Part shown: piece by piece, positions 1 to 64,000 of the stretch | Layout of the letters: each line of letters opens with the position of its first letter | Numbering within the stretch: the stretch's first letter is position 1 | Origin: Nanoarchaeota archaeon SCGC AAA011-G17 | Lineage (GTDB): Archaea > Nanobdellota > Nanobdellia > SCGC-AAA011-G17 | Reading direction: 5' to 3' | NCBI GenBank assembly: GCA_000402515.1 | Contig: AQRL01000036.1 | Location: 4,871-68,870, forward strand | Length of the DNA stretch: 64,000 bases | Translations under genes and position numbers: made by a program | Notes under the pieces: generated by a model | Database searches by the model: none | The model's input: the letters and a program-made list of their open reading frames with translations, nothing else | What the model was told of the DNA's origin: nothing

Positions 1-418
1 TTTTACTGGTTTTGTAACTGTTTCCCTGTTTCCTGTTCCTTCTACAGGCAATATCTGTGATAGCTGGGCATAATATTCCCCTGGTGCTCTACCACTTGTT
101 GAAAAAAATGCAGTACCTTTTTCATTACAAATATTACATGAACCATGCTCTGTCCTTAAATTTACATTGGCAACAAATTTAGAGCCTAATGGATCTTTTT
201 TATAAATATTCAGAGAAGTATAATATTTTCCACCATTTGGTACAGCTGTAAAGAAAACATTTGCACCCTCAGCTACTTTTGCCGGTGAAACAGTAAGTGT
301 TATTGGATTAGATGAAACTGAATAGCCTGTTGTATCTAATTTTCCTGTGTTATAAAGAGCTAATGATAAAACGAAAACGACTAATATTGTTATAATCCAT
401 TTCTGCTGCATACTATCT
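1..418 (-). CDS. N-terminal part of a secreted/membrane protein (signal peptide MQQKWIITILVVFVLSLALY); gene continues beyond window start
   Basis: Hand translation of minus strand from ATG at 416-418; hydrophobic N-terminus; ORF runs off window so absent from ORF track. Confidence 0.45.
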
Positions 419-434
419 GATTAGTATAATTTAT

Positions 435-1700
435 TTATATATCTTTCGTTTGTATCACGACTTCTTTCTCTGTTATATCTTTTATTTTCTTTGTCAGATT
501 CTGGGAAATATCCTCGATATTCATCGGCTTTTTCTTTTCTAGTTCATTAATTTCATTCTGCAAAGAATTCTTTTTGCTGGTCATGCTGTTTAATTTTTCA
601 TTCAGCACGATTAATGTTTCTTCTATTTTATTTATCGATAATTTTTCCTTTATTGACTGCTGCTCATTTATCAAAGAGGTATATTCAGATAATAAATTTT
701 TCAATGTTTCTTCTGAAATATCTTTTATTGATTCCAGTGTTTTGTCTTTTTTCTCTTCTTTTATGTCCAGCTGGTCATCTATCAATGCAGCTTCTATCTG
801 CTTTAATATATTAAAAATCTTAAAATCTTTATCCTGCTTTAATGCTTTTAATGGATTGTTGATATAGTCCTGAATTATTTCTTCCGGGGATAGTTTGTTA
901 AACTTTCTTAATGATTTATCCAAAGGCAAGAACAAAGCAAGCGCATCTGATTTTAATTTTTCTATTCTGTCTTGCAAGCTCTGATTTTCTTCCTTTAAAT
1001 TATTAAGTTTTTCAAATTCCTCTGTTTTTGAGATTTCTCCTATCTCTTCAAGCATTTTTGACTGTGAAAATTCCAACTGGGCAAACTGCTGCTTTAATGA
1101 GTCTATTTCAACCTGATAATTTTTTTTTATCTGAACTGTATTAAATAATTCTTCTGTTTGTTTTCTTATTTCAATTATCTTGTCTGCATTCTCTTCATGC
1201 AAGAAAAGCTTTATTTCTTTTATATAATCCTCAAGCTCTCTTATTTTTTTTGCTACATTCTCCAATTCATCACCTATAAGATTTTTAGCAACATGAAAGG
1301 ATTTTGTTGATTTCTCAGTAAAGTCTTTCAGGTTTTGCTCAAATTCATAGCAGAACTGCTTTGTTTTTGAAAAAGATAATTCCTCCGGGAGCTTTATTGT
1401 CTCCATGAATATTTTTGTATGCTTAATGTAAGAATTACGATTGTCAAGAATCACGTTGACTATTTTTGGATTCATCTCAGTAATTTTTGCTGTTTTTAGC
1501 TGTGTCAATGCATTATCAAGCTCGGATATTTTCTCTTCAAGCTGCTTAAATAATTCATCCAGTTCTTTTTCTTTCGGCTGAACAAAATTATTTATGTAAT
1601 TAGGAAGCTCAGAATATTCAATATAATCTTTTCTATCTTCTTCTGTTTGTATCTTTCTTTTGAACAGGCTAGTTAACCAGGACATATTTAGATTTACCAA
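435..1700 (-). CDS. Coiled-coil protein (K/E/L-rich heptad-like sequence), function unknown
   Basis: 421-aa ORF, strongly charged and low complexity (IEKLKSD, LEEKISELD patterns). Confidence 0.5.
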   Translation of the reverse strand: MVNLNMSWLTSLFKRKIQTEEDRKDYIEYSELPNYINNFVQPKEKELDELFKQLEEKISELDNALTQLKTAKITEMNPKIVNVILDNRNSYIKHTKIFMETIKLPEELSFSKTKQFCYEFEQNLKDFTEKSTKSFHVAKNLIGDELENVAKKIRELEDYIKEIKLFLHEENADKIIEIRKQTEELFNTVQIKKNYQVEIDSLKQQFAQLEFSQSKMLEEIGEISKTEEFEKLNNLKEENQSLQDRIEKLKSDALALFLPLDKSLRKFNKLSPEEIIQDYINNPLKALKQDKDFKIFNILKQIEAALIDDQLDIKEEKKDKTLESIKDISEETLKNLLSEYTSLINEQQSIKEKLSINKIEETLIVLNEKLNSMTSKKNSLQNEINELEKKKPMNIEDISQNLTKKIKDITEKEVVIQTKDI

Positions 1701-1739
1701 AGAAAGGTATAAAAGGTTATTTATTTTCCATTATACATT

Positions 1740-1985
1740 ATGTATGACTTAGAACTTGATAAGGTTATTGAAAAGATTAAGAAAGAGAAAGCAAAAAGAG
1801 TCTGCATACAATTGGCTGACGGCTTGAAACCAAGAGCAACTGAAATTGCTGATTATATAAAAAAAAGGGTAAATGCCGAAATATTTATATGGATGGACAG
1901 CTGTTTTGGTGCATGCGATGTGCCTGATGTAGATGTTGATTTGCTAATACAATTCGGGCATAACGAGTTTGGGTTTAAAAAATGA
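1740..1985 (+). pseudogene. dph2: N-terminal ~80-aa remnant of diphthamide synthase Dph2 (2-(3-amino-3-carboxypropyl)histidine synthase)
   Basis: AKRVCIQLADGLKPRATEIADYI...FIWMDSCFGACDV...DLLIQFGHNEF matches archaeal Dph2 N-terminus (AKRVLIQxPEGL...YGACD...LIHLGHS). ORF stops after 81 aa; full-length Dph2 is ~330 aa. Confidence 0.6.
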
Positions 1986-2440
1986 GGAAGATAATACTAC
2001 TAATATTATTATTGTATATTTCTGGTTGTTCTATAACTGGAAATGTTATTGGAGAGCCGAAATTAGACGGGCCTTATCTTGTAACAAAGGTAGTTGATGG
2101 TGATACTGCTGATTTACAAGGATTAGGAAGGGTAAGATTCTCAGGGATAAATACGCCTGAAAAGGGAGTCTGTTATTATAGTGAAGCCAAAGAGAAGTTA
2201 ACTAAACTAATTCTAAACAAAGAGGTTTATGCTGAAAAAGACAGGAGTGATAAGGACAAATATGACAGATATTTGAGATATATTTATTTGAATGACACTT
2301 TGGTTAATGGTGTTTTAGTTGAAGGGGGTTATGCAAGAGTTTTCGATAAATACAAGAAAGACACTGGAAGGTATGAGCAGTTGAAGAAGTTAGAAGAAAT
2401 TGCTGTTGAAAATAAAGCAGGTGTCTGGAGCTGCAATTAG
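1982..2440 (+). CDS. Thermonuclease (staphylococcal nuclease, SNase-like) lipoprotein
   Basis: Lipobox LLYISGCS; SNase motif VTKVVDGDTADL...RVRFSGINTPEKG; start overlaps the dph2-remnant stop (ATGA). Confidence 0.75.
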   Translation: MRKIILLILLLYISGCSITGNVIGEPKLDGPYLVTKVVDGDTADLQGLGRVRFSGINTPEKGVCYYSEAKEKLTKLILNKEVYAEKDRSDKDKYDRYLRYIYLNDTLVNGVLVEGGYARVFDKYKKDTGRYEQLKKLEEIAVENKAGVWSCN

Positions 2441-2490
2441 CATATTAAAGAAGAATAAAAGATTTAAACTGGAATAATTTTTATTTTTTT

Positions 2491-2847
2491 ATGGAGGCAT
2501 ATGATTTTGTTATTACAGTATTGGCGCGAAACAGAAGATATTCTAGACTAATTGAAAATAATGGGACTATTAACCATGAATGCCTTTATGAAGATATTAT
2601 AAAATGCCCTCCTGAATTCTTGAAAAAGGTAGGAATAAGAATACATCATATGCATAGATACTCTCCTGCGTTAGATGAAGCATTCTATAATCTTAGTAAG
2701 AATGTTTTAAGAAGATGGGATCCAGGAGCATATTATACCTGGGTTTTTTCAGACACACCAGAAAAATATTTTGAAGAGAAGATAAAGCCAGATCTAAGTG
2801 AAGAAGAAATCAGTGAGATTGAAGATATTGTTAATGCTATAGATTAG
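2491..2847 (+). CDS. Hypothetical protein
   Basis: 118-aa ORF; no recognisable motif. Confidence 0.35.
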   Translation: MEAYDFVITVLARNRRYSRLIENNGTINHECLYEDIIKCPPEFLKKVGIRIHHMHRYSPALDEAFYNLSKNVLRRWDPGAYYTWVFSDTPEKYFEEKIKPDLSEEEISEIEDIVNAID

Positions 2848-4044
2848 CTATTCATATCTAAGTGCATCAACTGGCTTTAGTTTTGAGGCTCTATAAGCTG
2901 GGACTATTCCTGAGATTACTCCTACAAAGAATGCAAACCCCAATGAGAAAATAAATATGTTGAGATTAAACTGAACTTTCAATAATTCAAAGCCTGCTGT
3001 TGCTGCTATAAACCCAACAAAATAAGCCATACCCAGACCAAGCACTGCTCCAATTAATCCTCCTAACAATCCAATTGCTCCTGATTCAATTAAAAAAATA
3101 ATCAAAATATCTGAATTTTTTGCCCCTATGGATTTCATTATTCCAATATCTTTTGTTCTTTCCAAAACAGAGGTGAACATTGCATTTAAAATTCCAATTG
3201 CTCCTACTAATATTGATATTGATGCTATTCCAATAAGAACTGCCTGAACTACACCAAGGATTGTATTAACCTGCGCCTTAAGCTCCTCTGGCGTGATTAC
3301 TTCAAAATCTTCATCATCCCTTGCTCTTTTCAATTCCTTTATTGTTCTTTCTTTTGCCTTTTCCAGTGTTGAGCCTTTTCTCAGATAACCGGCAATTGCA
3401 CTTACTTCTTCCGGCTTGTTAAAAATTTCCCTTCCATCGTCTAAGGAAATCCAGAACATTGTGTCTACTTCTGAAACACCTGTTTTTTTTAAAATTCCAG
3501 AGACCTTAAAATCATAGCCATTAATTTTTATTTTGTTATTAACGCGCATCTCTTTGTCAAATCTCTTATCATCCTTTTCTGTGTATTTGCTACCAACTAC
3601 CACTGCAAACTTTCCTGCTGTCTGGATACTATTACCCTGGGCTACTTCTCTTCCCATCTGTTTCATATCTTCATCAAATGTTTCTTTTGGCACTGCCTGG
3701 ATTGTTCCATACAATTCTTTTTTATTGAATTCGATATTTGCTGGAAGCCATAACATTCCTGCCACTCTTTCAAGGTCCGGAACTCTTGATACTGTTTCAA
3801 CATCTTTTTTTGTAAGACCTTCTGCCCCTAATGGCGGACCTCTAAGCCCTTTAGGCACAATCAGCACTCTATCTGCCCCCATTTGTGAAAATTGGGCTTC
3901 TACAGCATTTTGCAGCCCTTGACCTAATGAATAAAGAGATACAATTGCTGCTATCCCTATTATAATTCCAAGTATTGTAAGCCAAGCTCTTAATTTTCTA
4001 TGAACAATATTTGTTATTACAAGTTTGAATATTCCTATTTTCAT
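2848..4044 (-). CDS. ABC transporter permease, FtsX/MacB family
   Basis: N-terminal TM after HRKLRAWLTILGIIIGIAAIV, large extracytoplasmic domain, C-terminal 3-TM FtsX block (IGIMKSIGA). Confidence 0.8.
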   Translation of the reverse strand: MKIGIFKLVITNIVHRKLRAWLTILGIIIGIAAIVSLYSLGQGLQNAVEAQFSQMGADRVLIVPKGLRGPPLGAEGLTKKDVETVSRVPDLERVAGMLWLPANIEFNKKELYGTIQAVPKETFDEDMKQMGREVAQGNSIQTAGKFAVVVGSKYTEKDDKRFDKEMRVNNKIKINGYDFKVSGILKKTGVSEVDTMFWISLDDGREIFNKPEEVSAIAGYLRKGSTLEKAKERTIKELKRARDDEDFEVITPEELKAQVNTILGVVQAVLIGIASISILVGAIGILNAMFTSVLERTKDIGIMKSIGAKNSDILIIFLIESGAIGLLGGLIGAVLGLGMAYFVGFIAATAGFELLKVQFNLNIFIFSLGFAFFVGVISGIVPAYRASKLKPVDALRYE

Positions 4045-4496
4045 TTTAATACTTCTCTTATTTTTTTAATTTTAATAATGTCCTTTTTTCTTCCTAGTTT
4101 TTCATAGCTCTTGATATGCTCCTTGAGTGGTGTGACGGGAATTTTAATTCCTTCAATAATAATAATTTTTGATAACAAGGCTCTTGAAATCCATTTATCT
4201 TTTATTTTAATCTTAAAATCTCCAACCACTTCTACTTTGGTATTATTGATTTTAAACTCTCCAATATCGGATTTTACAAATTCTGAACTTGAAAATTTCA
4301 TTGGTTTGACTTCAAATTCTTTTAATAAATTGTTTATTTTAAATGCATTTTCTTTGTCAGCAAAGATATCTATGTCTTTTGGATGAACTTTAATCCCTTG
4401 TAAAGCCAAACTTGTGCTACCTCCTATAACATAATCAAATCCTTTTAACATCTTTACCAAGATTATTAGTGTTTTTTTGAATTTTATTGGTAACAT
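4041..4496 (-). CDS. Minimal nucleotidyltransferase-fold protein embedded between the two permease genes
   Basis: YVIGGSTSLALQGIKVHPKDIDIF resembles the GS...DxD nucleotidyltransferase motif; overlaps both neighbours by 4 nt. Confidence 0.5.
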   Translation of the reverse strand: MLPIKFKKTLIILVKMLKGFDYVIGGSTSLALQGIKVHPKDIDIFADKENAFKINNLLKEFEVKPMKFSSSEFVKSDIGEFKINNTKVEVVGDFKIKIKDKWISRALLSKIIIIEGIKIPVTPLKEHIKSYEKLGRKKDIIKIKKIREVLK

Positions 4497-4497
4497 T

Positions 4498-5682
4498 TTA
4501 TTTTCTTAGTGCATCCACTGGTTTTAGTTTTGCTGCCTGACGTGCTGGAAGATATCCTGAGACCAAGCCAACAACGACTGCGAATAATAATCCTCCTAAT
4601 AAGACAAGAGGATTGATTGGGACTTTCAGCATTGCGAATCCAGAGATTTTTGCAATATATTCAACAAGCTTTCCTATCCCCGCTCCAAGAATAATTCCTA
4701 CTAACCCTCCAAAAAATCCCTGTAATCCTGCTTCCACCAAAAAGATTGACAAGATATTTTCATTTCTTGCCCCAATTGATTTCATTATCCCGATTTCTTT
4801 TGTTCTTTCCAGAACATTTGTATACATTGAGTTTGTTATTCCAATTGCTCCGACAATAATTGATATTGCTGCTATTCCAACAAGAACAACTTGGATAACT
4901 CCAAGAATTGTCTGCATCTGCTTTAACACTTGCTCTGGTGTGTATAATTCAAAATTTTCATCGCCTCTTTCTCTTTTTAATTCCTTTTTTATCTTGTCTG
5001 CAACTTCATTAATATCCTTGCCCTGCTTTATTTTTATTTCGGCATAGTGCACTGTTTCTTTTAGATTAAATAAATCACGTGCATCTTCCTCTGGAACCAT
5101 AATCTGATTATCATCTTCAGAACTTCCTATTTCTTCTAAAATCCCATAAACTTCAAATTTTTTATCACTAATCTCCAGCTTGCTGTTAATTCTCAGCACA
5201 AATGGATCAAACATATCTTTTGCTACTTTATAACCTATAATTGCCTTGCCTCTTTCACCACCTGAAAAGAATTTTCCATCAATCAGATTTATATCCATGT
5301 CTGCAAGTTTCTTATCAAGCTTGTCTGTTGAAAGGCCTGCTATTGTTGTGCTTACTTCTTTGTTTGAGAATTTTACTTTCCTATCATAAAAAATAATATA
5401 TGAGTTCACCCAATCAACATCAGGCATTTTCTCTATTAGTTTTATGTCCTTGGTTGTCAGCCCTTGTGTTCCCTGACCAAATGCCCCTTTTGGTGAAAGA
5501 TAAATCCTGCCAGCCCCCATTTTCTGGAATTGCGATTCTATTGAATACTGCAGACCCTGAGAAATAGAAATCAGAGAAACAATTGCTGCAACACCAATAA
5601 TGATTCCAAGAATAGTAAGACTAGTTCTAAGCTTTCTGTGCTTTATGCTTGTAATAGCCAGCTTCAGGTATTCTTTTATCAT
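4498..5682 (-). CDS. ABC transporter permease, FtsX/MacB family (second copy)
   Basis: Paralogous to 2848-4044 (HRKLRTSLTILGIIIGVAAIV...IGIMKSIGA). Confidence 0.8.
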   Translation of the reverse strand: MIKEYLKLAITSIKHRKLRTSLTILGIIIGVAAIVSLISISQGLQYSIESQFQKMGAGRIYLSPKGAFGQGTQGLTTKDIKLIEKMPDVDWVNSYIIFYDRKVKFSNKEVSTTIAGLSTDKLDKKLADMDINLIDGKFFSGGERGKAIIGYKVAKDMFDPFVLRINSKLEISDKKFEVYGILEEIGSSEDDNQIMVPEEDARDLFNLKETVHYAEIKIKQGKDINEVADKIKKELKRERGDENFELYTPEQVLKQMQTILGVIQVVLVGIAAISIIVGAIGITNSMYTNVLERTKEIGIMKSIGARNENILSIFLVEAGLQGFFGGLVGIILGAGIGKLVEYIAKISGFAMLKVPINPLVLLGGLLFAVVVGLVSGYLPARQAAKLKPVDALRK

Positions 5683-5685
5683 CTA

Positions 5686-7068
5686 TCATTCTTTAAGAAA
5701 AGACTTCAATTTAAGCTTTATTCTCTTTGGAAGGGTAATTAGATTCTTTGGATGCAATTGTTTAAGTAATTTAAATACAAAAATCAGTGTTTTTTTTAGT
5801 GTACTCTTTAGTGCTGTTTCAAAATTTCTCAGCCTTCTCCATTCTTTATATAACATATAAATTAAGACTATAACTATTAAATAAAATATTGTAGCTGAAA
5901 GATTAGAGGTTGGCTGCGCTAAACCATATGCTATTGCCTGGCTCTTTGAATACATCGGAAGCTTTACATATTTCGTATCTTCAAATTCCTCATTATAAGC
6001 GGTCTTGTATATTACTTTTAATTTCAGGTCAATTACTTTTGATGTCCTTGCTCTTATCTTGAAATCAACTGTTTCAAAATCATCCGGCTCAAGATTACCA
6101 ATATACGTTCTTGGCGGTGAGACAACATCATACTGATTTGTTGAAACCAATTCTATTGATGAGTATCTTATTTCTGATGCACCGATATTTGAGAAGGCAA
6201 TTATTATATCTCCTACCTGGCCTGCTGTTCCTATCTTTGATTCTTCTAAATCCAGCTGATAATCTATAGGTGCCTCTACAAGAATTCCGGTTTCATAGGT
6301 GTAATTCGAGCCTGTAGAAATCAAGGAACCATCATCATTATAATAATAAATTTCTATTGGGATTTTATACGGCTTGGATTCGATGGTTGGGTTTGCTATC
6401 AAATCAAAAGAAACGGTTTTATTTTTATTTGGCAGAATCCAGGAAATTCTTTTTTCATTTGTTGAACCCACAACTGTAAATCCCTCTGGTGGTTTTACTT
6501 TTACTTCTATATTTCTTGCTGTTGATGATACGATACTTTCAAGATTAATTACTAGAGTGGATATTTGCCCCTGACTTATTCTGTCCGGAATTGTGTAAAT
6601 TAATGGCTCAAGGGATGGCTGGAGAGACTTGACTTCAATATTAAGTGAAACTATTTTTGGTCCGAATTTATAAGAACCCCCTGGATTTAATTCTACTTTT
6701 AGTTCTTGTGAGCCTGATGGGGTTTCTGGATTTACCTTAATATCCTCTATTTTAACAACAACATACTGACCTGGAGGGACTATTCCTGTACTTATTTGCT
6801 GACCTGCGTATGAAAAAGATGAAGATGGAAGAATAGAGACAGACATATCATCTGCTTTCTCTCTTCCTGTATTCTGAATTTTAAGCCATATATCAAAATA
6901 GGTTCCCTGCTGTACTGGATAAGGCTCATATCTTAATGTTGCTATAATAAGATTAGGATTAGACTAGCTAACAACAAGCTCAGAATATTCTTTTGTTATA
7001 TTCTGCTCTATAGCTAGTGATAATGGCGATATAAGCAAAACCATCAACAAATAAATTATTTTTTTCAT
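5686..7068 (-). pseudogene. Secreted CARDB/S-layer-like (COG1361-type) protein with C-terminal TM anchor; signal-peptide exon separated from the mature domain by one in-frame TAG (6964-6966)
   Basis: ATG at 7066-7068 encodes MKKIIYLLMVLLISPLSLAIEQNITKEYSELVVS. TAG is in the same frame as SNPNLIIATLRYEPYPVQQGTYFDIWLKIQNTGREKADD + the 386-aa ORF 5686-6846. Repeated V.N.G..A.NV.V...P.G-type beta-sandwich segments. Confidence 0.5.
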
Positions 7069-7116
7069 AACACCTCTTTACATCTAATGGTCTTTTTATT
7101 TATAAGATTTTGGGTT

Positions 7117-9297
7117 TTATTTCTTTCTTTGCACTATTTTTATTACCTGGCCGTCTTTAAGATAAGCTATTCTTTCTGCATATTTTGTCAGGTCTGGGTC
7201 ATGGGTAATCATTATAATTGTTTTCTTCTCTTCTCTATTGAGTTTCCTTAGAGTTTCCATTACATTTATTCCTGATTGTGAATCAAGATTTCCTGTTGGT
7301 TCGTCTGCTAGTATTACTTCCGGGTCATTTGCAAGTGCGCGTGCAATTGCCACTCTCTGACTCTCCCCTCCTGAATTATGAAGATAAATTCCATGTGTGC
7401 CAATAAATCTATTATTTTCATCTGAGACATCATAAACATATTGTGTCTTATTTATCTTTTTTATTTCTTTTATTTTTACAAAACCAACATCACCCTGAAT
7501 TATTTTTTTGTAATCTTCATGTTTCACCTTAAAAAGGATATAATTTAATAGGCCCTTTTTTATTGAATAATTTCTTTGTATATCCTGCCTCAAGATTGAC
7601 CCAATCCCAGAACATTCTGTTGTAGTAAATAACTTTCTATTTGAATCTATAAATTCAATTAAGTCTTCTTCAAATGGAATGTAATTAGGCAGAATATCTG
7701 TTTTTCCCAAACCATTAACACCAATATTGTTAAAAGTAACATTATATCCCCTTTTGTTTAGTTCCTTAGCAAATATCTCACATTGTTTACCATAAAGACA
7801 TAGTTTGTAGGATTTTCTTCTATCCCTTTGATTTGGAAAATGTGTTTCTATTGCTGGAATATAGCCCAATTGTAGGAATAAGAAATGAAGTTTCTTTGCT
7901 AATATCTCTGAAGTTGTTTTTATAGAAATCTCTCTTCTTTTTTCTTTACCTTTTATTGTTCCTTTCTTCCTATGTGTTCCATCTCCATAAGCTCCTGCTA
8001 AAAATTCTAATTTTAGCTCATTTGAAACGTTGAATAGAATATTTGGGATATTTCTTGAATAACAATTTTCTCCAACCTTAAATATTTTTAGGAAAATTAA
8101 GGAAAGTAGTTTATTGCTTGTCTCTAATTTTATTGTATTGTGCTCTTTTTCTATCTTTTTTCTTATTTTTACTTTAAATATATCTTCGAATATCTTTTTT
8201 ATACTGTTTGCTCTTTCTTTTTCATTAATTCCTAGGGTGAAAGTTATATAGTATCTGCTATTTTTTTGATCGTGCCTTACACAACCTTCTGAAGCAAAAT
8301 CTCCCAAAATCCTACATAAATTTTTATCTATTTTTATTTTAGTTGGGATGGCTTCTTTTAAATGACTTACTTTAAATCTTATTTTATCATTTTTGGTTAT
8401 AATATATTTATATTGTGGTATTTTTTTTAACTCTTTTTTTAAGTCAATAATTTTGTTATCTAAATAGGGATTATTTGGGAGATTCATAGAAATTGGAATT
8501 GTTTCCTCTTTTTTTAAATCTGAAACTTTTTTGGGAAATATCTTTCCATTTTTATAAACAAATATGCTGTGAGATCCTGTACATTCAATACTATAACCAT
8601 ATTCTGTTTTTATTTTGTAGATTGAATTGGATTTATGCCTTATGACTTGTTTTAGGCTGGTGAATATTTGTTTATATTGGTCATTGAATGTTGCTATTTT
8701 TATTGGCTCTCTTACTGTTATTCTTACCCCTTCATTTACATTTGATATTTTTTCAATGTTTTTTGAATTTTTTATTAAACTATCAACAAATTCTCCAATT
8801 TTTATTGGGATTATTATATTATTTTTTTTTACTATAATATATTCATCTTTTCCTACACTTAATTGCGAGGGCAAATGACCAAGTCTTTCTCCCAACCCTA
8901 CTTTTTTTAACAGTTCTGTTGCTCTTTTTTTTCTGTGCTGCTCGGTTGTATCCTGGAAGAGCATTGGAAGCATTACATTTTCTATAGCAGTTAAGCTGGG
9001 GATTAAATTATACTGCTGAAAGACAAAACCAATTTTTCTGCCTCTTATCTGAGCCAGAGTAGATTCTGATAAATGCGCTATGTTATGTTTATCTAGATAG
9101 ATATTTCCTTTTGTTGGAACATCTAAACAACCAATTGAGTTAAGCATTGTTGACTTTCCTGATCCAGAGGGACCAAAGACCATTAAGAATTCTCCCTGTT
9201 TTACTTCAAGATTAACACCTTTTAAAGCAGGAACTTCTACTTCACCTATCTGATATATTTTTTCTACATTATCCAATTTTATTATTATATTAGTCAT
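7117..9297 (-). CDS. ABC transporter ATP-binding protein (MacB/LolD-like) containing an intein
   Basis: Walker A GPSGSGKST, Q-loop, then PSQL|S...HN|SGGESQRVAIARALANDPEVILADEPTGNLD; exteins sum to ~231 aa, the normal size of an ABC ATPase. Confidence 0.85.
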   Translation of the reverse strand: MTNIIIKLDNVEKIYQIGEVEVPALKGVNLEVKQGEFLMVFGPSGSGKSTMLNSIGCLDVPTKGNIYLDKHNIAHLSESTLAQIRGRKIGFVFQQYNLIPSLTAIENVMLPMLFQDTTEQHRKKRATELLKKVGLGERLGHLPSQLSVGKDEYIIVKKNNIIIPIKIGEFVDSLIKNSKNIEKISNVNEGVRITVREPIKIATFNDQYKQIFTSLKQVIRHKSNSIYKIKTEYGYSIECTGSHSIFVYKNGKIFPKKVSDLKKEETIPISMNLPNNPYLDNKIIDLKKELKKIPQYKYIITKNDKIRFKVSHLKEAIPTKIKIDKNLCRILGDFASEGCVRHDQKNSRYYITFTLGINEKERANSIKKIFEDIFKVKIRKKIEKEHNTIKLETSNKLLSLIFLKIFKVGENCYSRNIPNILFNVSNELKLEFLAGAYGDGTHRKKGTIKGKEKRREISIKTTSEILAKKLHFLFLQLGYIPAIETHFPNQRDRRKSYKLCLYGKQCEIFAKELNKRGYNVTFNNIGVNGLGKTDILPNYIPFEEDLIEFIDSNRKLFTTTECSGIGSILRQDIQRNYSIKKGLLNYILFKVKHEDYKKIIQGDVGFVKIKEIKKINKTQYVYDVSDENNRFIGTHGIYLHNSGGESQRVAIARALANDPEVILADEPTGNLDSQSGINVMETLRKLNREEKKTIIMITHDPDLTKYAERIAYLKDGQVIKIVQRKK
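7375..8859 (-). mobile_element. Intein (495 aa) with LAGLIDADG homing-endonuclease domain, inserted between L and SGG of the ABC signature motif
   Basis: Begins with Ser (SVGKDEYIIV...), ends ...GIYLHN followed by S; two LAGLIDADG motifs (LCRILGDFASEG, LEFLAGAYGDGT); extein junction reconstitutes LSGGE. Confidence 0.8.
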
Positions 9298-9434
9298 TAT
9301 CTCTCAAGGGTTTAGAAAGTATAAATAGTTTATGGTAAATCTAGAGCATATTCAAGAACCAGGAATTATATAATCCATGGAAGTTTCATAAAACTCAGAA
9401 AAAATATCTTCTTTTTTTCCAAAAATAATATTTT

Positions 9435-9800
9435 CTATTCTTCAATCCCCTCTTTTACAATTCCTCCAGCAAGATAGTTTACCCCTCCAACTACCATAAG
9501 AACTACAGAAGGGATATAAAATGATTTTACAGTTAAACTACCAAAACTATGATGCTCCTCTTCTTTTAAGAAAGCACTTAGTTTGGAGGGAATTATTTCA
9601 ATGATGGAGCCGGTCCTAGCAGTTATTAAAGCTGTTGCTTGGAATGGCAAACCTACAATGTCAGAAATCCTTGGAGTATAATAGCTTAGTCTCTCAACTT
9701 GTCTTCCTAATCTTGTATTATTGATAGACTGTCCTATTCCAGAGTTATTTCCAAAGTATTTATTATCAAATACAGGTTGCATTAAATAACTAAATTTCAT
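9435..9800 (-). CDS. Hypothetical protein at the head of the ABC operon
   Basis: 121-aa ORF, hydrophobic C-terminus. Confidence 0.35.
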   Translation of the reverse strand: MKFSYLMQPVFDNKYFGNNSGIGQSINNTRLGRQVERLSYYTPRISDIVGLPFQATALITARTGSIIEIIPSKLSAFLKEEEHHSFGSLTVKSFYIPSVVLMVVGGVNYLAGGIVKEGIEE

Positions 9801-9874
9801 ATTCTTAGGAAGAACATTTATTTTTTAAATTTTATGGTAAGGCTTAAAAATGCAAAGTTATTGGAGTTTATTAA

Positions 9875-9988
9875 GTGGGCGTGCCGGAGCGGTCAAACGG
9901 GATAGAGATTTAGTCGTCCAAGCTCAAGAGACCACTTGGGGTACCTATTGGCTTAGTGCCTACGCAGGTTCGAACCCTGCCGCCCACA
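9875..9988 (+). tRNA. tRNA-Leu(CAA)-like gene, 114 nt, with ~30 nt unaccounted for (putative intron(s)); structure not fully resolved
   Basis: Perfect 7-bp acceptor GTGGGCG/CGCCCAC, T-arm GCAGG-TTCGAAC-CCTGC, canonical Leu anticodon loop CTCAAGA flanked by CCAAG...CTTGG, D-arm-like CCGGAGCGGTCAAACGG, variable hairpin GGCttagtGCC. Confidence 0.6.
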
Positions 9989-10031
9989 TTTTCTCAGAAT
10001 AATTTATATACAAGAATTAATTTATAGAATT

Positions 10032-10883
10032 ATGAAAAAGAGGGTTGTTGGCTATATTTACGGCGGCAGACTAAGCAAAGAGGAAAGGATTTTTCTTAAA
10101 GTTGCCAAAAAAAAGAATATCCAACTTGTTATGATTAACATTTCAAAGGATGTAAATTTAAAAGAGCTTGAAAAAAAAATAAAGGACTGCGACATTGTCT
10201 ATAACAACACTGCATTAGAGTTTGCAATTGAATTCAAAAAAACAATAGAAGAGCTTGGAAAAAAAGTTATTGACTCTTCAGAATCCTATTATTTTACTGA
10301 GGATAAATGGCTTTTCTATGTAAAATGCGAAGAGCACAAAATACCAACACCAGACACAATTCTTCTTTCAGATGAAATAAATCTTGTAAAAAGGGAGCTT
10401 AATGAATTTAATCACTGGCCTGTTGTCTTAAAAAGAATATGGGGGGAAATGGGAGAGTTTGTTGAAAGAGCCAAAAATACAAAAGAGGCTATTAAAGTTA
10501 TTAATAAATTCTGGGATAAGGATAATGAAAGACTGCCTATAATTGCCCAAGAGTTTATTACATCACCAAGCTACAGGGTTACTGTAATAGGGGACAAGAT
10601 AGTACAGACAGCGATAAAGGAAAACAAGGGCTGGAAGAAGACAGGGGTATATGAAAATAAATTCAAAAAATTCGGGATAGACAAAGATTTAAGAATAATA
10701 ATCAATAAAATGATTAAAATCTCAAAGATGAAGGTTTTTGGCGTTGATTTGATGAAAAAAAATGGGAAGTGGGTTGTAATTGAAATAAATGCAGAGCCTG
10801 CTTTTGATTTCTTTGAGAATGAAAGGGAAAAACTAGTATGTGATGTACTTACTCTTATGAAGAAAGCTGCAATAAAAAATTAA
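10032..10883 (+). CDS. ATP-grasp domain protein (RimK/LysX-like ligase)
   Basis: ATP-grasp sequence pattern (WPVVLKRIWGEMGEF...VIEINAEP). Confidence 0.55.
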   Translation: MKKRVVGYIYGGRLSKEERIFLKVAKKKNIQLVMINISKDVNLKELEKKIKDCDIVYNNTALEFAIEFKKTIEELGKKVIDSSESYYFTEDKWLFYVKCEEHKIPTPDTILLSDEINLVKRELNEFNHWPVVLKRIWGEMGEFVERAKNTKEAIKVINKFWDKDNERLPIIAQEFITSPSYRVTVIGDKIVQTAIKENKGWKKTGVYENKFKKFGIDKDLRIIINKMIKISKMKVFGVDLMKKNGKWVVIEINAEPAFDFFENEREKLVCDVLTLMKKAAIKN

Positions 10884-11644
10884 GACCTATAAATTTTTGT
10901 TAATTTATTTATTTTATTAAGATCTATTTCTGCTGTTATCATTCCTTCCTTACCAACAATTTTATTTAATATCCTATGCGGAGATGCAATTGCAGAATAA
11001 GAGACCTGATATTTTGAATCCTGCACGGGATTGCAAATCGCAACAAAGAATATATTCTCAAATGCTCTTGCCATAATTAATGACTCAAGAAGCGTTATTT
11101 CTCTTTTCATGTGCTGACTGCTATGCTCTTTTGTTTCATACCACCATTGTGCAGGACAAAAAACTATCTCTGCACCTTTTTTCTTCATTTCTTTGAATAA
11201 TTCCGGGAATGCAATATCCCAACAGATTACAATCCCTATTTTTGCAAAGTCTGTCTTAAAAACATAAACCTTCTTTCCTGGGCTGGTTGTATCTCCGTAA
11301 AGGTGTATTTTCTTATAATGCCCTTTAATATTTCCATTACGGTCTATAAGCATAGCAGTATTGTATTCTTTTTTTCTTATACCCAACAATTTATTCATTC
11401 TAAGGTCTTCTGTCAGGATACACCAGATTGAATTTTTTTTACACTCTTCCCTTATCTCCTTTATTAATTTATGATCAAAATGAAGAATGTCTGTTTTATG
11501 GACACATGACTCTGGAAAACAAATTATATCTGCCTTTGCTTTTTTTGCTAACCTGATATATTTTTTTATTTTTTCTACATTATTCCTTTTTGATATATCA
11601 AAATACTTTATCTGCGCAAGGGCAATTCTTACTTTTCTGGACAT
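10880..11644 (-). CDS. Carbon-nitrogen hydrolase (nitrilase superfamily)
   Basis: IALAQ...FPE...ICWD pattern of the CN-hydrolase E-K-C triad. Confidence 0.6.
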   Translation of the reverse strand: MSRKVRIALAQIKYFDISKRNNVEKIKKYIRLAKKAKADIICFPESCVHKTDILHFDHKLIKEIREECKKNSIWCILTEDLRMNKLLGIRKKEYNTAMLIDRNGNIKGHYKKIHLYGDTTSPGKKVYVFKTDFAKIGIVICWDIAFPELFKEMKKKGAEIVFCPAQWWYETKEHSSQHMKREITLLESLIMARAFENIFFVAICNPVQDSKYQVSYSAIASPHRILNKIVGKEGMITAEIDLNKINKLTKIYRS

Positions 11645-11785
11645 ATATATTATAATGTTTAGTTTATTTAAATACCTTTGCGTGAAAAGGATTTACAATT
11701 CAATCTTTAAGATTCTTTTTATAAACTCTTCAATCCTATCTCCTATCTATAAACATTTATAAATAAGCAGTATGTAATAAGTAAT

Positions 11786-12091
11786 ATGAAAAACGAAACT
11801 ATATTTGTGGAAGTATTTGGAAATAATCCTGTAATGAGAGTTTTAGACTTTCTTATAACTTTCCATGCATTTGACTATCCTTTAACAGAAATAGCAAAGA
11901 ATTCAGGAGTTGGCTACTCTACGCTGCAGACTTTTTGGGATAAGCTAGAAAGAAACTGTATTGTTATAAAAACGAGAAGAGTGGGAAAATCAGATTTATA
12001 CAAGTTAAATACAAATAATCCTGCTGTAAAGCAATTAATAAAACTTGACTGGAATTTAATAAAAGGCAGTGAGCAGGAAGTTTGCTCCTGA
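11786..12091 (+). CDS. Winged-helix DNA-binding protein (putative transcriptional regulator)
   Basis: 101 aa; LTEIAKNSGVGYSTLQTFWDKLE helix-turn-helix-like. Confidence 0.45.
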   Translation: MKNETIFVEVFGNNPVMRVLDFLITFHAFDYPLTEIAKNSGVGYSTLQTFWDKLERNCIVIKTRRVGKSDLYKLNTNNPAVKQLIKLDWNLIKGSEQEVCS

Positions 12092-12154
12092 TTATTCTTT
12101 AATAAATTATTTAATTTGGGTTAAATTTATATATATACTAAACAAAAAAAGACT

Positions 12155-12865
12155 GTGAAAAAGGTATTATACACGAATAAGGGAGATAAGCTGTACTGGG
12201 AGAAGGGAGATTTGCACACCCAATATGGAATGGTCAAGGAGAAAGACATCAAGCAGGGGAAGATAAAGACCCATATTGGAACCAATCTGAAAGTCTTAGA
12301 TGCTGATTTTCTGGATAAATTAGAGAAGGTAAAGAGGGGTCCTGCATTTATGGTTCCTAAAGATATCGGCTTGATTCTTACTAATACAAGCATCAATAAA
12401 AATTCCAATGTATTAGATGCTGGAACAGGCTCTGGAATTCTGAGCGCTTATTTGTCAAGATTTGTAAAAAGGGTTTACAGCTATGAGAGGAATCCTGAAT
12501 TTTTAAAATTAGCAGAAGAGAATTTTAAAAAGCTTGGAATCAAGAATGTTGAGTTAAAAAATGGAGATGTATATGAAGATATCAAAGAGAATGATCTTGA
12601 CTTAATAACATTGGATTTATTAGAGCCATGGAATGCCTTGAAAAATGCACGCAGAGCCTTAAGAAGCGGGGGGTATATTGCTGTTTATACACCTAATGTC
12701 AGCCAGGTCAGCAGATTTGTTAAGGAGTTGGACAAGAATTCATTTATTTTTATAAAGACTATTGAGGTTATTGAGAGGGAGTGGGTAGTGGATGATTTAA
12801 GAATAAGGCCAAAAAACAGAATGCTGGGACATACTGGCTTCTTAACTTTTGTAAGAAAAATTTGA
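12155..12865 (+). CDS. trmI: tRNA (adenine57/58-N1)-methyltransferase TrmI
   Basis: Gcd14/TrmI pattern (GPAFMVPKD, VLDAGTGSGILSAYL, ALRSGG). Confidence 0.7.
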   Translation: MKKVLYTNKGDKLYWEKGDLHTQYGMVKEKDIKQGKIKTHIGTNLKVLDADFLDKLEKVKRGPAFMVPKDIGLILTNTSINKNSNVLDAGTGSGILSAYLSRFVKRVYSYERNPEFLKLAEENFKKLGIKNVELKNGDVYEDIKENDLDLITLDLLEPWNALKNARRALRSGGYIAVYTPNVSQVSRFVKELDKNSFIFIKTIEVIEREWVVDDLRIRPKNRMLGHTGFLTFVRKI

Positions 12866-12868
12866 TTA
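12836..12868. repeat. 33-bp direct repeat (copy 1) covering the 3' end of trmI; copy 2 at 14098-14130
   Basis: ggcttcttaacttttgtaagaaaaatttgatta vs ggcttcttaacttttgtcagaaagatttaatta (3 mismatches). Confidence 0.8.
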
Positions 12869-14015
12869 ACCAAACAAATTCATAAACCAAGAAAGAATCT
12901 TTTCTAAGAAACCCTTACCAATACATTTATTACTTACACAAACATTACTATCACATTCAAAATTATTATTACATTGCATACTTTCTGTTAATTGTGTTTT
13001 TAGTATTTTATCAATATCACAAAATTCATTCTCTGTCCTAACACCAACAGGGACACAATTGTTACTAGAATCTAAACAACCATTACAATTATTCTCTCCT
13101 TCATTAGAAACTATAGCGCTCTTTTCGCTATTAGTTGTTTCCTCATTAGTAGAAATTGTAGACGTTACATCTGGTGATTTAGAACCAACCATTATCATCA
13201 ACCCCCTTTGTACAAAAACCTGTTTCACCACAAATATTCACATCAGTATAATCACACCATTCTTCATAATAAGTGTCAAAGCTACCATCCAAGATGCAAT
13301 GCTCATCATATCGTGATTCACATGCATAATTTCCATAATTTCCTCCCCTGAATATATCTAAGTAAATCAATTGTTCTCCACTAGTAGATTCATTTGTTGC
13401 ACAATCTTTCACAATTCTATGTAATACATAATAATTATCTTCTTCTATACAAGAACCATCCTTACATCCATTTGAGCAGTATTGTTTAGCATACCATTTC
13501 CCCGTTATATCATCGCATGCCAAAACATAATCCCCTTCACTATCACAGGAATAGCTTCCAGACAAACATTCTTTTGTTTCTTGTGGAAATAATTCTATCA
13601 ACTTATTGACACCAACATTTTCACTTAATATCTCTTTATGTTTTACATTTAATTTATCCAAAATTTTTATAAGTTCTGCTTGAAAAACAAAATGGCTTGT
13701 TGGAGAATGTGAACCAACAATAATGACTGCTTCTCCATTATAAACCAAAAGTGTAACTCTATTATCAAGAGTATTTATATCAATCTCACTAAATAATTTA
13801 GCATAGGTTGATGGAATCTCTCCATATTTTAAAGAACCATCATCATTTTTCATAAGTTGTAAAGAAGCTATTATTTCAGATATAATTTTGGTGTCTGAAG
13901 CAGGACCTAAATCATAAACGCCGATAACAGAAAATGTAGCTATGGTGCTTGTTTCCTCAGCAAAAACAAATGAGCTAAGTAAAATTAACAATATTCCTAA
14001 TACTAATTTTTTCAT
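12866..14015 (-). CDS. Cysteine-rich secreted protein; reading frame broken at a G5/C5 homopolymer (13202-13206), appearing as ORFs 13179-14015 and 12866-13231
   Basis: Signal peptide MKKLVLGILLILLSSFVFA; both ORFs Cys-rich and overlapping by 53 nt in different frames across a C5 run. Confidence 0.5.
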
Positions 14016-14097
14016 CTTAATCCCCTATAAAATAATTATAATCACTAATAAGTTGCTATATAAATCTTTTGGTTCTCTCCAACTTGTTTCATTTTAC

Positions 14098-14130
14098 GGC
14101 TTCTTAACTTTTGTCAGAAAGATTTAATTA
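14098..14130. repeat. 33-bp direct repeat (copy 2)
   Basis: See 12836-12868; recreates the ...GFLTFVRKI* C-terminus as a 61-aa pseudo-ORF. Confidence 0.8.
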
Positions 14131-14161
14131 GATTTATATTTCTTTAGTTTATATAAATAAT

Positions 14162-14581
14162 ATGAAAATTGTTTTAATTGCGTGTGCAAGCAAAAAATTG
14201 TCCAAAAAAACTGAGGCAAGGGATTTATACATAAGCCCATTATTCAAATATAATATTAGATATGCCAAATCATTAAATCCTGATAGTATATTTATTCTTT
14301 CTGCAAAATATGGCTTATTAGAATTGAATGAAGAAGTAGGACCTTATAACCAAACATTAAATAGAATGAATAATGAAGAGATTGTAAAATGGGCGGATGG
14401 AGTTATTAATAAACTAAGTAAGAAAACAGACCTTAAGAATGATGAATTTATTTTTTTAGCAGGAGAAAAATATAGAAAATTTTTGATACCCCATATCTCT
14501 AATTATAAAATTCCTTTAGAAGGGCTCGGGATTGGAAAGCAATTAAAATTCCTGAAAGAGAGGATAAAAGATGAGCAATAA
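14162..14581 (+). CDS. Conserved hypothetical protein (139 aa), first gene of a two-gene module
   Basis: MKIVLIACASKK...ARDLYISPLF...ILSAKYGLL; overlaps next gene by 11 nt. Confidence 0.4.
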   Translation: MKIVLIACASKKLSKKTEARDLYISPLFKYNIRYAKSLNPDSIFILSAKYGLLELNEEVGPYNQTLNRMNNEEIVKWADGVINKLSKKTDLKNDEFIFLAGEKYRKFLIPHISNYKIPLEGLGIGKQLKFLKERIKDEQ

Positions 14582-15209
14582 CTGCAATAAATTACATAAG
14601 TTAGTTAATAATTCAAAGAGATTAAAATTTCCTTTTAAGGAAGAAGATATTCCGCTGAATGGAATCTATATATTATTTGAGAAAGATGAATTTGCTCATA
14701 ATGGTGATAGGATTGTTAGAATTGGAAGCCATACTGGAATAGGTCAATTGAGATCTAGATTAAAACAGCATTTTATTAATGAAAACAAAGACAGGAGCAT
14801 TTTCAGAAAAAATATCGGGAGGGCTCTGCTTAACAAGAGTAAAGATAAGTTTCTTGAACAGTGGGAATTAGATTTAACTTCTAAAAAATCCAAAGAGAAA
14901 AATCTGCATTTAATAGATCTTAGTAAACAAAAAGAAATTGAAAAAAAATTTACAGAGTATATCCAGAATAATTTCAGTTTTATTGTTCTAAAGATAGATG
15001 ACAAGAAAAGAAGGCTTGAGAGTGAGTCTAAACTAATTTCAACTGTTTCATTATGCAGGGAATGCAGGCCATCAAAAAACTGGCTTGGCTTATTCTCTCC
15101 AAAAGAGAAGATAGTAAAGAGCGGGCTTTGGCTGGTTAATGAGCTATACAAAGAGCCATTATCTGATAAAGAAACAGATGAGCTAAAGAATTACTTATTC
15201 AAGTCCTGA
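14571..15209 (+). CDS. GIY-YIG nuclease-family protein with C-terminal extension
   Basis: NGIYILFEKDEFAHNGDRIVRIGSHTGIGQLRSRLKQHF matches GIY...YIG...R..H. Confidence 0.5.
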   Translation: MSNNCNKLHKLVNNSKRLKFPFKEEDIPLNGIYILFEKDEFAHNGDRIVRIGSHTGIGQLRSRLKQHFINENKDRSIFRKNIGRALLNKSKDKFLEQWELDLTSKKSKEKNLHLIDLSKQKEIEKKFTEYIQNNFSFIVLKIDDKKRRLESESKLISTVSLCRECRPSKNWLGLFSPKEKIVKSGLWLVNELYKEPLSDKETDELKNYLFKS

Positions 15210-16078
15210 TAAGCTGAGTTTGCTGCTGTTGCTCCCTCTCCGCATGCTGTTATTATCTGCTTCAAAGAATTATTTGTAATATCACCTGCTGCATAGATTC
15301 CATTAATATTTGTTCTCTGCTGCTTGTCTGCTATAATATAACCTTTTGAATCTGTTTTTATTTTTAATTGTGATATCAATCTCTGGTCGGGTATTGCCCC
15401 AACTTCTATAAATAATCCATCTACTTTTAATTTTTTTCCTGATTTCAGCTCTATGGCTTCGAGGAATTTTTCCCCTTCTAATTTAGCTATATCTTCCCTG
15501 AATATTTGTTTTATTTTTTTCTTACCTTTTAGCTGACTCAGCCATACTGGATCTGCCCTGAATTTATCCCCTCTGTATATCAAATAAACAGTGTCTGCAT
15601 AATCAGCCAGAAGCAATGCTGTTGTTACTGCTCCATTTCCCCCGCCAGCAACTGCAACATTCTTATTCCTAAACAAGGGTCCGTCGCAAGTTCCGCAATA
15701 AGAAATTCCACGACCTAGTAATTCCATTTCCCTTGGTATGTTCAGCTTCTTTCTTTCTGTTCCTGCTGCAAGTATCATCTTCTTTGCTTCAAATGTTTTT
15801 CCTTTTGCTGTTTTAACCTTAAATTTATTTGATATTTTAATTACCTCATCATATATCATTTCTGCATTTAATTTTTTTACATGCTCCTCCATCTTTTTCA
15901 TTAAATCAAATCCAGAAATATCTTCATATGTCGGGAAATTACAGATTTTATGGGCTGTTGTTGCTATCCCTCCCGGAATTTTTGTGATTAGTAAGGTCTT
16001 TAATTTATATCTGGATGCATACATTGCTGCTGTCAGTCCGGCTGGCCCTCCCCCTATTATTATTAGGTCATATTTCAT
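15191..16078 (-). CDS. Thioredoxin-disulfide reductase-like flavoprotein
   Basis: LIIIGGGPAGLTAAMY FAD motif, SYCGTCDG redox-active dicysteine, second GxGxxA NAD(P) motif. Confidence 0.7.
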   Translation of the reverse strand: MKYDLIIIGGGPAGLTAAMYASRYKLKTLLITKIPGGIATTAHKICNFPTYEDISGFDLMKKMEEHVKKLNAEMIYDEVIKISNKFKVKTAKGKTFEAKKMILAAGTERKKLNIPREMELLGRGISYCGTCDGPLFRNKNVAVAGGGNGAVTTALLLADYADTVYLIYRGDKFRADPVWLSQLKGKKKIKQIFREDIAKLEGEKFLEAIELKSGKKLKVDGLFIEVGAIPDQRLISQLKIKTDSKGYIIADKQQRTNINGIYAAGDITNNSLKQIITACGEGATAANSAYQDLNK

Positions 16079-16532
16079 ATTCTTCCCTCAATAATGCATA
16101 TCTTTTCTCATCATGTATTTTTCCTGTTGCTTTTGCTCTTCTGCTTTTTATTTTTGTTCCTTCAAATTTAAATCCCATTTTTTCTATCATTGAATAAGAC
16201 GGCTTATTTTCCACATAAACTCCTGCCTCTACTCTTCTTAGTTTTAATTTATCAAATGCAAAGGAGATTAATTTCTTTAATGCCTCGGTTCCTATACCCT
16301 GCCTCCAGTATTCTTCTCCTATCCAACATCCTAATGATGCAGTGCCCTGATATTTATCAACACTAGATAAAGCCACACAACCAATTACTTTCTTCTCTGA
16401 TTTAAGTTCAATTCCAAGATTATAATTTTTTCTTGGTTTAATCTTTGTCTCTTTTGTACATTCGTTGATAAACTCTTTTGCATCTTTTATATTTAAATCC
16501 CTTAAAATTAATCTTTCTGTTGTTAGTTTCAT
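16068..16532 (-). CDS. GNAT family N-acetyltransferase (RimJ/RimL-like)
   Basis: Acetyl-CoA motif WRQGIGTEALKKLISFAF. Confidence 0.65.
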   Translation of the reverse strand: MKLTTERLILRDLNIKDAKEFINECTKETKIKPRKNYNLGIELKSEKKVIGCVALSSVDKYQGTASLGCWIGEEYWRQGIGTEALKKLISFAFDKLKLRRVEAGVYVENKPSYSMIEKMGFKFEGTKIKSRRAKATGKIHDEKRYALLREEYEI

Positions 16533-16609
16533 ATGTTTAGAATAATACTGTAGTTTTTAAAATTATTCATTAGCAAAGATTTAAAAAGTGTTTTCTCTTT
16601 AAAAAAATT

Positions 16610-17764
16610 ATGAAAATCGAGAAATATTTTGACCATGATGTAATGAGCGTACATCTTAAGGAGAAATTAAAGCCCTGTGTAAAGAGGGGTATGCCTGGAA
16701 ACTGGCAGTTTGAAGAATTAAAATTTAATATTCTTAAAAGCAATGATCTTGTTGAAATATATGAGGATTTCATTGAAGAGGTTAATGCAAATAATAAGGG
16801 CTTTATCGAGATGGAGAGAGAGGGAAGCACTATTTTCCAGATTGGAAAGTACAGAATTGTTGTTACAAGACCACCATTTTCAAACTGCTGGGAGATTACT
16901 GCTGTAAGGCCTGTAAAAAAGCTTGAACTAAAAGAGTATAAGATGAGTGAGAAGCTAAAAAAAAGGATTGCAGAGCAGGCAGAGGGGATTTTAATTGCCG
17001 GTAGCCCTGGCATGGGAAAATCTACATTTGCATCTGCCCTTGCTGAATATTATTCTGAGCATGGCAAGATAGTAAAAACTGTTGAGGCTCCAAGGGATTT
17101 ACAATTAAATGACAAAATAGTGCAGTATTCTTTGAAAGATAATTCTGAGGAGATACATGATGTTTTATTATTATCAAGACCAGATTATACAATTTTTGAT
17201 GAGATAAGAAATTACAAGGATTTTGAATTATTCAGTGATTTGAGATTATCCGGGATTGGACTGGCCGGAGTTGTACATGCTACTACTCCAATAGATGCTA
17301 TACAGAGATTTATCGGAAAGACTGAATTAGGAATAATCCCGCATATTATTGATACTGTTATTTTCATTAAAAATGGGGGTGTAGAAAAGGTGCTGGCTTT
17401 GGAGATGACGGTTAAAGTTCCCAGCGGGATGACTGAGGATGATTTGGCAAGGCCAATTGTTGTTGTCAAGGATTTTGAAACAGAAAAACTGGAATATGAG
17501 ATTTATTCTTACGGCGAAGAGACTGTTGTTGTTCCTGTAAAGGGCTTGGAAAAAGAGAAGAAGATTGCTGCGCATGAGCTGGCTGCAAAACAGATTGAGA
17601 AATATCTAGCTGAGTACAAAGTAAAGGCAAGACTTATTTCAGATAATAAGGCAGAGATTTATGTTCCTTCTAAATTTATAGCAGAGATTATTGGAAAGGG
17701 CGGAAAAAATATAGACAAGCTAGAAAAAGAAATTGGAATCAAGCTAGAGGTGAAGGAGTATTGA
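16610..17764 (+). CDS. PilT-family ATPase with C-terminal KH domain (COG1855-like)
   Basis: Walker A AGSPGMGKST; C-terminal KH signature IIGKGGKNIDKLEKEIG. Confidence 0.6.
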   Translation: MKIEKYFDHDVMSVHLKEKLKPCVKRGMPGNWQFEELKFNILKSNDLVEIYEDFIEEVNANNKGFIEMEREGSTIFQIGKYRIVVTRPPFSNCWEITAVRPVKKLELKEYKMSEKLKKRIAEQAEGILIAGSPGMGKSTFASALAEYYSEHGKIVKTVEAPRDLQLNDKIVQYSLKDNSEEIHDVLLLSRPDYTIFDEIRNYKDFELFSDLRLSGIGLAGVVHATTPIDAIQRFIGKTELGIIPHIIDTVIFIKNGGVEKVLALEMTVKVPSGMTEDDLARPIVVVKDFETEKLEYEIYSYGEETVVVPVKGLEKEKKIAAHELAAKQIEKYLAEYKVKARLISDNKAEIYVPSKFIAEIIGKGGKNIDKLEKEIGIKLEVKEY

Positions 17765-17974
17765 ATGAAGATAAACATACTTTCCGGCAGTTTGAGCCAA
17801 ATAAATTCTACCCTTGATGCATATGGTTATGAGCATTATATTGATAATAGTGGTTTTCTTAACGTTGATGAAATCGGTGTAGAGTGCCTTGAAAAAACTC
17901 TAGGGATTAAATATGAAATTATTGAAGGAAAGAATGTAACTGCTAGAGATATTTACCTTTTGCCTAAAAAATAA
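17765..17974 (+). CDS. Small hypothetical protein
   Basis: 69-aa ORF. Confidence 0.3.
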   Translation: MKINILSGSLSQINSTLDAYGYEHYIDNSGFLNVDEIGVECLEKTLGIKYEIIEGKNVTARDIYLLPKK

Positions 17975-18394
17975 CTATTTCTTAAAAAATATATAGAGCG
18001 CATAGGCAACTGCCCCTGCTTTAACTCCCATTACACCCCACTTGTAAGCTGATGTTTTTGTTTCCCAATCTGCATATTTTTCTGGTATTATCATTCTCTC
18101 AATAGGCTCGCTTAATGCAGCTGCTGCTGCGCAGTGTGTTGCAATGGTTTTTATGTCTATATCTATTCCTGCCTGGTTTATTTTATCAACTAATTTTTCT
18201 CCTGTTTTTGCTGCAAGTATTCCGGATGAAATGCCCAAGACAAAGGCTAACTGGGAATCATATTTTTTTGTGTCTCTTATTCCTGGAATAAAACCCTTTA
18301 CAGAATGAAAGGCCTCATTGCACAAAAATAGCAATGGGGTTTTTTCAAAAAATATAACTGGTTTTTCTACTTGTTTATATATTTTATATCTCAT
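17975..18394 (-). CDS. Unknown 139-aa protein translationally coupled to an AbrB-family antitoxin (candidate toxin)
   Basis: ATGA overlap with upstream AbrB gene; no PIN/RelE/MazF motif; hydrophobic C-terminus. Confidence 0.4.
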   Translation of the reverse strand: MRYKIYKQVEKPVIFFEKTPLLFLCNEAFHSVKGFIPGIRDTKKYDSQLAFVLGISSGILAAKTGEKLVDKINQAGIDIDIKTIATHCAAAAALSEPIERMIIPEKYADWETKTSAYKWGVMGVKAGAVAYALYIFFKK

Positions 18395-18678
18395 TATTTA
18401 TTCCCTCTTGATTTATGAACCAAATGGGGGATATCATTTTCCTTTAAACCTATTTTTTCTGCTCTCTTCTTTCCTTCTTTTGCTATCATTTCTAAATCTT
18501 TTATTAACTCTTCTTTAGAAGGAGTCTCTATTTTTTTTAGAATAATAGTATCCTTGGTACCAAAAATTGCAAATGTAGTGCCTTCTTGCATGTTTAATTT
18601 ATTCCTTATGTCTTGAGGAACAACAATCTGTCCTCTAGAGCTCATTTTAGTTATTTCAATTGCCATATTAACCTCCAT
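18394..18678 (-). CDS. AbrB/MazE/SpoVT-family antitoxin-like DNA-binding protein
   Basis: ITKMSSRGQIVVPQDIRNKLNMQEGTTFAIF swapped-hairpin motif. Confidence 0.65.
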   Translation of the reverse strand: MEVNMAIEITKMSSRGQIVVPQDIRNKLNMQEGTTFAIFGTKDTIILKKIETPSKEELIKDLEMIAKEGKKRAEKIGLKENDIPHLVHKSRGNK

Positions 18679-18766
18679 TCTTATTATAAGAAAGTAAGAT
18701 TAACTTATTTATAAACTTTTCTGTTTGGATAGTTTTTTAAAAGCAGATTTCTTTTATTTTTATGTG

Positions 18767-18841
18767 GGCTTGTAGCTCAGCTTGGATAGAGCACCACACT
18801 CCTAATGTGGGGGTCGAGGGTTCGAATCCCTCCAGAGGCTT
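18767..18841 (+). tRNA. tRNA-Arg(CCU)-like partial duplicate with non-pairing acceptor stem (pseudo-tRNA or att remnant)
   Basis: 60 nt (18773-18832) identical to tRNA at 20708-20782, but 5' GGGCTTG cannot pair with 3' CAGAGGC. Confidence 0.5.
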
Positions 18842-18985
18842 TAGATTATAGAAGATTTTATTGTAAAGCCATTTAATGCCTCTAAAATTGAAGAGACTAT
18901 GAAAAAGATTTTGAAGTAGATAACTTAATTATTAGTTTTATTAAGAGAACGAAAGATTTAAATATAAGTTCTATTTAAAATACTT

Positions 18986-20248
18986 ATGTCAAATATAATT
19001 GATACTATAAAATTACTCAATCCTTGGTGGGAAGATGAAAGAGTTAGCGAGGAGCTTGCCAAACAGTATAAAAGAAGCTTTTTTGATAAAATACAAGAAT
19101 TTAAGAAATATAAGCAAATAATTATTCTTACAGGATTAAGGAGAGTTGGAAAAACCACCCTTATCTATCAAACAGTAAAAGAGCTGCTTAATGGAACTGA
19201 CTCAAAAAGAATTTTTTATTTTAGTTTTGACAAGGAGGTTGATGATTTAGTAGAACTTTTTGAAAATTACAAAGAGCTAACGGGAATAAACTACAAAAAA
19301 GAAAAAATTTTTGTTTTTTTTGATGAAATAACCCGATTTAAAAAATGGGCTATTGAACTGAAATTAATTTATGACTCCTGTCCTAATATAAAATTTTGTA
19401 TTTCATCGTCAAGCAGCATTAATTTGGAAGAAGATGCTATAAAAAATCTTGCGGGGAGATATTTCCTAATTAATATAAGCCCTTTGAGCTTTAAAGAATT
19501 TTTAGAATTAAGGGGTAAGGAAAAAATGATTAAAAATTATAGGCTCTACTCAAGGGAAATAAAAAAAGAGTTTTTTTCTTATTTATTGAGGAGCTTTCCA
19601 GAAACAGTAAATTGGGATAATGAACTAGTTATCAAGGATTATCTTAGAACAACAATTATAGATAAGATAATTAAATCAGATCTTCCAGAAAGATTCAACA
19701 ATATTAATAAAGAATTACTGTATAATCTCCTAGAATTATTTTATAAGGAGCCAGGATTTTATCTTGATTATGATAATTTATCAAAAAATTTAAGGATAAG
19801 TAAGAACACACTATACACTCACATTTTCTATCTTGAATTCTGCTATCTAATAAGAATTGTGAAAAATTTCAGGCCCAGCACACTCTCAACAAGCAGAAAG
19901 CTACAAAGAGTTTATCCTTATTGGTGGAATTTGGTATATTGCTATGGAGAAAATAATGACAAAATTTTAGAGTCTTTTGTCTTAAGCATAATAGACGGAA
20001 AGTATTATTGGAGGAATTTAGAAAAAGAAATTGATTTCTTAAAAATTGAAGGCAGGAATATTCTGCCTATTGAAGTTAAAAACAGAGAAAGAGTTGAAGA
20101 GCGAGATTTGAATACATTAAAATTATTTATGAGCAAGTATAAATTAAAAAAATCTCTTCTTTTATATCTTGGAGATGAAAAAATCAGAGATTATGATAGT
20201 GGAAAGATTGAATTTATTCCATTCTGGAAATGGCTCTTAACAGAATAA
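18986..20248 (+). CDS. AAA+ ATPase with DUF4143 C-terminal domain (COG1373 family)
   Basis: Walker A LTGLRRVGKTT, Walker B FFDEI, DUF4143-like C-terminal region. Confidence 0.65.
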   Translation: MSNIIDTIKLLNPWWEDERVSEELAKQYKRSFFDKIQEFKKYKQIIILTGLRRVGKTTLIYQTVKELLNGTDSKRIFYFSFDKEVDDLVELFENYKELTGINYKKEKIFVFFDEITRFKKWAIELKLIYDSCPNIKFCISSSSSINLEEDAIKNLAGRYFLINISPLSFKEFLELRGKEKMIKNYRLYSREIKKEFFSYLLRSFPETVNWDNELVIKDYLRTTIIDKIIKSDLPERFNNINKELLYNLLELFYKEPGFYLDYDNLSKNLRISKNTLYTHIFYLEFCYLIRIVKNFRPSTLSTSRKLQRVYPYWWNLVYCYGENNDKILESFVLSIIDGKYYWRNLEKEIDFLKIEGRNILPIEVKNRERVEERDLNTLKLFMSKYKLKKSLLLYLGDEKIRDYDSGKIEFIPFWKWLLTE

Positions 20249-20249
20249 C

Positions 20250-20624
20250 ATGGGAACAACAACTTTTTATTTAAGGCACAATGATATTGGGAGAAAATTA
20301 AGTGAGATGACTAAAGAAGAATTAGATAAACTTGATAATCTTTCTCCATATAAAAAAGATAACTCTGCTTTTGGATGGTTTGTTCCATTTGAACTCCATA
20401 ATGGAAATGTATATCTTCTAATTTTCTGGAAAGGAAGACTTATTAGATTAGACGAGGCACCAAATAAGCTTAATAGAAAATATTATAGCAGATTAGCAGG
20501 AAAAACTACTAAGGAACATGAGTGGACTGTTCTAAAGAAATTTCTATTAAATGAGATAGAGAAATTGGATAAAGAGTTTAAAAAATCCGTAAGAAGTAAA
20601 CAAATTCATAAATCAAAAGAATAA
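20250..20624 (+). CDS. Hypothetical protein
   Basis: 124-aa ORF immediately downstream of the ATPase. Confidence 0.3.
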   Translation: MGTTTFYLRHNDIGRKLSEMTKEELDKLDNLSPYKKDNSAFGWFVPFELHNGNVYLLIFWKGRLIRLDEAPNKLNRKYYSRLAGKTTKEHEWTVLKKFLLNEIEKLDKEFKKSVRSKQIHKSKE

Positions 20625-20707
20625 AAATAAATATCACTAAGAGAAAGATATTTATAAAAAAGAAAAAGAAGAAATACTTAAAAAACTATAAGCTAGCTCT
20701 TAATTAT

Positions 20708-20782
20708 GCCCGGGTAGCTCAGCTTGGATAGAGCACCACACTCCTAATGTGGGGGTCGAGGGTTCGAATCCCTTCTCGGGCG
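20708..20782 (+). tRNA. tRNA-Arg (anticodon CCU)
   Basis: Acceptor GCCCGGG/CTCGGGC (one G-U), D-arm GCTC-AGCTTGGATA-GAGC, anticodon arm CCACA-CTCCTAA-TGTGG, T-arm GAGGG-TTCGAAT-CCCTT; 75 nt. Confidence 0.85.
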
Positions 20783-20785
20783 CTT

Positions 20786-21631
20786 TTATTTAATGTATTT
20801 TTTATGAACTTTCAAATACCTTCTTGTAAAATAATTAAAGAAATTATCTTCATCCTTCTGCAAAGCCCGATAATAAGATTTTCTCTTTTTATACTCAATT
20901 ATAATCATAGGATAGTTAGCATGCCATAAAATATAATTTATTATTAATCTTCCAACTCTCCCATTTCCATCTCCGAAGGGATGTATCCTCTCAAATTTAT
21001 AATGCATTCTTGCTGCAAACTCAACAGGATTCATTATTTTATTTTTGTTATAGAAACTGATTAAGCTTTTCATTAAGCTATTTACCTTTTGCCAATCTGG
21101 TGCGATATAATCTCCAACTCTGACATGATAATCACGAAACTTTCCAGCAATATCTTGCTTTGTATCCTTAAACAAAGATTTATGCCATTTTAAAATAAGT
21201 TCATTATTAAAATTTTCTTTCTTTCTAAGCATATCCAAAAAAACAGATACATGTGCTTCAGTTTCTTTTACATCTCTCAATGGCTTATTCGGGGCAATTT
21301 TGTATTCAACTAATTCTTTTGTTTCCTCTAATGTTATTTTTGAACCTTCAATAGCATTTGTGTTATATGTGAAAGAGATTGCAATCTGCTCTTTTATTTT
21401 TTCTTTTATCGTTTCCGGATATTTTACCCATTCTTTCTGAAACCCATTTTTTATCTTTTTGAATAATTTAAAAAGATTATTTTTGCTACATTCTTCTAAG
21501 AAAGACTTTTTTATATCTTCAATATTTTCTGGTATTTCTTTGCCCAAATATTTTTCTTTAGTTACTACTTTACTGTCCTTTCTAAAAGAATGCTGTAGAT
21601 AGTAATAGTTCTTTCTTTTTATTATCCTCAT
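20786..21631 (-). CDS. Fic/DOC family protein (putative AMPylator)
   Basis: Canonical Fic motif HPFGDGNGRVGR. Confidence 0.8.
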   Translation of the reverse strand: MRIIKRKNYYYLQHSFRKDSKVVTKEKYLGKEIPENIEDIKKSFLEECSKNNLFKLFKKIKNGFQKEWVKYPETIKEKIKEQIAISFTYNTNAIEGSKITLEETKELVEYKIAPNKPLRDVKETEAHVSVFLDMLRKKENFNNELILKWHKSLFKDTKQDIAGKFRDYHVRVGDYIAPDWQKVNSLMKSLISFYNKNKIMNPVEFAARMHYKFERIHPFGDGNGRVGRLIINYILWHANYPMIIIEYKKRKSYYRALQKDEDNFFNYFTRRYLKVHKKYIK

Positions 21632-21720
21632 ACCAATACTATATCATTACAAATATTTAAATTTATTGTTTTTGTGAAATATGTAATGGTAATTATTGTG
21701 GTGTATATTTTTTATAACCC

Positions 21721-23145
21721 TTATTTTCTATATCTGTAAAAAAGAATTATTATAAACAAATTAACTATTAATACAAAGGCAGAAGTAAATGGCAGAAGGG
21801 ATATTCCTACGCATGGAACCTCTGTCTGGATTTCACTGTCAACAATACCATTTGTCATTACTATTTGTTTTAGTATCTGCTTGCCGTCAACACACGGGCC
21901 ATTTTCATAAGAAATGATTGTTCCATTTCCAAAATCAGAACTGCACTGATCCCAGCAGCCTATAAACGGCTGGTTTGCTGTTTCCTGAGGGCAATCCAGT
22001 GTAAAACCATAGTAATTTCCAACACCATTTATCCTGTCTAAGCCTGTATCTTCCAATATTTTATCACAACATTGGGCAGTTGATTTTTCCCCAGCTATTT
22101 CACAGACAAGAACATTATCACATAAATCACCTATACCGTCACTATCTGCATCTGCCTGATCTGGATTTGGAATAAAGGGGCAGTTGTCGATATCATCCAT
22201 TATACCATCACCATCTAAATCACCAAGGCATCTTCTTGTCCCCAAAATTTCGTTTACAGAACATAATACTCCTGCTTTACAACTATCTTGCTGGCCCACA
22301 CAATCATTACAACCACAGCCCTCCCCCTCTTCACATATCTCATTTTGAGTTATACAACCTTTTACTCCTCCACCACCACAATCTGGATCTTTTGGAGTAC
22401 ATCCACAAATACAACTGTCTCCTGCATTACATGTTGCTCCTCCACATCCAATTTGATTTTTAGATGAACAGTAAGAAGCAGAACAATCGGGATCTGGTAC
22501 TGGACAACCTCGGGCACAGCCATTTCCTGAACTGCATGTAATTCCAGAACAATCTGGGTCTGATAATGGAGCACAATCTATTAAACAGCCATCTCCTGGA
22601 TTGCATGTTGCTCCTCCGCAGCCTTGCTGATTTAGATAAGAGCAATAAGAAGCACCACAATCTGGATCTACAGGATTACCTCCAAGAGCACATCCATCTC
22701 CTGCACTACAGGTAATATCTTCACAAAAAAATCTACATGTCCCATCAGTACAAAGAACCTGCCCATCTTCACAAAGACCCCTACACAAAACACCAGATGG
22801 GTCTAATTTATTATTTTCATTTATGCTGGCTTTACATTCTCCAGGGCTACATTGATTATTATCCAACTGCCAAGAGCATTCTGTTTGTGATGTACAGATA
22901 CATTTTGCACAGGGGTTTACTGTTACTAATGTATTTGGTATTGCTGGGGGATAAAAAACATCTATTGTTGTATTACACCCTGCATAGCCTATTTCTTCAC
23001 TTGAAAGACAGTTTGGATTATCCAATGGACAGGCACAGACATTCAAAGAAGGATAACAGCCTGCTCCACAACAGATTGCATCTGAGGAAGGAACCAGAAT
23101 TATTAATCCTGAAATAAATATGAAAAAAAATAATAGTTTTTTCAT
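21721..23145 (-). CDS. Cysteine-rich secreted protein with repeated Cys modules, a thrombospondin type-3 Ca-binding repeat and C-terminal TM anchor
   Basis: Signal peptide; repeats ...CGASYCS..QGCGGATCN.GD.C...DPDC...; DLDGDGIMDDIDNCPFIPNPDQADADSDGIGDLCDN; C-terminal FVLIVNLFIIILF. Confidence 0.6.
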   Translation of the reverse strand: MKKLLFFFIFISGLIILVPSSDAICCGAGCYPSLNVCACPLDNPNCLSSEEIGYAGCNTTIDVFYPPAIPNTLVTVNPCAKCICTSQTECSWQLDNNQCSPGECKASINENNKLDPSGVLCRGLCEDGQVLCTDGTCRFFCEDITCSAGDGCALGGNPVDPDCGASYCSYLNQQGCGGATCNPGDGCLIDCAPLSDPDCSGITCSSGNGCARGCPVPDPDCSASYCSSKNQIGCGGATCNAGDSCICGCTPKDPDCGGGGVKGCITQNEICEEGEGCGCNDCVGQQDSCKAGVLCSVNEILGTRRCLGDLDGDGIMDDIDNCPFIPNPDQADADSDGIGDLCDNVLVCEIAGEKSTAQCCDKILEDTGLDRINGVGNYYGFTLDCPQETANQPFIGCWDQCSSDFGNGTIISYENGPCVDGKQILKQIVMTNGIVDSEIQTEVPCVGISLLPFTSAFVLIVNLFIIILFYRYRK

Positions 23146-23654
23146 TTTCTTATTTTATGAATTATATAATAAGTTGCAATTGCCACTGCTATTAAAATTG
23201 CTGCTATAACATAATATGGATTTCTTTGCTTTTCTATCTGGGCCTGCTGTGTCTCTTTTTGGAATCCCTGCTTAAATAATTCCAATTGTTTTTTATTTGC
23301 TTTATTTAATTCCTCTCTCTGCTTCAAAACATCTGTTTCTGTTGAGCCAAACTGCAGTTCCTGCTCAAAATTTAATCCGTTAGATGAAGTTATAGTAATT
23401 GTATGCTTGCCTGGCTCTATTGTCGGAAAGATTGAGATTGCTTTTTTTGAGGCTAACCTTTGCACCAGAATGTTTTCTTCCCCTTGATCTATACTATATT
23501 TTAAATCATTGTAATTAATCGCTGTTGGGTTAAGTATTCTCAGCCTTGCTGAGCCTGTTTCTGGTGTGTAGGAAACTATCGAGATTTCTAAATCCTGGGC
23601 AAATGTAATTGGAATTAGGAACAGTGCTATAATTAATAAGATTATTTTTTTCAT
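23142..23654 (-). CDS. Small secreted protein with C-terminal TM anchor
   Basis: Start moved to MKKIILLIIALFLIPITFA (SD-like GGAGG upstream); C-terminal YYVIAAILIAVAIATYYII. Confidence 0.5.
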   Translation of the reverse strand: MKKIILLIIALFLIPITFAQDLEISIVSYTPETGSARLRILNPTAINYNDLKYSIDQGEENILVQRLASKKAISIFPTIEPGKHTITITSSNGLNFEQELQFGSTETDVLKQREELNKANKKQLELFKQGFQKETQQAQIEKQRNPYYVIAAILIAVAIATYYIIHKIRK

Positions 23655-23662
23655 TTTTCCTC

Positions 23663-25678
23663 CTAATAACATGCTGGGTCTTCTGTTAAGGTATTTGGTT
23701 GACATTCTCCATAAGATATTGGCCATAAATCTTTTTCTCCCTTTGCCTGCCTTTGTTGATTTTCACTAACTTTAGCACGACATACATCATATTTATAACA
23801 ACAAGTGGAAGATACCTCTGATGTTAAATCTGTACAGACATTACCTCTACATGCATCATTAGATGAGCATTGGGCATTAGATGTACAGCATTTTTTTCCA
23901 TCTGTTTTTGTAATGCCGGCACAATTTTGGTCTGCACAATCTGCTAATCCATTACAATTATTATCTAGAGTATCTGAGCATAAAGCCTGTGTGTTTTCTA
24001 ATTTACCTGGATTTATATTTACATTATTGTCATTACAATCCTGACTATTTGTTACATATCCTGCTGGTTTGGAGCAAGCAGTTGTTGTTGATGTGCTGCC
24101 ATAATTATCACTATCAGAATCAAGATAATAAGTTATAAGAGGAGTACTTCCAACGCAATTATTATTACAGTCATTTGTTCCACCACAACCACAGGCCTGC
24201 CCATAATAAGAAGGATTTGCAGGGATTGCTGCTGAGCAAGAGCCATCACACTGGATTGTTCCCGGGTTGGTCTGGCCACAGTTGTTTGTCTGAGAGTTAC
24301 ATATCTGCCCAAAATTTTGTACACAACAGGATCCACAATCTTTCGAGCATGATCCACAATCTTCCCCCGATTCACAGATATTGTTACCACAGACTGCTCT
24401 TGGCGGAGGAGGAGAAGGAGGAGTACCGCATGATGCTCCCATCTTGATATTGCCGTTGGTATCAAATCTTCCCCTACATGGCTCATTACAGCCAGATAAT
24501 TCTTCCTTTATATCCCCTGGCGTTCCGGATGAGCAACCGTCATTGTGATTCTCATAATAATAATGAAGCCCTACAGGGTATTTTGAAGATTCTCCCCATC
24601 TTTTCCATATACTATTTACAGTACAAATTATATTCTGTTTTTCACAGACACATTTTGCAACATCATACCAAGAACCAGAGCATGTTGTTACGGGGAGACA
24701 AGTTTGAGTTTCTGCTGGCTTGTTTGCTATTGTACCACAATTCTTTGAATCTGTACATGTTCTTGTTTGTGCTCCATTAGTACATGCTGACCAAGCAGAA
24801 CAACTCCACGATTCCTGACAGGCAATGCTTTGTAATGTCGTCATCAGGCTGTTTTTGTCTGCTGTCCATGGTAAAATATTTTTTGAGTCAAAGGCATCTT
24901 TATTTTCATTATCATAAGCATTACATGTTGCTTTGATTGTTTTACCTGCCCAATTGGTGGGAATTGAAAATGAATATTTAAAATCAGCACCAGACCATTG
25001 CATAGGCTGTGGGTTTATTGTCCATGATTCTCCTAGTGGACCAACCCATACTTTAGCATTTAGGAAAGAGTCCCCTTTGTCATCTGTGAAATCACAAGTT
25101 AGAGTTACTTGTGTGTTAATTGCTGGATTTGAGTTAGAGGTTGTAACTCCTGATATATATTGTGGGGGGTTGTTTATACTTGGAACATAAGTAATAGCTA
25201 TTGATGTTTCTTTTTGATTATTAGCTGTGTCATATGCTTTCGCTTGCAGATTAAATATGTCATATGCTTTCGCTTGCAGAAGAAATTGAGCTGGATTTTG
25301 GAAGGTTATTTGTTTACTCCAAGATGTTGTTCCTGTAGCTAACTCCCAATTACCCTCATCTAACCTTACTTCTACTTTTGCTATTCCAGAAGTATCAGAG
25401 GCTGTTCCTGAGACTGTTATTGTAGGAGTAGTAAATGCCTGACCTGTTGTCGGGGAGGTTATTGTGACTGCCGGAAGGATTGTATCTGAGATTGTACATC
25501 CACACCATCCTTGTCCCATTAGAGATATAGATTCAATAATTGATCTATCTGCATCTCTTGTACAATAATAATTTACGCTGCATATTGTTATTCCTTGTTT
25601 TGAACAGGTAATTGAGTTAACATTAGGGATAATCAATAAAGAGAATACTAAGAATATTATCAATACACCCCTTTTCAT
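23663..25678 (-). CDS. Large cysteine-rich secreted protein (671 aa)
   Basis: Signal peptide MKRGVLIIFLVFSLLIIPNVNS; many CxxC/CGxxxC clusters; internal 30-bp tandem duplication (FNLQAKAYD x2). Confidence 0.6.
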   Translation of the reverse strand: MKRGVLIIFLVFSLLIIPNVNSITCSKQGITICSVNYYCTRDADRSIIESISLMGQGWCGCTISDTILPAVTITSPTTGQAFTTPTITVSGTASDTSGIAKVEVRLDEGNWELATGTTSWSKQITFQNPAQFLLQAKAYDIFNLQAKAYDTANNQKETSIAITYVPSINNPPQYISGVTTSNSNPAINTQVTLTCDFTDDKGDSFLNAKVWVGPLGESWTINPQPMQWSGADFKYSFSIPTNWAGKTIKATCNAYDNENKDAFDSKNILPWTADKNSLMTTLQSIACQESWSCSAWSACTNGAQTRTCTDSKNCGTIANKPAETQTCLPVTTCSGSWYDVAKCVCEKQNIICTVNSIWKRWGESSKYPVGLHYYYENHNDGCSSGTPGDIKEELSGCNEPCRGRFDTNGNIKMGASCGTPPSPPPPRAVCGNNICESGEDCGSCSKDCGSCCVQNFGQICNSQTNNCGQTNPGTIQCDGSCSAAIPANPSYYGQACGCGGTNDCNNNCVGSTPLITYYLDSDSDNYGSTSTTTACSKPAGYVTNSQDCNDNNVNINPGKLENTQALCSDTLDNNCNGLADCADQNCAGITKTDGKKCCTSNAQCSSNDACRGNVCTDLTSEVSSTCCYKYDVCRAKVSENQQRQAKGEKDLWPISYGECQPNTLTEDPACY
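25231..25290. repeat. 30-bp tandem duplication inside the CDS (2 units)
   Basis: gtcatatgctttcgcttgcagattaaatat / gtcatatgctttcgcttgcagaagaaattg. Confidence 0.7.
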
Positions 25679-25722
25679 AGTATAAAAAAGAATATTAGTT
25701 TATAAAAATCTTTTGGTTAAAT

Positions 25723-26303
25723 TTATATTAGATTCAGAATTATTTTCTGCATTCCTTTCGGGTAATGCCTTATATATGAATTTAATTTTTTTCTGTCTAT
25801 CTTACTAATTGTATTCTTTAAAGCTTCTTCGCTTAATTTTTCCTTGAAGTAGAGCATATCAATAAATGTCTTTTCAATGTTGGAGTAAGGAAGAGCAACC
25901 CTATCATTAAAATAATCAAAACCAAAAAAATATTTTTTATTTATTCTTCTTATAAGAACATTCCCCCCCAAGATATTTCTTATTCCCGGCTTTATTTTTC
26001 TTGCTGTTATTATTATTGGGATGGTTTCCTGCTCCAATAAATTATGAAAACTAGAGAATCCTGCAAACCAAGATAGGCTGGCTTGAAACAAAAAACAGCC
26101 AAGGAAGAGTCATTTAAGGAGGTGTAATATCCTTTGGCTAATCTTTTTATCTTTTTCTTCAGCAATAAATTTCTTATCAACTACTTGGTATACTGCCTGA
26201 CATTTTTCCTTTTTTTTACTATCTTTTCAATAGAATTATAACTGACTACCTTACTCTTTTTAAATAATTCCTTTATTTCTTCCTGATATTTTATCTTTCC
26301 CAT
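25723..26303 (-). pseudogene. Disrupted AbiEi-like antitoxin gene (40-aa N-terminal fragment 26181-26303 plus 122-aa C-terminal fragment 25723-26091)
   Basis: C-terminal fragment KKYFFGFDYFNDRVALPYSNIEKTFIDMLYF parallels the intact AbiEi at 32210-32923 (KQKYFFGYNKENYRGYDTFIADPEKAIIDSALF); hand-translated N-terminal fragment MGKIKYQEEIKELFKKSKVVSYNSIEKIVKK... ends in a stop. Confidence 0.55.
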
Positions 26304-26425
26304 TGTTTTATGTAATCAACATGGGTTACTAATATGTATAACTTCCGCTGATTCTTAAATTTTTATTATTTTTTAAAACAATAGTTTATTGCTGGAGTTG
26401 AGGCAGAGCTAATTGCAATACCAAT

Positions 26426-27601
26426 TTACTTATTAGTTAAATGCTTTGACAAATTTATAATATTAGTAAAGATTATTTCGCAATTTTCCTCTTTTATTAT
26501 CTTTTCTTCGCCTTTGTAAAATACAACTAATGCCTTTCTTGGTTTATATTCTTTAATAAATGATAATAACCCCCTCCCTATTTTTTTCGGGTTTGTCAGT
26601 TTTACTTCAATAGGCAAAACTCCCTCTTTTTCTATAACAAAATCAACTTCTGATCCTGATTTTGATCTCCAGTATTTTGGAATAAGGCTGGTTTTTATAA
26701 GTTCATCAAACACATAATTCTCAAACAATGCTCCATCAATTTCAGAATCAAACTTCTTTGAAGTATAATTTCTTATACCAGAATCAATAAAATATATTTT
26801 TGGCTGTTTCGTTATCTCTTTAAGCTTATTCCTAAAAAAAGGGATTGCTGCAAAAACTAAGTTGCTCTTTTCTAAGGCGCATAAATATTTTTTTATTGAC
26901 TGAAACGAGAGGTTAATGTTTTTTGAGATTTCATTATAAGAAATCAAGCCTCCGACAGACAATGAGAGATACCTTGTGAATTCTTCTAGAGATTTTATAT
27001 TTTCTATTGAAAAGTTCTGCGCAACATCTTTTAGCAGCATTATTTCATATAAATCTTTTAGAATTGTTTTTTTAATTTCTAACTCGCTGTTAGCCACCAC
27101 CATCGGATAGCCTCCATAGACTGCATGCTCCCAGACAATTCTTTCTGCTATCTGTTTATTAAGCTCTTTATGGTGCATTGCTTTGGTAAACTCATTTAAT
27201 GAAAGGGGGTACAATCTTAAGATTGACACTCTTCCCACAAGATAGGACAAAACCTGCTTTCCTAAAATTAATTCAGATGAAGAAGTAATCCAAAGCTTAT
27301 GGCCTTTATCTGCCAAATATTTTAAATTTCTTCCAGCTTCCTTGCAGTAATGAACTTCATCTAAAATTGTAACCTCATTGCTTTCTACATACTGCCTTTC
27401 AAATTTCTTGACATCTTCCTCAAATAAGTTTCTTACATCAGGATCATCAAAAAGAACATATTTTGATTTTAGAGTTTTTGCCTGTTCTTTTAAGAAAGTT
27501 GTTTTGCCTGCCTGCCTTGGCCCGACTAAGGCGATTATTGGATAAATTTCTTTAATCTTGTCAAATTGCTCTTTTATCTCTCGTTCAATGTATTCTGCCA
27601 T
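26426..27601 (-). CDS. AAA+ ATPase with DUF4143 domain (second member of COG1373-like family)
   Basis: Walker A LVGPRQAGKTTFLK; paralogous architecture to 18986-20248. Confidence 0.65.
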   Translation of the reverse strand: MAEYIEREIKEQFDKIKEIYPIIALVGPRQAGKTTFLKEQAKTLKSKYVLFDDPDVRNLFEEDVKKFERQYVESNEVTILDEVHYCKEAGRNLKYLADKGHKLWITSSSELILGKQVLSYLVGRVSILRLYPLSLNEFTKAMHHKELNKQIAERIVWEHAVYGGYPMVVANSELEIKKTILKDLYEIMLLKDVAQNFSIENIKSLEEFTRYLSLSVGGLISYNEISKNINLSFQSIKKYLCALEKSNLVFAAIPFFRNKLKEITKQPKIYFIDSGIRNYTSKKFDSEIDGALFENYVFDELIKTSLIPKYWRSKSGSEVDFVIEKEGVLPIEVKLTNPKKIGRGLLSFIKEYKPRKALVVFYKGEEKIIKEENCEIIFTNIINLSKHLTNK

Positions 27602-27634
27602 AATTATCTATAATCATCTGGATTTATAAATTTT

Positions 27635-27699
27635 ACTATTATTAATGTTTAGTTTAATTTTAGTATGACTATTATTAATGTTTAGTTTAATTTTAGTAT
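27635..27699. repeat. Tandem repeat, 2 x 32 bp with 33-bp period, in the upstream region of the ATPase gene
   Basis: actattattaatgtttagtttaattttagtat repeated exactly, separated by g. Confidence 0.8.
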
Positions 27700-27863
27700 T
27701 TTAGGTGGGTTATAATCTTTTTTCCTTTCTTCTCATCTTTTGTTGCACTTATAAGGCAATCTCTGACTTCTTTTGTTGTACGATATCATGACATTTGTCA
27801 CGGTATCACACAATATGACAACATTGGGTTAAATTTATATATAAGTTTTCTTTCTTAATAGAT

Positions 27864-29777
27864 ATGAAAAAAGAGGGAGTAATATTTTTATTAATTGTTA
27901 TTTTATTAATGGGCTCTGCCTATGCTGTTGAGATGAAAATAAAAGAAGAAGTGAATGGGGCTGTTAAGACTTATTATACCTCCGGTGTTGCTGCATGCGT
28001 AGGAAAGCCACCATGCAAAACTGTAAAAATTATTGATTTTGCTAGTGGGCAGCAAGGCTATATTGGTTGCGATAAATATATACCCCCATATTTATATGCA
28101 AAGGCTAGTTGCCAAAATTACAAGTATGCTTTGGTCAGAGACGGCAGTTTAATGTCCAATATTTATTATAATGACGGGAATAGTGCTTGTTCGGACAAGT
28201 GGGGCTTAACATGCTTGTCTATTAATTATGGGAATGATAGAAATGTTCCTTATAATGACAATAGCGGATGCAGTTGGTATTTTGGCTCAAATTTTATTAC
28301 AGCTACATGTGATTATAGTTGTACAGGCACTGTTCCTACAAAGGCTGCATTATGCACAGGTGATGAGACAGGATTAACAGCAGATGCTTCCAGAACTACA
28401 GTAACCAGCTGTACTACTGCTAAAAAATGTGAGTATACCTGTAATGCTGGCTATACTCCATCAGCAGATAAAACTAGCTGCATAACAACATGTACTCCCA
28501 GTTATGTGAATAGCTGTGATAATTCAGATGGGTGCGGAAATACAAGAAGCACTTCTCCTTATAATTCGTGTAATTTAGCAACTGCCGGGGCATGCGGGAC
28601 AGAAACAGCCTGCACTGATAGTGTTGATAATAACTGCAATGGAGAGTCTGACTATGACAGCAGAGATGGAAGGCATGGCGATTCTTCCTGTGCTGTTGGA
28701 GTAACTGGAATCTCTGTAAGCAATGCAAATCCCTATGTAAATACTGCTATTAGTGTTTCATGCACTTCAACTGCTACCAATGTGAATAGCATTAGCGCAA
28801 CTCTTGGGGGAAGTTCCTGTCTCTATAGCTCATGGAGTGGAAATGTTGTTTCTTTCAGCTGCAATACTGGAAGCTCTGCAGGAGCTAAAATGGCAACCTG
28901 CTATGTTGATACAACTAAGAGCTATAAATCCGGAAGCGACCCAAGTAAATATGTTAATGTGCAGGTTCCTGTCTGCTCAAGCTATTCTGCCTCTCCCGGC
29001 TGTAGTTCCAATGCTAATTGCGAGTGGTGTGTTCAGTGCAGTAATCCATTTTCTACTGGACAGGCTGATGCTTGTGTAACCAAAGGAAGCTGCCCTGTTA
29101 GAACGTGCCGCAAAAATCAGTGCGGTGCTGCTTGTGATAATACTGTTGGTGGCTGTCCTGGATTTAGCTGTAATACAAATACATGCAAGTGTGATGGTGT
29201 GGATGGCGTTTGCGGAACTGCAAATGGAAAAACTTATCCATCTGCAACTACCTCATGGGGAAGTGATAGTTTCTGTAACTCTGGTACTGCTAGTCCTACT
29301 AACCCCGCATTCCCCTCTGCTGGCGGAATAACAACATGGTCTTGTGTTGGCACCTATGGAGGAACTGTTGCTTCTTGTTCTGCTTCAAGAAGTACAGCTA
29401 CTTGTACTCCTAATGCTTATCATACAACAGACTGTTACAGCACTACCCAAAGAAAAAAATGTAATTCTCAAGGAACAGCATGGATTGGAGAGACATGCGC
29501 TTCACCAAATACACAATGCTCCGGGAATAATCAGTGTGGTCCTCCTATTGCTGTTTGCAGCTCAAATAACTGCGGGGCTTGTACTAGCTTAAGCAGCTGT
29601 CAGGCACAAGCACAATGTAACTGGGACCAATACCATAATGTTTGTATTCTAGCAACTGCTAACTGTGGAACTCCATGTAATCCCTTTGTTAGTAATTGTT
29701 TTATAGAAGCAAATCAGGCCTGTTGTACTGTAAGCGGTGGGACTGGAGAAGTTTTGTTTGGTATTATTACTTTTTAA
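27864..29777 (+). CDS. Large cysteine-, Thr/Ser- and Gly-rich secreted protein (637 aa)
   Basis: Signal peptide MKKEGVIFLLIVILLMGSAYA; dozens of Cys in CxxxC/CGxxxC contexts; internal + strand ORFs in other frames are shadows. Confidence 0.6.
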   Translation: MKKEGVIFLLIVILLMGSAYAVEMKIKEEVNGAVKTYYTSGVAACVGKPPCKTVKIIDFASGQQGYIGCDKYIPPYLYAKASCQNYKYALVRDGSLMSNIYYNDGNSACSDKWGLTCLSINYGNDRNVPYNDNSGCSWYFGSNFITATCDYSCTGTVPTKAALCTGDETGLTADASRTTVTSCTTAKKCEYTCNAGYTPSADKTSCITTCTPSYVNSCDNSDGCGNTRSTSPYNSCNLATAGACGTETACTDSVDNNCNGESDYDSRDGRHGDSSCAVGVTGISVSNANPYVNTAISVSCTSTATNVNSISATLGGSSCLYSSWSGNVVSFSCNTGSSAGAKMATCYVDTTKSYKSGSDPSKYVNVQVPVCSSYSASPGCSSNANCEWCVQCSNPFSTGQADACVTKGSCPVRTCRKNQCGAACDNTVGGCPGFSCNTNTCKCDGVDGVCGTANGKTYPSATTSWGSDSFCNSGTASPTNPAFPSAGGITTWSCVGTYGGTVASCSASRSTATCTPNAYHTTDCYSTTQRKKCNSQGTAWIGETCASPNTQCSGNNQCGPPIAVCSSNNCGACTSLSSCQAQAQCNWDQYHNVCILATANCGTPCNPFVSNCFIEANQACCTVSGGTGEVLFGIITF

Positions 29778-29787
29778 AATAAAAAAA

Positions 29788-30132
29788 TTATTTAATTTTA
29801 AGTCTTTTGGCTTCTTTTTGTAAGCGTTTCAAATGTGCTTTGTTATCTATATACCATTGTTTTTCACTTCTGTCACAAAAAGATTTATCTCCTTTTTCAG
29901 CTACTTCCTTATCCCATTTTTTAGTTATATCCTCAAAATAATTTAAGGCCTTTAAAACCCTATTTTTGTAAATTGAACTTTTTTTAAATTCATCTAATAA
30001 TTCAGTTGTTTTATTGATATCTTGTTCAATAGATAATATTGATGCCATTGGTAAAGGATCTTCTGGCTTTGCCTTTGAGGCTCTAATTTCTTCCTTAAGT
30101 ATTTCTAATCTATCATATTCCATTTTAATCAC
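29788..30132 (-). CDS. Small charged hypothetical protein (possible partner/immunity to upstream gene)
   Basis: 114 aa; 1-nt intergenic gap to 30134-30718. Confidence 0.3.
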   Translation of the reverse strand: MIKMEYDRLEILKEEIRASKAKPEDPLPMASILSIEQDINKTTELLDEFKKSSIYKNRVLKALNYFEDITKKWDKEVAEKGDKSFCDRSEKQWYIDNKAHLKRLQKEAKRLKIK

Positions 30133-30133
30133 A

Positions 30134-30718
30134 TCATTTGATTTTTTTCCATCTGCCTTTACTCACTTCTTTGAGTACATCAGATTTTGTCTTAGGAAAA
30201 CAGGTTATTATATCTTTTCCATTTATATCCCCAACTGTTAGCATTCCAGTAGAGGGATTATAAGCAATGCTTCTACCATCAGCCACCTGAATATATCTTT
30301 CAATTTTTGATGATTTGCTGTTCATGTTATTTAAACATTCTTTTTTGAATTTGCTTTTTGATGGAGGAACCTTCCAGATATTAGGAAAATCATATCGATG
30401 GTCATATGCATGTTTTGTTAATGTTTTGTAATTATATGCACTATAATATATCCATGTAGAGTAACTAACCCTATAAACAATATATCCAGTGGCAATAACC
30501 GCAACACCTATTGCAATATAAGTAACCCCTACACTAAATAATATTGCAACAATCCATGTAACTAAACCGGGAAAATTATAATAATAGGATGCGGGTATTG
30601 GTTGCTGCTCATTCTTTATTTTTTGCTCTTCATTTATCTCTTGAGCAAAACAAACTGGCAACATTATTAATAATAAAGAGATTAAAATCACAGCAGAAAC
30701 TTTAATATTATGTTTCAT
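30134..30718 (-). CDS. Signal-peptide/membrane-anchored protein with soluble C-terminal domain
   Basis: MKHNIKVSAVILISLLLIMLPVCFA signal, two TM helices, C-terminal RYIQVADGRSIAYNPSTGMLTVGDINGKDIITCF. Confidence 0.4.
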   Translation of the reverse strand: MKHNIKVSAVILISLLLIMLPVCFAQEINEEQKIKNEQQPIPASYYYNFPGLVTWIVAILFSVGVTYIAIGVAVIATGYIVYRVSYSTWIYYSAYNYKTLTKHAYDHRYDFPNIWKVPPSKSKFKKECLNNMNSKSSKIERYIQVADGRSIAYNPSTGMLTVGDINGKDIITCFPKTKSDVLKEVSKGRWKKIK

Positions 30719-30764
30719 AATATCCTCTTATAGATAACAAGATATATAAATATTGCTACAAGGA

Positions 30765-32075
30765 TTAGTATCCCTTTGGCACTAAATGATAAATTGTTCC
30801 TATGTTATCTTTATCCAACTGTGTGAAGTCTTTTGCTATCTGAGAATCATGATATAGTGTTGCAGCTGAATAAGCTGGATTAAAAGTGTCTGACAAATTC
30901 ATATGTGATTGAGAAGCCTCTTCCCTGTATATCCCCTTGCTGTTATCAGTATCACTAAACATATCTAAGTACCATATTCTTGCCCCTGTAACTGTATTTG
31001 TATTCCAATCTACATAAACCTCATATCTTGCCAATGCACCCGAAGGAATATTTGGATTCCCTATTGGAACAAAATAATGCTTGACATTTGCCTGCAGAGA
31101 ATCATTTACTATTTCTGGCTTTATTTCTGACTGGAAATTAACATAATCTTCAGTTATTACTTTTATTAACGCAGGTTTAGCTTGAGATGTGTTTGCATAT
31201 GGATTTAAAGCATTATTCTCCTGTATCCAATCCTTTGGTGTTGTTTCCCATTTTGCTACTGGAACATTCCCCTCATTATACCCTTTTTTCAAGACCTGAT
31301 AAAAAAATTCAATATCAATGTCTTTATTCAAAATAACTCCATATTTATTTAGATTTGAATTAACTTTTGTATCAAAGTAATACCATACAACATAAGGGTT
31401 CCTATCTTCAAAAAATGGATATTTCCAATAGCCATCTGCATCAACACACATCTCATAATCTCCAGGCAATAAATAAACTGAATAATTTCCCTGGGCATCT
31501 GCTGTATCTGCCTTTACCAGATTCCAATTCTTGTCTTTAAAGGAAACAACTGCATTTGGGACTGTAGAGTATTCCGGATTTCCTGCATGTATTCCAAGAA
31601 CTTTTCCAGAAACCTTGTATTTCCCGTAATTTCCTCCAAGAACCTGCAGTAATGTAATCAAGTCAAAGATGTCTGTTTTGCTGTTATTATTGACATCCCC
31701 GGATAGTGCAGGATAGCTCTCTGGATGACCAAGGATTTTAAGCAATTCCAATAAGTCAAAGATATTTGTTTTTCCATCATTATTAACATCAGAATTGGGT
31801 GTTTCTGAGGCTAACTGCGCTAGAGAAAGTGCCTTCTGCTTTCCACTATCATAGGGGGCTATTGCCTCTGCTTCTGAAAGCATTTCCTCCAGTGAGTAAT
31901 TTCCCGACTGCACTAATGGCTCGTATTTCTGTGAAAACTGCTCAACTGTCTGTACAGGCTCTTCATATTTAGGGGAGGTAATGTCTCGTGAGCAGGCTAC
32001 TGGGAGGGATATAGAACCAGCTAATAAATAAGGCGCTATCTTCCTTCTTAGTTTAGTTATTAAGCCCTCTTTCAT
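30765..32075 (-). CDS. Secreted protein containing a dockerin type-I repeat pair
   Basis: DVNNDGKTNIFDLLELLKILG and DVNNNSKTDIFDLITLLQVLGG match the dockerin Ca-binding repeat. Confidence 0.6.
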   Translation of the reverse strand: MKEGLITKLRRKIAPYLLAGSISLPVACSRDITSPKYEEPVQTVEQFSQKYEPLVQSGNYSLEEMLSEAEAIAPYDSGKQKALSLAQLASETPNSDVNNDGKTNIFDLLELLKILGHPESYPALSGDVNNNSKTDIFDLITLLQVLGGNYGKYKVSGKVLGIHAGNPEYSTVPNAVVSFKDKNWNLVKADTADAQGNYSVYLLPGDYEMCVDADGYWKYPFFEDRNPYVVWYYFDTKVNSNLNKYGVILNKDIDIEFFYQVLKKGYNEGNVPVAKWETTPKDWIQENNALNPYANTSQAKPALIKVITEDYVNFQSEIKPEIVNDSLQANVKHYFVPIGNPNIPSGALARYEVYVDWNTNTVTGARIWYLDMFSDTDNSKGIYREEASQSHMNLSDTFNPAYSAATLYHDSQIAKDFTQLDKDNIGTIYHLVPKGY

Positions 32076-32125
32076 AGCTTTTTACAGTGTTTTTAGAGTA
32101 TTTAAATATTATGGTTTGTTACTAC
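32052..32125. repeat. ~73-bp direct repeat (copy 1) covering the start codon/promoter of gene 30765-32075; copy 2 at 33713-33785
   Basis: tttagttattaagccctctttcatagctttttacagtgttttt...atttaaatattatggtt...gttactac shared, ~90% identity. Confidence 0.8.
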
Positions 32126-32209
32126 TTAAATAGAATAAATTAAGGAAGAAGAAAGATTTATATAGTATAATCAATTAACTAATAGTATCAAATTTGATAA
32201 TATAGGTTT

Positions 32210-32923
32210 ATGAAAAGTATAATATTGTTAAAGGAACTTGAAAAATATAAAGTATTTAATAATAAGGTAGTTAGAGACATAATAAAAAAAGATCATAACT
32301 ATACTAGGCTGCTTATATATCGGCTTAAAAAGAGCAACTTAATTATAGAAATAGAGAAAAACAAATACACAGTACACGAAGATCCATTAATTATAGCAGA
32401 TAGTATGGTGTGGCCATCTTACCTTTCCTGCTGGACTGCTTTGAGATTTCATAACTTAACAGAACAGCTTCCAAATACAATCTTTGTTATAACAACAAGG
32501 TCTAGAAAAAACAATAAAATAGTATTTAATAATAATAAAATCATTTTTATAAAAGTAAAACAAAAATATTTTTTTGGGTATAATAAAGAAAATTACAGGG
32601 GTTATGATACATTTATAGCTGACCCAGAAAAAGCCATAATAGATTCAGCATTATTTAAGAAGATATCTTTATCTGAGTTATACACCATTATTAAAAATAA
32701 TTTAAATTCAATAAATGCTGCTTTGTTTATTGATTATTTATTAAGAATAAAAAATAAAACCCTGATAAAAAGATTTGGAATTTTATTTGATAAGCTTAGA
32801 TTAGACTTTTATGACAAATTAAAATCCTTTATTAATAATAAATATATTATATTGGATTATGCATTGCCCAAGAATAAAAACAAAAACATGAAATGGAAGG
32901 TAATTGAAAATGTTAGATATTAA
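32210..32923 (+). CDS. abiEi: AbiEi-family antitoxin/transcriptional regulator
   Basis: Upstream partner of AbiEii with 20-nt overlap; C-terminal domain similar to AbiEi. Confidence 0.6.
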   Translation: MKSIILLKELEKYKVFNNKVVRDIIKKDHNYTRLLIYRLKKSNLIIEIEKNKYTVHEDPLIIADSMVWPSYLSCWTALRFHNLTEQLPNTIFVITTRSRKNNKIVFNNNKIIFIKVKQKYFFGYNKENYRGYDTFIADPEKAIIDSALFKKISLSELYTIIKNNLNSINAALFIDYLLRIKNKTLIKRFGILFDKLRLDFYDKLKSFINNKYIILDYALPKNKNKNMKWKVIENVRY

Positions 32924-33680
32924 TGAACTAAAGAGAATTTCTGAGCTAAAAAGAATTTCATTGATAAATACAGAAAAAGATTATATCCAGGATATTATTT
33001 TATTCAGCCTTTATTCTAATATCGGAAGAGAATTTATATTTAAGGGAGGAACTTGCCTTTATAAGGTGTATAAGTTAAATAGATTTAGTGAAGATTTAGA
33101 TTTTACACTAATAAAAAATGCAGATACCAAAAATATTTTTAATAAATTAATTTATGATTTAAAACTTCTTAATATTAATGGAAATATTAAAGAGATTAAA
33201 GAATATAAAAATGAAATTAATGTGAGATTAATCTTCAATGGCCCCCTCTACAGGGGAAGAAAGGAAGAGCAGTGTTTTATTCCTATAAATATAAGCCTAA
33301 AAGAAAAAGTTCTTATAGAACCAAAAAATGAAATGATAATTTCTATGTACAAAGAAATTCCAAATTTTGAAATTTTCATTATGGATGAACAAGAAATACT
33401 GGCAGAAAAATTCAGAGCTATATTAAGCAGGGAAAAACCAAGAGATATTTATGATGCATGGTTCTTATTAATAAAGAAAAATATAAGCCCCGATATAAAG
33501 ATAATCAATAAAAAGTTATCTCTATATAATCTTAAATTTAACTTGAATAAATTTATAGATAGCGTTGAAAAAAAGAGAGGCTTATGGAATTTAGATCTTA
33601 AAAATTTAATTATAGGAGAGCTTCCTGATTTTGATGAAATTAAGAAAGAAATTATTTCTAAATTAAAAGAAAATCATTAA
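32904..33680 (+). CDS. abiEii: AbiEii/AbiGii nucleotidyltransferase toxin (DUF1814)
   Basis: FKGGTCLYKVYKLNRFSEDLDFT matches the KGGTAL...RFSEDLDF nucleotidyltransferase signature. Confidence 0.8.
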   Translation: MKMLDINELKRISELKRISLINTEKDYIQDIILFSLYSNIGREFIFKGGTCLYKVYKLNRFSEDLDFTLIKNADTKNIFNKLIYDLKLLNINGNIKEIKEYKNEINVRLIFNGPLYRGRKEEQCFIPINISLKEKVLIEPKNEMIISMYKEIPNFEIFIMDEQEILAEKFRAILSREKPRDIYDAWFLLIKKNISPDIKIINKKLSLYNLKFNLNKFIDSVEKKRGLWNLDLKNLIIGELPDFDEIKKEIISKLKENH

Positions 33681-33712
33681 AATTAGCTTGCATTTTTTAG
33701 TTTCTTTCCTAA

Positions 33713-33785
33713 TTTAGTTATTAAGCCCTCTTTCATAGCTTTTTACAGTGTTTTTCAACTATTTAAATATTATGGTTGTTACTAC
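33713..33785. repeat. ~73-bp direct repeat (copy 2)
   Basis: See 32052-32125. Confidence 0.8.
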
Positions 33786-33846
33786 TAATAGTTAATGAAT
33801 AAAGGAAAGAGAAAGGTTTAAATAACAAAAGTAATAAATAATTTTT

Positions 33847-34056
33847 ATGACAGAAACAATAACAATGCCAAGAGGAGAATTTAAGAAATTAATTTCTGAT
33901 GTAGAAATAGTCATAAACGATGTAGAATCAATTCTCTCTAGTGAAGACAAACTTACTAAAAAAAGGATTGATGATATAGAATCCGGAAAAGTAAAGGGTA
34001 AAACTGAAAAAGAATTAGATGAGTATCTTAAGAATAGAGGGATAAGAGTTGGCTAA
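33847..34056 (+). CDS. Small antitoxin-like protein (69 aa)
   Basis: Short charged ORF immediately followed by a RelE-like remnant. Confidence 0.35.
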   Translation: MTETITMPRGEFKKLISDVEIVINDVESILSSEDKLTKKRIDDIESGKVKGKTEKELDEYLKNRGIRVG

Positions 34057-34185
34057 TTGGGAGATAAAAGAGCACCCAGATTTCTTTAAGGACTTAGACA
34101 GATTAAATAAAAGTGAATTAGAAATATTTTATAAAAAGAAAGAAAAAATCAAGAAAAATCCAGACTGGGACAAAAGTTAATAAAA
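34057..34185 (+). pseudogene. RelE/ParE-like toxin remnant (no ATG; stops after ~42 codons)
   Basis: Hand translation WEIKEHPDFFKDLDRLNKSELEIFYKKKEKIKKNPDWDKS* resembles the RelE N-terminus (W.I.F...F.KDLKKL...NP..G). Confidence 0.4.
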
Positions 34186-34355
34186 TTCTTACAATAGAAG
34201 AAAGGTTCAATAAGGTAGAGAATGAGCATAATCTTGTTATGAATAGCAAACTAAAACTCAAAAATAGATAATTCTTGTAAATTTATTTGAATTACATATT
34301 AAAACAATTCTGACCAAAACATTTAAAAGTAAATTTTCTAAGAATCTATTAGTAT

Positions 34356-34378
34356 GCGTCAGTAGTCTAATGGTTAGG
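34356..34378 (+). tRNA. tRNA 5' fragment (acceptor+D-arm, GCGTCAG-TA-GTCTAATGGTTAGG) with no cognate 3' half nearby
   Basis: 19/23 identity to the 5' end of the tRNA-Gly at 35298; possible split-tRNA half or integration remnant. Confidence 0.4.
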
Positions 34379-34421
34379 TAAAATAGATAAACTTTTATAC
34401 TCATTAATCTTATTTTTATTA

Positions 34422-35264
34422 ATGAAATATCTGGATTTTAGTAAAAAAGACCAAATTTCATTTATGAGGTTAGTTAAAGAACGAAGTAATCTTAAATGGG
34501 AAAAAATTGCACATTTTCTTGGTATCCATAGAAGTATGATTTTTTTCTATTTGAATGGTAAATCAAAGATTCCATATGAAAATTATAAAAAATTATGTAG
34601 TTTAGCAAAAATAAAACAATCACACAAATCATATGTTTTTATAAAAAATAAAATACAACCAATAAATAAAATTAATATGATTGATAATAATCTTGCTGAA
34701 TTATTAGGTATTCTTGCAGGAGATGGTCATATTTCCAATATAAATTATGAAGTTTGTGTTAGTGGGCATATGATTCTAGATAAAGAATATATCAACAAAA
34801 ATGTAGTTTTCCTTTTTGAAAAGTTATTTGGTCTTGACTCTAAATTAAAAATATACAAACCATATACCCATCTTAGATGCTGTGTTAATTCAAAATTACT
34901 CATAGAATATTTATCAAAAGAATTTAATTTACCAGTTGGAAAAAAGAAGGGGAATCTACATATTCCCAAACAAATAATTGAAGATAAATTACTATTAAAA
35001 TATTATATACGTGGTCTTTTTGATACTGATGGTAGTGTATATTTTAGACGCAAAAAAGACATTGTTGTATCAATAATTAGTGGAGATTTATTATTTTTGA
35101 ATGAGGTAAAAAATGCATTAAAAATTTTAGGATATAATCCATGCGTAAGTGGAAAAAACCTTTATCTTTATAAAAAAGAAGAGGTAAAAAGATTTTTTTC
35201 TGAAATTAATCCTATAAATAAAAAACATTTGGATAGATATTCTAATTTTTTGAAACTGCGTTAA
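34422..35264 (+). CDS. Free-standing LAGLIDADG homing endonuclease
   Basis: Two LAGLIDADG motifs: LAELLGILAGDGHIS and LKYYIRGLFDTDGSV. Confidence 0.8.
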   Translation: MKYLDFSKKDQISFMRLVKERSNLKWEKIAHFLGIHRSMIFFYLNGKSKIPYENYKKLCSLAKIKQSHKSYVFIKNKIQPINKINMIDNNLAELLGILAGDGHISNINYEVCVSGHMILDKEYINKNVVFLFEKLFGLDSKLKIYKPYTHLRCCVNSKLLIEYLSKEFNLPVGKKKGNLHIPKQIIEDKLLLKYYIRGLFDTDGSVYFRRKKDIVVSIISGDLLFLNEVKNALKILGYNPCVSGKNLYLYKKEEVKRFFSEINPINKKHLDRYSNFLKLR

Positions 35265-35297
35265 ATTTATAAACATATTTTTCACTTAAATAATCAA

Positions 35298-35420
35298 GCG
35301 CTGGTAGTCTAATGGCTAGGAATCCTTTGTGGATTTCACAGGGATTAGCAAATAGGGGCCTTCCAAGCCTCTGATCCGGGAGATGCTCTGCATCCGGAAA
35401 TTCGAGTCCCGGCCAGCGCA
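35298..35420 (+). tRNA. tRNA-Gly (anticodon UCC) with two putative non-canonical introns (~32 nt near position 26/27; 20 nt between positions 53/54 in the T-arm)
   Basis: Acceptor GCGCTGG/CCAGCGC; anticodon arm GGGGC-CTTCCAA-GCCTC (35355-35371); variable TGAT; T-stem CCGGG (35376-35380) | agatgctctgcatccggaaa | TTCGAGT-CCCGG; mature length 71 nt. Confidence 0.6.
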
Positions 35421-35466
35421 TTTTCTCCAAAAGCCTTTTAAACTTAAAACAATCTTTCTGATATAT

Positions 35467-36111
35467 ATGAAGAAACAAACAATTTTGGTTTGTGTATCGC
35501 ATTCTGATGATCAAGTCATTGGGATGGGGAGTTCTATCGCAAAATTTGCAAGCGAGGGAAAGGATGTAATTGTAGTTATTTTCTCTTATGGGGCAGAGTC
35601 AGTGCCATGGATGAAAGAGAAGCATATTATAGAAACGAGAGTCAAGGAGTCAATGAAAATAGATAAATTCCTTGGGGCAAAGAAAACAATATTTCTAGGG
35701 TTATCTGACAAGAATATGGAAGAGAAGATAAAAAAATTCAAAACAGAGAAAAAACTGGAATTAATAATAAGCAAATACAATCCGGAAAAGATATTTACGC
35801 ATGCGCTTGACCCGCATCCAAACCACAGAATTGTACATAAAACTGTGCTTAAGGTCCTTGATTCAATGAAAAAGAATATTCCAGTTTACACCTTTGATAT
35901 ATGGAAGATGTTTGACACAAAAGAGCAGAAAGCAAGAATATATATTGACATAACAGAGACATTCAGCAAGAAGATAAAGGCAATGATGATGTTCAAATCA
36001 CAGATGTATTTCTCGATTTATCCCTTATTACCTTCTGTCTATTTAAAGGCTTTTTTGAACGGGGTGCATATAAAAACAAGATATGCTGAGATGTTTTACA
36101 AAGAAAGATGA
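35467..36111 (+). CDS. PIG-L/LmbE family N-acetylglucosaminyl deacetylase
   Basis: Start moved to MKKQTIL (the long ORF start lies inside the tRNA); VSHSDDQVIGMG matches the PIG-L AHPDDE-type motif. Confidence 0.6.
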   Translation: MKKQTILVCVSHSDDQVIGMGSSIAKFASEGKDVIVVIFSYGAESVPWMKEKHIIETRVKESMKIDKFLGAKKTIFLGLSDKNMEEKIKKFKTEKKLELIISKYNPEKIFTHALDPHPNHRIVHKTVLKVLDSMKKNIPVYTFDIWKMFDTKEQKARIYIDITETFSKKIKAMMMFKSQMYFSIYPLLPSVYLKAFLNGVHIKTRYAEMFYKER

Positions 36112-37139
36112 GAGTATTATTCACAATAACAGGAATAGGATTAGGGCATGCTACAAGGGAGTATGCAATAATAAAGAAATTAAACTGCGATGTGAGAATA
36201 GGCACTTATCTAAGCGCGTATGATTTTTTCAAGGATAAATACGAAACTTTCAAGATTTCGTATATAAAATTCCCTGACAACAAATTCAGGGTTTCTTTTT
36301 ATAAGATAATCATGTATAATTTGTTAGCTCCTTTGAATCTTTATTTAGCTTATTTAAGAATAAAAAAAGAGGTAAAAGAGTTTAATCCTGACCTGATAAT
36401 AAGCGATTCTGAATTAGTAACAGGCTATGCTTCCAAGAGGCTAAAAAAACCTGTAATAGGGATACACAACCATAATCTAGAGAGGATAAAAAATATTGAA
36501 AAATCAAAAGACAGGAATTTAAGATTAGAGGCAGGGTATCTGTACAAGCTTGTTGAGGCTGGGAACAAAAACTGCTCAATGATTATAGTGCCTGAATTAT
36601 TGGGAGGAAAAAGAGACGGGAAGATAAGATATATTGACCCTGTTATTAATGAGAGCAAAAAAACAATAAAAAATAATGCAATCCTGATAATGCTCGGAGG
36701 AAGCAGATTTACACACCCTTTTATTGAAGGAATAATTCCTTTCTTAAAAAAACAAAAAGAGGAATTTATCATCTTTGGGTATAAGGATTTCAAAGAGGGG
36801 AATATTGTTTCTTATAAATTTAATCCTGAATTTATAAAATATTTAAAAAACTGCAAGGGGCTGATTACATTTGCAGGCTATTCAGCTTTATCTGAGGCTC
36901 TTTTTTATAAGGTTCCTTCACTAGTATTTTCAATTCCGGGGCATCTGGAGCAGTACATCAATATCAATACTGTCTCCAAAATATTCATGACTGATGTTGA
37001 CAGCAAGAATCCGGAAGAGAGCATTTCAAGATTTTTAAATGGCATTCCAGAACAAAGGACAAGGTTAAAGAAATTAAAAATTAAGAATGGATTAGACGAG
37101 GCTGTTAGGATAATTAAAAATGAAGTTGCCAAGAGTTGA
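36108..37139 (+). CDS. GT-B glycosyltransferase (MurG/GT28-like)
   Basis: N-terminal TGIGLGHATRE (G-rich loop) and C-terminal GGS...G pattern; overlaps the PIG-L stop. Confidence 0.5.
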   Translation: MRVLFTITGIGLGHATREYAIIKKLNCDVRIGTYLSAYDFFKDKYETFKISYIKFPDNKFRVSFYKIIMYNLLAPLNLYLAYLRIKKEVKEFNPDLIISDSELVTGYASKRLKKPVIGIHNHNLERIKNIEKSKDRNLRLEAGYLYKLVEAGNKNCSMIIVPELLGGKRDGKIRYIDPVINESKKTIKNNAILIMLGGSRFTHPFIEGIIPFLKKQKEEFIIFGYKDFKEGNIVSYKFNPEFIKYLKNCKGLITFAGYSALSEALFYKVPSLVFSIPGHLEQYININTVSKIFMTDVDSKNPEESISRFLNGIPEQRTRLKKLKIKNGLDEAVRIIKNEVAKS

Positions 37140-37788
37140 ATTTAACATAGGACATTTAACATGGGATACAGACATTATAGAACGTTTTTTGAAAACCAAA
37201 AGAAAAGAATTAATTGAACTGAGAAACCGTCTTTTAAAAATATATCCCGATCTTAAAAAAATAAAAAACAGAGATAATATTAGAAAATTTTTGTTAAAAG
37301 AGTATAAAGAAAATTTTAATGAAATTCATAAAAAGATAATATACTTTCATGAAAAATGGGAAAAAATAAATAATAAAGTTTTGAAAGCCATTTCAGATGT
37401 TATTGAAAGCAAGTGGGGGGACAAAAAGGTTATAATTGCATATGTTAGTGTTAATTCAATATGCCCAAGGAATTTGAAAAATTATACATTTTCTGTTTAT
37501 TATAAATCAAATGTTAAGAGGTTTTTACATGTCTGTGTTCATGAATTGGTTCACTTTTTATATTTTAAGAAACTAATAGAAATTTATCCCAAGATAGATA
37601 TAAAAACATTTAATGAAGGGAAGAGATGGAAATTAAGTGAAATTTTGGCTCCAATTTTAATGAATAATCCAAAAATAGTAAAAATTATTGGCAAGAGTGA
37701 CATCAGAAGTTATGTCTGTGATGAAAAAAACAAGCGAGAAATTCTGGAATCTATACCAAGAGAGTTTAAGAAAAAAAGAGAGTTTTGA
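37120..37788 (+). CDS. Hypothetical protein
   Basis: 222 aa; operonic with the GT. Confidence 0.3.
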   Translation: MKLPRVEFNIGHLTWDTDIIERFLKTKRKELIELRNRLLKIYPDLKKIKNRDNIRKFLLKEYKENFNEIHKKIIYFHEKWEKINNKVLKAISDVIESKWGDKKVIIAYVSVNSICPRNLKNYTFSVYYKSNVKRFLHVCVHELVHFLYFKKLIEIYPKIDIKTFNEGKRWKLSEILAPILMNNPKIVKIIGKSDIRSYVCDEKNKREILESIPREFKKKREF

Positions 37789-37826
37789 AATATTTTATAA
37801 AAAGTGTGAAAAGATTAAAATTTAAT

Positions 37827-40502
37827 TTATTTAGCTCTCATGAATGCAAAATTAATCTGCTTTTCTGACCAGCCGTTTTTTGCAAGTACATTTTTTATAT
37901 TTTTTTCAGGGATATTTTTAGATTTTGCGCTTTTTATGTAAGCAACTAGTTTATTTAATTCTACATTAGAAGAGAAGGGAATCTTCTGTTTTATTGAAAG
38001 CATTGCCATTAATTTCTGCACTGGCTTTATTGATGTTATATATCCTGGCTTGAAAACAGAAACTAGCTTTATTGCTCCTGCTACCAAAATAATTATTATT
38101 GTAATCACAAATGCTGTCCATGGGAAGCGCGAGCAGTCAGCTGGGCAGTTAGCTGGAGTTTCTCCCTTGGCTGTTTCACATTTGTTATTCCCGCAGGTAC
38201 AGTCTTCCGGACAGGACAGATAATCCTCTGCAGGGTTGCATATACTGTTCGGACAGTCAAAGGCAATCAGCTTGATGTTAAGATTTTCAGGGGTAAGGAT
38301 AGTGATTATTTTTGATATTGAAAGAAGATTGTCAGTGTTAAGAAGATAAATTATTGAGAGTTCATTTGTAAAGGAGTCAAAACGGTAATTTAGGGTTTGC
38401 TGGTTTACAACCTCGGGTGTTTCTTTTACTGGAGTTAATTGTGAAACAGATAAAGTGGATGGAAGAACTTGTTTTACAAATACTTTTTCAAGAGGGGCTT
38501 TTGTAGTAAATGTTTCTTTTACCAAAACAAAGGATTCCTGCGCTGCATTGATATAGGTTATCTTGACAATCTTTGCCTTGATCTCTTTTTCTATTTTTTC
38601 ATTTATATTCTGTATTGCAAGCTTTGATTCCTCCTGCTCTGCTGGATAGACTGAAGAGATATCACTATAAGTTAGATATGGCTTTATTGTAAGAGAATCC
38701 TGGACAGAGATTAATCTTGGTATTTTTTCTGAGATTGATGCTAATTGTTCATCTATATTAGACAGTTGTGATATGTTTAATTTTGTTTCATAATCATCCA
38801 GAGTAGCTTTTGAATTTTCTATTAAAGCGCCCAAGCCAAGATCTGTGTAAACCTCTTTTATCTCAGCTGGGGCTGTTTGATAGTAAGTATAGGCATTGTC
38901 AAAGCTGTATTTTGTCTCCTGAAAATTTAATGGGGTTCTTGAGATTAAGGTAGAGACTGTAAGCTCTTCTTTTCTTGGAACTGATATTCTTCCTTTTGCA
39001 TCCTTTACTATTAAAGTTACTGTGTATTTTCCTGATTTTGCAAAGGATTTTGTGACTTCTTTAGTTGTAAAACTGGTATTATCTGAGAAAGCCCAATTAT
39101 AAGATAGCAGGGAATCATCTGGTGAAGAAGAGCCCTCTGCTGAGAAAATTGCCTGTTCTCCTGGTGCTAAAAGAGCAGAGGAGATTGAGATATTTGCAAT
39201 TGGCTTTGGAATCACTGAAATATTTTTTTCATCTGAGTAGGATTTGAATTCTGCTTTTAATTTATAGGATTTTAGTTCTGCTGGGACATTCATAGAGAAT
39301 TTCTGCAGATCTATTGGGGTATCTGAGAAGAGCATTAAGGTGCCTGATTCCTCTTTTAAGTTAGCTGCAAATCTGCTTATTGTCCTTACTGTTCCCTGTA
39401 CCTGTTCCTCAAGAACAAGGTCTGATATTTTTAATTCATTAGCATCTCCTGTTTTAATATGAATAGGGATAACACAGTATTCCTTATTATTATAAATTGT
39501 GTAAACACAGTTCTGGAGATAAGCAGCCAGCTTTGTTATTAATAAACTGCCATCCTGATTTGACATAGTAATTGTTTCTTCGGACTTGAGAAAAGAATCA
39601 TGAGCTAATGGCTGGATATTAATTAAATAATCATAGCCGAGCTTTGTGCATTCCCCTCCTGATGAACATTCTGAATAGCCTTCTTTAAGTTCATTTTCTG
39701 CTGTTGTTTTTATCTTATTTGAAACACCTGATGAAAGGCAGAAAGAATAATAACCAATATCAAATATTCCTCTCTGGCCTGATTCTTCCAGAGTAATATT
39801 GCATTCAAGCCAGGCAAAATCTGCTGAGCTTACTGTTCCCTTGCATTTAGAATAATAAATCTCATTAAGGTCTTTGTCAAAAACAGAGACATAAGGGATT
39901 GTATTCTGGGTTGTTTTTACATAGGATTTTAATTTTATCTCCATTGTTTTTTGGGTAAATAATCTTTCACAGTTTGTTGTAATCCTCTGCTCCTCTGTAT
40001 TTTCTGTTGATGTAATTCCTTTGGCTTCTAAATAAGTTATTCCTGGAACACCATTGCTTGTCCAGTCTATTCCGTCATTTCCAAGGTCAATCTTTGGCTC
40101 CTGAACTGGATTAGCTAGTGGAGATATTTTAAAGCTGAACTGAGCATCTTCTGGAATAAGTGAATCTTTTGGGAAGAGAATTCCTACTGTAAAATCTGTT
40201 CCTGATGCATCCGGCAATAAAGAGCCTGAGGCAGAGTAATAGGAGTAAGATTCTTCATAATCCGCTGCTGCTAATAATTCCTTAAGGGTTTTTTCTTTTG
40301 CATCAGTAATTGTGAGCTTTACTTTTTCATTCTGCGAGTAAACTCCCTGCGGTATTATTAAAACACCTGAGAGCAGTTCATTCGGACCAAATTCATCTGG
40401 AGTTGCTAACTCAAAGGAAGAGACTGCATAAACAGGGAGAATTAAGAAAAACCCAGTTAGGAATACTACTGAAAAGAATGTCAAAATATTTTCGTTTTCC
40501 AT
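37827..40502 (-). CDS. Large surface protein (891 aa) with PKD domain, Cys-rich stalk and C-terminal TM anchor
   Basis: Signal/TM N-terminus; PKD-like LSYNWAFSDNTSFTTKEVTKSFAKSGKYTVTLIVKDAKG; CPNSICNPAEDYLSCPEDCTCGNNKC; TM FVITIIIILVAGAI. Confidence 0.6.
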   Translation of the reverse strand: MENENILTFFSVVFLTGFFLILPVYAVSSFELATPDEFGPNELLSGVLIIPQGVYSQNEKVKLTITDAKEKTLKELLAAADYEESYSYYSASGSLLPDASGTDFTVGILFPKDSLIPEDAQFSFKISPLANPVQEPKIDLGNDGIDWTSNGVPGITYLEAKGITSTENTEEQRITTNCERLFTQKTMEIKLKSYVKTTQNTIPYVSVFDKDLNEIYYSKCKGTVSSADFAWLECNITLEESGQRGIFDIGYYSFCLSSGVSNKIKTTAENELKEGYSECSSGGECTKLGYDYLINIQPLAHDSFLKSEETITMSNQDGSLLITKLAAYLQNCVYTIYNNKEYCVIPIHIKTGDANELKISDLVLEEQVQGTVRTISRFAANLKEESGTLMLFSDTPIDLQKFSMNVPAELKSYKLKAEFKSYSDEKNISVIPKPIANISISSALLAPGEQAIFSAEGSSSPDDSLLSYNWAFSDNTSFTTKEVTKSFAKSGKYTVTLIVKDAKGRISVPRKEELTVSTLISRTPLNFQETKYSFDNAYTYYQTAPAEIKEVYTDLGLGALIENSKATLDDYETKLNISQLSNIDEQLASISEKIPRLISVQDSLTIKPYLTYSDISSVYPAEQEESKLAIQNINEKIEKEIKAKIVKITYINAAQESFVLVKETFTTKAPLEKVFVKQVLPSTLSVSQLTPVKETPEVVNQQTLNYRFDSFTNELSIIYLLNTDNLLSISKIITILTPENLNIKLIAFDCPNSICNPAEDYLSCPEDCTCGNNKCETAKGETPANCPADCSRFPWTAFVITIIIILVAGAIKLVSVFKPGYITSIKPVQKLMAMLSIKQKIPFSSNVELNKLVAYIKSAKSKNIPEKNIKNVLAKNGWSEKQINFAFMRAK

Positions 40503-40544
40503 ATTACCTCTTTTTAAATAATATACAATAGAGTATATATAAAG

Positions 40545-41027
40545 TTAATGGATGCTTGTGACTATCTTGCTGATATTTTTAAAAAATTTAAAAGCGTGCT
40601 CTATAGATTCCTTAGCTGGCTCCAGATTTGCCTGCGGAAGCTTTTGGTATGTAAATTTTCCTCTTTTCTGCTTTTCTGCCTTAAATAATTCAAGCAATTC
40701 ATCTGCCCTTATAATCATACTGTTATATATCTTTAATAATTCTACATCCAAAATTCCAGTATCAACAAAATGCTTTTTGAATTCATCTAAAGTTTTTTTA
40801 TGAACTTCTGGAAAATCAGTCTTGATATTTTTTATCAGTAATAATGCCTTTGCACAGTAGAATATACAATAATAAGAATGCGATATGACTGCACTATAGA
40901 AGGTTATTCCCTGAGTAAGGTCAAGAGTTAGCTTTAGATTATCATTCTGTGAAACATCAAGCAAGGCTTTTGCCAAATCCCTTTCATTTTCTGCCCTCTG
41001 TAAGTACAAATTAACCAGTGAATCCAT
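40545..41027 (-). CDS. HEPN-domain protein (partner of the upstream nucleotidyltransferase)
   Basis: HEPN-like N-terminal helices LQRAENERDLAKALL...YYCIFYCAKALLLIKNI; 17-nt overlap with MNT gene. Confidence 0.55.
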   Translation of the reverse strand: MDSLVNLYLQRAENERDLAKALLDVSQNDNLKLTLDLTQGITFYSAVISHSYYCIFYCAKALLLIKNIKTDFPEVHKKTLDEFKKHFVDTGILDVELLKIYNSMIIRADELLELFKAEKQKRGKFTYQKLPQANLEPAKESIEHAFKFFKNISKIVTSIH

Positions 41028-41640
41028 TTTCTCCAGCCTCCTTTATTAATTCATAATATGCGTTTCCCCCCCAGATAATAAGGTGCTTTCTGTATATTTC
41101 TTTTCCAAGATTTTCCTCTTCCCTTAACAACATTTCCTTGAATTCCTCTTTTTCTATAATATGGTAATCAACAGTGATTATTTCTTTTCTTGCAACCTTT
41201 TCAATATACGGCTTTATTTTTATATTCTCTTTGTCTATAATAACTGCTATGTCCAAATCAGAGCCTTTTTTTTGAGTATAATCTGCATGGCTGCCAAATA
41301 CCAACAGAATAAAAAAAGGGGTTATATTTGATATACTTCTCCTTATTTCATTTAAAAGTTCATAAATGTCTTTTGACCATTTTGTTGTGCTTATATCTCC
41401 AAAGTCCAAGGGATCAAAGAATTTTATTAATCCAACGTCATTTAGATTGGCTTTGTATAGATAGCTGTTGTTTACTTTAATTTTCTCTAAAAATTTTAGT
41501 TCCACAAACTTCTTTAAACTATTATACACCCAAGTTTTAGACTCTTTTTTAGCCAGTTCCATTATATCATTAAAGGTTAATGGCTTTAACAGATTCTTTC
41601 TAAAAACATCCAATAATTTTAGTTCCTGTATTGTTATCAT
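41011..41640 (-). CDS. Minimal nucleotidyltransferase (MNT) with N-terminal wHTH
   Basis: LLVFGSHADYTQKKGSDLDIAVII = GS...DxD motif. Confidence 0.7.
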   Translation of the reverse strand: MITIQELKLLDVFRKNLLKPLTFNDIMELAKKESKTWVYNSLKKFVELKFLEKIKVNNSYLYKANLNDVGLIKFFDPLDFGDISTTKWSKDIYELLNEIRRSISNITPFFILLVFGSHADYTQKKGSDLDIAVIIDKENIKIKPYIEKVARKEIITVDYHIIEKEEFKEMLLREEENLGKEIYRKHLIIWGGNAYYELIKEAGENGFTG

Positions 41641-41846
41641 TTTTAGTAACGATTATTACTTATTTTAGTAATATATAAAGTTTTCTGTTAAGGATAAATT
41701 TTAAATGATTATATAAGTTAATGTTTTACAACGGTTTCTTGTTATCTATATACTCTTTAATCCTGTTAATAAACTCTTTTGGGTTTATTGGTTCACAACC
41801 AAGCTCTATGGAAAGGTTTAAATATAGTTACTTAGAAGTAGCTATT

Positions 41847-42245
41847 ATGTCAAAAGATGTTTTATTTGCGGATGATGATTTGCATTTTATTAGAGCGATT
41901 TCCAGGTTTATAGAAAAAAATGGGTTTAACACAGTAACTTTCACAGATTTTCATGGAGCTTTAGATTATGTTAGTAGAGAAAAACCATATGCTTACTTTG
42001 TGGATATGAAGCCTTTGGGGGTTGTCCCAGAGGATGACTCTCTTACAGAAAAACAAATAGAAATATTGGATTTACCAGAAAGAATCTTTGAGAAAGTTAA
42101 AAGAAGAGGTTTACAAGAAAAATTTTATTTTGTTTCTGGACATAGGAGTAAGCATGATATGGAGGTTTTAGCAAGAACTGGTGCTAATTATACTGATAAG
42201 ATGAGTTTATGTTATAGAATGAAAAAGATTTTTAGCGAAGTTTAG
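41847..42245 (+). CDS. CheY-like receiver-domain protein
   Basis: Start moved to MSKDVLFADDD (acidic pocket), FVDMKP phospho-acceptor region. Confidence 0.45.
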   Translation: MSKDVLFADDDLHFIRAISRFIEKNGFNTVTFTDFHGALDYVSREKPYAYFVDMKPLGVVPEDDSLTEKQIEILDLPERIFEKVKRRGLQEKFYFVSGHRSKHDMEVLARTGANYTDKMSLCYRMKKIFSEV

Positions 42246-42279
42246 ATGATTATATAAATTGATATTTCTTAGAAAAATT

Positions 42280-43449
42280 ATGAAAAAACCAGAGCTAATG
42301 AGCGGGGTTGGGAATTTTGTAACTTTACATGCTGCTATTGATGGTGGGGCAGATGCTGTTTATCTCGGCTTGAAAGAGTTTACAATGAGGGCAAATGCCA
42401 AGAATTTCAGCTTAAATGAGGTCAAGAAGGTAATTGAGTTATGCCATAATAAAAAGGTTAAGGTTTATGTTACTCTAAATACAATAATCTATGATAAAGA
42501 GATTAAGAAAATAGAGAATATTATTAAAAAACTAAAAGATGCTGATGGTGTTATTTTCTGGGACTTGTCTGTTTTGGAATTATTAAAGAAATACAAGATA
42601 AAACCAATTTTAAGCACACAGGCTTCTGTAAGTAATTTTGAAAGCGCTAAATTCTATTATGAGCTTGGAGTAAAAAGGATTGTTCTTGCAAGAGAGCTGA
42701 GTTTAGAGCAGATAAAAGAGATTATCAAGAAGATTAAGAAAGAGAAACTGGATTTAGAGATTGAATGCTTTATTCACGGGGCAATGTGTGTCTCTGTTTC
42801 TGGAAGATGCTTTAGTTCACAATTTCTTTTTAACAGGAGTGCAAACAGAGGAGATTGCTTACAGCCATGCAGGAGGGAGTATATTATAAAAGATAAAGAT
42901 GAGGGCTATGAATTAGAATTAGATAATAACTTTGTAATGAGTGCCAAGGATTTATGCTGCCTGCCTTTTATTGATAAACTGATTAAAATTGGAGTAAATG
43001 CTTTCAAGATAGAGGGAAGGAACAGGGATGCAAGGTATGTTGCTGTAACAACTAAAATTTACAGGAAGGCTATTGATGGGAAAGCTGATAAGGATGATTT
43101 GAAGGAATTAGAAAAGGTGTATAACAGAGGATTTAGTTCTGGATTTTATTTTAATGTTCCTGGTAAAGATGAGTTTGTTAATCTCTATGGAAGCCTTGCT
43201 AAAGAGAAGAAGGTCTATGTCGGAAGGGTTGTTAATTATTTTGCTAAAGTTGGTGTTGCTGAGATTAAAACAGAGAATAGCTTTAAGATAAATGAAAGAA
43301 TGGTAATTGAAGGGGATACTACTGGATGTGTTGAGTTCTTAGCTGAGAGCTTTCATGACAACAGGAAAATTGCCAATAAGGGAGAAATTGTTGGTGTTAA
43401 ATCTCCTAAAGTCAGGAAAAGAGATAAGGTTTATGTTATTAGAACATAA
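42280..43449 (+). CDS. Peptidase U32 family protein (collagenase-like)
   Basis: N-terminal ELMSGVGNFVTLHAAIDGGADAVYLG and downstream pattern typical of U32. Confidence 0.7.
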   Translation: MKKPELMSGVGNFVTLHAAIDGGADAVYLGLKEFTMRANAKNFSLNEVKKVIELCHNKKVKVYVTLNTIIYDKEIKKIENIIKKLKDADGVIFWDLSVLELLKKYKIKPILSTQASVSNFESAKFYYELGVKRIVLARELSLEQIKEIIKKIKKEKLDLEIECFIHGAMCVSVSGRCFSSQFLFNRSANRGDCLQPCRREYIIKDKDEGYELELDNNFVMSAKDLCCLPFIDKLIKIGVNAFKIEGRNRDARYVAVTTKIYRKAIDGKADKDDLKELEKVYNRGFSSGFYFNVPGKDEFVNLYGSLAKEKKVYVGRVVNYFAKVGVAEIKTENSFKINERMVIEGDTTGCVEFLAESFHDNRKIANKGEIVGVKSPKVRKRDKVYVIRT

Positions 43450-43498
43450 CTATTAGCTGTCAATAATATTTATATTTAAATTCGGTTGGTTTTATTTT

Positions 43499-43903
43499 AT
43501 GGACCTTGATTTAAATTTTTATTATAATTTATCAGTTGAGGAATATAAGGAAATAGTATCTAAAAAAACCAATTCTTTTTTGGAAGAGAGCAAGGGATTG
43601 GAGGGAAAGATATCAGAATTAAGAGATAGTATCAGAAATTATAGAACTTCTGGAAATTACTTAAAAGAAACTGAGCAATATGATGAAATTTATGATTTAA
43701 TGCGAAAAATTTACTTCAGGGGGATTGAACTCGTAGATTTTTTAAATGAGATAGAACCTGAGGATGAAAAAATTATAACAACACACAATAATCTAATAAA
43801 GCAATTAGAAGAAGGAAATAAGAAAAACTTTGATAACTTATACTGGTTTATCGAAAAGCAATTGGAAGGCGTTATTCCGAGCGCATCAATAGTCCCTTGT
43901 TAG
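43499..43903 (+). CDS. Hypothetical protein
   Basis: 134-aa ORF. Confidence 0.3.
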   Translation: MDLDLNFYYNLSVEEYKEIVSKKTNSFLEESKGLEGKISELRDSIRNYRTSGNYLKETEQYDEIYDLMRKIYFRGIELVDFLNEIEPEDEKIITTHNNLIKQLEEGNKKNFDNLYWFIEKQLEGVIPSASIVPC

Positions 43904-44634
43904 TATTTTACATTCTTTTCAAAAACAAAAACAGTGCAGATAAAACCGCTATCGTTTAAATCCCTTTTTTTATCTAATTTAAAATTAAATTTTTCAAATA
44001 AATCAAGGTAGAACTGCTCTTCCCGGTTATAGTCTATTATTTTCCCTATCTTTGGCACATCGGAGTAGTGCAGCAGCTCCTTGTATTTTTTTCTGTCCAT
44101 TTCTATAATATTATTTTCAATAGAAAGGTCTCTTTTATCTTTTAATTTTTCTTCAAGATATTTTTCATTAGCCACAACTAGAATAAACCTGCCTTTTTTA
44201 TCCAGCATAGAGTAAATCTTTTGCGCTATTTTTTGTAAATCATCAAATCCAAAATGAGGAAATACATAGACTGCAGTAATAAAGTCAAATTTTTCATTTG
44301 TTTGCACATCCTGAAAGGTTTTATTATAAGTCTTTAGTTTAATATTTTTTTTAATTTTTATAGGATTCTTTATAAAATAACTATAATTCTTATCAGAGGG
44401 GTCACACCCTTCAATGGTTATATTTTTATAGCTTTTAGCTAAATCACGGCATAACATCTTGATAAAGAAACCTATTCCAAACCCAATATCAAATATTTTA
44501 ATACTGGGATCTTTTTTCTTCAGGATAATCTCTTTGATAATAAAATTATTTACAAAAGAGTTTATTTTTGTTTTTTCCTGATTTTCCCAATTAATCTTAT
44601 TATATTGTAAATAAAAGAAATTTTTATTCTTCAT
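43900..44634 (-). CDS. Class I SAM-dependent methyltransferase
   Basis: IFDIGFGIGFF motif I. Confidence 0.55.
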   Translation of the reverse strand: MKNKNFFYLQYNKINWENQEKTKINSFVNNFIIKEIILKKKDPSIKIFDIGFGIGFFIKMLCRDLAKSYKNITIEGCDPSDKNYSYFIKNPIKIKKNIKLKTYNKTFQDVQTNEKFDFITAVYVFPHFGFDDLQKIAQKIYSMLDKKGRFILVVANEKYLEEKLKDKRDLSIENNIIEMDRKKYKELLHYSDVPKIGKIIDYNREEQFYLDLFEKFNFKLDKKRDLNDSGFICTVFVFEKNVKY

Positions 44635-44674
44635 ACAGATAAAATTTAATTATTAGTATTAATAAAATTTTCTA

Positions 44675-45199
44675 TTATAAGTTTTTTATAACATTCTTCC
44701 CAATCTTAGCAGGCTTTACTATAATTTTAGCATTCTTAAATTTTAGATTCATTTCTTTTCCCTGAAAGTATTCATGCAAAAACAGAGATAAGGCAGCTAT
44801 TTCAGAATGGGGTTGGTTAGTAACAGAGAGATTAATATCAGCTAGATGATAAATCTCGGGAGGAACTTTTTCTGAGCCAACAACAACAAGGATTTTTTTA
44901 TTCCTGCGTATTTTAGTTATCTCTTTATTCAATTCCAAACCATAGCAGGTAAGATGAACAACAAAATAATTTTCCCTTTTTTTAGCTTTAATCAGCTCAA
45001 TTGGGTTCTTTACATATTCAATTGTAAAATCTCCTCCCCAGTTAGAAACTATTTTATTTACAGAGTCTTCGTAAGAGGAGTCATGCTGGCCAGAGTAATA
45101 TATTTTAGAAGCACCCAGAGCACGAGAAGATAAGGCACAATGAGTAGAGACACGGACATCACGTTTTAACCTGTGGCTTAAGCGGAGAACTTCTATCAT
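44675..45199 (-). CDS. trm56: tRNA (cytidine56-2'-O)-methyltransferase aTrm56 (SPOUT)
   Basis: LRLSHRLKRDVRVSTHCALSSRALGA ... LTCYG ... VVVGSEKVP matches aTrm56. Confidence 0.7.
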   Translation of the reverse strand: MIEVLRLSHRLKRDVRVSTHCALSSRALGASKIYYSGQHDSSYEDSVNKIVSNWGGDFTIEYVKNPIELIKAKKRENYFVVHLTCYGLELNKEITKIRRNKKILVVVGSEKVPPEIYHLADINLSVTNQPHSEIAALSLFLHEYFQGKEMNLKFKNAKIIVKPAKIGKNVIKNL

Positions 45200-45540
45200 T
45201 TTTTAATAATCCTCGTTTCTTTTAAAATTTCATCCATTACACTATCAATCAAATCAAAATTTATATTTTTATAGCCTTTGGATTCTCTTTTCTTAAGCTC
45301 CTTTTTCACTTTATTCCTAACCATTTCTTTTATTTCTTCAGCATCTTTCTCTGGAAATTCACTCTTGGGATTAATTTTTTCCCTATATCTTTTAGCAATC
45401 TCCAAACTGGTTAGAAACTCCCTATCATAATGCTTCCTAATATCCTCCTCATCTATGGCTTTTTCAAGAATTCTATGGATAACTGAATTAGAAACATTAC
45501 CAACAAAAATGTCAATCAGCTTATTCCTATTTTGACTCAT
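45196..45540 (-). CDS. Small charged protein overlapping the upstream nucleotidyltransferase fusion by 14 nt (candidate partner)
   Basis: 114 aa; no clear motif. Confidence 0.3.
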   Translation of the reverse strand: MSQNRNKLIDIFVGNVSNSVIHRILEKAIDEEDIRKHYDREFLTSLEIAKRYREKINPKSEFPEKDAEEIKEMVRNKVKKELKKRESKGYKNINFDLIDSVMDEILKETRIIKK

Positions 45541-46285
45541 TTTTAATTCCTTCCATTATTAATTTTTCTGTTTCATTATAAATTTTTTTATATTTTTTAT
45601 TAAACTCATTTTTATCTATTAAATTTTCTTTGATCTCTTCAAGACCAAACAGCTTGTTTATCTCAGAGTCCACTTTTGCCCTACTTACTTCTTTTTTAGT
45701 TATAAAAGTTTTTATGGCAATTATATTCCTTATTATTTCATATTTTTCTTTTCCTTTTAAAGATTCAAAATTATCAATTTTACTCTTTAGCAAATGCAAA
45801 TCCAACAGCTTATAACTTATCTTTCTCTTAATATTGTAAATAACCCTTTTTTTAGAGACGCATCTGCTCAGCATTAAATTATACAGGGGGTCTGTTTCCA
45901 AACCCTTAATCAAAGCATTATTTGTTATGCTGATTATATGCACTCTTATCCCCAAATAATTCTCCAAAATCTCTTCTTTTATCTTTCCTCCAATTATCAG
46001 GATATCTATATCATTAAACTGGAATCCCCTTTCCAAAAAAGAGCCTGTTATTATAATATTTTCATTATCTGTATTTTTGTCTATTGTTTGCATTATATTT
46101 TTTATTATTTCAACCTTTATTGGCTCTATAGTAACATTATAGAAATACGGCTTGATTTCCTGCTTTTCTGTTGTTAAAGGTTTTACAACTACATAAGAAC
46201 CTACTGGTATGGACTCCCTATTCTTTGGGATGTATATCTGGTCCATTTTACTCCCCTTGCTAACCTTTCCTATTAATTCTACCAT
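45527..46285 (-). CDS. Fusion protein: AbrB/MazE-like N-terminal domain + nucleotidyltransferase domain + helical C-terminal region
   Basis: KVSKGSKMDQIYIPKNRESIPVGSYVVV (swapped-hairpin-like) followed by ITGSFLERGFQFNDIDILIIG (GS...DxD). Confidence 0.5.
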   Translation of the reverse strand: MVELIGKVSKGSKMDQIYIPKNRESIPVGSYVVVKPLTTEKQEIKPYFYNVTIEPIKVEIIKNIMQTIDKNTDNENIIITGSFLERGFQFNDIDILIIGGKIKEEILENYLGIRVHIISITNNALIKGLETDPLYNLMLSRCVSKKRVIYNIKRKISYKLLDLHLLKSKIDNFESLKGKEKYEIIRNIIAIKTFITKKEVSRAKVDSEINKLFGLEEIKENLIDKNEFNKKYKKIYNETEKLIMEGIKNESK

Positions 46286-46333
46286 GTTACGTAATAGTAC
46301 GTTAAAATATATAAATGTTTCTATTCTCTAAAA

Positions 46334-47785
46334 TTAGTAGGGCTTGGCAAGATAAACAACTTCTTTTGCCTCTTTATTACAGACAATGCATTTTCCAGAG
46401 GCTTTTTCCTTTACATCACTTCTTATCCCGCGGACTGTCAATTCTGTTTCTTTCTCTATTTTTTCGGCGCATTTCTCACCATCTTTGTCTATTGAGCAGA
46501 AATTAACTCTAACAAATTTACCATTTATTTTTTTCAGCTCTGAAAAGTTTTTAACATTGATTATGCTGTTCTTGAATTCATCATCTGCTTTTTTGATGAG
46601 ATTCTTTGTTAGTTCCTCTCCGACTTTTTCAATCTTCTTAACTAAATCCTTGAGCTTTACTTTTTCTTTTTTTCTTGTATCTCTTCTGAATAGTGTAACT
46701 TCTGAACTTTTGGCTTCTTTTGGACCTAGTTCTAACCTTATTGGAATGCCTTTCATTTCCCAGTGATAGAATTTTTCACCCATATTTTCTTCCCTTAAAT
46801 CAAGATAAACTCTAAACTTCTCAGCTAGTTTTTTCTGAAGATCTTTTGCTTTCTTCAGCACTTCTTTTTCCTTACCTTTAATCAGCACAGGAACAATTAC
46901 AATCTGGAAGGGAGCAATTTTGAAGGGAAAGATTAAGCCATTATCATCTCCATGTATTGAAATCAAGGAAGCAAATATTCTTGAGATAGCTGGACCATAA
47001 CAGGTAATAAAGCAGTATTTATCCTCTCCATTTTTATCTTTGAATTTTACATCAAAGGGCTTTGAAAAATTTTGTCCAAGAAGATGAGTAGAGGGCTGCT
47101 GGATAACTTTTCCATCCGGCATTAGGGTATCTGCTGCATAGGTATTTACTGCTCCTGCAAATTTGTCCCACTGCGGCCTTTTGAAGAATATAAAAGGAAT
47201 TCCAAATTCATCATGAAGCATTTCCTTTGTTGTCTCCATATCTTCTTTTACCTGTGCTTCTGCTTCTTCTAATGAAGAGAAGGCATCATGGGCTTCTATC
47301 CAGTAGAATTCTCTAGAGCGGATAAATGGACGTGTAGCTTTTGTCTCATATCTCCATACCTGGGCTCTTTGATAGGTTTTAAATGGTAAATCCTTATAGC
47401 TCCTGATCCATAATGAGAACATCTGATAAAAGGCTGTTTCTGATGTTGGGCGTAAAGCTAAAGGTTCTTCTAATTTCTGGTTATCCCCATAGCTTGTTAC
47501 CCAAAATACATCTGGTGAGAAGCCTTTCACATGTTCTTTTTCTTTTAAAAAATTTGATTCTGGAATTACAGCGGGATACCAGTAGGGCAAATGTCCCTTT
47601 TCTTGTAATTTTTTTTCATACAAGGAATACATATTTTCCATTGTTAAGACTGAGAAGGGCTGAAAGACCAAGAATCCTTTTATATTGTACCTTAAATCTG
47701 CCAATTCTGCTCTCTTGACAATTTCAGTATACCACTCTGAGAAATTTTTATTCTTGTCAATATTGAAGGTAACTTTTTCTTGCAT
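46334..47785 (-). CDS. proS: Prolyl-tRNA synthetase, archaeal/eukaryal type
   Basis: 483 aa; class II motifs (RPTSETAFYQMF, FRAELT-like SREFYWIEAHDAF). Confidence 0.85.
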   Translation of the reverse strand: MQEKVTFNIDKNKNFSEWYTEIVKRAELADLRYNIKGFLVFQPFSVLTMENMYSLYEKKLQEKGHLPYWYPAVIPESNFLKEKEHVKGFSPDVFWVTSYGDNQKLEEPLALRPTSETAFYQMFSLWIRSYKDLPFKTYQRAQVWRYETKATRPFIRSREFYWIEAHDAFSSLEEAEAQVKEDMETTKEMLHDEFGIPFIFFKRPQWDKFAGAVNTYAADTLMPDGKVIQQPSTHLLGQNFSKPFDVKFKDKNGEDKYCFITCYGPAISRIFASLISIHGDDNGLIFPFKIAPFQIVIVPVLIKGKEKEVLKKAKDLQKKLAEKFRVYLDLREENMGEKFYHWEMKGIPIRLELGPKEAKSSEVTLFRRDTRKKEKVKLKDLVKKIEKVGEELTKNLIKKADDEFKNSIINVKNFSELKKINGKFVRVNFCSIDKDGEKCAEKIEKETELTVRGIRSDVKEKASGKCIVCNKEAKEVVYLAKPY

Positions 47786-47805
47786 TAGCTTGAATATAAG
47801 ATAGG

Positions 47806-47857
47806 GATATTTAATTCTTTCGGAGAGTATATTTTAAAGGAAATAAATGCTTATAAA
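47806..47857. promoter_or_regulatory. 52-bp element with BRE/TATA-like TTTAAAGG...TTATAAA (copy 1), duplicated exactly at 48663-48714
   Basis: Identical 52-mer gatatttaattctttcggagagtatattttaaaggaaataaatgcttataaa in two divergent intergenic regions. Confidence 0.6.
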
Positions 47858-48297
47858 TGAGTTTAAATAAATGGGGTGTTATGACAAATAAAAGAGAAAT
47901 GAAAAAAATAGAAGATAGAATTTTCAGGCTATTAAGTAAAAAAGGTCTTGAAGGTGTTATGGATGAGATGGAATCTGAAATAAAGAAAAAAAATGAAGAA
48001 CTTATTCTTGATGAGTATACAGTCCTTCTTGCTCTTATAGAGGGTAAATTGATGGGTGATTGTTCTCCTGAATTCCAAATAAATAAGGAGTTAAGCAACC
48101 TTAGATATAAAAGAGGAGTTGGATTGTGTTACGGAGAAGGAGAAAATAAAATAACTATATTGGATGCTGCCAAACTTTATACAAGAAGGAAGGGTGATTC
48201 AGATATTAAGTATGGGATGAGAAGATTAGCACGGGACTTTGATGATGCAGTTAGTAACAGTATTCTGAGCACAATAGATCCTAATGCTGATAAATAA
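47857..48297 (+). CDS. Hypothetical protein
   Basis: 146-aa ORF (alternative start M9 at 47881). Confidence 0.35.
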   Translation: MSLNKWGVMTNKREMKKIEDRIFRLLSKKGLEGVMDEMESEIKKKNEELILDEYTVLLALIEGKLMGDCSPEFQINKELSNLRYKRGVGLCYGEGENKITILDAAKLYTRRKGDSDIKYGMRRLARDFDDAVSNSILSTIDPNADK

Positions 48298-48310
48298 TCA
48301 CAAATATTGT

Positions 48311-48643
48311 TCAATACAACTTTCCGCCAATTGGAACTTCTCTTTCTGGCTTAATCAAAACACATTCCCCATTTTTATCAGGAACTCCAAGAGTTAAAAC
48401 TTCAGATGCTGCAGGCCCAATCTGTCTTGGCGGGAAATTTACAACACAAAGAACTAATTTTCCCTTCAGACTTTCTTTGGAATAATTCTTAACAAGCTGA
48501 GCGCAGGATTTCTTTATTCCAATTTCTTTTCCCAAATCAATTTTTAATTTGTATGACGGCTTTCTTGCTTCTGGAAAATCCTCTGCTTCTATAATCTTTC
48601 CAACACGAATATCCAATTTCTGAAAATCTTCAAATGCTGCCAT
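48311..48643 (-). CDS. tRNA-binding protein (CsaA/Trbp111-like OB-fold)
   Basis: [32 protein letters not shown] matches the tRNA-binding domain. Confidence 0.7.
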
Positions 48644-48662
48644 AAATAAACTGTAAAATAAA

Positions 48663-48714
48663 GATATTTAATTCTTTCGGAGAGTATATTTTAAAGGAAA
48701 TAAATGCTTATAAA
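48663..48714. promoter_or_regulatory. 52-bp BRE/TATA-like element (copy 2)
   Basis: Identical to 47806-47857. Confidence 0.6.
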
Positions 48715-48736
48715 CAACTCCCTTTAACTTAACTGT

Positions 48737-49126
48737 ATGGTTCAAGGTTTTCAAGAAGAACTGAGTGGTATTGATAGAAACATTGAGAAAGATTATAAAC
48801 AACTAATTGTTGCTGCATACAAACCTATTTTTGAAAGACTTGCAAGAACAGCAATATCTCATATGGAACAAGAGAATATTCCTGAAATCAAATTGGATGA
48901 TTATACTGATTTAGTTTTTAGACAGAATGGAAATTTTTTTCAGAAAGGAAATGAAGAATTGGGTTTCTCAATATTGATAGCAGAAATTTACCAAAAAAGA
49001 GTTGATAGAATTGCTGCATTAGCAGATAATAGAGGTCATTCTGGGATAACTCTTAAACAAGCAATGAGAGATGCGGCAGAGGATTTTAAAAATAAGATTT
49101 CGAAATCAATTGAGAATCATCTTTAA
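48737..49126 (+). CDS. Hypothetical protein
   Basis: 129-aa ORF. Confidence 0.3.
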   Translation: MVQGFQEELSGIDRNIEKDYKQLIVAAYKPIFERLARTAISHMEQENIPEIKLDDYTDLVFRQNGNFFQKGNEELGFSILIAEIYQKRVDRIAALADNRGHSGITLKQAMRDAAEDFKNKISKSIENHL

Positions 49127-49392
49127 AGGTATTGTTCAACCACATCATCTGGCCAGCCCTGTTTTTTCAATTCATGTTTTATCTGTTTTTTAGTCAAGCC
49201 CTGTTTCTTTGCCTTGTGAATATACATTACTACATTTGGGTGCTTGTGACTTTTGTTTCTTCTTGATTTTATTATCATTGATTTATGCCACATCCAGTAA
49301 AAGGCAATTATCAGACCAATAAAGAATAGTATTACCAAGATTAAAATAGTGATTTTCAGGGTAGTTTCATCCATATATATTATATAGTTCAA
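49123..49392 (-). CDS. Small membrane protein
   Basis: 89 aa, one TM (ILILVILFFIGLIIAFYWMW). Confidence 0.35.
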   Translation of the reverse strand: MNYIIYMDETTLKITILILVILFFIGLIIAFYWMWHKSMIIKSRRNKSHKHPNVVMYIHKAKKQGLTKKQIKHELKKQGWPDDVVEQYL

Positions 49393-49449
49393 ATTATATA
49401 TAAAGATTGCTATAGAAAAATTTAAAAGAATATAAAAGAGGAATATAGT

Positions 49450-49770
49450 ATGGGAATTGTAATCGGGCTTATAGAAAAGATAAAAATCAATGACAGGGAG
49501 ATAGAGGCAAAAATAGACACCGGGGCAAGCACAAGCTCAATAGACAGCACATTGGCAGAGGAATTAAAGCTAGGGCCCACAATAAAAACAAAGAATATTA
49601 AAAGTGTTCATGGAAATAGCATGAGGCCTGTAATAAAAACAAGGATTATTCTTCAGGGAAAGGCTTTAAATGCAAGGTTTAACCTGATTGACAGGAAAGA
49701 TATGAAATACAGGATTTTAATCGGGAAGAATATATTAAAGAGGGGGTTTATTATTGACCCTAAAAGATGA
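49450..49770 (+). CDS. Retropepsin-like aspartic peptidase (DUF785-type, RimK-associated)
   Basis: Active-site-like DTGAS; overlaps the RimK start. Confidence 0.55.
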   Translation: MGIVIGLIEKIKINDREIEAKIDTGASTSSIDSTLAEELKLGPTIKTKNIKSVHGNSMRPVIKTRIILQGKALNARFNLIDRKDMKYRILIGKNILKRGFIIDPKR

Positions 49771-50843
49771 AATTATGCGTCATAAGCCTGGGGGGTTATA
49801 GCAGCAGATTAATAGCCCAAGAGGCAAGAGAGCTATTCAGCAGTGTAGAAGAGGTTAAGATAAATGAGATTGAGGTAAGGGCAGGCAAGGATGGGTTTAA
49901 GGTTTTACATGATGGAACGGAACTGCCAAATTTTGACTGCGTTTATTTAAGGGGAAGCTACAAATATGCAATATTACAGAGAGCAATAACAGAGGCATTG
50001 CTGGGAAAATGCTATATGCCTTTCAAACCAGATTCTTTTTTTCTTGGGAGAGATAAATTACTTACAATATTAGAGCTGCAGAAATATAATATTAACATTC
50101 CAAAGACCTATCTTGCAAGCACAATCAAGGTTGCAAAAAAAATATTAGAGGAAGTAGAGTTCCCGATTATTATCAAAATACCAAGCGGAACACACGGCAA
50201 AGGGGTAATGAGCGCTGATTCTATTGAAAGTGCGAAAACAATACTGGACGTGCTGGAGGTCTTCAAACAGCCGTATATTATCCAGGAGTTTATTGACACT
50301 GGGGCTGAAGACATAAGAGTAATTGTTGCCGGTGACAGCATTGTCGGCTGTATGAAAAGAAAGGGGATGAAGGGAGATATAAGGGCAAATATCCATCAGG
50401 GCGGAACAGGCATGATTCATAATTTAAAGCCTGAAGAAAGGGAATTAGCAATAAGAACCGCAAGGGCTATCAAGGCTGAGATTGTCGGGATAGATATATT
50501 AGAGAGTTTCAGGGGCCCGATGGTTATCGAGGCTAATTTAAGCCCGGGGTTAAGAGGAATAATGGAAGTAACTAAAAAAAATATGGCAAGGGATATTGCA
50601 TCTTATTTATTTGAAAGGTCAAAGGAATTTAAAGAAACTAAGCTGGCTGATGGCGCAAAGAATGTTCTGAAGGATTTAACCAAAAAACATGAGAAGGGCA
50701 TTTTAATGAATTTAGATATAAGATTAGACACAATAAGAATCCCTCCTGAAATTACAAAGATTACCGGCTTTACAAAAGAAAGGGATGTTTTACTGACTGC
50801 TGATAAAGGCAAACTGACAATTAAGAATTCAGAAGATTTTTAA
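49767..50843 (+). CDS. rimK: RimK-family ATP-grasp alpha-L-glutamate ligase
   Basis: ATP-grasp pattern (FPIIIKIPSGTHGKGV...IIQEFI...GADIRVIV...IVGIDILE). Confidence 0.7.
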   Translation: MKLCVISLGGYSSRLIAQEARELFSSVEEVKINEIEVRAGKDGFKVLHDGTELPNFDCVYLRGSYKYAILQRAITEALLGKCYMPFKPDSFFLGRDKLLTILELQKYNINIPKTYLASTIKVAKKILEEVEFPIIIKIPSGTHGKGVMSADSIESAKTILDVLEVFKQPYIIQEFIDTGAEDIRVIVAGDSIVGCMKRKGMKGDIRANIHQGGTGMIHNLKPEERELAIRTARAIKAEIVGIDILESFRGPMVIEANLSPGLRGIMEVTKKNMARDIASYLFERSKEFKETKLADGAKNVLKDLTKKHEKGILMNLDIRLDTIRIPPEITKITGFTKERDVLLTADKGKLTIKNSEDF

Positions 50844-50865
50844 ACCTAAACCATAAGAAAAGATA

Positions 50866-53559
50866 ATGGAAGAAAATTCTGTTTTAGAAAAAAGAAAAGA
50901 GAAGATATTTTCTTACTTCAAAAAAAATACTAAATGGTACTGGATAGTTCTTATTATAATTGCATGGCTTGGCTATTTTATAAGAACAAGAAATCTTCCA
51001 TTATTGCATGATGTAACAACTGGAAGATATATTCCGGGACCAGAGGCTGACACTTATGTTTTTCTTAGATATGTTGAGTATATTGTCCAAAATGGCCACT
51101 TAATGGCTGCAGACTGCATGAGATATTTCCCGTGGTGCTATGGTGGTGCTTATGGTGGGAACATGAATGAGTATAGTTTCTTAAGTTATTTCATTGCTTA
51201 CCTGTATAAATTCTGGCATTTCTTCAATTCCTCAATAACTGTCCAGTATGCCCATGTTATGTATCCTGTTATTTCTTTTGTTATTGCATTAGTATTCTTC
51301 TTTTTGCTTGTAAAAAAATTATTTGATTATAAGATTGCATTATTAGCAAGCGCTTTTTTAACATTGGTTCCTGCTTATTTACACAGAACAATAGCCGGCT
51401 TCTCTGACAAGGAGAGCCTTGGATTTATATTTATGTTTGCTGCATTTTATTTCTTTGTCTGCGCGTGGCAGAATGAAAAAATAAAGAAGGCAATTATATT
51501 CGGTGCATTGTCTGGGCTGAGCAGCGGACTGATGGGATTAGTATGGGGCGGCTTTAGCTTTGTCATTACAACAATCGGCATTTTTGTTTTGCTTGAGGTT
51601 TTATTAAACAGGATAGATGAAAAAAATTCATATGCTTATATTTCATGGTTTTTGCTTCTAAGTTTTATATTAATTGCCTTTAGGGGCTGGACCTTGGGGA
51701 ACCTTATTGGAAGTATGTACACTGCTATTGATTGCATAGCATTTGTTATGATTATATTAAATTTAGCAATATTAAAAAAAGATTTATTAAAAATAAGGGA
51801 AAGAATAGACAAAAAAATTCCTGTCGGCATCCTGAATTTTCTAGTTACTTTGGTTATTGGTGTTTTAGCAATGATGATAGTGTTCCATCCAGATTTTATC
51901 ATAGACAGAATCAGGGATATTTATGTAACTTTAACAAATCCCTTTGGAACAGGGAGATGGGCTGTAACTGTTGCAGAGGCTCATCAGCCCTATTTAGTTG
52001 ATTGGGTTGGACAAATGTCCTGGACTTATTTCTGGCTGTTTATGGCTGGCTCTGTTCTGATATTTTATAATATTATCAAAATAGTTGAAAAAAATGCATG
52101 GAAACCAACATTAGTATATTTATTATTCCTTTTGGGATTTACATTCAGCAGATACTCTCCTAGTAGCACAGTTCTTAATGGTGAAACAAATACTGCCCGG
52201 TTTATTTACTTTGGCTCATTAATAATGCTTGGTGTGTTTATTATTGCATCCTACTTATACCTATTTTACAAAAATAAAGAGAAATTCAACAAAATAAAAG
52301 AAATAAATGATGTTGCTTTTTTTATTTTAGTCTGGTTTGTAATTATGATTGTCGGGGCAAGAAGCGCCTCAAGATTAATTCTTGTTTTTGTTCCTGTAAC
52401 AACTATACTTGCTGCTTATTTAGCTGTAAATGCAATTGAATATTCAATGAAACTGAAAAAAGATGCATACAAGATAATTGCTTACCTATTAATCTTCTTT
52501 ATTGTATTCTCTCCATTTGGCTCTGCTGTAAGCGCGATTCCCTTGGTTAATAAACTTCCAATAATAAACAAAGATGGAATGCTGGTTGAATTTGGAAGAC
52601 AAACCTATTTGCAGGCAAAATACGTAGGTCCTGGATATAATCAGCAATGGCAATATGCTGGAAAATGGATAAGAGAAAATACTCCAAAGGATGCTGTTTT
52701 TGCCCACTGGTGGGATTATGGATATCTAGTTCAGTACGGAGGGGAGAGGGCAACTATGACAGATGGCGGTAATGCTATGGGCAGCTTAAATTATTTTATG
52801 GGAAGGACAGTTTTAACAGGGCAGAATGAAACTGAGGCATTAGAATTTTTGAAAGCGCATAATGCCACTAATTTGTTAATGATTTCAGATGAGATTGGAA
52901 AGTATCCTGCATTTTCATCAATTGGCTCAGATGTTAACTGGGACAGATATTCATGGCTGCAGGTCTTCCAGATTGATAAAAATAATATTCAGGAAACAAG
53001 AGACGAGACAATTTATTTATACAGAGGAGGGGCTCCATTAGACGAGGATTTCACATATAAAGGACAGCTATATCCAAGGGGAAGTTCTGGCATTGTAGGA
53101 ATATTCCTGCCAGTAAAACAGGATGGAAATGATTCACAGATAGGACAACCAACAGCTGTTCTTGTTTATAATGGTCAGCAGATCAGGATTCCATTAGAGT
53201 GCGTATTTATTAATGGCAGAGAGATAACCTTCCCCGAGAAAGGAATAGTAGGATGCTTAAGAATTATTCCTGTTATACAAGATAATAAAGTTAATCCGGT
53301 TGATGCTGGGATATATATCTCACCAAAGGTTAAGAGAACATTATTTACCAAGTTATACTTATTCGGACAGGATGGAAAATATTTTAAAACTGTTTATAAT
53401 GATGAGCAAAATATGCCATTATCACTCTATAATGGAAGGATTATCGGACCTTTAAAAATCTGGGATATTAGCTATCCAAAAGACCTTGTAATTCCTGATA
53501 TGTATTATGTTGATAAACTTCCAGACCCAAGAGTTGAAAGCCTTGAAGGAAGATTCTAA
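50866..53559 (+). CDS. aglB: Oligosaccharyltransferase AglB (STT3 family)
   Basis: 13 TM N-terminal domain and WWDYGY motif (AHWWDYGYLVQYGGERATMTDGGN). Confidence 0.85.
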   Translation: MEENSVLEKRKEKIFSYFKKNTKWYWIVLIIIAWLGYFIRTRNLPLLHDVTTGRYIPGPEADTYVFLRYVEYIVQNGHLMAADCMRYFPWCYGGAYGGNMNEYSFLSYFIAYLYKFWHFFNSSITVQYAHVMYPVISFVIALVFFFLLVKKLFDYKIALLASAFLTLVPAYLHRTIAGFSDKESLGFIFMFAAFYFFVCAWQNEKIKKAIIFGALSGLSSGLMGLVWGGFSFVITTIGIFVLLEVLLNRIDEKNSYAYISWFLLLSFILIAFRGWTLGNLIGSMYTAIDCIAFVMIILNLAILKKDLLKIRERIDKKIPVGILNFLVTLVIGVLAMMIVFHPDFIIDRIRDIYVTLTNPFGTGRWAVTVAEAHQPYLVDWVGQMSWTYFWLFMAGSVLIFYNIIKIVEKNAWKPTLVYLLFLLGFTFSRYSPSSTVLNGETNTARFIYFGSLIMLGVFIIASYLYLFYKNKEKFNKIKEINDVAFFILVWFVIMIVGARSASRLILVFVPVTTILAAYLAVNAIEYSMKLKKDAYKIIAYLLIFFIVFSPFGSAVSAIPLVNKLPIINKDGMLVEFGRQTYLQAKYVGPGYNQQWQYAGKWIRENTPKDAVFAHWWDYGYLVQYGGERATMTDGGNAMGSLNYFMGRTVLTGQNETEALEFLKAHNATNLLMISDEIGKYPAFSSIGSDVNWDRYSWLQVFQIDKNNIQETRDETIYLYRGGAPLDEDFTYKGQLYPRGSSGIVGIFLPVKQDGNDSQIGQPTAVLVYNGQQIRIPLECVFINGREITFPEKGIVGCLRIIPVIQDNKVNPVDAGIYISPKVKRTLFTKLYLFGQDGKYFKTVYNDEQNMPLSLYNGRIIGPLKIWDISYPKDLVIPDMYYVDKLPDPRVESLEGRF

Positions 53560-53566
53560 TAAAAAA

Positions 53567-54205
53567 ATGGCTTATGAAAAAGATTATCATGAATTTGTAC
53601 ATAAAAATCTATTAAACAATAATAGATATTATTTATTTAGAGCAAAATATGCTGAAAAAACTTATCTAAAACATTTTAATAAAACAGATAAAATATTAGA
53701 ATTTGGGTGTGGTGTTGGACAGAATATCTTTTTAAGAAAAGAAAATAGCATAGGAATTGATATAAGTGATTTCTGTATTGAAGAGTGCAAAAAAAGAGGA
53801 ATAAAGACCAACAAAAAGATAGAAAGTATAAAGGGTTCAAGTATTGATGGAGTTATTAGTATCCACTGCCTAGAACATGTTGAAAACCCAGATTATTATA
53901 TTAAAGAGTTTTGTAGAATATTAAAAAAAGATGGAAAATTAATAGTTGTTTTACCGAATATTCCAAGAAACAGACCTGAAAAGATATTTATTCCAAATGT
54001 CGCCCAGCATTTTTTCAGCTGGAGATTCCACGAATTCAATGAATTGCTAACCCATAATCATTTTAATATCAAATTGAACAAATTTAATTATGCCTATGGT
54101 TTCTCTTTATTTTATAGATTATCTTTCAAATTGTCTCTCTTTTTGATTAAATTACTTGGATATTTAAAAAACAGAAAGGAGATGATTATTGTTGCTCAAA
54201 AATAA
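53567..54205 (+). CDS. Class I SAM-dependent methyltransferase
   Basis: Start moved to MAYEKDY; ILEFGCGVGQN motif I. Confidence 0.55.
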   Translation: MAYEKDYHEFVHKNLLNNNRYYLFRAKYAEKTYLKHFNKTDKILEFGCGVGQNIFLRKENSIGIDISDFCIEECKKRGIKTNKKIESIKGSSIDGVISIHCLEHVENPDYYIKEFCRILKKDGKLIVVLPNIPRNRPEKIFIPNVAQHFFSWRFHEFNELLTHNHFNIKLNKFNYAYGFSLFYRLSFKLSLFLIKLLGYLKNRKEMIIVAQK

Positions 54206-55685
54206 GATTCCGGATAAATGGCTCTATTTTGCAATAATTGTTCTAGTTATATATTTAGTAATAAGAACTGTCAATTTGTATGGAATAGTAGAAGAATTTC
54301 CATTAGATTTTTCTAATGACCATAGTGCACATATGTCTGATTTATATTTCTTAGAAAAATATGGCTATGGTGAAAATATCCTTAACTGGTATACTTTTGT
54401 TGGCGGATATCCTTTGTTAAAATTCTATCACCCTGCAAGAACATTTTATGGTCTGTTCTTTTATTATTTATTAGGGAGTGTAGAGGCAGCTACATATTTT
54501 GCTATGGTTTCTATTGTAATTCTTGGTTTCATTGCAATATATTTTTTCGGAAAGTATCATGGATTATCCCCAATAAAAAGAACTGCTATGTTTGCCTTAT
54601 TCTTTGCTAACCCAATCCTTATTGGGTATTATAGAATAGGTAGGCATTCCGAAATTTTCGGATTTTTATGGATGATACTATTTATTTTCATTGTTCTTTG
54701 GTATAAAGACAAAAAGTTAGACTGGAAATTCCTGTGGTTTATACCTGTCTATTCCTTGTTATTATTAAGCCATATATCTATATTTTTGATATCATCTATG
54801 CTTATCTTAAGTTTATTATTGGTAAAAAAGAACAGAGAAAGGATTGTAATATTATTAAGCTGTTTTGTAACCTTTTTGTTAACTGCATTTTGGACAATTC
54901 CTTTTGTTAGAGATTCAAGTGAGACATTTGTCGGTGGTTTTTATGGATTACAGAGAACATTATTATTATTTACCCAAGAGACATTGATAGATAGAGTTTC
55001 TTCTTATGTCACTCCATTAATTTTCTTTTTTGTATTTTATTTATATTATAAAACAAGTAAAAACAAAAGGGAGCTTATTTTTTATTCTATTCCACTAGTA
55101 ATTGGAGCACTATTTTTTACCAGAATTCTTGCGTTTGTTCCTATCTTAAACAGACCTGTGCCAGATACCTATAATATGTTCTTCTTATTTTTATCAATAT
55201 ATTTATTTTTAAATTTAAGATTTGATAAATTATTATCTTATGAAAAAAATATTATTAAATACGGATTAATTATTGTTCCAATAGCTGCTATTTTGTTATC
55301 CCTAAATTTCACTTCATTTTATCATGGGCATGACCAGGAGAATAAGGATATTATTTCATTATTTCCTTATGTTGATGACCAATTATTAATCATAGGTATT
55401 AACGGTTATCCAAGACCATATTATTCATATGGTGCAATTTATTATAATATTTACACTCCGTCTGGCTGGGGTTCCCAAAGCGTTAGTAGAGAAGCCAGGG
55501 AAAAATCAGGTTTACCAGATAAATATTTGATTGATAGGGATTGTAACTTATTCTTAAAAAGCATGAAAGATATCGGAGGAAAAGAGATTATTACAAGAGA
55601 TGATAACTGTAATTTTTTAATTAAATGTGGAATGAATCCAACCAGATATTCTAATAGTATTTGTTTATTAAAAATTAAAGAATAG
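54189..55685 (+). CDS. Polytopic membrane protein (GT-C-like putative glycosyltransferase)
   Basis: ~12 predicted TM helices, aromatic-rich loops. Confidence 0.4.
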   Translation: MLLKNKIPDKWLYFAIIVLVIYLVIRTVNLYGIVEEFPLDFSNDHSAHMSDLYFLEKYGYGENILNWYTFVGGYPLLKFYHPARTFYGLFFYYLLGSVEAATYFAMVSIVILGFIAIYFFGKYHGLSPIKRTAMFALFFANPILIGYYRIGRHSEIFGFLWMILFIFIVLWYKDKKLDWKFLWFIPVYSLLLLSHISIFLISSMLILSLLLVKKNRERIVILLSCFVTFLLTAFWTIPFVRDSSETFVGGFYGLQRTLLLFTQETLIDRVSSYVTPLIFFFVFYLYYKTSKNKRELIFYSIPLVIGALFFTRILAFVPILNRPVPDTYNMFFLFLSIYLFLNLRFDKLLSYEKNIIKYGLIIVPIAAILLSLNFTSFYHGHDQENKDIISLFPYVDDQLLIIGINGYPRPYYSYGAIYYNIYTPSGWGSQSVSREAREKSGLPDKYLIDRDCNLFLKSMKDIGGKEIITRDDNCNFLIKCGMNPTRYSNSICLLKIKE

Positions 55686-55706
55686 GTTTAAAAGATTTAT
55701 TAAAAT

Positions 55707-56588
55707 ATGATTTATATGGTTTTGTGTAATATTTGTAGTGGAGACACGTATACAGTCATTTATGAAGGGAAAGATGGTAAAAATTATCAGTATTATTCCA
55801 GCGGAAATTATGGAAAGATAATTAGATGTAATAATTGCGGTCTTATTTATGTTAATCCTTTAGGTAAAGATATAGAAAAGAATTATGAAACTATTGAGGA
55901 CAAGGATTATCTAAAATCAAAAGAGGCTAGGATAGAAACGTCCAAGAGAGATTTAAAAGAAATTGAAAAATATAAGAAAGAGGGTAAAATATTGGATATT
56001 GGTTGTGGTCCAGGTTTTTTTCTTAAAGTTGCTAAAGATAATAAATGGGATGAATACGGAGTTGAATTATCCAAATGGGCTTGTGATTATGGAAAAAATA
56101 CTGGTGTTAATATTATAAACAAAAGATTAGAAAGGGCTAAATTCAATGATAAATTTTTTGATGTTATTACCTTATGGGATGTTATAGAACATGTTGAGTA
56201 TCCATCTAGTTTACTTTTAGAGATAAACCGTATCTTAAAGAATGATGGAATTATTGTATTAAACACCCCAAATATCGGAAGTATCTTTGCAAAAATTATG
56301 GGAAAAAGGTGGTGGAATCTTATTGGCATGCATATTTATTATTTTGATAAAAAAACGATTAGAAAAATATTAGAAAAAAATGGATTTAAGATTATTAAAA
56401 TAAAATCATATTCGAGGATTATAACCCCAAGGTATGCAGTTGAATGGTTAAAAAATTATAAAATGATTTATGGTATTTTAAAATTTATTTTTGATAAAAC
56501 TTTTTTAGGAAATGTTAGACCAAGAGTAAACTTTTTTGATAATATAGTTGTTTATGCCAAGAAGTCAGGACCATCTAATAAAGAATAA
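55707..56588 (+). CDS. Methyltransferase with N-terminal Zn-ribbon
   Basis: CNICSG...CNNCG ribbon; ILDIGCGPGFF motif I. Confidence 0.6.
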   Translation: MIYMVLCNICSGDTYTVIYEGKDGKNYQYYSSGNYGKIIRCNNCGLIYVNPLGKDIEKNYETIEDKDYLKSKEARIETSKRDLKEIEKYKKEGKILDIGCGPGFFLKVAKDNKWDEYGVELSKWACDYGKNTGVNIINKRLERAKFNDKFFDVITLWDVIEHVEYPSSLLLEINRILKNDGIIVLNTPNIGSIFAKIMGKRWWNLIGMHIYYFDKKTIRKILEKNGFKIIKIKSYSRIITPRYAVEWLKNYKMIYGILKFIFDKTFLGNVRPRVNFFDNIVVYAKKSGPSNKE

Positions 56589-57263
56589 TTTTATCATCAC
56601 AGGAATATATTTTGGCATAGCCTTTATAAAATTAAATTTTGATGAACCTATTGATCTGTTAGTAAGCACAAGAGGAATTTCTGATATTTTAGCCTTATTC
56701 TTGGTCATCTTAACGGATATTTCCAACTGAATTGAAAAATCATTTTGAGAAAGGTCTAATTTCTTTACAAAAGAAGATTTATACGCTCTATATCCGCTTG
56801 TTAAATCTGTAATCTTTGTGAAGTATATGATTGAAAAGGCCTTATTTGCTAATTTACTCAATAATACTCTCCATAGGGGTACATTTTTCATCCCGCCGCC
56901 CCTAATATAACGAGAAGCTATACAAATATCATTTCCTTCATCAATTTTATTTACCATTTGTGCAACGTGGTCTATTGGCTGAGTCATATCTGCATCTAAT
57001 TCAATTATTATTCTTCCATTGGCTTCTTTTATCCCTGTTTTTATTGCTCCACCCAATCCTTTATTTTTTTCATGACTAATATATCTTAGATTCTTGTATT
57101 TTTTTGTTAATTTTTTTATAATTTCCTCTGTTCTATCAGTTGAGCCATCATTTATAACGAGAATTTCATAATCTTCTTTAAGTTTTAATGCACTAAAAAT
57201 TTTATCTATTGATTTTTCAATAACTTCCTCTTCATTATACGCTGGTAAAAGTATTGTTATCAT
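56565..57263 (-). CDS. GT2 glycosyltransferase (dolichyl-phosphate sugar synthase-like)
   Basis: ITILLPAYNEE...VINDGSTD...ELDADMT DXD-type motifs. Confidence 0.75.
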   Translation of the reverse strand: MITILLPAYNEEEVIEKSIDKIFSALKLKEDYEILVINDGSTDRTEEIIKKLTKKYKNLRYISHEKNKGLGGAIKTGIKEANGRIIIELDADMTQPIDHVAQMVNKIDEGNDICIASRYIRGGGMKNVPLWRVLLSKLANKAFSIIYFTKITDLTSGYRAYKSSFVKKLDLSQNDFSIQLEISVKMTKNKAKISEIPLVLTNRSIGSSKFNFIKAMPKYIPVMIKLFFIRWS

Positions 57264-57264
57264 T

Positions 57265-58713
57265 TTAGTTTATCTTATTTTTTAATAAAAAAGATTCTGG
57301 CATAAAATTATAAAAATTGTGTCTTATTCTAAATCTTGCTATAGGTTTATAAATTTTTGCAGCGGTTTTATAAATAAATGATTCTGACTGAGATTCTATC
57401 TTATCATCAATACATATAGATGTAATCATAATCCTTTTGAATAATTTTAACATTTCTTTGGTTTGATTAAACTCTGATATTTTTGTCCAATCAAAATTTG
57501 CCCACTCTTCTAATTTTTGTGGTTCTTTAAATCCTTGTGAAATTGCAACATTATAAAGAGGTGTTGCTGGGTAAGGCTTATAAATATAAACTGGGCCAGC
57601 CATCGCATGTTTATTATCTTTTAAAAGTTTATATATCAGGCTAGTTGTTTCAAATAAATCTTCTTTATTTTCTGTTGGAAAACCACAAATGAAATTATAC
57701 AACACTAAAAAGCTATAATTTGAAAGTTTTTTATTTACCCTTATTGTTTGTTCCCTAGTTATTAGTTTATTAATTAATTTTAACATTCTATCTGAACCAG
57801 ATTCAACACCTATTTGTAAAAATTTACATCCTGCCTTTTCTAATAAGGATAAATCTTCTGGGATCATTCTATCCAAAGTATCTATTCTTGCTCCCTGACA
57901 GCCAAAAGTTATGTTTAGATTTTCTTTGATAATTAAACTCATAATTTTATTTACTCTATCTTGATCAACAAAAAAATTATCGTCTATAAAATAAAATGAT
58001 TTAATATTATACTCTTTTATGAGTTTCTTTATATTTTTTACTACATTCTCAGGTTTCATTGACCTCCAATATGATTTATTATAGATTGAGTTATAGCAAA
58101 ATCCACATGCGTAGGGGCATCCTCTTGATGTTTCAATGTCTATTACCTCTTTTTGCTTAAAAGATTTATGAGTATATTTTTTTATATCGATAAGATTATA
58201 CGGAAGTTCTGGAAAATTATTGAGATCTGTAAATTCTCTTTCTGGTGTAATAATTACTTTATTTTGTTTTTTATATGCTATTCCTTTAATTTTTTCTATT
58301 GTCTTTTTATTTTGTAATGCTTTTATTAATTTTAAAAATGTATTTTCTCCTTCTTTTATAACAACAAAATCTATATATTTATTTTCTAATGTTTGTTTTG
58401 GAAATAAAGAAGCATGAACACCCCCCCAAATCACATAAGCAGAAGAATTTTCTTTTACTATTTTTGATGCTTCAAGTGCAAATTTTATTTGAGAGCCAGT
58501 CATAGAAGTTATACCTACACAAAGTGGCTCTTTTTTTATAAAATCTTTTAATTCTTTTTCCCAGTCTTTATCTGTCCTTTGATCTATTATCTTTACATTA
58601 TATCCTTCCTTAACTAGCGGTGCTGCTACTGAAAGAACTGCTAATGGAAGTGTTGGCGGCATTACATCATTATAAACCCCATCAAAAGGATGTATCAAAA
58701 GGATAGTGTTCAT
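57265..58713 (-). CDS. B12-binding domain radical SAM protein (class B)
   Basis: Cobalamin-binding N-terminal (CVGITSMTGSQ) and SRGCPYACGFCYNS CxxxCxxC cluster. Confidence 0.75.
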   Translation of the reverse strand: MNTILLIHPFDGVYNDVMPPTLPLAVLSVAAPLVKEGYNVKIIDQRTDKDWEKELKDFIKKEPLCVGITSMTGSQIKFALEASKIVKENSSAYVIWGGVHASLFPKQTLENKYIDFVVIKEGENTFLKLIKALQNKKTIEKIKGIAYKKQNKVIITPEREFTDLNNFPELPYNLIDIKKYTHKSFKQKEVIDIETSRGCPYACGFCYNSIYNKSYWRSMKPENVVKNIKKLIKEYNIKSFYFIDDNFFVDQDRVNKIMSLIIKENLNITFGCQGARIDTLDRMIPEDLSLLEKAGCKFLQIGVESGSDRMLKLINKLITREQTIRVNKKLSNYSFLVLYNFICGFPTENKEDLFETTSLIYKLLKDNKHAMAGPVYIYKPYPATPLYNVAISQGFKEPQKLEEWANFDWTKISEFNQTKEMLKLFKRIMITSICIDDKIESQSESFIYKTAAKIYKPIARFRIRHNFYNFMPESFLLKNKIN

Positions 58714-58766
58714 TTTTATTTTTCCATACAGAGAGATTTATAAAATTATGTATATTAAAAAATAGA

Positions 58767-59786
58767 ATGTCAATTGTTGCCAATAAAGATGTTGGAGAAA
58801 CAAAGGAATCTTTTTTTAAAGCGGTCTCTGATGTTATGGAATTAGCAGAATGGAAGAAATATATTGGAAATAGTGTTTTTTTAAAGTTAAATTGTGTATC
58901 TGACAGGGTCATACCTGGACAATGCACATCTCCATGGGTATTTGAAGCTGTTGTTAAAAAATTAAGAAGTAAAAAAGGCATTAAGATTTATGCTGGTGAT
59001 TCCTACACTGTAACAAACAAACAAATTGAGAGATGTTTTGAGGCATGGGGGTATAATAAAATTGCCAAAGAGTATGGTGTTGAATTAGTAAACCTATCAA
59101 AACAACCAATGATAAGAAAGAATATTGGAGGAGAAATATTCAAGGAGCTTGATATACCCAAAATATTATTAGATGTAGATTCTATTGTCACATTACCTGT
59201 TTTAAAAACCCATTATATAACAAAAATGACTTTCTCTTTAAAGAATCAGTGGGGATGCATAACCACTGTAAGACAAAAATACCATACTGTTGCCAGTCAA
59301 TGTATTGCAGAATTAAATAAATTTCTTAAGGTTAGTTTTGCTGTTGGTGATGCAAGTGTATGCTCAGAGGGGCACGGACCAAGAGTTGGAAAGCCAAAGA
59401 TTATGAATTGTGTTCTTGCATCAAATGATCTTGTTGCACTTGATTCTGTTGGTGCAAAAATGATAGGCATGGATAGTGTAGAACAGATAGAATATGCACA
59501 CAAATTAGGTATTGGAAGCAAAGAGTATAATTTGAAAGGAGATAAAATAAAAATCAGCAAGTTCGAGCCTGCAATCTTGAAAACCCACATAATCTCTCTT
59601 ATAGAAATGAACTTAAGAAAAATTCCTTTATTAAACAAAATTATTTTTGACACTCCCTTATTTAAAATTCCTGCTTATCTAACTGCGCGTATGAATGATT
59701 TGTGGTATTACAAAAAAGGAAGATTTTTACCAGGACCAGTTTTAAAGAATAATATGTACAGAGAAGAGTTTGAAGATTTAGTCTGA
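58767..59786 (+). CDS. DUF362 domain protein
   Basis: DUF362-like pattern (VFLKLNCVSDRVIPGQCTSPWVFEAVV...TLPVLKTH). Confidence 0.5.
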   Translation: MSIVANKDVGETKESFFKAVSDVMELAEWKKYIGNSVFLKLNCVSDRVIPGQCTSPWVFEAVVKKLRSKKGIKIYAGDSYTVTNKQIERCFEAWGYNKIAKEYGVELVNLSKQPMIRKNIGGEIFKELDIPKILLDVDSIVTLPVLKTHYITKMTFSLKNQWGCITTVRQKYHTVASQCIAELNKFLKVSFAVGDASVCSEGHGPRVGKPKIMNCVLASNDLVALDSVGAKMIGMDSVEQIEYAHKLGIGSKEYNLKGDKIKISKFEPAILKTHIISLIEMNLRKIPLLNKIIFDTPLFKIPAYLTARMNDLWYYKKGRFLPGPVLKNNMYREEFEDLV

Positions 59787-61361
59787 TTTAATGTAAATTT
59801 CTGTATACTTATTATTTTTCTCAAATCTTTTTTCCAATGTTAAATTAAATTTATTAATAATTTCTTTTTTTCTTTCTTCTCCAATAAATCCATTATAATA
59901 AAAAATATCAAACTTATTGTCATCTTTTATACTATCAATATCCACATTTCTTATTGATTTTTTTGTATAGCCTGAATAAGGTGATGATAACCCTTGTTTT
60001 GAAAAGAAACCAGATGTTAAAACAACGGAATTTGGATAATTCTCTTCTATGTATCCTATTGCCTGAGATTCAACAGTAACCTCGTCTGCATATTCCATAT
60101 TTGATGACAAATCACCATGATACGGAAGATTCAAATTCCATACAGAAATAAAAAGTACTGCTATAATTAATGCAACCAAATATTTCTTATTCCCAAATAT
60201 CTTTGTTATTGATTTAGAGGCAATTATAACTAACAGTGGGAATATTGGAACAAAATACCTAGCAAGGTTTGTTCTAAACATAGAATGATAAACTACATAA
60301 ATTAGTATTATTGATGAAAAAAGAATTATCTCTTTTTTATTCCATTCTTCAAAAAATAACTTATTTGTTGTTAAAAAGATAAAGAATATTACTGCAATCA
60401 AAAACCTAAAATTATAAACTTCTTGGATATGGTTATTTAAGGTAGGAAAATTTGCTGATTCTATCTGTAATGAAGGAATAAAATAGATTATAACAAGAAG
60501 AAATATACTCAGAATTAAGTAAAATAATGTGGATTTATATTTAAATCTTTTAAAAAATGATTTTATGGTTAATGGCGCCAGAATAATTAATATTGTTAAT
60601 ATCCATCTAAACTCATCAAAAAATATTTTTTTTAATACTCCGAGGAAGATTAATATTATAGGTGAGATACTTGTTAACCTAAATCTTTTCAATTCCGGAT
60701 GAAAAAACCAACCATTTATTATCTTATTTAAAAATAACCAAAAAACAACAAGGAGCAACGGCGAACCATAAATTAACAATTCTCTAAGAAGTACTTTTTT
60801 ATCTTTTTTATAGTCTTTTATTAAAATATACAATAAAACTCCTGGAATAATAAGCATTGAAGATTCATATATTAAAATTGACAATGACATCATCAAAATA
60901 TACAATTTTTTATTTTCTTTTATAACAAAATATATTGCTGCAATATTCAGTGCTGTGCTTGGTATTGCAGTGGAAAAAATTCCAGAGAGTGCAGAATAAG
61001 AGGGGATTGAAAATAATAGAATTACAGAGATTATTGCCGTATCTTTATCAAATATTTTCTCTGCTATCAAGTATGTGAATAATAAAGCAAGAGATGAGAA
61101 TAAAATGATTATTACATAAGCCATTATCGGACTTGTAGTGAAAAAAAAGATTATTGCTAAAACCATAAATAACAAAGGGGTATGCCCAAAAGAAAGACCA
61201 TTAACAAAAGGATTAATTCCATTTTTTACCATATGCTCTGCAGAGGGTACAAGATATGTAAGCGCATCTTCATTAAATGGAAGATTCAATATTGTTATTT
61301 TAGATAAAAACATTACCAAAAAAAATATCAAAAACAATATTATTTTTTTCATTTTTTCCAT
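59778..61361 (-). CDS. Polytopic membrane protein with C-terminal soluble domain (GT-C/PMT-ArnT-like candidate)
   Basis: ~12 TMs followed by a ~150-aa hydrophilic tail. Confidence 0.4.
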   Translation of the reverse strand: MEKMKKIILFLIFFLVMFLSKITILNLPFNEDALTYLVPSAEHMVKNGINPFVNGLSFGHTPLLFMVLAIIFFFTTSPIMAYVIIILFSSLALLFTYLIAEKIFDKDTAIISVILLFSIPSYSALSGIFSTAIPSTALNIAAIYFVIKENKKLYILMMSLSILIYESSMLIIPGVLLYILIKDYKKDKKVLLRELLIYGSPLLLVVFWLFLNKIINGWFFHPELKRFRLTSISPIILIFLGVLKKIFFDEFRWILTILIILAPLTIKSFFKRFKYKSTLFYLILSIFLLVIIYFIPSLQIESANFPTLNNHIQEVYNFRFLIAVIFFIFLTTNKLFFEEWNKKEIILFSSIILIYVVYHSMFRTNLARYFVPIFPLLVIIASKSITKIFGNKKYLVALIIAVLFISVWNLNLPYHGDLSSNMEYADEVTVESQAIGYIEENYPNSVVLTSGFFSKQGLSSPYSGYTKKSIRNVDIDSIKDDNKFDIFYYNGFIGEERKKEIINKFNLTLEKRFEKNNKYTEIYIKSD

Positions 61362-62725
61362 ATAAAATAAATTATTAATAAAATTATAACAAAGGATATT
61401 AAAGTTATTATGGTTGTAATTTGCCAGTCCATATTGTTTATTTTTGTAGATATTAATGTTAGTGTATAACTAGTTAATCCTCTTTCTTTTATAGAATTAA
61501 AATAATAACTTAAATCTTCAAGAGTACACCCAAAATCATACATAACTCCAACAAAATTTATTAGTATTGAAATAGAAGATAAAAAAATTACTATTTTGAG
61601 TGAAATCTTTTCAAAAGTAAATGATAATGGAATTATGATAAATGGTATTATTGGAAGTAGGTATCTTAATCCAAATGTGCATGGACTTCTCCCAGAAAAA
61701 GATGAATAAAAAATAAGTTGTAATAAAAATATAAGAAGAAATAATATACTTTCATTTCTAAACTCTTTTTTTCTGAACCCAAGATAAACACCATAAAATG
61801 ATAAAAACAATATAGGCATATATACAAAAAGACCATATTTCAAAGAAAAGAGATACATAAATATTGTTTCAAATTTAGGAATACCATATGTTATTCCATT
61901 GGGGTTTGTACTATATGATGGGGTTATTTCATGTACTCTGTATTGATAACTTGATGGAATGATACTATCATAGACTGTAATGTTGTATAACATTAAAAAA
62001 GACAAGGGGATCATAATACCTACTATAAAAAGGATTATTTTTCTATCCCTTTTTAATGTTAATAAATAAAGAAATAATAAGAATAAGCTAATAATTTGTG
62101 GGAAATCTATCGTCACTGCATATCCCCCAAATAGCCCCGAGATAAATAGTAACACGTTTCTATTATCTTTCTTATATTGGTATAACAAAAAGAAGGAACA
62201 AAATAAAAAAAATGCGGATAATATTCTTGGATAAAAACCTACCGAGTAAGTAAAAAAAAGTGTTCCAAATGCAAAAGTAAACACAATTAATAGTCTCTTC
62301 TTACTGCTTTTTATTATATCCTCCAAAAAATTATAAATTAAAACAGAGATAAGGACTGATAAAATAGAAAATAGGAAAACAATTGATATTATTGAGATAA
62401 TAACTGTATTAAGTTGTGCTTGTGGTATATTTAACAAATTTGGAATAAAATTAAATATTGGTTTGAAGATTATATAAAATGGAACTATCAAAAAAGTTGT
62501 TCCAGGAGCAAATCCTGAATAGAAGTTTCCATTATAATAAGAATAATCACAACCAGTCTGTTTACATCCCTCTTTCATGTAATCATTCACAACAAAAGTT
62601 CTTTTGTCAACAATAGCCATTGATTCATGAATTATAGATTCCGCTAGATAAGAACCACCATATGTTGAAATAAAAAAAAGATAAACAATCCAGATACTAA
62701 AAAATATTTTATAGCTGATATTCAT
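61349..62725 (-). CDS. Polytopic membrane protein (GT-C-like candidate)
   Basis: ~12 TMs; 13-nt overlap with downstream gene. Confidence 0.4.
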   Translation of the reverse strand: MNISYKIFFSIWIVYLFFISTYGGSYLAESIIHESMAIVDKRTFVVNDYMKEGCKQTGCDYSYYNGNFYSGFAPGTTFLIVPFYIIFKPIFNFIPNLLNIPQAQLNTVIISIISIVFLFSILSVLISVLIYNFLEDIIKSSKKRLLIVFTFAFGTLFFTYSVGFYPRILSAFFLFCSFFLLYQYKKDNRNVLLFISGLFGGYAVTIDFPQIISLFLLFLYLLTLKRDRKIILFIVGIMIPLSFLMLYNITVYDSIIPSSYQYRVHEITPSYSTNPNGITYGIPKFETIFMYLFSLKYGLFVYMPILFLSFYGVYLGFRKKEFRNESILFLLIFLLQLIFYSSFSGRSPCTFGLRYLLPIIPFIIIPLSFTFEKISLKIVIFLSSISILINFVGVMYDFGCTLEDLSYYFNSIKERGLTSYTLTLISTKINNMDWQITTIITLISFVIILLIIYFIWKK

Positions 62726-62726
62726 T

Positions 62727-63959
62727 TTAATTTGCCAGTCTTCTTTTCATATAGCTTAAGAACCATTTTGGTCTGAAATAATATGAAACAAATGCTTTTT
62801 CTTTTAACCTTTCAATTTGTTCTGGTGTTAGATTTTTATGTCTAAAAACAAGTGTATAATTATCAAATTTTTCATAATCATTTGTAAGAAATCTATCTTT
62901 CATATTTTCATAGAACCCCGTTCCAGGTATTGGAGTGTTTATTGCAAATTGTGCTATATGTGTATTAAGTTTTTTTGCATAATTTATTGTGTCTAAAATG
63001 CTCTTTTCTGTATCATCCTCTAATCCAAGAATATAAAAAGCAGAAACTTTTATTCCTATCTTATCACAATAATCTATTATTTTTTCTTGGTGTGTTTTAT
63101 TTATTGATTTTCTCTTTGATTTCTTAAGAATTTCTTCATTTTCTGACTCTATGCCTACATTTATTGCTCTTAATCCTGATTTGTAAAATGTGTCAAGCAA
63201 ATTTTCATCAAGTAAATCAAGTCTTGTTTCACATGCCCATTCTATATCCAAATTATTTTCAATTATCTTTTCTGCTATCTCTTTTGCTCTTTCTTTATCT
63301 AATGAGAATACAGGATCACGGAATAAGAACCCTTTTATCTTAAATTTTCTTTTTAGATATTTCAACTCTTCAATAATTTTATCTGGGTCTCTTGCTCTCC
63401 ATACTGTCCCTTGTGTTGCTGTATATGGACAATAAAAGCTACATGAATATGTACATCCTCTACTCGATTGCATTACCAGAAAGGGTTTTTTATTAATCAC
63501 AGGAGAATAAGAATATTTTTCATAAGGAAATATATCCCATAATGGGAATGGAAGTGAGTCTAAATTTTTTATTGGTTCACTGATAATTTTTCCTTTTGGT
63601 ATTGTTTCTTTTAAATTAATAAGTGCTGCTTCTGGTTCACCACAAATTACAAAATCACAATATGGTAAAAATAAATCTGATTTCACCGATGAAAAAGGAC
63701 CCATAAACCCAACTTTCGAATTTGTTGTTTTTTTTATTTTTTTGGCTATTTCTATTTCATGTTTATAATCAATCATAGAAGAATGAATAATAATAAGATC
63801 AGAGTCTTTTGATATCTTATCTTGTAAAAAAGAAACATCATGACCATTTTTTGATAATATGGCTGCTGCATAAGCTAGAGAAAGAATTGGTAAATTTACA
63901 CCCCTTTTCTTTGACAGTTCAATAAGTTTTGCAGGAATAGATTTCCCTATTCTTGTCAC
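62727..63959 (-). CDS. B12-binding domain radical SAM protein (second copy)
   Basis: N-terminal B12-binding-like domain, SSRGCTYSCSFYCPY Cys cluster. Confidence 0.6.
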   Translation of the reverse strand: MTRIGKSIPAKLIELSKKRGVNLPILSLAYAAAILSKNGHDVSFLQDKISKDSDLIIIHSSMIDYKHEIEIAKKIKKTTNSKVGFMGPFSSVKSDLFLPYCDFVICGEPEAALINLKETIPKGKIISEPIKNLDSLPFPLWDIFPYEKYSYSPVINKKPFLVMQSSRGCTYSCSFYCPYTATQGTVWRARDPDKIIEELKYLKRKFKIKGFLFRDPVFSLDKERAKEIAEKIIENNLDIEWACETRLDLLDENLLDTFYKSGLRAINVGIESENEEILKKSKRKSINKTHQEKIIDYCDKIGIKVSAFYILGLEDDTEKSILDTINYAKKLNTHIAQFAINTPIPGTGFYENMKDRFLTNDYEKFDNYTLVFRHKNLTPEQIERLKEKAFVSYYFRPKWFLSYMKRRLAN

Positions 63960-64000
63960 AGTTCCAAAGTTTCCACTAACGTCCTTATTTGCACACTGTT

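Follow-up and report, generated by a model that had tools for sequence, protein, structure and literature searches.

A LAGLIDADG-type intein within the ABC signature motif of a MacB/LolD-type ATPase gene from a DPANN archaeon

Intein hosts belong largely to COG categories L (61-67%) and F (8-22%), which make up about 75-83% of the hosts surveyed (Novikova et al. 2016, PMC4760082). The P-loop inteins DnaB-b, MCM-a and RFC-a are located directly before a nucleotide-contacting Ser/Thr of a P-loop NTPase domain (PMC4760082), a placement before a conserved residue at which imprecise loss would kill the enzyme. Neither 'ABC' nor 'transporter' occurs in the main text of that survey or in the Anaeramoeba intein paper, and the searchable literature yielded no description of an ABC nucleotide-binding domain that carries an intein, an absence that is not proof. 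In several archaeal inteins of known structure, i.e. PI-TkoII (2CW7), PI-PfuI (1DQ3) and TliVMA/PhoVMA (7QSS/7QST), a two-motif LAGLIDADG endonuclease divides the Hint splicing domain; their hosts are DNA polymerase B, ribonucleotide reductase and V-ATPase. Outside DNA metabolism, the intein of Mycobacterium tuberculosis SufB (Pps1) reportedly resides in a component of an ABC-related machine (SufBCD). However, SufB lacks a signature motif and does not serve as the nucleotide-binding subunit, and its intein is bacterial, starts with Cys1 and occupies another site.

Here, we analysed a 64,000-nucleotide stretch of DNA (the window) from Nanoarchaeota archaeon SCGC AAA011-G17, in which an ABC transporter ATPase gene carries an in-frame insertion. 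A single unbroken open reading frame (ORF) with an ATG start encodes a precursor of 726 aa. The sequence-only reading had described it as an ABC ATPase split after PSQL by a 495-aa element, and both the ORF and the alignment agree, placing the intein between L146 and S642 of the LSGGE motif of a 231-aa MacB/LolD-type ABC ATPase. The gene and its parts, all on the minus strand, are as follows:

7117-9297, minus: precursor gene, ABC ATPase with the intein in frame, 726 codons, stop codon at 7117-7119 (ORF, Pfam)
8860-9297, minus: N-extein, aa 1-146, aligned with MJ0796 residues 2-146, ending ...HLPSQL
9148-9174, minus: Walker A GPSGSGKST, in the N-extein
9004-9027, minus: Q-loop, in the N-extein
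7375-8859, minus: intein, aa 147-641, 495 aa (Ser1 to His494-Asn495)
8485-8859, minus: N-terminal Hint (splicing) half
8830-8859, minus: block A SVGKDEYIIV
8557-8586, minus: block B ECTGSHSIFV, T94 and H97 invariant
7744-8334, minus: LAGLIDADG homing-endonuclease core (Pfam, alignment, fold match)
8278-8319, minus: LAGLIDADG motif 1 LCRILGDFASEGCV, E191-G192 invariant
7972-8013, minus: LAGLIDADG motif 2 KLEFLAGAYGDGTH, D293-G294 invariant
7375-7491, minus: C-terminal Hint half
7402-7440, minus: block F YVYDVSDENNRFI, D477 invariant
7375-7401, minus: block G GTHGIYLHN, H494-N495 invariant
7120-7374, minus: C-extein, aa 642-726, aligned with MJ0796 residues 147-224
7333-7374, minus: signature-motif region SGGESQRVAIARAL in the C-extein, Ser+1 being the signature serine
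7294-7320, minus: Walker B EVILADEPT, in the C-extein
7282-7293, minus: D-loop, in the C-extein
7198-7212, minus: H-loop, in the C-extein

The junctions read ...GHLPSQL / SVGKDEYIIV...GTHGIYLHN / SGGESQRVAIARAL, where the final Leu of the N-extein is the signature-motif Leu. That the element begins with Ser, ends with HN and is followed by SGGESQRVAIARAL, as stated earlier, can be read directly from the translation. The ambiguity of a boundary of the type S...S is settled by codon usage, because the first junction Ser codon is AGT/AGC in all seven intein-bearing alleles compared, whereas the second is TCN, the same as the Ser codon of intein-free alleles. The predicted ligated junction peptide after splicing is HLPSQLSGGESQR. 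The GC content of the intein is 26.0%, versus 34.7% and 38.4% in the exteins.

Pfam searches identified Intein_splicing (PF14890; 1.1e-20, 74 bits versus a cut-off of 35.8), LAGLIDADG_3 (2.5e-08, matching the region of the second motif only) and, in two separate stretches, ABC_tran (1.1e-30), and these scores together with the alignment to MJ0796 argue against a chance likeness to either inteins or ABC ATPases. In addition to the Hint profile, blocks A, B, F and G were all found. Block A contains the nucleophile Ser1 (9/9 alleles), block B the T-x-x-H motif as TGSH at intein positions 94-97, and blocks F and G read YVYDV...LHN followed by a +1 Ser, again in nine of nine alleles. The two LAGLIDADG motifs noticed in the sequence-only reading are present as LCRILGDFASEGCV (...GDFASEG, E191) and KLEFLAGAYGDGTH (...GAYGDG, D293), each with an invariant acidic residue followed by an invariant Gly. 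Residues S1, T94, H97, E191-G192, D293-G294, D477, H494 and N495 are unvarying among eight aligned alleles sharing 52-83% identity. An AF2 model of the element (pLDDT 79.8; poor, with pLDDT <50, at residues 440-452 and 524-583) matched PI-TkoII (2CW7, E 6e-24), the TliVMA intein, PI-PfuI and the PhoVMA intein best in a Foldseek search of the PDB (E 6e-24 to 3e-19). It shares their overall architecture, and its set of catalytic residues is canonical for class 1, although the identity in the structural alignments is only 14-17%; TFIIB mini-inteins match the Hint part. An 85-residue helical region ahead of Hint-C (aa 519-602) is modelled poorly, and no counterpart in the solved inteins is assigned to it. 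Judged from these sequence and fold features, the element is a canonical class 1 intein that carries a homing endonuclease of the double-motif LAGLIDADG type and is predicted to splice. Both of its nucleophiles are Ser (Ser1 and Ser+1), the oxy-ester chemistry of which is often slower than that of Cys. The element itself is a textbook intein, while its host protein and site are new as far as the searchable literature goes.

The host ATPase was most similar to MJ0796 (PDB 1F3O/1L2T; 5.7e-69) among PDB entries, followed by MacB and LolD. The alignment of MJ0796 covers query residues 6-150 and 642-719, thus spanning both exteins, and S642 matches S147 of the MJ0796 chain, the signature serine. 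In the spliced extein, Walker A, Q-loop, signature, Walker B, D-loop and H-loop follow in canonical order. The best partial NCBIfam matches were LolD, MacB and DevA, all of which remained under their equivalog cut-offs owing to the insert, and no specific equivalog is therefore claimed. By homology, the host gene encodes a nucleotide-binding domain of the MacB/LolD/FtsE type (type VII); its earlier assignment as a MacB-type ATPase is borne out by the NCBIfam and PDB matches and by two downstream MacB_PCD + FtsX permease genes. The remaining operon genes are:

5686-7068, minus: secreted CARDB/NPCBM_assoc (NEW3) protein, next gene of the operon (Pfam)
4498-5682, minus: permease 1, MacB_PCD + FtsX (Pfam)
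2848-4044, minus: permease 2, MacB_PCD + FtsX (Pfam)

Both permease genes are intact, the MacB_PCD + FtsX partner is kept in related loci, and the gene order of the operon is identical in L002, L004, L007, L012, L014 and L022-24. The CARDB/NEW3 surface-protein gene between ATPase and permeases is the only hint to the role of the transporter. In the window this gene contains an in-frame TAG at 6963-6965 where its ortholog has CAG, which could mean that decay of the operon has set in in this one genome; the lone TAG could also be a sequencing or population variant. Reassignment of the stop codon was ruled out, as TAG terminates 4 of 42 long ORFs. No further ABC ATPases that could serve as secondary targets were found within the window, and LSGG-like matches at 5254 and 41064 are chance resemblances rather than ABC ATPases. 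Scanning the window with HMMs of both ABC intein types recovered this ORF and a free-standing LAGLIDADG ORF (34422-35264), and no other inteins.

Intein-free alleles were found in relatives with the same operon context. The 231-aa product of L001 (P0121) shares 96% aa and 88.5% nt identity with the spliced window product, and that of L002 (P0122) shares 87% aa identity; both are unbroken at ...QL/SGGE... (PSQL/SGGESQ in L001). The restoration of LSGGE upon excision, proposed from the sequence alone, thus corresponds to a junction that exists in exactly this form in an allele with 96% protein identity. Intein-free P0121 is nearer to the window extein (96%) than P0001 is (90%); the latter allele carries the intein and was recovered independently from one data set of ENA and one of JGI. 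In a neighbour-joining tree of the exteins, intein-bearing alleles are scattered among intein-free ones, but as this tree is poorly resolved (~65% identity), it is read only as invaded alleles not being obviously monophyletic.

The divergence of intein and exteins differs strongly at the DNA level. Between the window allele and L003, 18 of 1485 intein positions are mismatched (98.8% identity, dS 0.024), versus 104 of 660 extein positions (84% identity, dS 0.89; Fisher 7e-38 for the mismatch counts), i.e. a 37-fold lower dS in the intein. The tract of high identity extends over gene nucleotides ~433-1931, compared to 439-1923 for the intein, so that the jump in identity is located no more than 6-8 nt from the splice junctions. 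Compared to L004, dS is 0.65 in the intein and >2 in the exteins. These patterns show that the intein moved recently and independently of its host gene. Since dN/dS is unreliable for distant pairs with saturated dS (nan or >2), only window/L003/L004 and L007/L014 were relied upon, and in these comparisons dN/dS is 0.07-0.14 for the LAGLIDADG core, 0.05 for Hint-C (the best-conserved part of the intein, 97% aa identity) and 0.03-0.07 for the exteins of intein-bearing alleles, in which all ABC motifs are intact. Such values indicate that the endonuclease core is maintained under purifying selection and that the host ATPase is probably still functional in invaded alleles; the low extein values are also the one indirect line of support for splicing itself. 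The evolutionary sample comprises about nine alleles, seven of which were compared at the DNA level, all from metagenome assemblies.

The signature-site intein is rare and restricted in its distribution. About nine protein clusters were identified, all from DPANN (Woesearchaeota-like) archaea, with an occurrence in 1 of 185,579 species genomes and at seven loci in 241 million metagenome records; public databases name the family members only 'ATP-binding cassette domain-containing protein'. No intein-profile match indicative of a viral vector was found in IMG/VR. Profile scores reach 905 bits within the ABC-intein clade and at most 217 bits outside of it. In sequence, the Hint half comes closest to archaeal TFIIB mini-inteins (Mvu/Mja, 5O9I/5O9J) and to DPANN inteins in PriS-like, NrdD, HerA, XPD and Top6A proteins, with 37% identity to P0242, 38% to P0243 and profile matches up to 217 bits; the TFIIB mini-inteins show 29-32% identity in the fold alignment. 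Both groups share the N-terminal pattern ..PIIIK.N..I..IKIGEFVD with the window intein but occupy other hosts and sites, the TFIIB inteins lack an endonuclease, and the ABC clade stands well apart from both. The same orthologous ATPase family, also in DPANN (Nanoarchaeota/Woesearchaeota names), contains a further set of ~510-aa LAGLIDADG inteins (P0015-P0024) in Walker A. These likewise end in HN/S, but differ in their site (GPSGSGK/C...HN/ST) and in having Cys1 instead of Ser1. Their similarity to the signature-site intein is remote (phmmer E 1e-8 to 1e-14, 9-sequence database), which points to an independent invasion. Like the P-loop inteins DnaB-b, MCM-a and RFC-a, the signature-site intein immediately precedes a conserved nucleotide-contacting residue of an ATPase motif, where imprecise loss would kill the enzyme. 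It differs from them in its site, the signature motif (C-loop), which is exclusive to ABC proteins and works in trans from one monomer of the dimer to the other, and in its host, which functions in membrane transport, outside COG categories L and F. The earlier description of the insertion site as unusual holds only as far as the searchable literature reaches.

Alternatively, the intein could be domesticated, with conditional splicing acting as a post-translational switch on the transporter and mobility being incidental or extinct. Insertion into a catalytic motif would make splicing an obligatory activation step, Hint-C is the most conserved part of the element, and Novikova et al. 2016 (PMC4760082) make the case that inteins located in ATPase motifs have such sensor roles. 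We nevertheless consider this improbable, as alleles that are 96% identical are polymorphic for the presence of the intein, the 37-fold reduction in dS ends at the junctions, purifying selection acts on the endonuclease core, and the extreme rarity and patchiness are the mark of a selfish homing cycle rather than of a fixed regulator; moreover, Ser/Ser nucleophiles would offer no thiol for redox sensing. Less probable still is a dead element that has lost splicing, with the ATPase gene or the entire operon being a pseudogene in this genome. The premature TAG in the downstream CARDB gene and the GC content of the intein, which is below that of the host gene, are in line with such decay. Against it stand the intact 726-codon ORF, splicing and endonuclease catalytic residues that all match the family consensus, and both intact permease genes, while the single TAG could be a mere variant; with only 18 of 1485 nt differing from the L003 copy, any inactivation would have to be very recent. 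ABC nucleotide-binding domains sometimes contain extra domains, which left some initial uncertainty as to whether the insert is a normal accessory domain or an assembly chimera. The probability of this is negligible: the insert does not align as a normal ABC domain, its profile and fold matches are to Hint and LAGLIDADG, its closest non-ABC relatives are inteins of NrdD, HerA, TFIIB, XPD and Top6A, exact excision is seen in intein-free alleles, and the same architecture recurs in independent ENA, JGI, NCBI and Logan assemblies. With a probability of about 0.88, we favour a class 1 intein with an active or very recently active LAGLIDADG endonuclease, positioned between Leu and Ser of the LSGG(E/Q) C-loop of a MacB/LolD-type ATPase in a DPANN (Woesearchaeota-like) archaeon.

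According to standard intein chemistry, the 726-aa precursor would be translated first, and Ser147 (intein Ser1), aided by the block B Thr/His, would undergo an N-O acyl shift at the Leu146-Ser147 bond. Attack of the ester by Ser642 (+1, the signature serine) would generate a branched intermediate, from which the intein would be released via cyclisation of Asn641, aided by His640. A final O-N shift would form a native Leu-Ser bond, yielding the 231-aa ATPase with an intact LSGGE and the free 495-aa endonuclease. As suggested by the sequence comparison, the latter would cut intein-free alleles at their LSGG-coding DNA, and repair would copy the intein in; such homing may keep the intein polymorphic and spread it among alleles that have diverged from one another in DPANN populations of groundwater. 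When ABC ATPases dimerise, each ATP bound to the Walker A of one monomer is covered by the signature serine and glycines of the other, the serine contacting ATP across the dimer interface (ATP-sandwich dimer 1L2T). With 57 kDa inserted here, productive dimerisation should be prevented, and the transporter should thus depend on splicing. From these dimer structures, the transporter is expected to work only after splicing.

All seven invaded alleles have TTA/TTG as the Leu codon just ahead of the site, and the two nearest uninvaded ones have CTC there, a rare codon (3% of Leu codons). A more far-reaching view, which we regard as possible though rather unlikely, is that this is the first described intein family on the ABC signature motif, actively homing in DPANN archaea, and that uninvaded alleles may escape via synonymous 'immunising' codons. 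If true, this family and the independent Walker-A intein would together show that the composite ABC ATP site is an intein target in both of its halves, and a natural Ser/Ser-splicing switch would operate on a membrane transporter.

The ABC signature motif is the hallmark of the largest ATPase superfamily. While knowledge of how inteins work is unchanged by this element, the rule that inteins reside in ATPase motifs now covers the ABC-specific signature loop in addition to the P-loop, and the compact natural junction (L/SGG) with a Ser1/Ser+1 intein could interest protein engineers. The finding also marks DPANN archaea as a further reservoir of inteins that are not yet catalogued. The bias in host categories feeds the debate on whether inteins are kept for regulation or are purely selfish. 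An intein in a membrane-transport ATPase, with direct evidence from the sequences that homing is ongoing and with an intein-free allele in the same type of population, provides a clean counter-example to this bias and supports the selfish-element view, according to which the target would be chosen because the DNA of catalytic motifs is conserved and not because of host function.

The window encodes a MacB-type ABC ATPase split by a 495-aa element, laid out as follows:

7117..9297, minus strand: precursor ORF, 726 aa, single and uninterrupted in the ORF listing
8860-9297, minus strand: N-extein, aa 1-146
7375-8859, minus strand: insert, aa 147-641, 495 aa
7120-7374, minus strand: C-extein, aa 642-726

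The translated junctions read LGERLGHLPSQL/SVGKDEYIIV ... FIGTHGIYLHN/SGGESQRVAIARAL. The Pfam family ABC_tran is matched in two separated stretches of the ORF (1.1e-30), which also contains Intein_splicing (1.1e-20; score 74 bits, cut-off 35.8) and LAGLIDADG_3 (2.5e-08). MJ0796, the closest solved structure by sequence, covers query positions 6-150 and resumes from 642, with S642 paired to S147 of the MJ0796 chain, the serine of LSGGQ. The ORF listing, translation, Pfam and MJ0796 alignment thus bear out, without correction, the split ATPase and the junctions described in the sequence-only reading. A TTTATA box ending ~21 nt upstream of the ATG is a candidate promoter.

In each respect tested, the insert is an ordinary class-1 LAGLIDADG intein. 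Eight alleles with 52-83% identity to the intein of the window were aligned, in which Ser1, T94 and H97 of block B, D477 of block F and the terminal H494-N495 are invariant, as are the acidic residue and Gly of both LAGLIDADG motifs (E191-G192 and D293-G294). Ser+1 follows the intein in all nine alleles (9/9). The precursor was modelled with AlphaFold2 (mean pLDDT 79.8), and the best PDB fold matches of the model are solved intein endonucleases, namely PI-TkoII (2CW7; E 6e-24), the TliVMA intein, PI-PfuI and the PhoVMA intein; furthermore, the Hint part resembles TFIIB mini-inteins in fold, and the two halves of the extein resemble MJ0796 and MacB. The upstream junction Ser codon is AGT/AGC in all intein-bearing alleles and the downstream one is TCN, the codon of intein-free alleles, which assigns the upstream Ser to the intein and the downstream Ser to the host.

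That the insert could instead be a normal accessory domain of ABC ATPases is excluded by intein-free alleles in the same operon context. A search with the spliced extein retrieved P0121 (231 aa, 96% identity, NCBI assembly GCA_017973895.1) and P0122 (87%), both of which run unbroken through PSQL/SGGES, the exact empty site, and are followed by the same CARDB gene on their contigs. At the DNA level L001, the locus of P0121, matches the window gene without its insert at 88.5% identity, and its flanking sequence is alignable as well. In this comparison, which the sequence-only reading had proposed, removing the insert at the predicted junction leaves a gene that occurs naturally and looks functional.

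The spliced extein (231 aa) contains Walker A, Q-loop, LSGGE, Walker B, D-loop and H-loop in canonical order, and the best structural matches of the host ATPase are MJ0796, MacB and LolD. The best family models for the precursor are LolD, MacB, DevA and FtsE, all of which score under their equivalog cut-offs, as expected because of the 495-aa insertion. Three genes lie downstream:

7068-5686, minus strand: CARDB/NPCBM_assoc surface-protein gene, first gene after the ATPase
4498-5682, minus strand: MacB_PCD+FtsX permease gene
2848-4044, minus strand: second MacB_PCD+FtsX permease gene

The order ATPase, CARDB protein, permease(s) was seen in all related loci fetched, with the intein present or absent, and together with the motifs and matches it makes the label 'MacB-type' correct when it denotes a type VII ABC system made of separate subunits. 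The source organism belongs to the DPANN archaea; the window (GC 31.6%) carries AglB/STT3 and an archaeal-type ProRS, and homologs are named Candidatus Woesearchaeota or Nanoarchaeota in the databases.

The CARDB/NPCBM_assoc gene begins with an ATG at 7068 and a signal peptide and contains an in-frame TAG at 6963-6965 (minus strand), where the L001 ortholog has CAG (Gln), so that the ORF listing shows only a 386-aa remainder (5686-6846). Recoding was rejected since TAG is the normal stop of 4 of the 42 long ORFs; the codon is therefore a nonsense mutation or a sequencing/population variant.

Sequence comparison indicates that the intein is mobile and moved recently. Between the window and P0001/L003, a second intein-bearing allele that a JGI data set also yielded independently (L015), the exteins share 83.8% nt identity (dS 0.89; 104/660 mismatches) and the inteins 98.8% (dS 0.024; 18/1485 mismatches; Fisher p = 7e-38). 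Mismatches end at gene nt 432 and restart at 1932, with the intein at 439-1923, and the shared tract thus comprises the intein plus at most 6-8 nt per side. The dS of the intein is also below that of the extein in comparisons with P0002/L004 (0.65 versus >2) and P0003/L012. The window extein is 96% identical to intein-free P0121 versus 90% to intein-bearing P0001, and invaded and uninvaded exteins are interspersed in a rough NJ tree. Purifying selection is evident on all parts: dN/dS of the LAGLIDADG core is 0.07-0.14, a constraint no weaker than on the Hint domain, and that of the exteins between intein-bearing alleles is 0.03-0.07. The identity and dS contrasts and the core dN/dS are what a homing cycle driven by a functional endonuclease is expected to leave, and the extein values argue for a host gene that stays functional and therefore for splicing of the intein.

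In 7/7 invaded alleles the Leu codon in front of the insertion (8860-8862 in the window) is TTA or TTG. Of the intein-free alleles, the two closest (L001 and L002) have CTC, L022/L023 (one allele) has CTT and L024 has TTA; CTC accounts for 3.1% of Leu codons in the ORFs of the window. Across four independent empty sites this pattern gives only a lead, fitting either a flanking codon that was co-converted along with the intein or selection that favours targets resistant to cutting.

Based on established intein chemistry, splicing would proceed via an N-O shift at Leu146-Ser147, transesterification onto Ser642, cyclisation of Asn641 and an O-N shift. Judging from ABC structures (the ATP-sandwich dimer of MJ0796), closure of the NBD dimer should be blocked by 57 kDa of inserted protein in the signature loop, and the unspliced precursor should thus be inactive.

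About ten DPANN MacB-type ATPases of 740-788 aa from the first search (P0015-P0018 and P0020-P0024, P0019 excepted) contain a LAGLIDADG intein in Walker A (~510 aa, range 507-560 aa; junctions GPSGSGK/C...HN/ST). This Cys1 intein shows only remote similarity to the Ser1 intein of the signature site; the composite ABC ATP site has therefore been invaded independently in each of its halves, Walker A and the signature motif. Each insertion site directly precedes a nucleotide-contacting serine.

An intein-only search of 5.8 billion clustered proteins retrieved P0001-P0008 and the fragment P0241 as the sole ABC alleles, followed by its closest non-ABC relative, an intein with 37% identity in the Aenigmarchaeota protein P0242, and then by inteins in TFIIB, NifU-like and RpoA'' proteins. 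The P0242 host looks like the primase PriS from its sequence; the intein, with Ser as first residue, is inserted behind GIKF at an FSG.RG.H-type motif, and its local junction x/SG compares with L/SGG in the ABC intein. A profile search of 1.84 billion representatives gave one strong match (the P0003 cluster, 905 bits; runner-up 217 bits), and the next-best matches checked were inteins in NrdD, a B12-binding radical-SAM-type protein, HerA, TFIIB, XPD and Top6A. The signature-site intein occurs in one of 185,579 GTDB species genomes (Woesearchaeota RIFCSPLOWO2_01_FULL_32_21) and, among 241 million metagenome records, at 7 loci that come from groundwater samples of the Rifle and Hainich type; none was found in IMG/VR with the intein profile.

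Further elements were identified in the window and related loci. A free-standing 280-aa ORF (34422-35264, plus strand; HTH_3 and LAGLIDADG_3), matched by the HMM of the Walker-A-site ABC intein (E 2.7e-13), adjoins an AbiEii toxin gene (32904-33680); it could be a stand-alone homing endonuclease or a derivative that has been domesticated. L004, syntenic to the window, encodes at 3938-7102 a 714-aa intein-type gene (Hom_end_hint, Hom_end and KH) beside a free 312-aa LAGLIDADG_3 ORF, both only a few kb away from the intein-bearing ABC gene of L004; such genomes seem rich in homing elements. Positions 1-5241 of L012 (P0003 genome), ahead of the intein-bearing operon, are a defence or mobile-element neighbourhood with a PadR regulator, a DDE transposase, two MORC/HATPase_c_3 genes and a GmrSD gene. 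Two tRNA-Arg(CCT) genes of the window (18766-18842 and 20708-20783, plus strand), 2 kb apart around a 420-aa ORF (18986-20248), could reflect a duplication or an integration site.

In the main survey of bacteria and archaea, 61-67% of intein hosts belong to COG category L and 8-22% to F, and ABC or transporters are absent from its main text (Novikova et al., 2016; PMC4760082). A literature search for an intein in any ABC-superfamily NBD found no description. The signature-site intein sequences are already public with precomputed Pfam intein domains, named merely 'ATP-binding cassette domain-containing protein'. The novelty lies in host and site, the signature motif of an ABC transporter ATPase; the intein type itself is known and its mechanism unsurprising. 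The finding is useful to the selfish-versus-regulatory debate on inteins and provides good documentation of homing that is still going on in DPANN archaea.

Follow-up and report, generated by a model that had tools for sequence, protein, structure and literature searches.

A 64,000-nucleotide stretch of a nanoarchaeal genome (hereafter, the window) contains four small blocks of genes, each bracketed by direct repeats of the adjacent resident sequence. Does this recurring arrangement reflect a dedicated recombination system, or is it left behind when foreign genes enter by more ordinary routes? To answer this, we re-measured the repeats, compared each block with related loci, and weighed the ways in which the repeats could have been produced.

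Direct-repeat pairs and the cassettes they flank

A sequence-only reading of the window had placed bracketing repeats of 33, 60, 73 and 52 bp at the trmI 3' end, a tRNA-Arg body, the 5' end of a dockerin gene and the proS-side promoter, respectively. Self-BLAST recovered all four pairs at these places, with the repeated sequences correctly identified and spacings of 0.86-1.94 kb. The first two lengths were confirmed, whereas the other two were slightly off, the measured values being 76 nt (126 gapped) and 61 nt. In every case, the duplicated segment proved to be functional resident sequence at the insertion point. With pairs defined by E<=1e-4 and copies 300-4000 bp apart, the window contained four and each of 30 second-order Markov shuffles contained none. 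Applied to related DPANN loci totalling 1.16 Mb, the same definition yielded 10 pairs, or an expected 0.55 per 64 kb. The density in the window is thus ~7x that of the related loci (Poisson P=0.0025), a post hoc value for a window picked as unusual-looking. Inverted pairs at the same criteria were found neither in the window nor in the 1.16 Mb background. An assembly or single-cell amplification artefact was excluded, because only one of the four pairs is perfect, no pair is split between NCBI contigs, and the promoter core of the fourth cassette is also repeated in an independent MAG (L094).

Cassette 1 adjoins trmI (12155..12865, plus strand), an ORF with a Pfam GCD14 match encoding a GCD14-type tRNA m1A58 methyltransferase. 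Its repeat (33 nt, 30/33 identical, spacing 1262) consists of the final 30 nt of trmI and 3 further nt; repeat search and alignment placed the functional gene end at 12836..12868 and an orphan remnant of it at 14098..14130, both on the plus strand. The insert (12869..14097, minus strand) has its own TATA-like promoter at the right end and two overlapping minus-strand ORFs, 13179-14015 (278 aa, with a signal peptide) and 12866-13231 (121 aa, Cys-rich). Neither ORF had a Pfam match, and together they may represent one secreted-protein gene with a frameshift. Two relatives, L008 and L002, lack the insert. In L008, trmI is directly joined to a DUF6884/GIY-YIG pair, with the breakpoint at the repeat, and its one trmI end can be aligned with either copy in the window; relative to L008, two of the three changes are derived in copy 2. 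In L002, which lacks the cassette, trmI is 98.9% identical, and the 33-bp copies of the window differ at 3 sites; the copies possibly differed from the outset. The neighboring DUF6884 and GIY-YIG_3 genes (14162..15209, plus strand), which PADLOC assigned to the candidate defence system PDC-M57A/B, are themselves variable, being absent in L002 and relocated in L013.

Cassette 2 is flanked by two perfectly identical 60-nt cores (18772-18831 and 20714-20773, spacing 1942), which correspond to the body of tRNA-Arg(CCT). Copy 1 (18766..18842, plus strand) is a pseudo-tRNA that scored 50 bits, as compared with 64 bits for the intact copy 2 (20708..20783, plus strand). Apart from 94 nt of filler, the insert between the cores (18832..20713, plus strand) holds an ATPase unit, the 5' flank of the incoming tRNA and, at 20250-20624, an ORF of 124 aa. 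It is absent from L011, in which a single tRNA-Arg combines the upstream flank of copy 1 with the downstream flank of copy 2: the homology of copy 1 to the L011 tRNA stops at 18835, and the resident homology picks up immediately 3' of copy 2. In the pseudo-tRNA, the upstream flank is still that of the resident locus, and both the 60-nt body and the 5' acceptor strand, GGGCTTG, are preserved; its 3' acceptor strand, CAGAGGC, is of a third type that leaves 3 of 7 pairs mismatched. Compared with the L011 allele (GGGCCTG/CAGGCCC), the acceptor stem of copy 2 (GCCCGGG/CTCGGGC) has changes on its two strands that compensate each other. Since this stem is both foreign and compensated, the intact tRNA must have come with the insert rather than by duplication of resident sequence. 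Moreover, the junctions hold pieces of three acceptor-stem types; they are at odds with one clean reciprocal crossover and call for more than one event.

The ATPase unit of this cassette (18926..20239, plus strand; PADLOC PDC-S01) consists of the promoter GAGAACGAAAGATTTAAATAT and an AAA_14/DUF4143 ATPase-nuclease ORF (18986-20248), an AAA-ATPase/PD-(D/E)XK gene. Copies of the ~1.31-kb promoter and ATPase unit that are 85-91% identical in nucleotide sequence sit in three unrelated contexts (L105, L106/L107 and L108), and the neighborhoods of the three homologues that were looked up share this unit only. In L105, filler adjoins the unit on each side, and the bracket is a different, unrelated 33-bp repeat. 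At 81-91% amino-acid identity, the ATPase has some 35 separate 90%-clusters, as opposed to a single cluster above 77% for ProRS from this genome. Another gene for a PDC-S01 ATPase (26426-27601) lies in a 1448-bp block (26380..27826, minus strand) that is absent from L097; no flanking direct repeat was found around this block, and a perfect 33-bp tandem duplication is located near the gene, at 27635-27699.

Cassette 3 is situated upstream of a resident gene for a dockerin-like secreted protein (30765..32075, minus strand), the first 35 nt of which, together with the upstream promoter region, constitute the repeat. The pair (32041-32116 and 33702-33777) covers 76 nt at 92% with a spacing of 1661, and extends with indels to 32164 and 33824 (126 columns, 86.5%). 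Copy 1 (32041..32164, plus strand), which includes the start of the functional gene, holds back-to-back promoters. Repeat search placed copy 2 (33702-33824) within a segment (33683..33824, plus strand) that also contains, on the minus strand at 33683-33736, a 17-codon remnant of the dockerin 5' end (MKEGLITKLGKKLKNAS, followed by a stop). The cargo (32210..33680, plus strand) is a type IV toxin-antitoxin/abortive-infection pair, AbiEi (32210-32923) and AbiEii (32904-33680), and the GC content of the insert is 23.6% versus 31.6% in the window. In L097, an MNT/HEPN toxin-antitoxin pair occupies the place of AbiE beside the same promoter module. Most differences from L097 sit at both ends of the remnant copy, and the functional copy has one clustered change.

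Cassette 4 lies beside the resident prolyl-tRNA synthetase gene (46334..47785, minus strand), and its repeats are 61 nt long with 95% identity and a spacing of 857. Copy 1 (47797..47857, plus strand; repeat search), which begins 12 nt upstream of the ProRS ATG, is a bidirectional promoter, with CCGAAAGAATTAAATA on the minus strand toward ProRS and TATATTTTAAA on the plus strand toward a 146-aa ORF. The cargo (47857..48643) contains this ORF (47857-48297, plus strand) and a gene for a tRNA_bind-domain protein (48311-48643, minus strand). Copy 2 (48654..48714, plus strand; repeat search) starts 11 nt ahead of the tRNA_bind start codon; an unrelated 129-aa ORF (48737-49126) lies downstream of it as well, and the genes downstream of the two copies are not paralogues. 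Copy 1 includes a 16-nt core, TTTAATTCTTTCGGAG, which was found in this lineage only and coincides with a BRE/TATA promoter; this core occurs at five cassette junctions in two strains, between which the gene order is permuted. The two cargo genes are in swapped order in L094, a 95% relative, and the whole ProRS-side segment with both genes is absent from L095/L096.

Taken together, the comparisons show that every cassette varies among relatives, either by presence and absence or by replacement. The sequence-only reading had pointed to missing empty sites, or to tandem duplication with no variation in cargo, as observations that would speak against insertion. Instead, empty-site alleles with breakpoints at the repeats were present for cassettes 1 and 2, and the contents of cassettes 3 and 4 varied among strains. 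The view of the blocks as inserted, strain-variable cassettes therefore stands. Their cargo (AbiEi/AbiEii, the PDC-S01 ATPase/PD-(D/E)XK gene, secreted Cys-rich proteins and the tRNA-binding protein) consists of accessory genes that move horizontally and are typical of DPANN archaea, most of them serving antiviral defence or toxin-antitoxin systems; enrichment in DPANN archaea has been reported for AbiE, Fic and PDC candidates (PMC12988326).

Origin of the flanking repeats

Integrase and transposase domains were not detected among the called genes with Pfam data or the scanned ORFs of the 64-kb window, in agreement with the initial reading. That reading had gone on to propose a trans-acting site-specific recombinase or an uncharacterised mechanism of cassette capture, a step that the repeats do not bear out. 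The four repeats have no common core motif (the single shared 9-mer is at chance level) and no attC-like hairpins, their lengths vary from 33 to 126 nt, and the intact tRNA of cassette 2 is foreign. Other insertions in the window have only an 8-bp repeat, or none. The flanking repeats are real but fairly ordinary scars of horizontal gene acquisition, and give no evidence of a new recombination system. They match established routes, either leftover integrative elements of tRNAs or gene ends or homology-anchored recombination, although a trans-acting integrase may be encoded elsewhere in the genome.

The reading that we favor, with a probability of roughly 50%, is that small cassettes were acquired four times independently by homology-anchored, Campbell-type recombination, with the repeats left as junction scars and selection acting as a filter. 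Incoming DNA would carry its own short segment homologous to the target (the body of a tRNA, the conserved end of a gene or a conserved promoter module) and would enter by Campbell-type recombination through the shared segment. The agent could be host homologous recombination acting on 30-130 bp or homology-facilitated illegitimate recombination; alternatively, it could be an integrase whose gene has been lost from the vicinity or was never there. The outcome would be one donor-derived and one recipient-derived copy around the insert. As the genome is very compact, selection would retain only those insertions whose second copy restores the interrupted gene end, tRNA or promoter, and such a filter would make the architecture look designed with no need for a dedicated capture system. 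A length of 33 bp is short for homologous recombination, which counts against this mechanism, as do the tRNA junctions of cassette 2 and the possibility that integrases are encoded in the rest of the genome. We saw no circular intermediate, donor locus or recombination enzyme, so the duplication-making step is an inference.

The strongest competitor, which we nevertheless regard as improbable, is that classical integrative elements left the cassettes behind as CIME-like or captured remnants. On this view, tyrosine or SSV-type integrases, now lost or encoded elsewhere, inserted small circular elements at att sites in a tRNA, a gene 3' end and promoters, and the repeats are the attL/attR cores. 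The complete and partial tRNAs of cassette 2 are a textbook integrase product (PMC9897764), cassette 1 duplicates a gene 3' end as att-carrying islands often do, and site-specific shuffling would give TTTAATTCTTTCGGAG at several junctions in permuted gene order. This core is, however, lineage-restricted and doubles as a promoter, and no integrase gene or fragment was found in or beside any cassette or within the 64 kb. Four unrelated att sequences would demand several integrases; the inserts measure only 0.86-1.9 kb; a single attP x attB exchange is at odds with the tRNA junctions; and the ATPase unit lacks fixed ends, its filler differing by context.

Less probable still are target-site duplications made by repair, in which a linear foreign fragment is either captured at a staggered double-strand break with long overhangs that are then filled in, or copied in by MMBIR-like template switching that resumes 30-130 bp back; both routes would leave duplicated resident sequence on the two sides. 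Repeats of variable length with no motif would be natural products of such repair, as would the variable filler around the ATPase unit and its new 33-bp bracket in L105. The empty tandem duplication at 27635-27699 shows that such duplications arise in this genome, and in cassettes 1 and 3 the derived changes fall mainly in the orphan copy, a pattern that decay after a perfect duplication would produce. Such decay fits cassettes 1, 3 and 4 about as well as homology-anchored entry does. Duplication by repair does not account for cassette 2, where foreign, mutually compensating acceptor strands flank the 60-nt core of copy 2; furthermore, junction microhomology is not evident at cassette 1, and copies differ by 5-14% despite the existence of a 98.9%-identical strain without cassette 1. 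Finally, there is the idea that nothing was inserted, the pairs being local tandem or segmental duplications that diverged, or artefacts of single-cell amplification or assembly. The assembly does derive from an MDA-amplified single cell, the window spans two NCBI contigs that overlap by ~57 bp at 33876-33932, and in related loci certain repeats, as in L082, are simply N-terminal regions that paralogues have conserved. Yet in addition to the checks described above, this idea is already contradicted by the empty-site alleles in independent metagenomes, the non-paralogous genes downstream of the 61-bp copies, and cargo that is compositionally foreign and found elsewhere; we give it hardly any weight.

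Relation to known acquisition systems

We read the four blocks as integrase-less islets with att-like flanks, a known type of acquisition scar. Among archaeal islands, Pyrococcus yayanosii PYG1 has 44-bp repeats, and partial and complete tRNAs flank remnants of integrated elements (PMC9897764); integrase-less captured elements belong to the same class. Cassette 2 resembles tRNA-flanked islands in its complete tRNA-Arg and non-functional copy with a 60-bp identical core, its absence from a single-tRNA relative and its accessory defence cargo. Unlike them, it is 1.9 kb rather than the typical tens of kb, has no integrase or integrase fragments, and carries a foreign allele as the complete tRNA, the broken copy being the resident one; nor would a single attP x attB exchange explain its pieces of three acceptor-stem types.

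A second parallel is homology-facilitated illegitimate recombination and the displacement arrays, with orphan 3' ends and immunity genes, at the Rhs, CDI and Vibrio cholerae T6SS loci, which turn into lineage mosaics (PMC5361080). There, too, modules enter beside a conserved anchor, displaced resident remnants stay, and no dedicated integrase or site is involved; in the window, the remnants of the trmI end and of the dockerin gene (17 codons) are comparable, as is the mosaic segment beside ProRS. Those arrays are bacterial and their repeated unit is a long conserved gene region, whereas the anchors in the window are 33-126 bp at four unrelated archaeal loci, including a tRNA and promoters. To our knowledge, no route of DNA uptake, natural transformation included, is known for this organism.

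Integron cassettes share the small, mostly one- or two-gene format of these chromosomal units, and the strain-variable order with a short conserved core at each junction on the ProRS side. The window differs in having no IntI-like integrase and no hairpin-forming attC-like repeats: its repeats are locus-specific copies of adjacent resident sequence, and its cassettes have their own promoters and are not arrayed at a single attI site. In cargo, the closest parallel is the DPANN defence and toxin-antitoxin islets (AbiE, SoFic, PDC-S01), families reported to be enriched and patchily distributed (PMC12988326). That literature covers distribution rather than insertion architecture, to which our analysis adds base-level junctions, empty sites and a defined 1.31-kb promoter and ORF unit for PDC-S01.

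Direct repeats around four short inserts

The window has a GC content of 31.6% and matches, at 100% identity, contigs AQYW01000072 and AQYW01000079 (single-cell assembly GCA_000380905.1), which overlap by about 57 bp near 33876-33932; it is a merged record that contains no Ns. The genes are densely packed, with abutting stop codons and overlapping neighbouring ORFs. Since the nearest relatives of the ProRS (58-67% identity) are found in MAGs named Woesearchaeota, Pacearchaeota, Nanoarchaeota and similar DPANN labels, the source organism belongs to the DPANN archaea. Genomes in this group are tiny and densely coded, with few recognisable mobile-element genes, little CRISPR, and patchy repertoires of defence and surface proteins.

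Using a repeat finder and self-BLAST, we recovered all four pairs of direct repeats described in the sequence-only reading, which had also named the repeated sequences correctly. Cassette 1 is bracketed by 33 nt of the trmI 3′ end (12836-12868 and 14098-14130, 30/33 identical), and cassette 2 by 60 nt of the tRNA-Arg(CCT) body (18772-18831 and 20714-20773, 100%). The cassette 3 repeat (32041-32116 and 33702-33777; 76 nt at 92%, or 126 columns at 86.5% with indels) consists of the first 35 nt of a dockerin-like gene plus its promoter region, and the second copy still codes for MKEGLITKLGKK... before an early stop. The cassette 4 repeat (47797-47857 and 48654-48714; 61 nt, 95%) is a compact putative bidirectional promoter starting 11-12 nt from the ATG, with copy 1 facing the ATG of ProRS and copy 2 facing that of the tRNA-binding-protein gene. 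No pairs of comparable strength and spacing arose in 30 Markov shuffles of the window. The related DPANN loci contained 10 such pairs in 1.16 Mb, corresponding to 0.55 expected per 64 kb (P = 0.0025, post hoc), a background that includes other things, such as the conserved N-termini of two paralogues in one locus (L082). Inverted pairs of this type were detected by self-BLAST neither in the window nor in the related loci.

The window also contains repetition of other kinds. A perfect tandem duplication of a 33-bp unit (27635-27699; 32 identical nt and one spacer base) precedes the start of the second PDC-S01 gene (26426-27601, minus strand) by 34 nt and has no insert between its copies. Two MacB/FtsX permease genes share a 300-nt stretch of coding paralogy at 70% identity (2964-3263 and 4611-4910), and a 474-a.a. 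TSP3-like secreted protein harbors internal Cys-rich domain repeats (22374-22713).

Empty sites and altered cargo in related genomes

Sister lineages were recovered by a metagenome scan with the PIN/KH ATPase encoded between cassettes 1 and 2, combined with look-ups of the flanking proteins. In L008, a relative with about 77% nucleotide identity, trmI is immediately followed by the DUF6884/GIY-YIG pair, with no cassette 1. The sole trmI end in L008 aligns to both repeat copies of the window, indicating an insertion of 1262 bp in the window, the limits of which coincide exactly with the 33-bp repeat. In the closer relative L002 (96-99% identity), the break occurs at the same base past trmI, and 135 unrelated bp separate it from the thioredoxin reductase gene. 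Cassette 2 also has an empty site: L011 (81-88% identity) harbors one tRNA-Arg(CCT) whose upstream flank matches that of window copy 1 and whose downstream flank matches that of copy 2. The search for empty-site alleles thus yielded repeat-bounded breakpoints for cassettes 1 and 2.

At the other two cassettes, the relatives differ in cargo. L097, from a second single-cell genome (gene 81% identical), retains the cassette 3 promoter module and carries an MNT/HEPN pair in place of AbiEi/AbiEii; the module recurs, inverted and incomplete, on the opposite side of the gene. The whole segment from ProRS to the next conserved gene is missing from L095 and L096 (ProRS 77%), and L094 (ProRS 95%) has the two cargo genes of cassette 4 in swapped order, with the 16-nt core TTTAATTCTTTCGGAG at three junctions. 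This cargo variation argues against local tandem duplication, which the sequence-only reading had set against insertion. Taken together, the four features are genuine insertions of mobile accessory cassettes, a conclusion that we hold with far higher confidence than any mechanism.

Tandem gene duplication at the ProRS side was rejected, as the 146-a.a. and 129-a.a. proteins downstream of the 61-bp copies are unrelated. Conversion between L094 and the window by one excision and reintegration at the 16-nt core was likewise discarded because, as we infer, it would not reproduce the observed junctions. The 80 loci with ProRS at 58-67% identity in GTDB species representatives shared no neighbours with the window, and served solely as the background for repeat density. 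Exact-protein look-ups for closer strains at the tRNA site (with Fic and the AbrB-like gene) and at the dockerin and ProRS sites returned the source genome only.

Several smaller differences were noted at these loci. An AbrB/MazE-like antitoxin gene (18402-18723) lies directly upstream of the pseudo-tRNA; about 25 bp occupy this position in L011, and the gene is present in L009, from the same groundwater sample as L011. In L094, a 126-a.a. gene (1275-1745, minus strand view), itself flanked by direct repeats of ~17 bp (AAGTTTAAAGGTATTnGT), takes the place of the 129-a.a. gene of the window, and between the ends of two convergent genes there is a third copy of the promoter core, incomplete and unable to serve as a promoter at this position. 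A similar architecture with a structured repeat occurs in the distant DPANN relative L083, in which a 40-bp direct repeat (12231-12270 and 13193-13232, 92.5%) holding a hairpin with a 7-bp stem (z = −2.7) surrounds a VapB/VapC (PIN) pair (962 bp).

Repeat junctions and the mode of insertion

The tRNA case is the most informative on mechanism. The resident tRNA-Arg allele, seen in L011, has the acceptor strands GGGCCTG/CAGGCCC. Copy 1 (18766-18842) combines the resident upstream flank with GGGCTTG, and its homology extends to 18835, where AGGC... follows to give CAGAGGC; in this pseudo-tRNA (50 bits), 3/7 acceptor pairs are mismatched. Copy 2 (20708-20783) is a perfect tRNA (GCCCGGG/CTCGGGC, 64 bits), and homology to the resident sequence returns only past its 3′ end. 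The element-type acceptor strands on both sides of copy 2 indicate that the insert brought a whole alternative tRNA-Arg. The two copies were therefore never duplicates of one resident sequence, which excludes pure target-site duplication at this cassette. Nor do the junctions match one attP × attB exchange, after which the right copy would retain the resident 3′ strand; this host-type strand (CAGGCCC in L011) is missing from copy 2. The complement GCCTCT of the odd 3′ strand CAGAGGC occurs about 40 nt downstream in the filler (18833-18885); this could be coincidental, or a vestige of a former att structure resembling a tRNA. The 21-mer that spans the boundary between the tRNA core and this strand matched unrelated phage tRNAs only.

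The other three cassettes are less telling. Of the three changes in the orphan trmI copy, two are derived by comparison with L008, and a 98.9%-identical strain lacks cassette 1. Relative to L097, the cassette 3 remnant is altered at its ends and the functional copy by a single clustered change. The patterns of cassettes 1 and 3 are compatible with copies that were different from birth or with decay; for cassette 1, the 3/33 differing sites and the 98.9% strain without the insert are suggestive of copies that may have differed from the start. Reciprocal donor/recipient mosaicism in cassette 3 was rejected, because the site pattern relative to L097 is not that of a clean single crossover, and decay of the remnant together with a single clustered change accounts for it just as well. 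A capped number of look-ups recovered no donor loci with cargo beside the anchor for cassettes 1, 3 and 4, and the cassette 1 junction showed no clear microhomology. The repeats vary in length (33, 60, 76-126 and 61 nt), with no motif common to all four. A candidate shared recombination core, ATTAGCTTG, lies beside two repeats and was discarded, as it did likewise in 33/100 shuffles. The core ATATTTAATTCTTTCGGAGAG occurs in the window only at cassette 4 and, among all fetched loci, only in L094. Other indels in the window have an 8-bp boundary (TTTCATAT, at the acetyltransferase gene) or none.

We compared the cassettes with known systems. As in a tRNA-targeting integrative element, cassette 2 has a complete and a non-functional target tRNA as direct repeats (60-nt identical core), and L011 provides the empty site with a single intact tRNA. 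In contrast to such elements, no integrase gene was found in or at the edge of cassette 2, and its junctions do not match one reciprocal attP × attB exchange. Integrons combine an IntI-type tyrosine recombinase and attI with promoter-less cassettes bounded by imperfect palindromic attC hairpins, whereas the cassettes here have their own BRE/TATA promoters, the cassette 2 repeat is a tRNA body, and single-stranded DNA folding of the cassette 1, 3 and 4 repeats revealed no attC-like hairpins (z = −0.57, +0.54 and +0.85, respectively). Integrase, transposase or recombinase domains were detected in no called gene of the window, in agreement with the sequence-only reading on integrases and transposases. 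The fixed-length duplication, inverted-repeat termini and transposase or casposase of transposons and casposons are all absent from these cassettes; the inserts showed no terminal repeats, and the ATPase unit of cassette 2 is ragged at its ends, with filler that varies. Among described phenomena, the closest are the partial and complete tRNA pairs that flank integrated elements (PMC9897764) and the homology-facilitated displacement arrays in bacterial toxin loci (PMC5361080).

We interpret the cassettes as integrase-less islets with att-like flanking repeats, made, with a probability of about 0.5, by short-segment recombination of the Campbell type or anchored by homology. Incoming DNA would recombine through a short segment common to the target, by a Campbell-type route or by a homology-anchored one with an illegitimate far end, and selection in a compact genome would retain an insertion only where it makes good the gene end, tRNA or promoter that it interrupts. 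The incoming target-homologous segment of a Campbell-type/HFIR acquisition is shown for cassette 2 by its foreign tRNA allele. This allele also weighs against target duplications generated by repair, since it excludes a pure target-site duplication there, and we consider such repair improbable as the common explanation. Integrases acting in trans are a tentative alternative, somewhat better placed than repair and strongest at the tRNA site and the 16-nt core of cassette 4. A virus or plasmid as the source was rejected, as the phage-tRNA matches are unrelated and IMG/VR contained no relatives of the ATPase or AbiEii; its 41 scattered single matches to the 16-nt promoter core are about the chance number by a rough estimate. 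That nothing was inserted, or that the pattern is an artefact, is contradicted by the data and hardly credible. The proposal of the sequence-only reading that bracketed inserts are captured by a trans-acting recombinase or a new system thus holds for the insertions, while we found no evidence for a new or a single recombinase system.

These junctions are base-level examples of one- or two-gene cassette uptake by DPANN genomes, at gene ends, a tRNA and promoters, where the duplicated copy restores the interrupted function, and they document a case of cassette flux in these genomes. If the insertions arose by short-homology recombination, the sites give a natural lower bound of ~30-60 bp for sufficient homology in these organisms; if an integrase acted in trans, the repeats would be its att sites. 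In both cases, the junctions can serve directly as markers of strain-level gene flux in metagenomes.

Mobility of the PDC-S01 gene and other accessory cargo

The cassette 2 insert codes solely for a 124-a.a. ORF and an AAA_14/DUF4143 ATPase (Pfam AAA_14 E = 7e-32, DUF4143 E = 2e-9), which matches the candidate system PDC-S01 in PADLOC (E = 3e-51). DUF4143/COG1373 has been placed in the PD-(D/E)XK nuclease superfamily (PMC3424549), and experimental validation of most PDCs is pending (PMC12988326). At 81-91% amino-acid identity, homologues of this ATPase form ~35 distinct 90%-identity clusters, as compared with one cluster at 95%, the next at 77%, and then 72% and below for ProRS from the same genome. 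Three homologues that we looked up reside in unrelated neighbourhoods with no tRNA nearby. The homology (85-91% nucleotide identity) extends from the promoter GAGAACGAAAGATTTAAATAT, ~55 nt ahead of the ATG, to ~12 nt before the stop codon, leaving the 124-a.a. ORF outside the unit. In the homologous locus L105, the unit lies with 65 and 202 bp of other filler inside a different 33-bp repeat (88%, spacing 1610); no bracketing repeat surrounds it in L106 and L108. The ATPase gene is thus demonstrably mobile. The window defines a 1.31-kb promoter-plus-ORF unit of the abundant, uncharacterised PDC-S01 that moves between lineages without a mobility gene, which provides a lead on the mobility of this family.

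The window harbors two PDC-S01 copies. It is conceivable, though we regard it as a long shot, that the ATPase-nuclease is a selfish, self-mobilising gene whose breaks at loosely defined sites would aid the insertion of its own unit and also, acting in trans, that of small cassettes nearby, with long variable target duplications. If true, this would be homing-like mobility without an integrase or transposase, and would account for both the bracketed islets and the very wide, patchy spread of the family in archaea. The second PDC-S01 (AAA_14/DUF4143) gene lies in a 1448-bp block (26380-27826), for which L097 has just 12 bp; the insertion is clean, and no direct repeat flanks it.

Cassette 3 carries a complete AbiE pair (PADLOC AbiEi E = 6e-42 and AbiEii E = 5e-65; Pfam AbiEii E = 2e-27) in an insert of 23.6% GC; the two ORFs lie next to each other, as expected of an AbiE type IV toxin-antitoxin/abortive infection system, and overlap. 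The secreted Cys-rich proteins of cassette 1 matched no family. The ORFs of this cassette (12866-14015), of 278 a.a. with a signal peptide and 121 a.a. rich in Cys, overlap by 53 nt in different frames and may be one secreted-protein gene with a frameshift or sequencing error. Cassette 4 encodes a 146-a.a. protein without assigned function and a tRNA_bind-domain protein. NCBIfam provided names for none of the cargo proteins, and Rfam detected only the two tRNA copies of cassette 2.

Accessory genes nearby include PDC-M57 (DUF6884/GIY-YIG), the second PDC-S01, Fic, the AbrB/MazE-like gene and an MNT/HEPN-like pair. This defence-type content matches a recent survey, in which AbiE, SoFic and PDC candidates were enriched in DPANN archaea (PMC12988326). 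The DUF6884 and GIY-YIG_3 pair (14162-15209; PADLOC PDC-M57A/B, E = 3e-60 and 5e-98, candidate defence) is strain-variable: L002 lacks it, L008 has it, and in L013 it lies elsewhere and in a different orientation. A GNAT acetyltransferase gene (16068-16532), a 454-bp presence/absence polymorphism missing from L002, is inserted exactly between the start codon of thioredoxin reductase and its promoter, and the 8-bp repeat TTTCATAT that bounds it holds both start codons. Right after cassette 3 copy 2, a 69-a.a. ORF and an overlapping 43-a.a. ORF (33847-34180) had no Pfam match, and the former had no exact-protein record; from their arrangement and sequence, we guess that they may be a small antitoxin/toxin pair with a truncated toxin, and the original NCBI contigs end inside this gene. 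Immediately to the right of cassette 3, a 24% GC stretch contains a free-standing HTH-LAGLIDADG homing-endonuclease-like ORF (34422-35264), and an ABC ATPase gene upstream (about 7117-9297) harbors an intein bearing a LAGLIDADG domain.

Follow-up and report, generated by a model that had tools for sequence, protein, structure and literature searches.

Genes A and B of this nanoarchaeal locus are read as one functional unit, bound by an obligate genetic linkage that in many relatives extends to fusion into a single reading frame. The pair is tentatively interpreted here as encoding a DNA-incision complex aimed at aberrant nucleotides, with genome maintenance the narrowly preferred role at the archaeal locus. 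Gene A encodes a DUF6884 protein that is predicted to act as a DNA-binding, base-flipping sensor or enzyme, and gene B encodes a predicted GIY-YIG-type nuclease. The preliminary description of this DNA proposed a candidate novel defence or nucleic-acid-targeting pair. Nucleic acid targeting is well supported by the YaaA-like character of A, the GIY-YIG character of B and the linkage of the two, while the claim of novelty falls, as PDC-M57, PF21818 and PF26468 are already on record. Two families are tied together here by adjacency or fusion, and identifying what A binds and how B cuts would give a function to both.

The pair lies in a window of 64,000 nucleotides, the whole stretch of DNA that was analyzed (Table 1). 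Both reading frames and their 11-nt overlap are as described previously, with translations identical to those quoted. The stretch immediately upstream of A contains TTTATAT (14133-14139) and TTTATATAAATA (14148-14159) and may serve as an archaeal promoter, from which a transcript with a short leader or none would start; the sigma-70 promoter scan that was run on the locus is not applicable to archaea. Within the 3′ end of A, GAGAGGA ends 6 nt ahead of the ATG codon of B, a position that would fit coupled translation of the two genes. Downstream, the convergent overlap with the thioredoxin reductase gene leaves no space for a terminator or an additional module gene, and a scan at the locus found no terminator-like site. 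The surroundings had been described as dense in toxin-antitoxin (TA) and defence genes. A MazE-like gene, a DUF4143 ATPase gene and a Fic gene are indeed located 3-6 kb downstream of the pair, and AbiE matches occur elsewhere in the window, but the genes that flank the pair are of a housekeeping kind, encoding a secreted protein, thioredoxin reductase, a GNAT acetyltransferase and a tRNA methyltransferase. No flanking repeats above chance matches were found, A and B are absent from the 14 lowest-GC genes (window mean GC 0.315, sd 0.04), and their composition is not foreign.

Table 1. Positions of the genes, signals and protein motifs of the A-B locus, numbered from the first letter of the window.
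Feature	Position	Strand	Detail	Basis
AT-rich, TATA-like stretch 5′ of gene A	14133-14159	+	candidate promoter region	sequence reading, inference only
Gene A	14162-14581	+	139 aa, ATG...TAA	ORF list
CxxxK motif of A	14183-14197	+	C8-A-S-K-K12, putative active site	DUF6884 motif
LSAxxG motif of A	14297-14314	+	L46-S-A-K-Y-G51	DUF6884 motif
GAGAGGA within the 3′ end of A	14558-14564	+	purine-rich, Shine-Dalgarno-like	sequence reading
Overlap of A end and B start	14571-14581	+	11 nt	
Gene B	14571-15209	+	212 aa, ATG...TGA	ORF list
GIY-YIG-type core of B	14652-15065	+	aa 28-165	alignments and AF2 model
GIY of B	14661-14669	+	G31-I32-Y33	B alignment
R-I-G of B, replacing Y-I-G	14718-14726	+	aa 50-52	B alignment
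R63 of B	14757-14759	+		B alignment
H67 of B	14769-14771	+		B alignment
Basic helix of B		+	NKDRSIFRKNIGR, aa 72-84	very conserved
Helical insertion in the B core		+	about aa 90-134	AF2 model
Third core strand of B		+	aa 135-141	AF2 model
E152 of B	15024-15026	+		B alignment
CxxC of B	15054-15065	+	aa 162-165	B alignment
Convergent 3′-3′ overlap of B and the thioredoxin reductase gene	15191-15209	.	19 nt	
Thioredoxin reductase gene, 3′ neighbour	15191-16078	-		ORF list

Protein A matches the Pfam family DUF6884 (PF21818) along the entire profile (1-135 of 135; E 4.4e-45; 153.6 bits at a cut-off of 30). It is a bona fide member of this family, to which B. subtilis YfjM also belongs, and carries the two motifs by which the family is defined, CxxxK and LSAxxG (PMC11701544). 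Among 71 paired A domains, C8 and K12 of the first motif are conserved in 94% and 96%, and L46, S47 and A48 of the second in 96%, 100% and 97%, respectively. Pfam curators describe DUF6884 as YaaA-like in fold and basic in its cleft, and their AF3 model shows base flipping (PMC11701544), and YfjM was found to be enriched on abasic and ribonucleotide baits (PMC11701544; PMC10220248). Protein A also matches phrog_5935 (E 2.7e-26) and is weakly related to two other proteins that act on DNA: YaaA, which binds DNA (Pfam model; 0.007), and DpdC, for which a weak and partial match to the PADLOC profile recurs (E 4e-5, residues 12-75). In a restriction system, DpdC serves as the modifying component and alters a base chemically within duplex DNA (PMC10164549). 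Both YaaA and DpdC are twice the size of A, and neither they nor YfjM are described as working with a nuclease. A is assigned to the YaaA-like DNA-binding superfamily, its YaaA-like fold being a prediction, and the conserved Cys/Lys pair hints at a catalytic role beyond binding. A single-sequence AF2 model of A reached a pLDDT of 50 and was not used, and neither A nor B had a match in NCBIfam.

Protein B belongs to PF26468, ‘GIY_YIG_3’, by precomputed annotation, and its scores against the established families of the clan are weak, at 0.0038 and 18.1 bits for DUF123 (cut-off 25) and 0.019 and 15.7 bits for GIY-YIG (cut-off 22.6). Among 115 diverse relatives, Pfam matches were to DUF123 (17), GIY_YIG_2 (13, the best at 1.5e-5) and GIY-YIG (10), and no nuclease fold other than these three families of the GIY-YIG clan recurred as a weak match. 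Conservation across the same relatives is high at Y33 (92%), R50 (92%), R63 (99%), H67 (99%) and E152 (91%). The second tyrosine of the GIY-YIG motif is replaced by arginine in V49-R50-I51-G52, tyrosine being present in only 2 of the 115. An invariant asparagine (motif E) was not seen beyond E152, where an invariant tryptophan and a semi-conserved CxxC (C162 and C165, ~61%) occur instead. The R-x3-H spacing of B equals that of I-TevI, and the local alignment with I-TevI falls in the expected register. The scores themselves were not significant when the B profile was compared by hhalign with the N-termini of I-TevI (E 0.38) and UvrC.

The arrangement of secondary structure in B was read from an AF2 model of a natural A-B fusion, P0114, which is 72% identical to B (pLDDT 95.6, pTM 0.77); positions were mapped with an offset of 135 residues, and the model was used for secondary structure only. 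The model places strands at residues 31-42, 45-52 and 135-141 of B, with helices at 60-68, 77-89 and 145-160, so that the modelled strand-strand-helix-helix...strand-helix order is that of a canonical GIY-YIG domain. The GIY, (R)IG, R63 and H67 elements had been read correctly in the preliminary description; the separate C-terminal domain of ~110 aa that it proposed does not stand. In the model, the third strand and the helix bearing E152 sit in the C-terminal half of the protein, beyond the insertion that splits the core, and the true C-terminal extension comprises only about 45 residues. From weak profile scores taken together with motif and topology, B is predicted to be a GIY-YIG-type nuclease with its key residues intact save for Arg50. 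Foldseek comparison of the P0114 model with the PDB returned no match at E ≤ 0.001 for either domain, and sequence-profile searches of the PDB with two family alignments (A1 and A2) were empty even at E 10. The Foldseek output included kinases and the vaccinia UDG as noise, at TM < 0.3.

The pair is already catalogued, as the predicted defence candidate PDC-M57. Protein A matches PDC-M57A (PDLC04712; E 3.1e-60; residues 2-135 on profile positions 3-136 of 138) and B matches PDC-M57B (PDLC04713; E 5.1e-98; residues 1-208 on profile positions 1-208 of 211), with the genes adjacent, in the same order and on the same strand. PDC-M57 is one of 145 PADLOC ‘guilt-by-embedding’ candidates, and the cassettes behind it sit within BREX, DISARM or type I restriction-modification (RM) loci (Payne et al., 2024, bioRxiv 10.1101/2024.01.29.577857); its standing is that of a candidate only. 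Unlike those source cassettes, the present copy is neither in nor next to a known defence system, and its flanks are housekeeping genes. A full-text literature search yielded nothing relevant on PDC-M57, on GIY-YIG proteins with YaaA or on YaaA with defence.

The two genes are very strongly linked. A immediately precedes B, in the same orientation, in 90 of the 92 related loci with sufficient upstream sequence, and 26 of these 90 contain a single fused A-B reading frame; DUF6884 is likewise fused to the B domain in 41 of 115 diverse representatives (~36%). Where the genes are not fused in frame, the junction usually has an overlap value of -7, -4, -1 or 0 nt. Fused and split forms share one position within a syntenic clade, and in one locus (L007) both genes have decayed together. 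The pLDDT and pTM of the modelled natural fusion suggest a fixed arrangement of its two domains. The preliminary description had left room for A to be a housekeeping protein and for the pair to occur nowhere else; A matched no housekeeping family, and in the loci compared the two are adjacent or fused almost throughout.

The family is widespread, and its sequences are unusually well preserved. Clustering at 90% identity gave 4318 homologues of B, all carrying PF26468, with 1236 representatives at the 50% level, drawn from Archaea, CPR bacteria and Proteobacteria. Archaeal and CPR-bacterial copies of B are 67% identical, which points to horizontal transfer. In syntenic archaeal loci, seryl-tRNA synthetases are 44-79% identical and the B proteins 67-86% identical, and B identities do not follow the seryl-tRNA synthetase tree. 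The putative pocket residues of A, namely Cys8, Lys12, Tyr23, Ser47, Tyr62, Trp77 and Tyr104, are near-invariant throughout the family. Mobile replicons contain very few copies: 50,697 phage records gave no match, 72,556 plasmids gave 5, all distant, and 2.9 million viral contigs gave 11.

The neighbourhoods of relatives divide along lines of divergence, with the provision that all compared loci were found by way of B and relatives lacking the pair are therefore invisible. For close relatives, contexts are mostly housekeeping or base-excision repair. The most frequent Pfam families among the nearest neighbours of 40 loci are HhH-GPD, Toprim, NUDIX and Exo_endo_phos, and 4-5 lineages have a compact operon of A-B, Toprim and endonuclease III. 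Other arrangements, too, bring endonuclease III near the pair, including one (L040) in which Nth, A-B and an 889-aa protein with helicase-type defence-model matches, read as Lhr-like, follow one another. A RadB-like gene (L015) or a NUDIX gene (L113) lies directly upstream in other loci. The weight of this repair context is lessened by the tiny size of DPANN and CPR genomes, in which any gene has housekeeping neighbours. Six further loci of more divergent members gave a different picture, 3 of the 6 being within or next to restriction or defence clusters. The proteobacterial L111, whose proteins are 47% identical to B and 42% to A, is situated between type I RM, Abi_2, HNH_2, a ScoMcrA-like enzyme, MqsRA and Fic; the Methanobacterium fusion L112 adjoins MjaI-type RM genes; and L116 adjoins HNH, UvrD and a 2108-aa DEAD/Helicase_C/MZB helicase that may be read as DruE-like from its domains. 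Fusions to Pif1/RecD-type helicases exist in the family, and so do fusions to a domain found at the N-terminus of a type IV restriction enzyme; in one member a domain in common with such an enzyme is present as an insertion.

Two systems offer precedents for a repair function. The archaeal GIY-YIG family COG1833/DUF123, for which a role in base-excision repair was predicted, has a Cys/His cluster similar to that of B, and its member in Methanocaldococcus (MJ0613) is joined to endonuclease III (PMC1564403). DUF123 is the best weak Pfam match of B, in both a GIY-YIG core is followed by a semi-conserved Cys/His cluster that seems to stand in for the usual Asn motif, and both are linked to endonuclease III, physically in MJ0613 and genomically in relatives of the pair. 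Falling below the DUF123 cut-off, B is placed in a separate family, PF26468, and it differs from COG1833 as described in its helical insertion of ~45 residues, its N-terminal Cys/His helix and its obligate DUF6884 partner. The second precedent is one of logic. In UvrB-UvrC and Cho, a non-nuclease partner recognizes an aberrant nucleotide and a GIY-YIG domain nicks nearby, as is proposed for A and B, and the Arg-x3-His plus Glu active-site arrangement of UvrC is shared by B (PMC1564403). Sequence-level membership of B in the UvrC or Cho families is lacking, A-B is without an ATPase and without a second (RNase H-like) nuclease domain, and the partner A is predicted to be YaaA-like in fold and not helicase-like.

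The domain identities, the conserved residues and the linkage or fusion are established as described above; the proposed mechanism adds, as predictions, the flipping of a base, the kind of ligand and the cutting of DNA. Protein A would bind duplex DNA through its basic cleft and flip a non-canonical nucleotide into the pocket formed by its seven near-invariant residues. Protein B, held on A in a 1:1 complex and simply fused to it in about a third of family lineages, would then cut the phosphodiester backbone beside the flagged nucleotide by means of Tyr33, Arg63, His67 and Glu152, with Arg50 replacing the second tyrosine; its basic helix and semi-conserved Cys/His cluster may serve in DNA holding and fold stabilization. 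Incision would feed base-excision-type repair, akin to damage verification followed by the GIY-YIG cut of UvrC, and the same chemistry may serve defence in members that reside in restriction islands. A more far-reaching formulation, possible but rather doubtful, is that A-B represents a previously unrecognized incision pathway, in which the aberrant nucleotide that A passes to B is a universal one, be it an abasic site, a ribonucleotide or some specific damaged base. Such a pathway would provide an entry to excision repair in genome-reduced DPANN archaea, CPR bacteria and methanogens and would have been recruited to restriction islands in larger genomes. In a sharper variant, the pocket of A might read 7-deazaguanine-type bases, as the remote relative DpdC does. 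Study of the pair could show how organisms of minimal genome deal with one class of DNA lesions, and should the pair prove to recognize a particular modified or damaged base and to nick next to that base, it might become a reagent for mapping lesions or modifications.

The inclination towards repair follows from conservation of B above that of seryl-tRNA synthetase, from neighbours of the base-excision type and from near-absence in phages and plasmids. PADLOC embedding and the three loci in or beside defence clusters leave the evidence on role split. Anti-virus defence has a substantial, if less than even, chance of being the actual function: in a type IV-like restriction system, A would read a modified phage base, such as a hypermodified pyrimidine or 7-deazaguanine, and B would cleave the DNA. 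End-to-end matches to models of a cassette chosen for its embedding in defence systems argue for this reading, as do the helicase and type IV fusions, the similarity of A to a protein that binds 7-deazaguanine-modified DNA (DpdC; PMC10164549), the spread across domains, which implies mobility, and the DUF4143, Fic and MazE-like genes a few kb away in the window. Pooled scans also gave scattered PADLOC matches among the neighbours of close homologues, type I RM in L080 among them. The fit with type IV enzymes of the ScoMcrA type is one of design, a base-reading module joined to a nuclease as predicted for A-B, and of company, since some family members sit among such enzymes and one shares a domain. 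We know of no type IV enzyme with the reader fold of A or the nuclease family of B. The conservation pattern of the pair is unlike that of restriction enzymes and far exceeds that of usual defence genes, and a near-invariant pocket would be easier to reconcile with a single universal ligand than with the diversity of phage modifications. RM or Fic genes were recognizable by BLAST in only ~4 of 41 close-homologue loci. Some neighbour matches are probably generic: ‘nicking endonuclease’ matches probably represent genes for endonuclease III, and ordinary enzymes are also picked up by the helicase and methyltransferase models. Virtual absence from sequenced phages and plasmids and a native gene composition count against defence as well. 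Whether this defence candidate is really a repair system bears on the trust to be placed in guilt-by-embedding predictions.

The remaining explanations are less probable. RM systems include enzymes in which modifier and nuclease are fused, and a related logic, in which A marks bases of host DNA as DpdC does and B cuts unmarked DNA, would suit the conserved Cys/Lys pair, the role of DpdC as a modification component (PMC10164549) and the defence-island contexts of L111 and L112. This arrangement is improbable given that the DpdC match is weak and partial, that no genes supplying a cofactor or precursor (queC/D/E, dpdA/B) and no other dpd, queuosine, TGT-like or ParB-like genes were found beside the pair in the Pfam-annotated loci inspected, and that the family is uniformly conserved, lacking the target-recognition variability of RM specificity determinants. 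A type II TA module, with B as nuclease toxin and A as labile antitoxin, is suggested by a small upstream gene that overlaps a downstream nuclease gene and by TA-like genes elsewhere in the window. It was rejected as very improbable, since an antitoxin open to separate degradation could not also be fused to its toxin, as A is fused to B in so many loci and representatives; A, moreover, has an enzyme-like DNA-binding fold of 139 aa with a conserved pocket rather than the build of a small DNA-binding antitoxin, and no TA model in PADLOC or Pfam matched either protein. Rejected as equally improbable is a selfish element composed of a free-standing homing endonuclease and a helper protein. GIY-YIG nucleases are common among homing endonucleases (PMC1564403), and highly similar copies occur across domains of life, but no intron or intein surrounds the module, its position is kept across a clade in which seryl-tRNA synthetases share only ~50% identity, and phage genomes, where such endonucleases abound, yielded no match; flanking repeats and a GC anomaly are likewise absent.

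Two identifications concerning the neighbours were considered and discarded. DUF7662, the C-terminal domain of three-domain relatives, showed no similarity by BLAST to the small Toprim protein that follows A-B in DPANN operons. The endonuclease III-like neighbours are not methylation-linked mismatch glycosylases of the Mig type, as all 8 carry the catalytic Lys and Asp of the EndoIII type; 6 of them have the Fe-S motif, and 2 are shorter.

The two-gene module of the preliminary description, including the 11-nt overlap of its ORFs and the translations quoted for it, was reproduced in full from the ORFs of the window. A GAGAGGA element lies within the upstream gene, A, 6 nt before the ATG of the downstream gene, B. 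The region upstream of A is AT-rich and contains a TATA-like stretch, while the 3' end of B overlaps the end of a convergently oriented thioredoxin-reductase gene. Proteins identical to A and B are recorded in NCBI assembly GCA_000380905.1. The window has a GC content of 0.316, and aTrm56 and other archaeal-type genes mark the host as an AT-rich archaeon. The proposed novelty of the pair was not borne out: both proteins match, over their full length, the PADLOC profiles of the candidate PDC-M57 (A to PDC-M57A, 3.1e-60; B to PDC-M57B, 5.1e-98), and the locus belongs to a catalogued, uncharacterised kind rather than to a new one. PDC-M57 corresponds to cassette CAS_00183 in the supplement of a study whose 145 "phage defence candidates," all of them untested predictions, are cassettes located inside BREX, DISARM or type I restriction-modification (RM) loci (Payne et al., 2024). 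No paper discussing the A-B pair itself was found in the searchable literature.

Coordinates of the A-B genes and of other features in the window and in related loci found through B (L-numbers)
Feature	Location	Remarks
Gene A	window 14162-14581	ORF, 139 aa; same strand as B
Gene B	window 14571-15209	ORF, 212 aa; same strand as A
tRNA-Arg(CCT) genes (two)	window 18766-18842 and 20708-20783	
DUF4143/AAA_14 ATPase gene	window 18986-20248	between the two tRNA-Arg(CCT) genes
Small stand-alone Toprim gene	L017:9035-9421; L085:10630-11004; L092:10626-10997; L098:2433-2819	
Distant B-family locus L109	6956-7708 and 10720-11565	Haloarcula plasmid pHsi139

Protein A matches Pfam family DUF6884 over its full length (E 4.4e-45), with a weak YaaA match in the same profile search. 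It carries CxxxK (C8...K12) and LSAxxG (L46-G51), the motifs highlighted for DUF6884 by Pfam curators, who describe an alpha/beta fold resembling that of YaaA, with a basic cleft (PMC11701544). Among 71 A domains paired or fused with B, the residues of these motifs are 94-100% conserved, as are Y23, S25, F28, Y34, P61, Y62, W77, D94, G101, Y104 and P118. In an AlphaFold3 model, Bacillus subtilis YfjM flips a nucleotide into the DUF6884 site (PMC11701544), and in a proteomic screen DNA with abasic sites or ribonucleotides enriched YfjM (PMC11701544; PMC10220248). Profiles of DpdC, which converts preQ0 to ADG inside duplex DNA (PMC10164549), gave repeated but weak matches to A (4e-5).

Protein B is assigned by precomputed annotation to the newer Pfam family GIY_YIG_3 (PF26468); against the local Pfam copy, its DUF123 and GIY-YIG scores were both below threshold. 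The weak recurrent matches of 115 diverse relatives all fall within the GIY-YIG clan (DUF123, 17; GIY_YIG_2, 13, best 1.5e-5; GIY-YIG, 10). The catalytic positions are nearly invariant (Y33, 92%; R63, 99%; H67, 99%; E152, 91%), Arg50 (92%) stands in for the second Tyr of the GIY-YIG motif, and one of the best-conserved segments is the helix NKDRSIFRKNIGR (aa 72-84). Conservation of C5 (79%), H9 (98%), and C162 and C165 (~61% each) suggests a putative structural metal site. A similar Cys/His cluster occurs in the nearest Pfam neighbour of B, COG1833/DUF123, an archaeal GIY-YIG family that in Methanocaldococcus forms a fusion with endonuclease III and is predicted to function in base-excision repair (PMC1564403), a parallel that speaks for repair.

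A structural model of P0114, a natural A-B fusion whose B part is ~70% identical to B, was built from a 90-sequence alignment (pLDDT 95.6, pTM 0.77). On B numbering, the predicted strands span 31-42 (GIY), 45-52 (RIG) and 135-141 and the helices 60-68 (R63, H67), 77-89 and 145-160 (E152), with a helical insertion between helix 77-89 and strand 135-141. This modelled order is that of a canonical GIY-YIG domain; thus, what had been taken for an unknown C-terminal domain in B consists largely of the insertion and the latter half of the nuclease core. The A domain of the model matched BFVD models of phage DUF6884 and "YaaA" proteins (E down to 2e-12). Searches by Foldseek and by sequence profile, the kind of check proposed earlier, found no solved structure for either domain.

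The two genes do co-occur elsewhere. Among the 92 related loci with sufficient upstream sequence, A lies directly 5' of B on the same strand in 90, and in 26 of these the two form a single ORF. The exceptions are L106, in which A is divergent, and L066, in which a HIT-like ORF (L066:2700-3356, HIHIYGR motif) takes the place of A. HIT genes also occur near the module in L036 (11774-12196 and 19189-19626, two within 9 kb) and adjacent to it in L111 (8483-8881); DNA 5'-adenylate hydrolases belong among the HIT enzymes. In L007 (5874-6591), from an uncultured archaeon, A and B have decayed together into a pseudogene: A is shortened to ~45 codons and has Gly in place of Cys8, and B has two in-frame stops, one within the GIY motif. 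B has 4318 homologues, the best 120 of which are 66-100% identical (mostly ~70%) and include 12 A-B fusions. An exhaustive search gave 1236 relatives as 50%-identity representatives. An N-terminal DUF6884 fusion was present in 41 of 115 scanned representatives, with a C-terminal DUF7662 as well in eight. The DUF7662 C-termini (P0143, P0137, P0274, P0340, P0161) share the pattern Y.PL..FL...LSF.EIE.ILG..LP.SA...R.WW.N....W..AGY.V. Less common fusion partners are Pif1-type helicases, a topoisomerase zinc ribbon and TPR repeats; in one representative with LRRs, the B domain stands without a detectable DUF6884. One fusion gains a domain in common with a type IV restriction enzyme: in P0127, from one branch of the family, a ~95-residue domain (residues 162-255; PF26345 by precomputed annotation) inserted between A and B matches (8.8e-20) the N-terminus of the model that PADLOC names "type IV methyl-directed restriction enzyme." Distant B homologues on Haloarcula megaplasmids (28-30% identity; second PADLOC B profile, 8e-64) adjoin ArdC-like and HNH genes, and on pHsi139 a DUF6884 gene (281 aa) is separated from the B homologue by 3 kb rather than adjacent to it.

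The best-supported reading casts A as a sensor or enzyme that binds DNA and probably flips bases, and B as a GIY-YIG-type nuclease: A would flip and recognise its nucleotide ligand, and B would cleave next to whatever A recognises. The analysis shows no more of this than the domain identities, conserved residues and linkage; the flipping, the ligand and the cut we infer. Because the putative pocket of A is nearly invariant across the whole family, one universal ligand is favoured over diverse phage-specific marks. Close homologues lie mainly among housekeeping genes, and the gene most often found near them encodes an HhH-GPD protein of the endonuclease III type (8 of 41 non-redundant loci), with the catalytic Lys and Asp in 8/8 and the Fe-S motif in 6/8. 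It occurs in more than one arrangement: A-B/Toprim/Nth, a tight operon of overlapping genes, and Nth/A-B/889-aa protein, the last of which we read as an Lhr-like helicase from its N-terminal sequence and helicase-type matches. The small Toprim protein (123-128 aa), encoded right behind A-B and ahead of endonuclease III with overlapping gene ends in four archaeal lineages, resembles the structural-genomics protein 1T6T (2.7e-11) and may serve that clade as a third component; BLAST found no similarity between it and the DUF7662 domain. Among the two nearest genes per side in 40 loci, the leading Pfam families were HhH-GPD (5), HHH (4), Toprim (4), NUDIX (3) and Exo_endo_phos (2), and the remainder ordinary metabolism and one type I RM; immediately upstream lie a RadB-like gene in L015 and a NUDIX gene in L113. 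Within the syntenic clade, B is 67-86% identical, versus 44-79% for seryl-tRNA synthetase. The nearly invariant pocket, this conservation and the base-excision repair neighbours marginally favour genome maintenance for this archaeal copy, and the full statement, recognition by A and incision by B in that role, is put forward tentatively.

A role in defence, as first proposed, is a serious and only slightly less probable competitor. An RM-like logic is an unlikely reading of the pair, and toxin-antitoxin and homing-endonuclease functions are more improbable still. The cassettes that gave rise to PDC-M57 are embedded in defence loci, which points to defence, and three of six further loci, sampled from more divergent family members, have RM or defence-cluster contexts, the other three being housekeeping. 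A gammaproteobacterial three-domain homologue (47% identical to B, 42% to A) is flanked by a type I RM system and by Abi_2, HNH_2, ScoMcrA-like, MqsRA and Fic genes; a Methanobacterium A-B fusion adjoins MjaI-type RM genes; and a third locus adjoins HNH, UvrD and a 2108-aa DEAD/Helicase_C/MZB helicase that we read as DruE-like from its domain make-up. Across the three nearest genes per side in 41 loci, PADLOC matches were scattered and single (type I REase, type II RM pair, DruA, SngC, UzuA and others), and some of them probably reflect generic similarity to helicases, methyltransferases or endonuclease III. When genuine RM and Fic proteins served as BLAST queries, about 4 of the 41 loci proved to contain such genes. 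Within the window, DUF4143, Fic and MazE-like genes lie 3-6 kb from A-B and AbiE matches elsewhere. On the side of repair, the family was found in 0 of 50,697 phage records and in 11 of 2.9 million viral contigs, and its plasmid copies are limited to distant ones on five Haloarcula megaplasmids. Horizontal transfer does occur, since B identities do not mirror the tree of seryl-tRNA synthetases, and B copies from archaea and from CPR bacteria are ~67% identical. Every locus in the comparison was found through B, to which relatives without the pair are hence invisible.

Other features of the window were also recorded. The two tRNA-Arg(CCT) genes, which flank the DUF4143/AAA_14 ATPase gene and a 124-aa ORF, have identical bodies and acceptor stems that differ by compensatory changes; the genes between them have a GC content of ~0.26-0.30. 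The arrangement resembles the outcome of an insertion at a tRNA gene or of its duplication, and the bracketed segment is perhaps an integrated-element remnant. PADLOC and Pfam scans of all ORFs gave AbiEi/AbiEii (type IV toxin-antitoxin), a second DUF4143 ATPase, PDC-S04 and PDC-M51A. The three lowest-GC genes (0.24), at 32210-35261, may form an island with AbiE/DUF4143/PDC matches; among PDB entries, 32904-33677 matched only unnamed proteins, weakly. An ABC-transporter ATPase gene (7117-9297, minus strand) is split by an intein, with Intein_splicing and LAGLIDADG_3 (a LAGLIDADG-type endonuclease region) between two ABC_tran halves.
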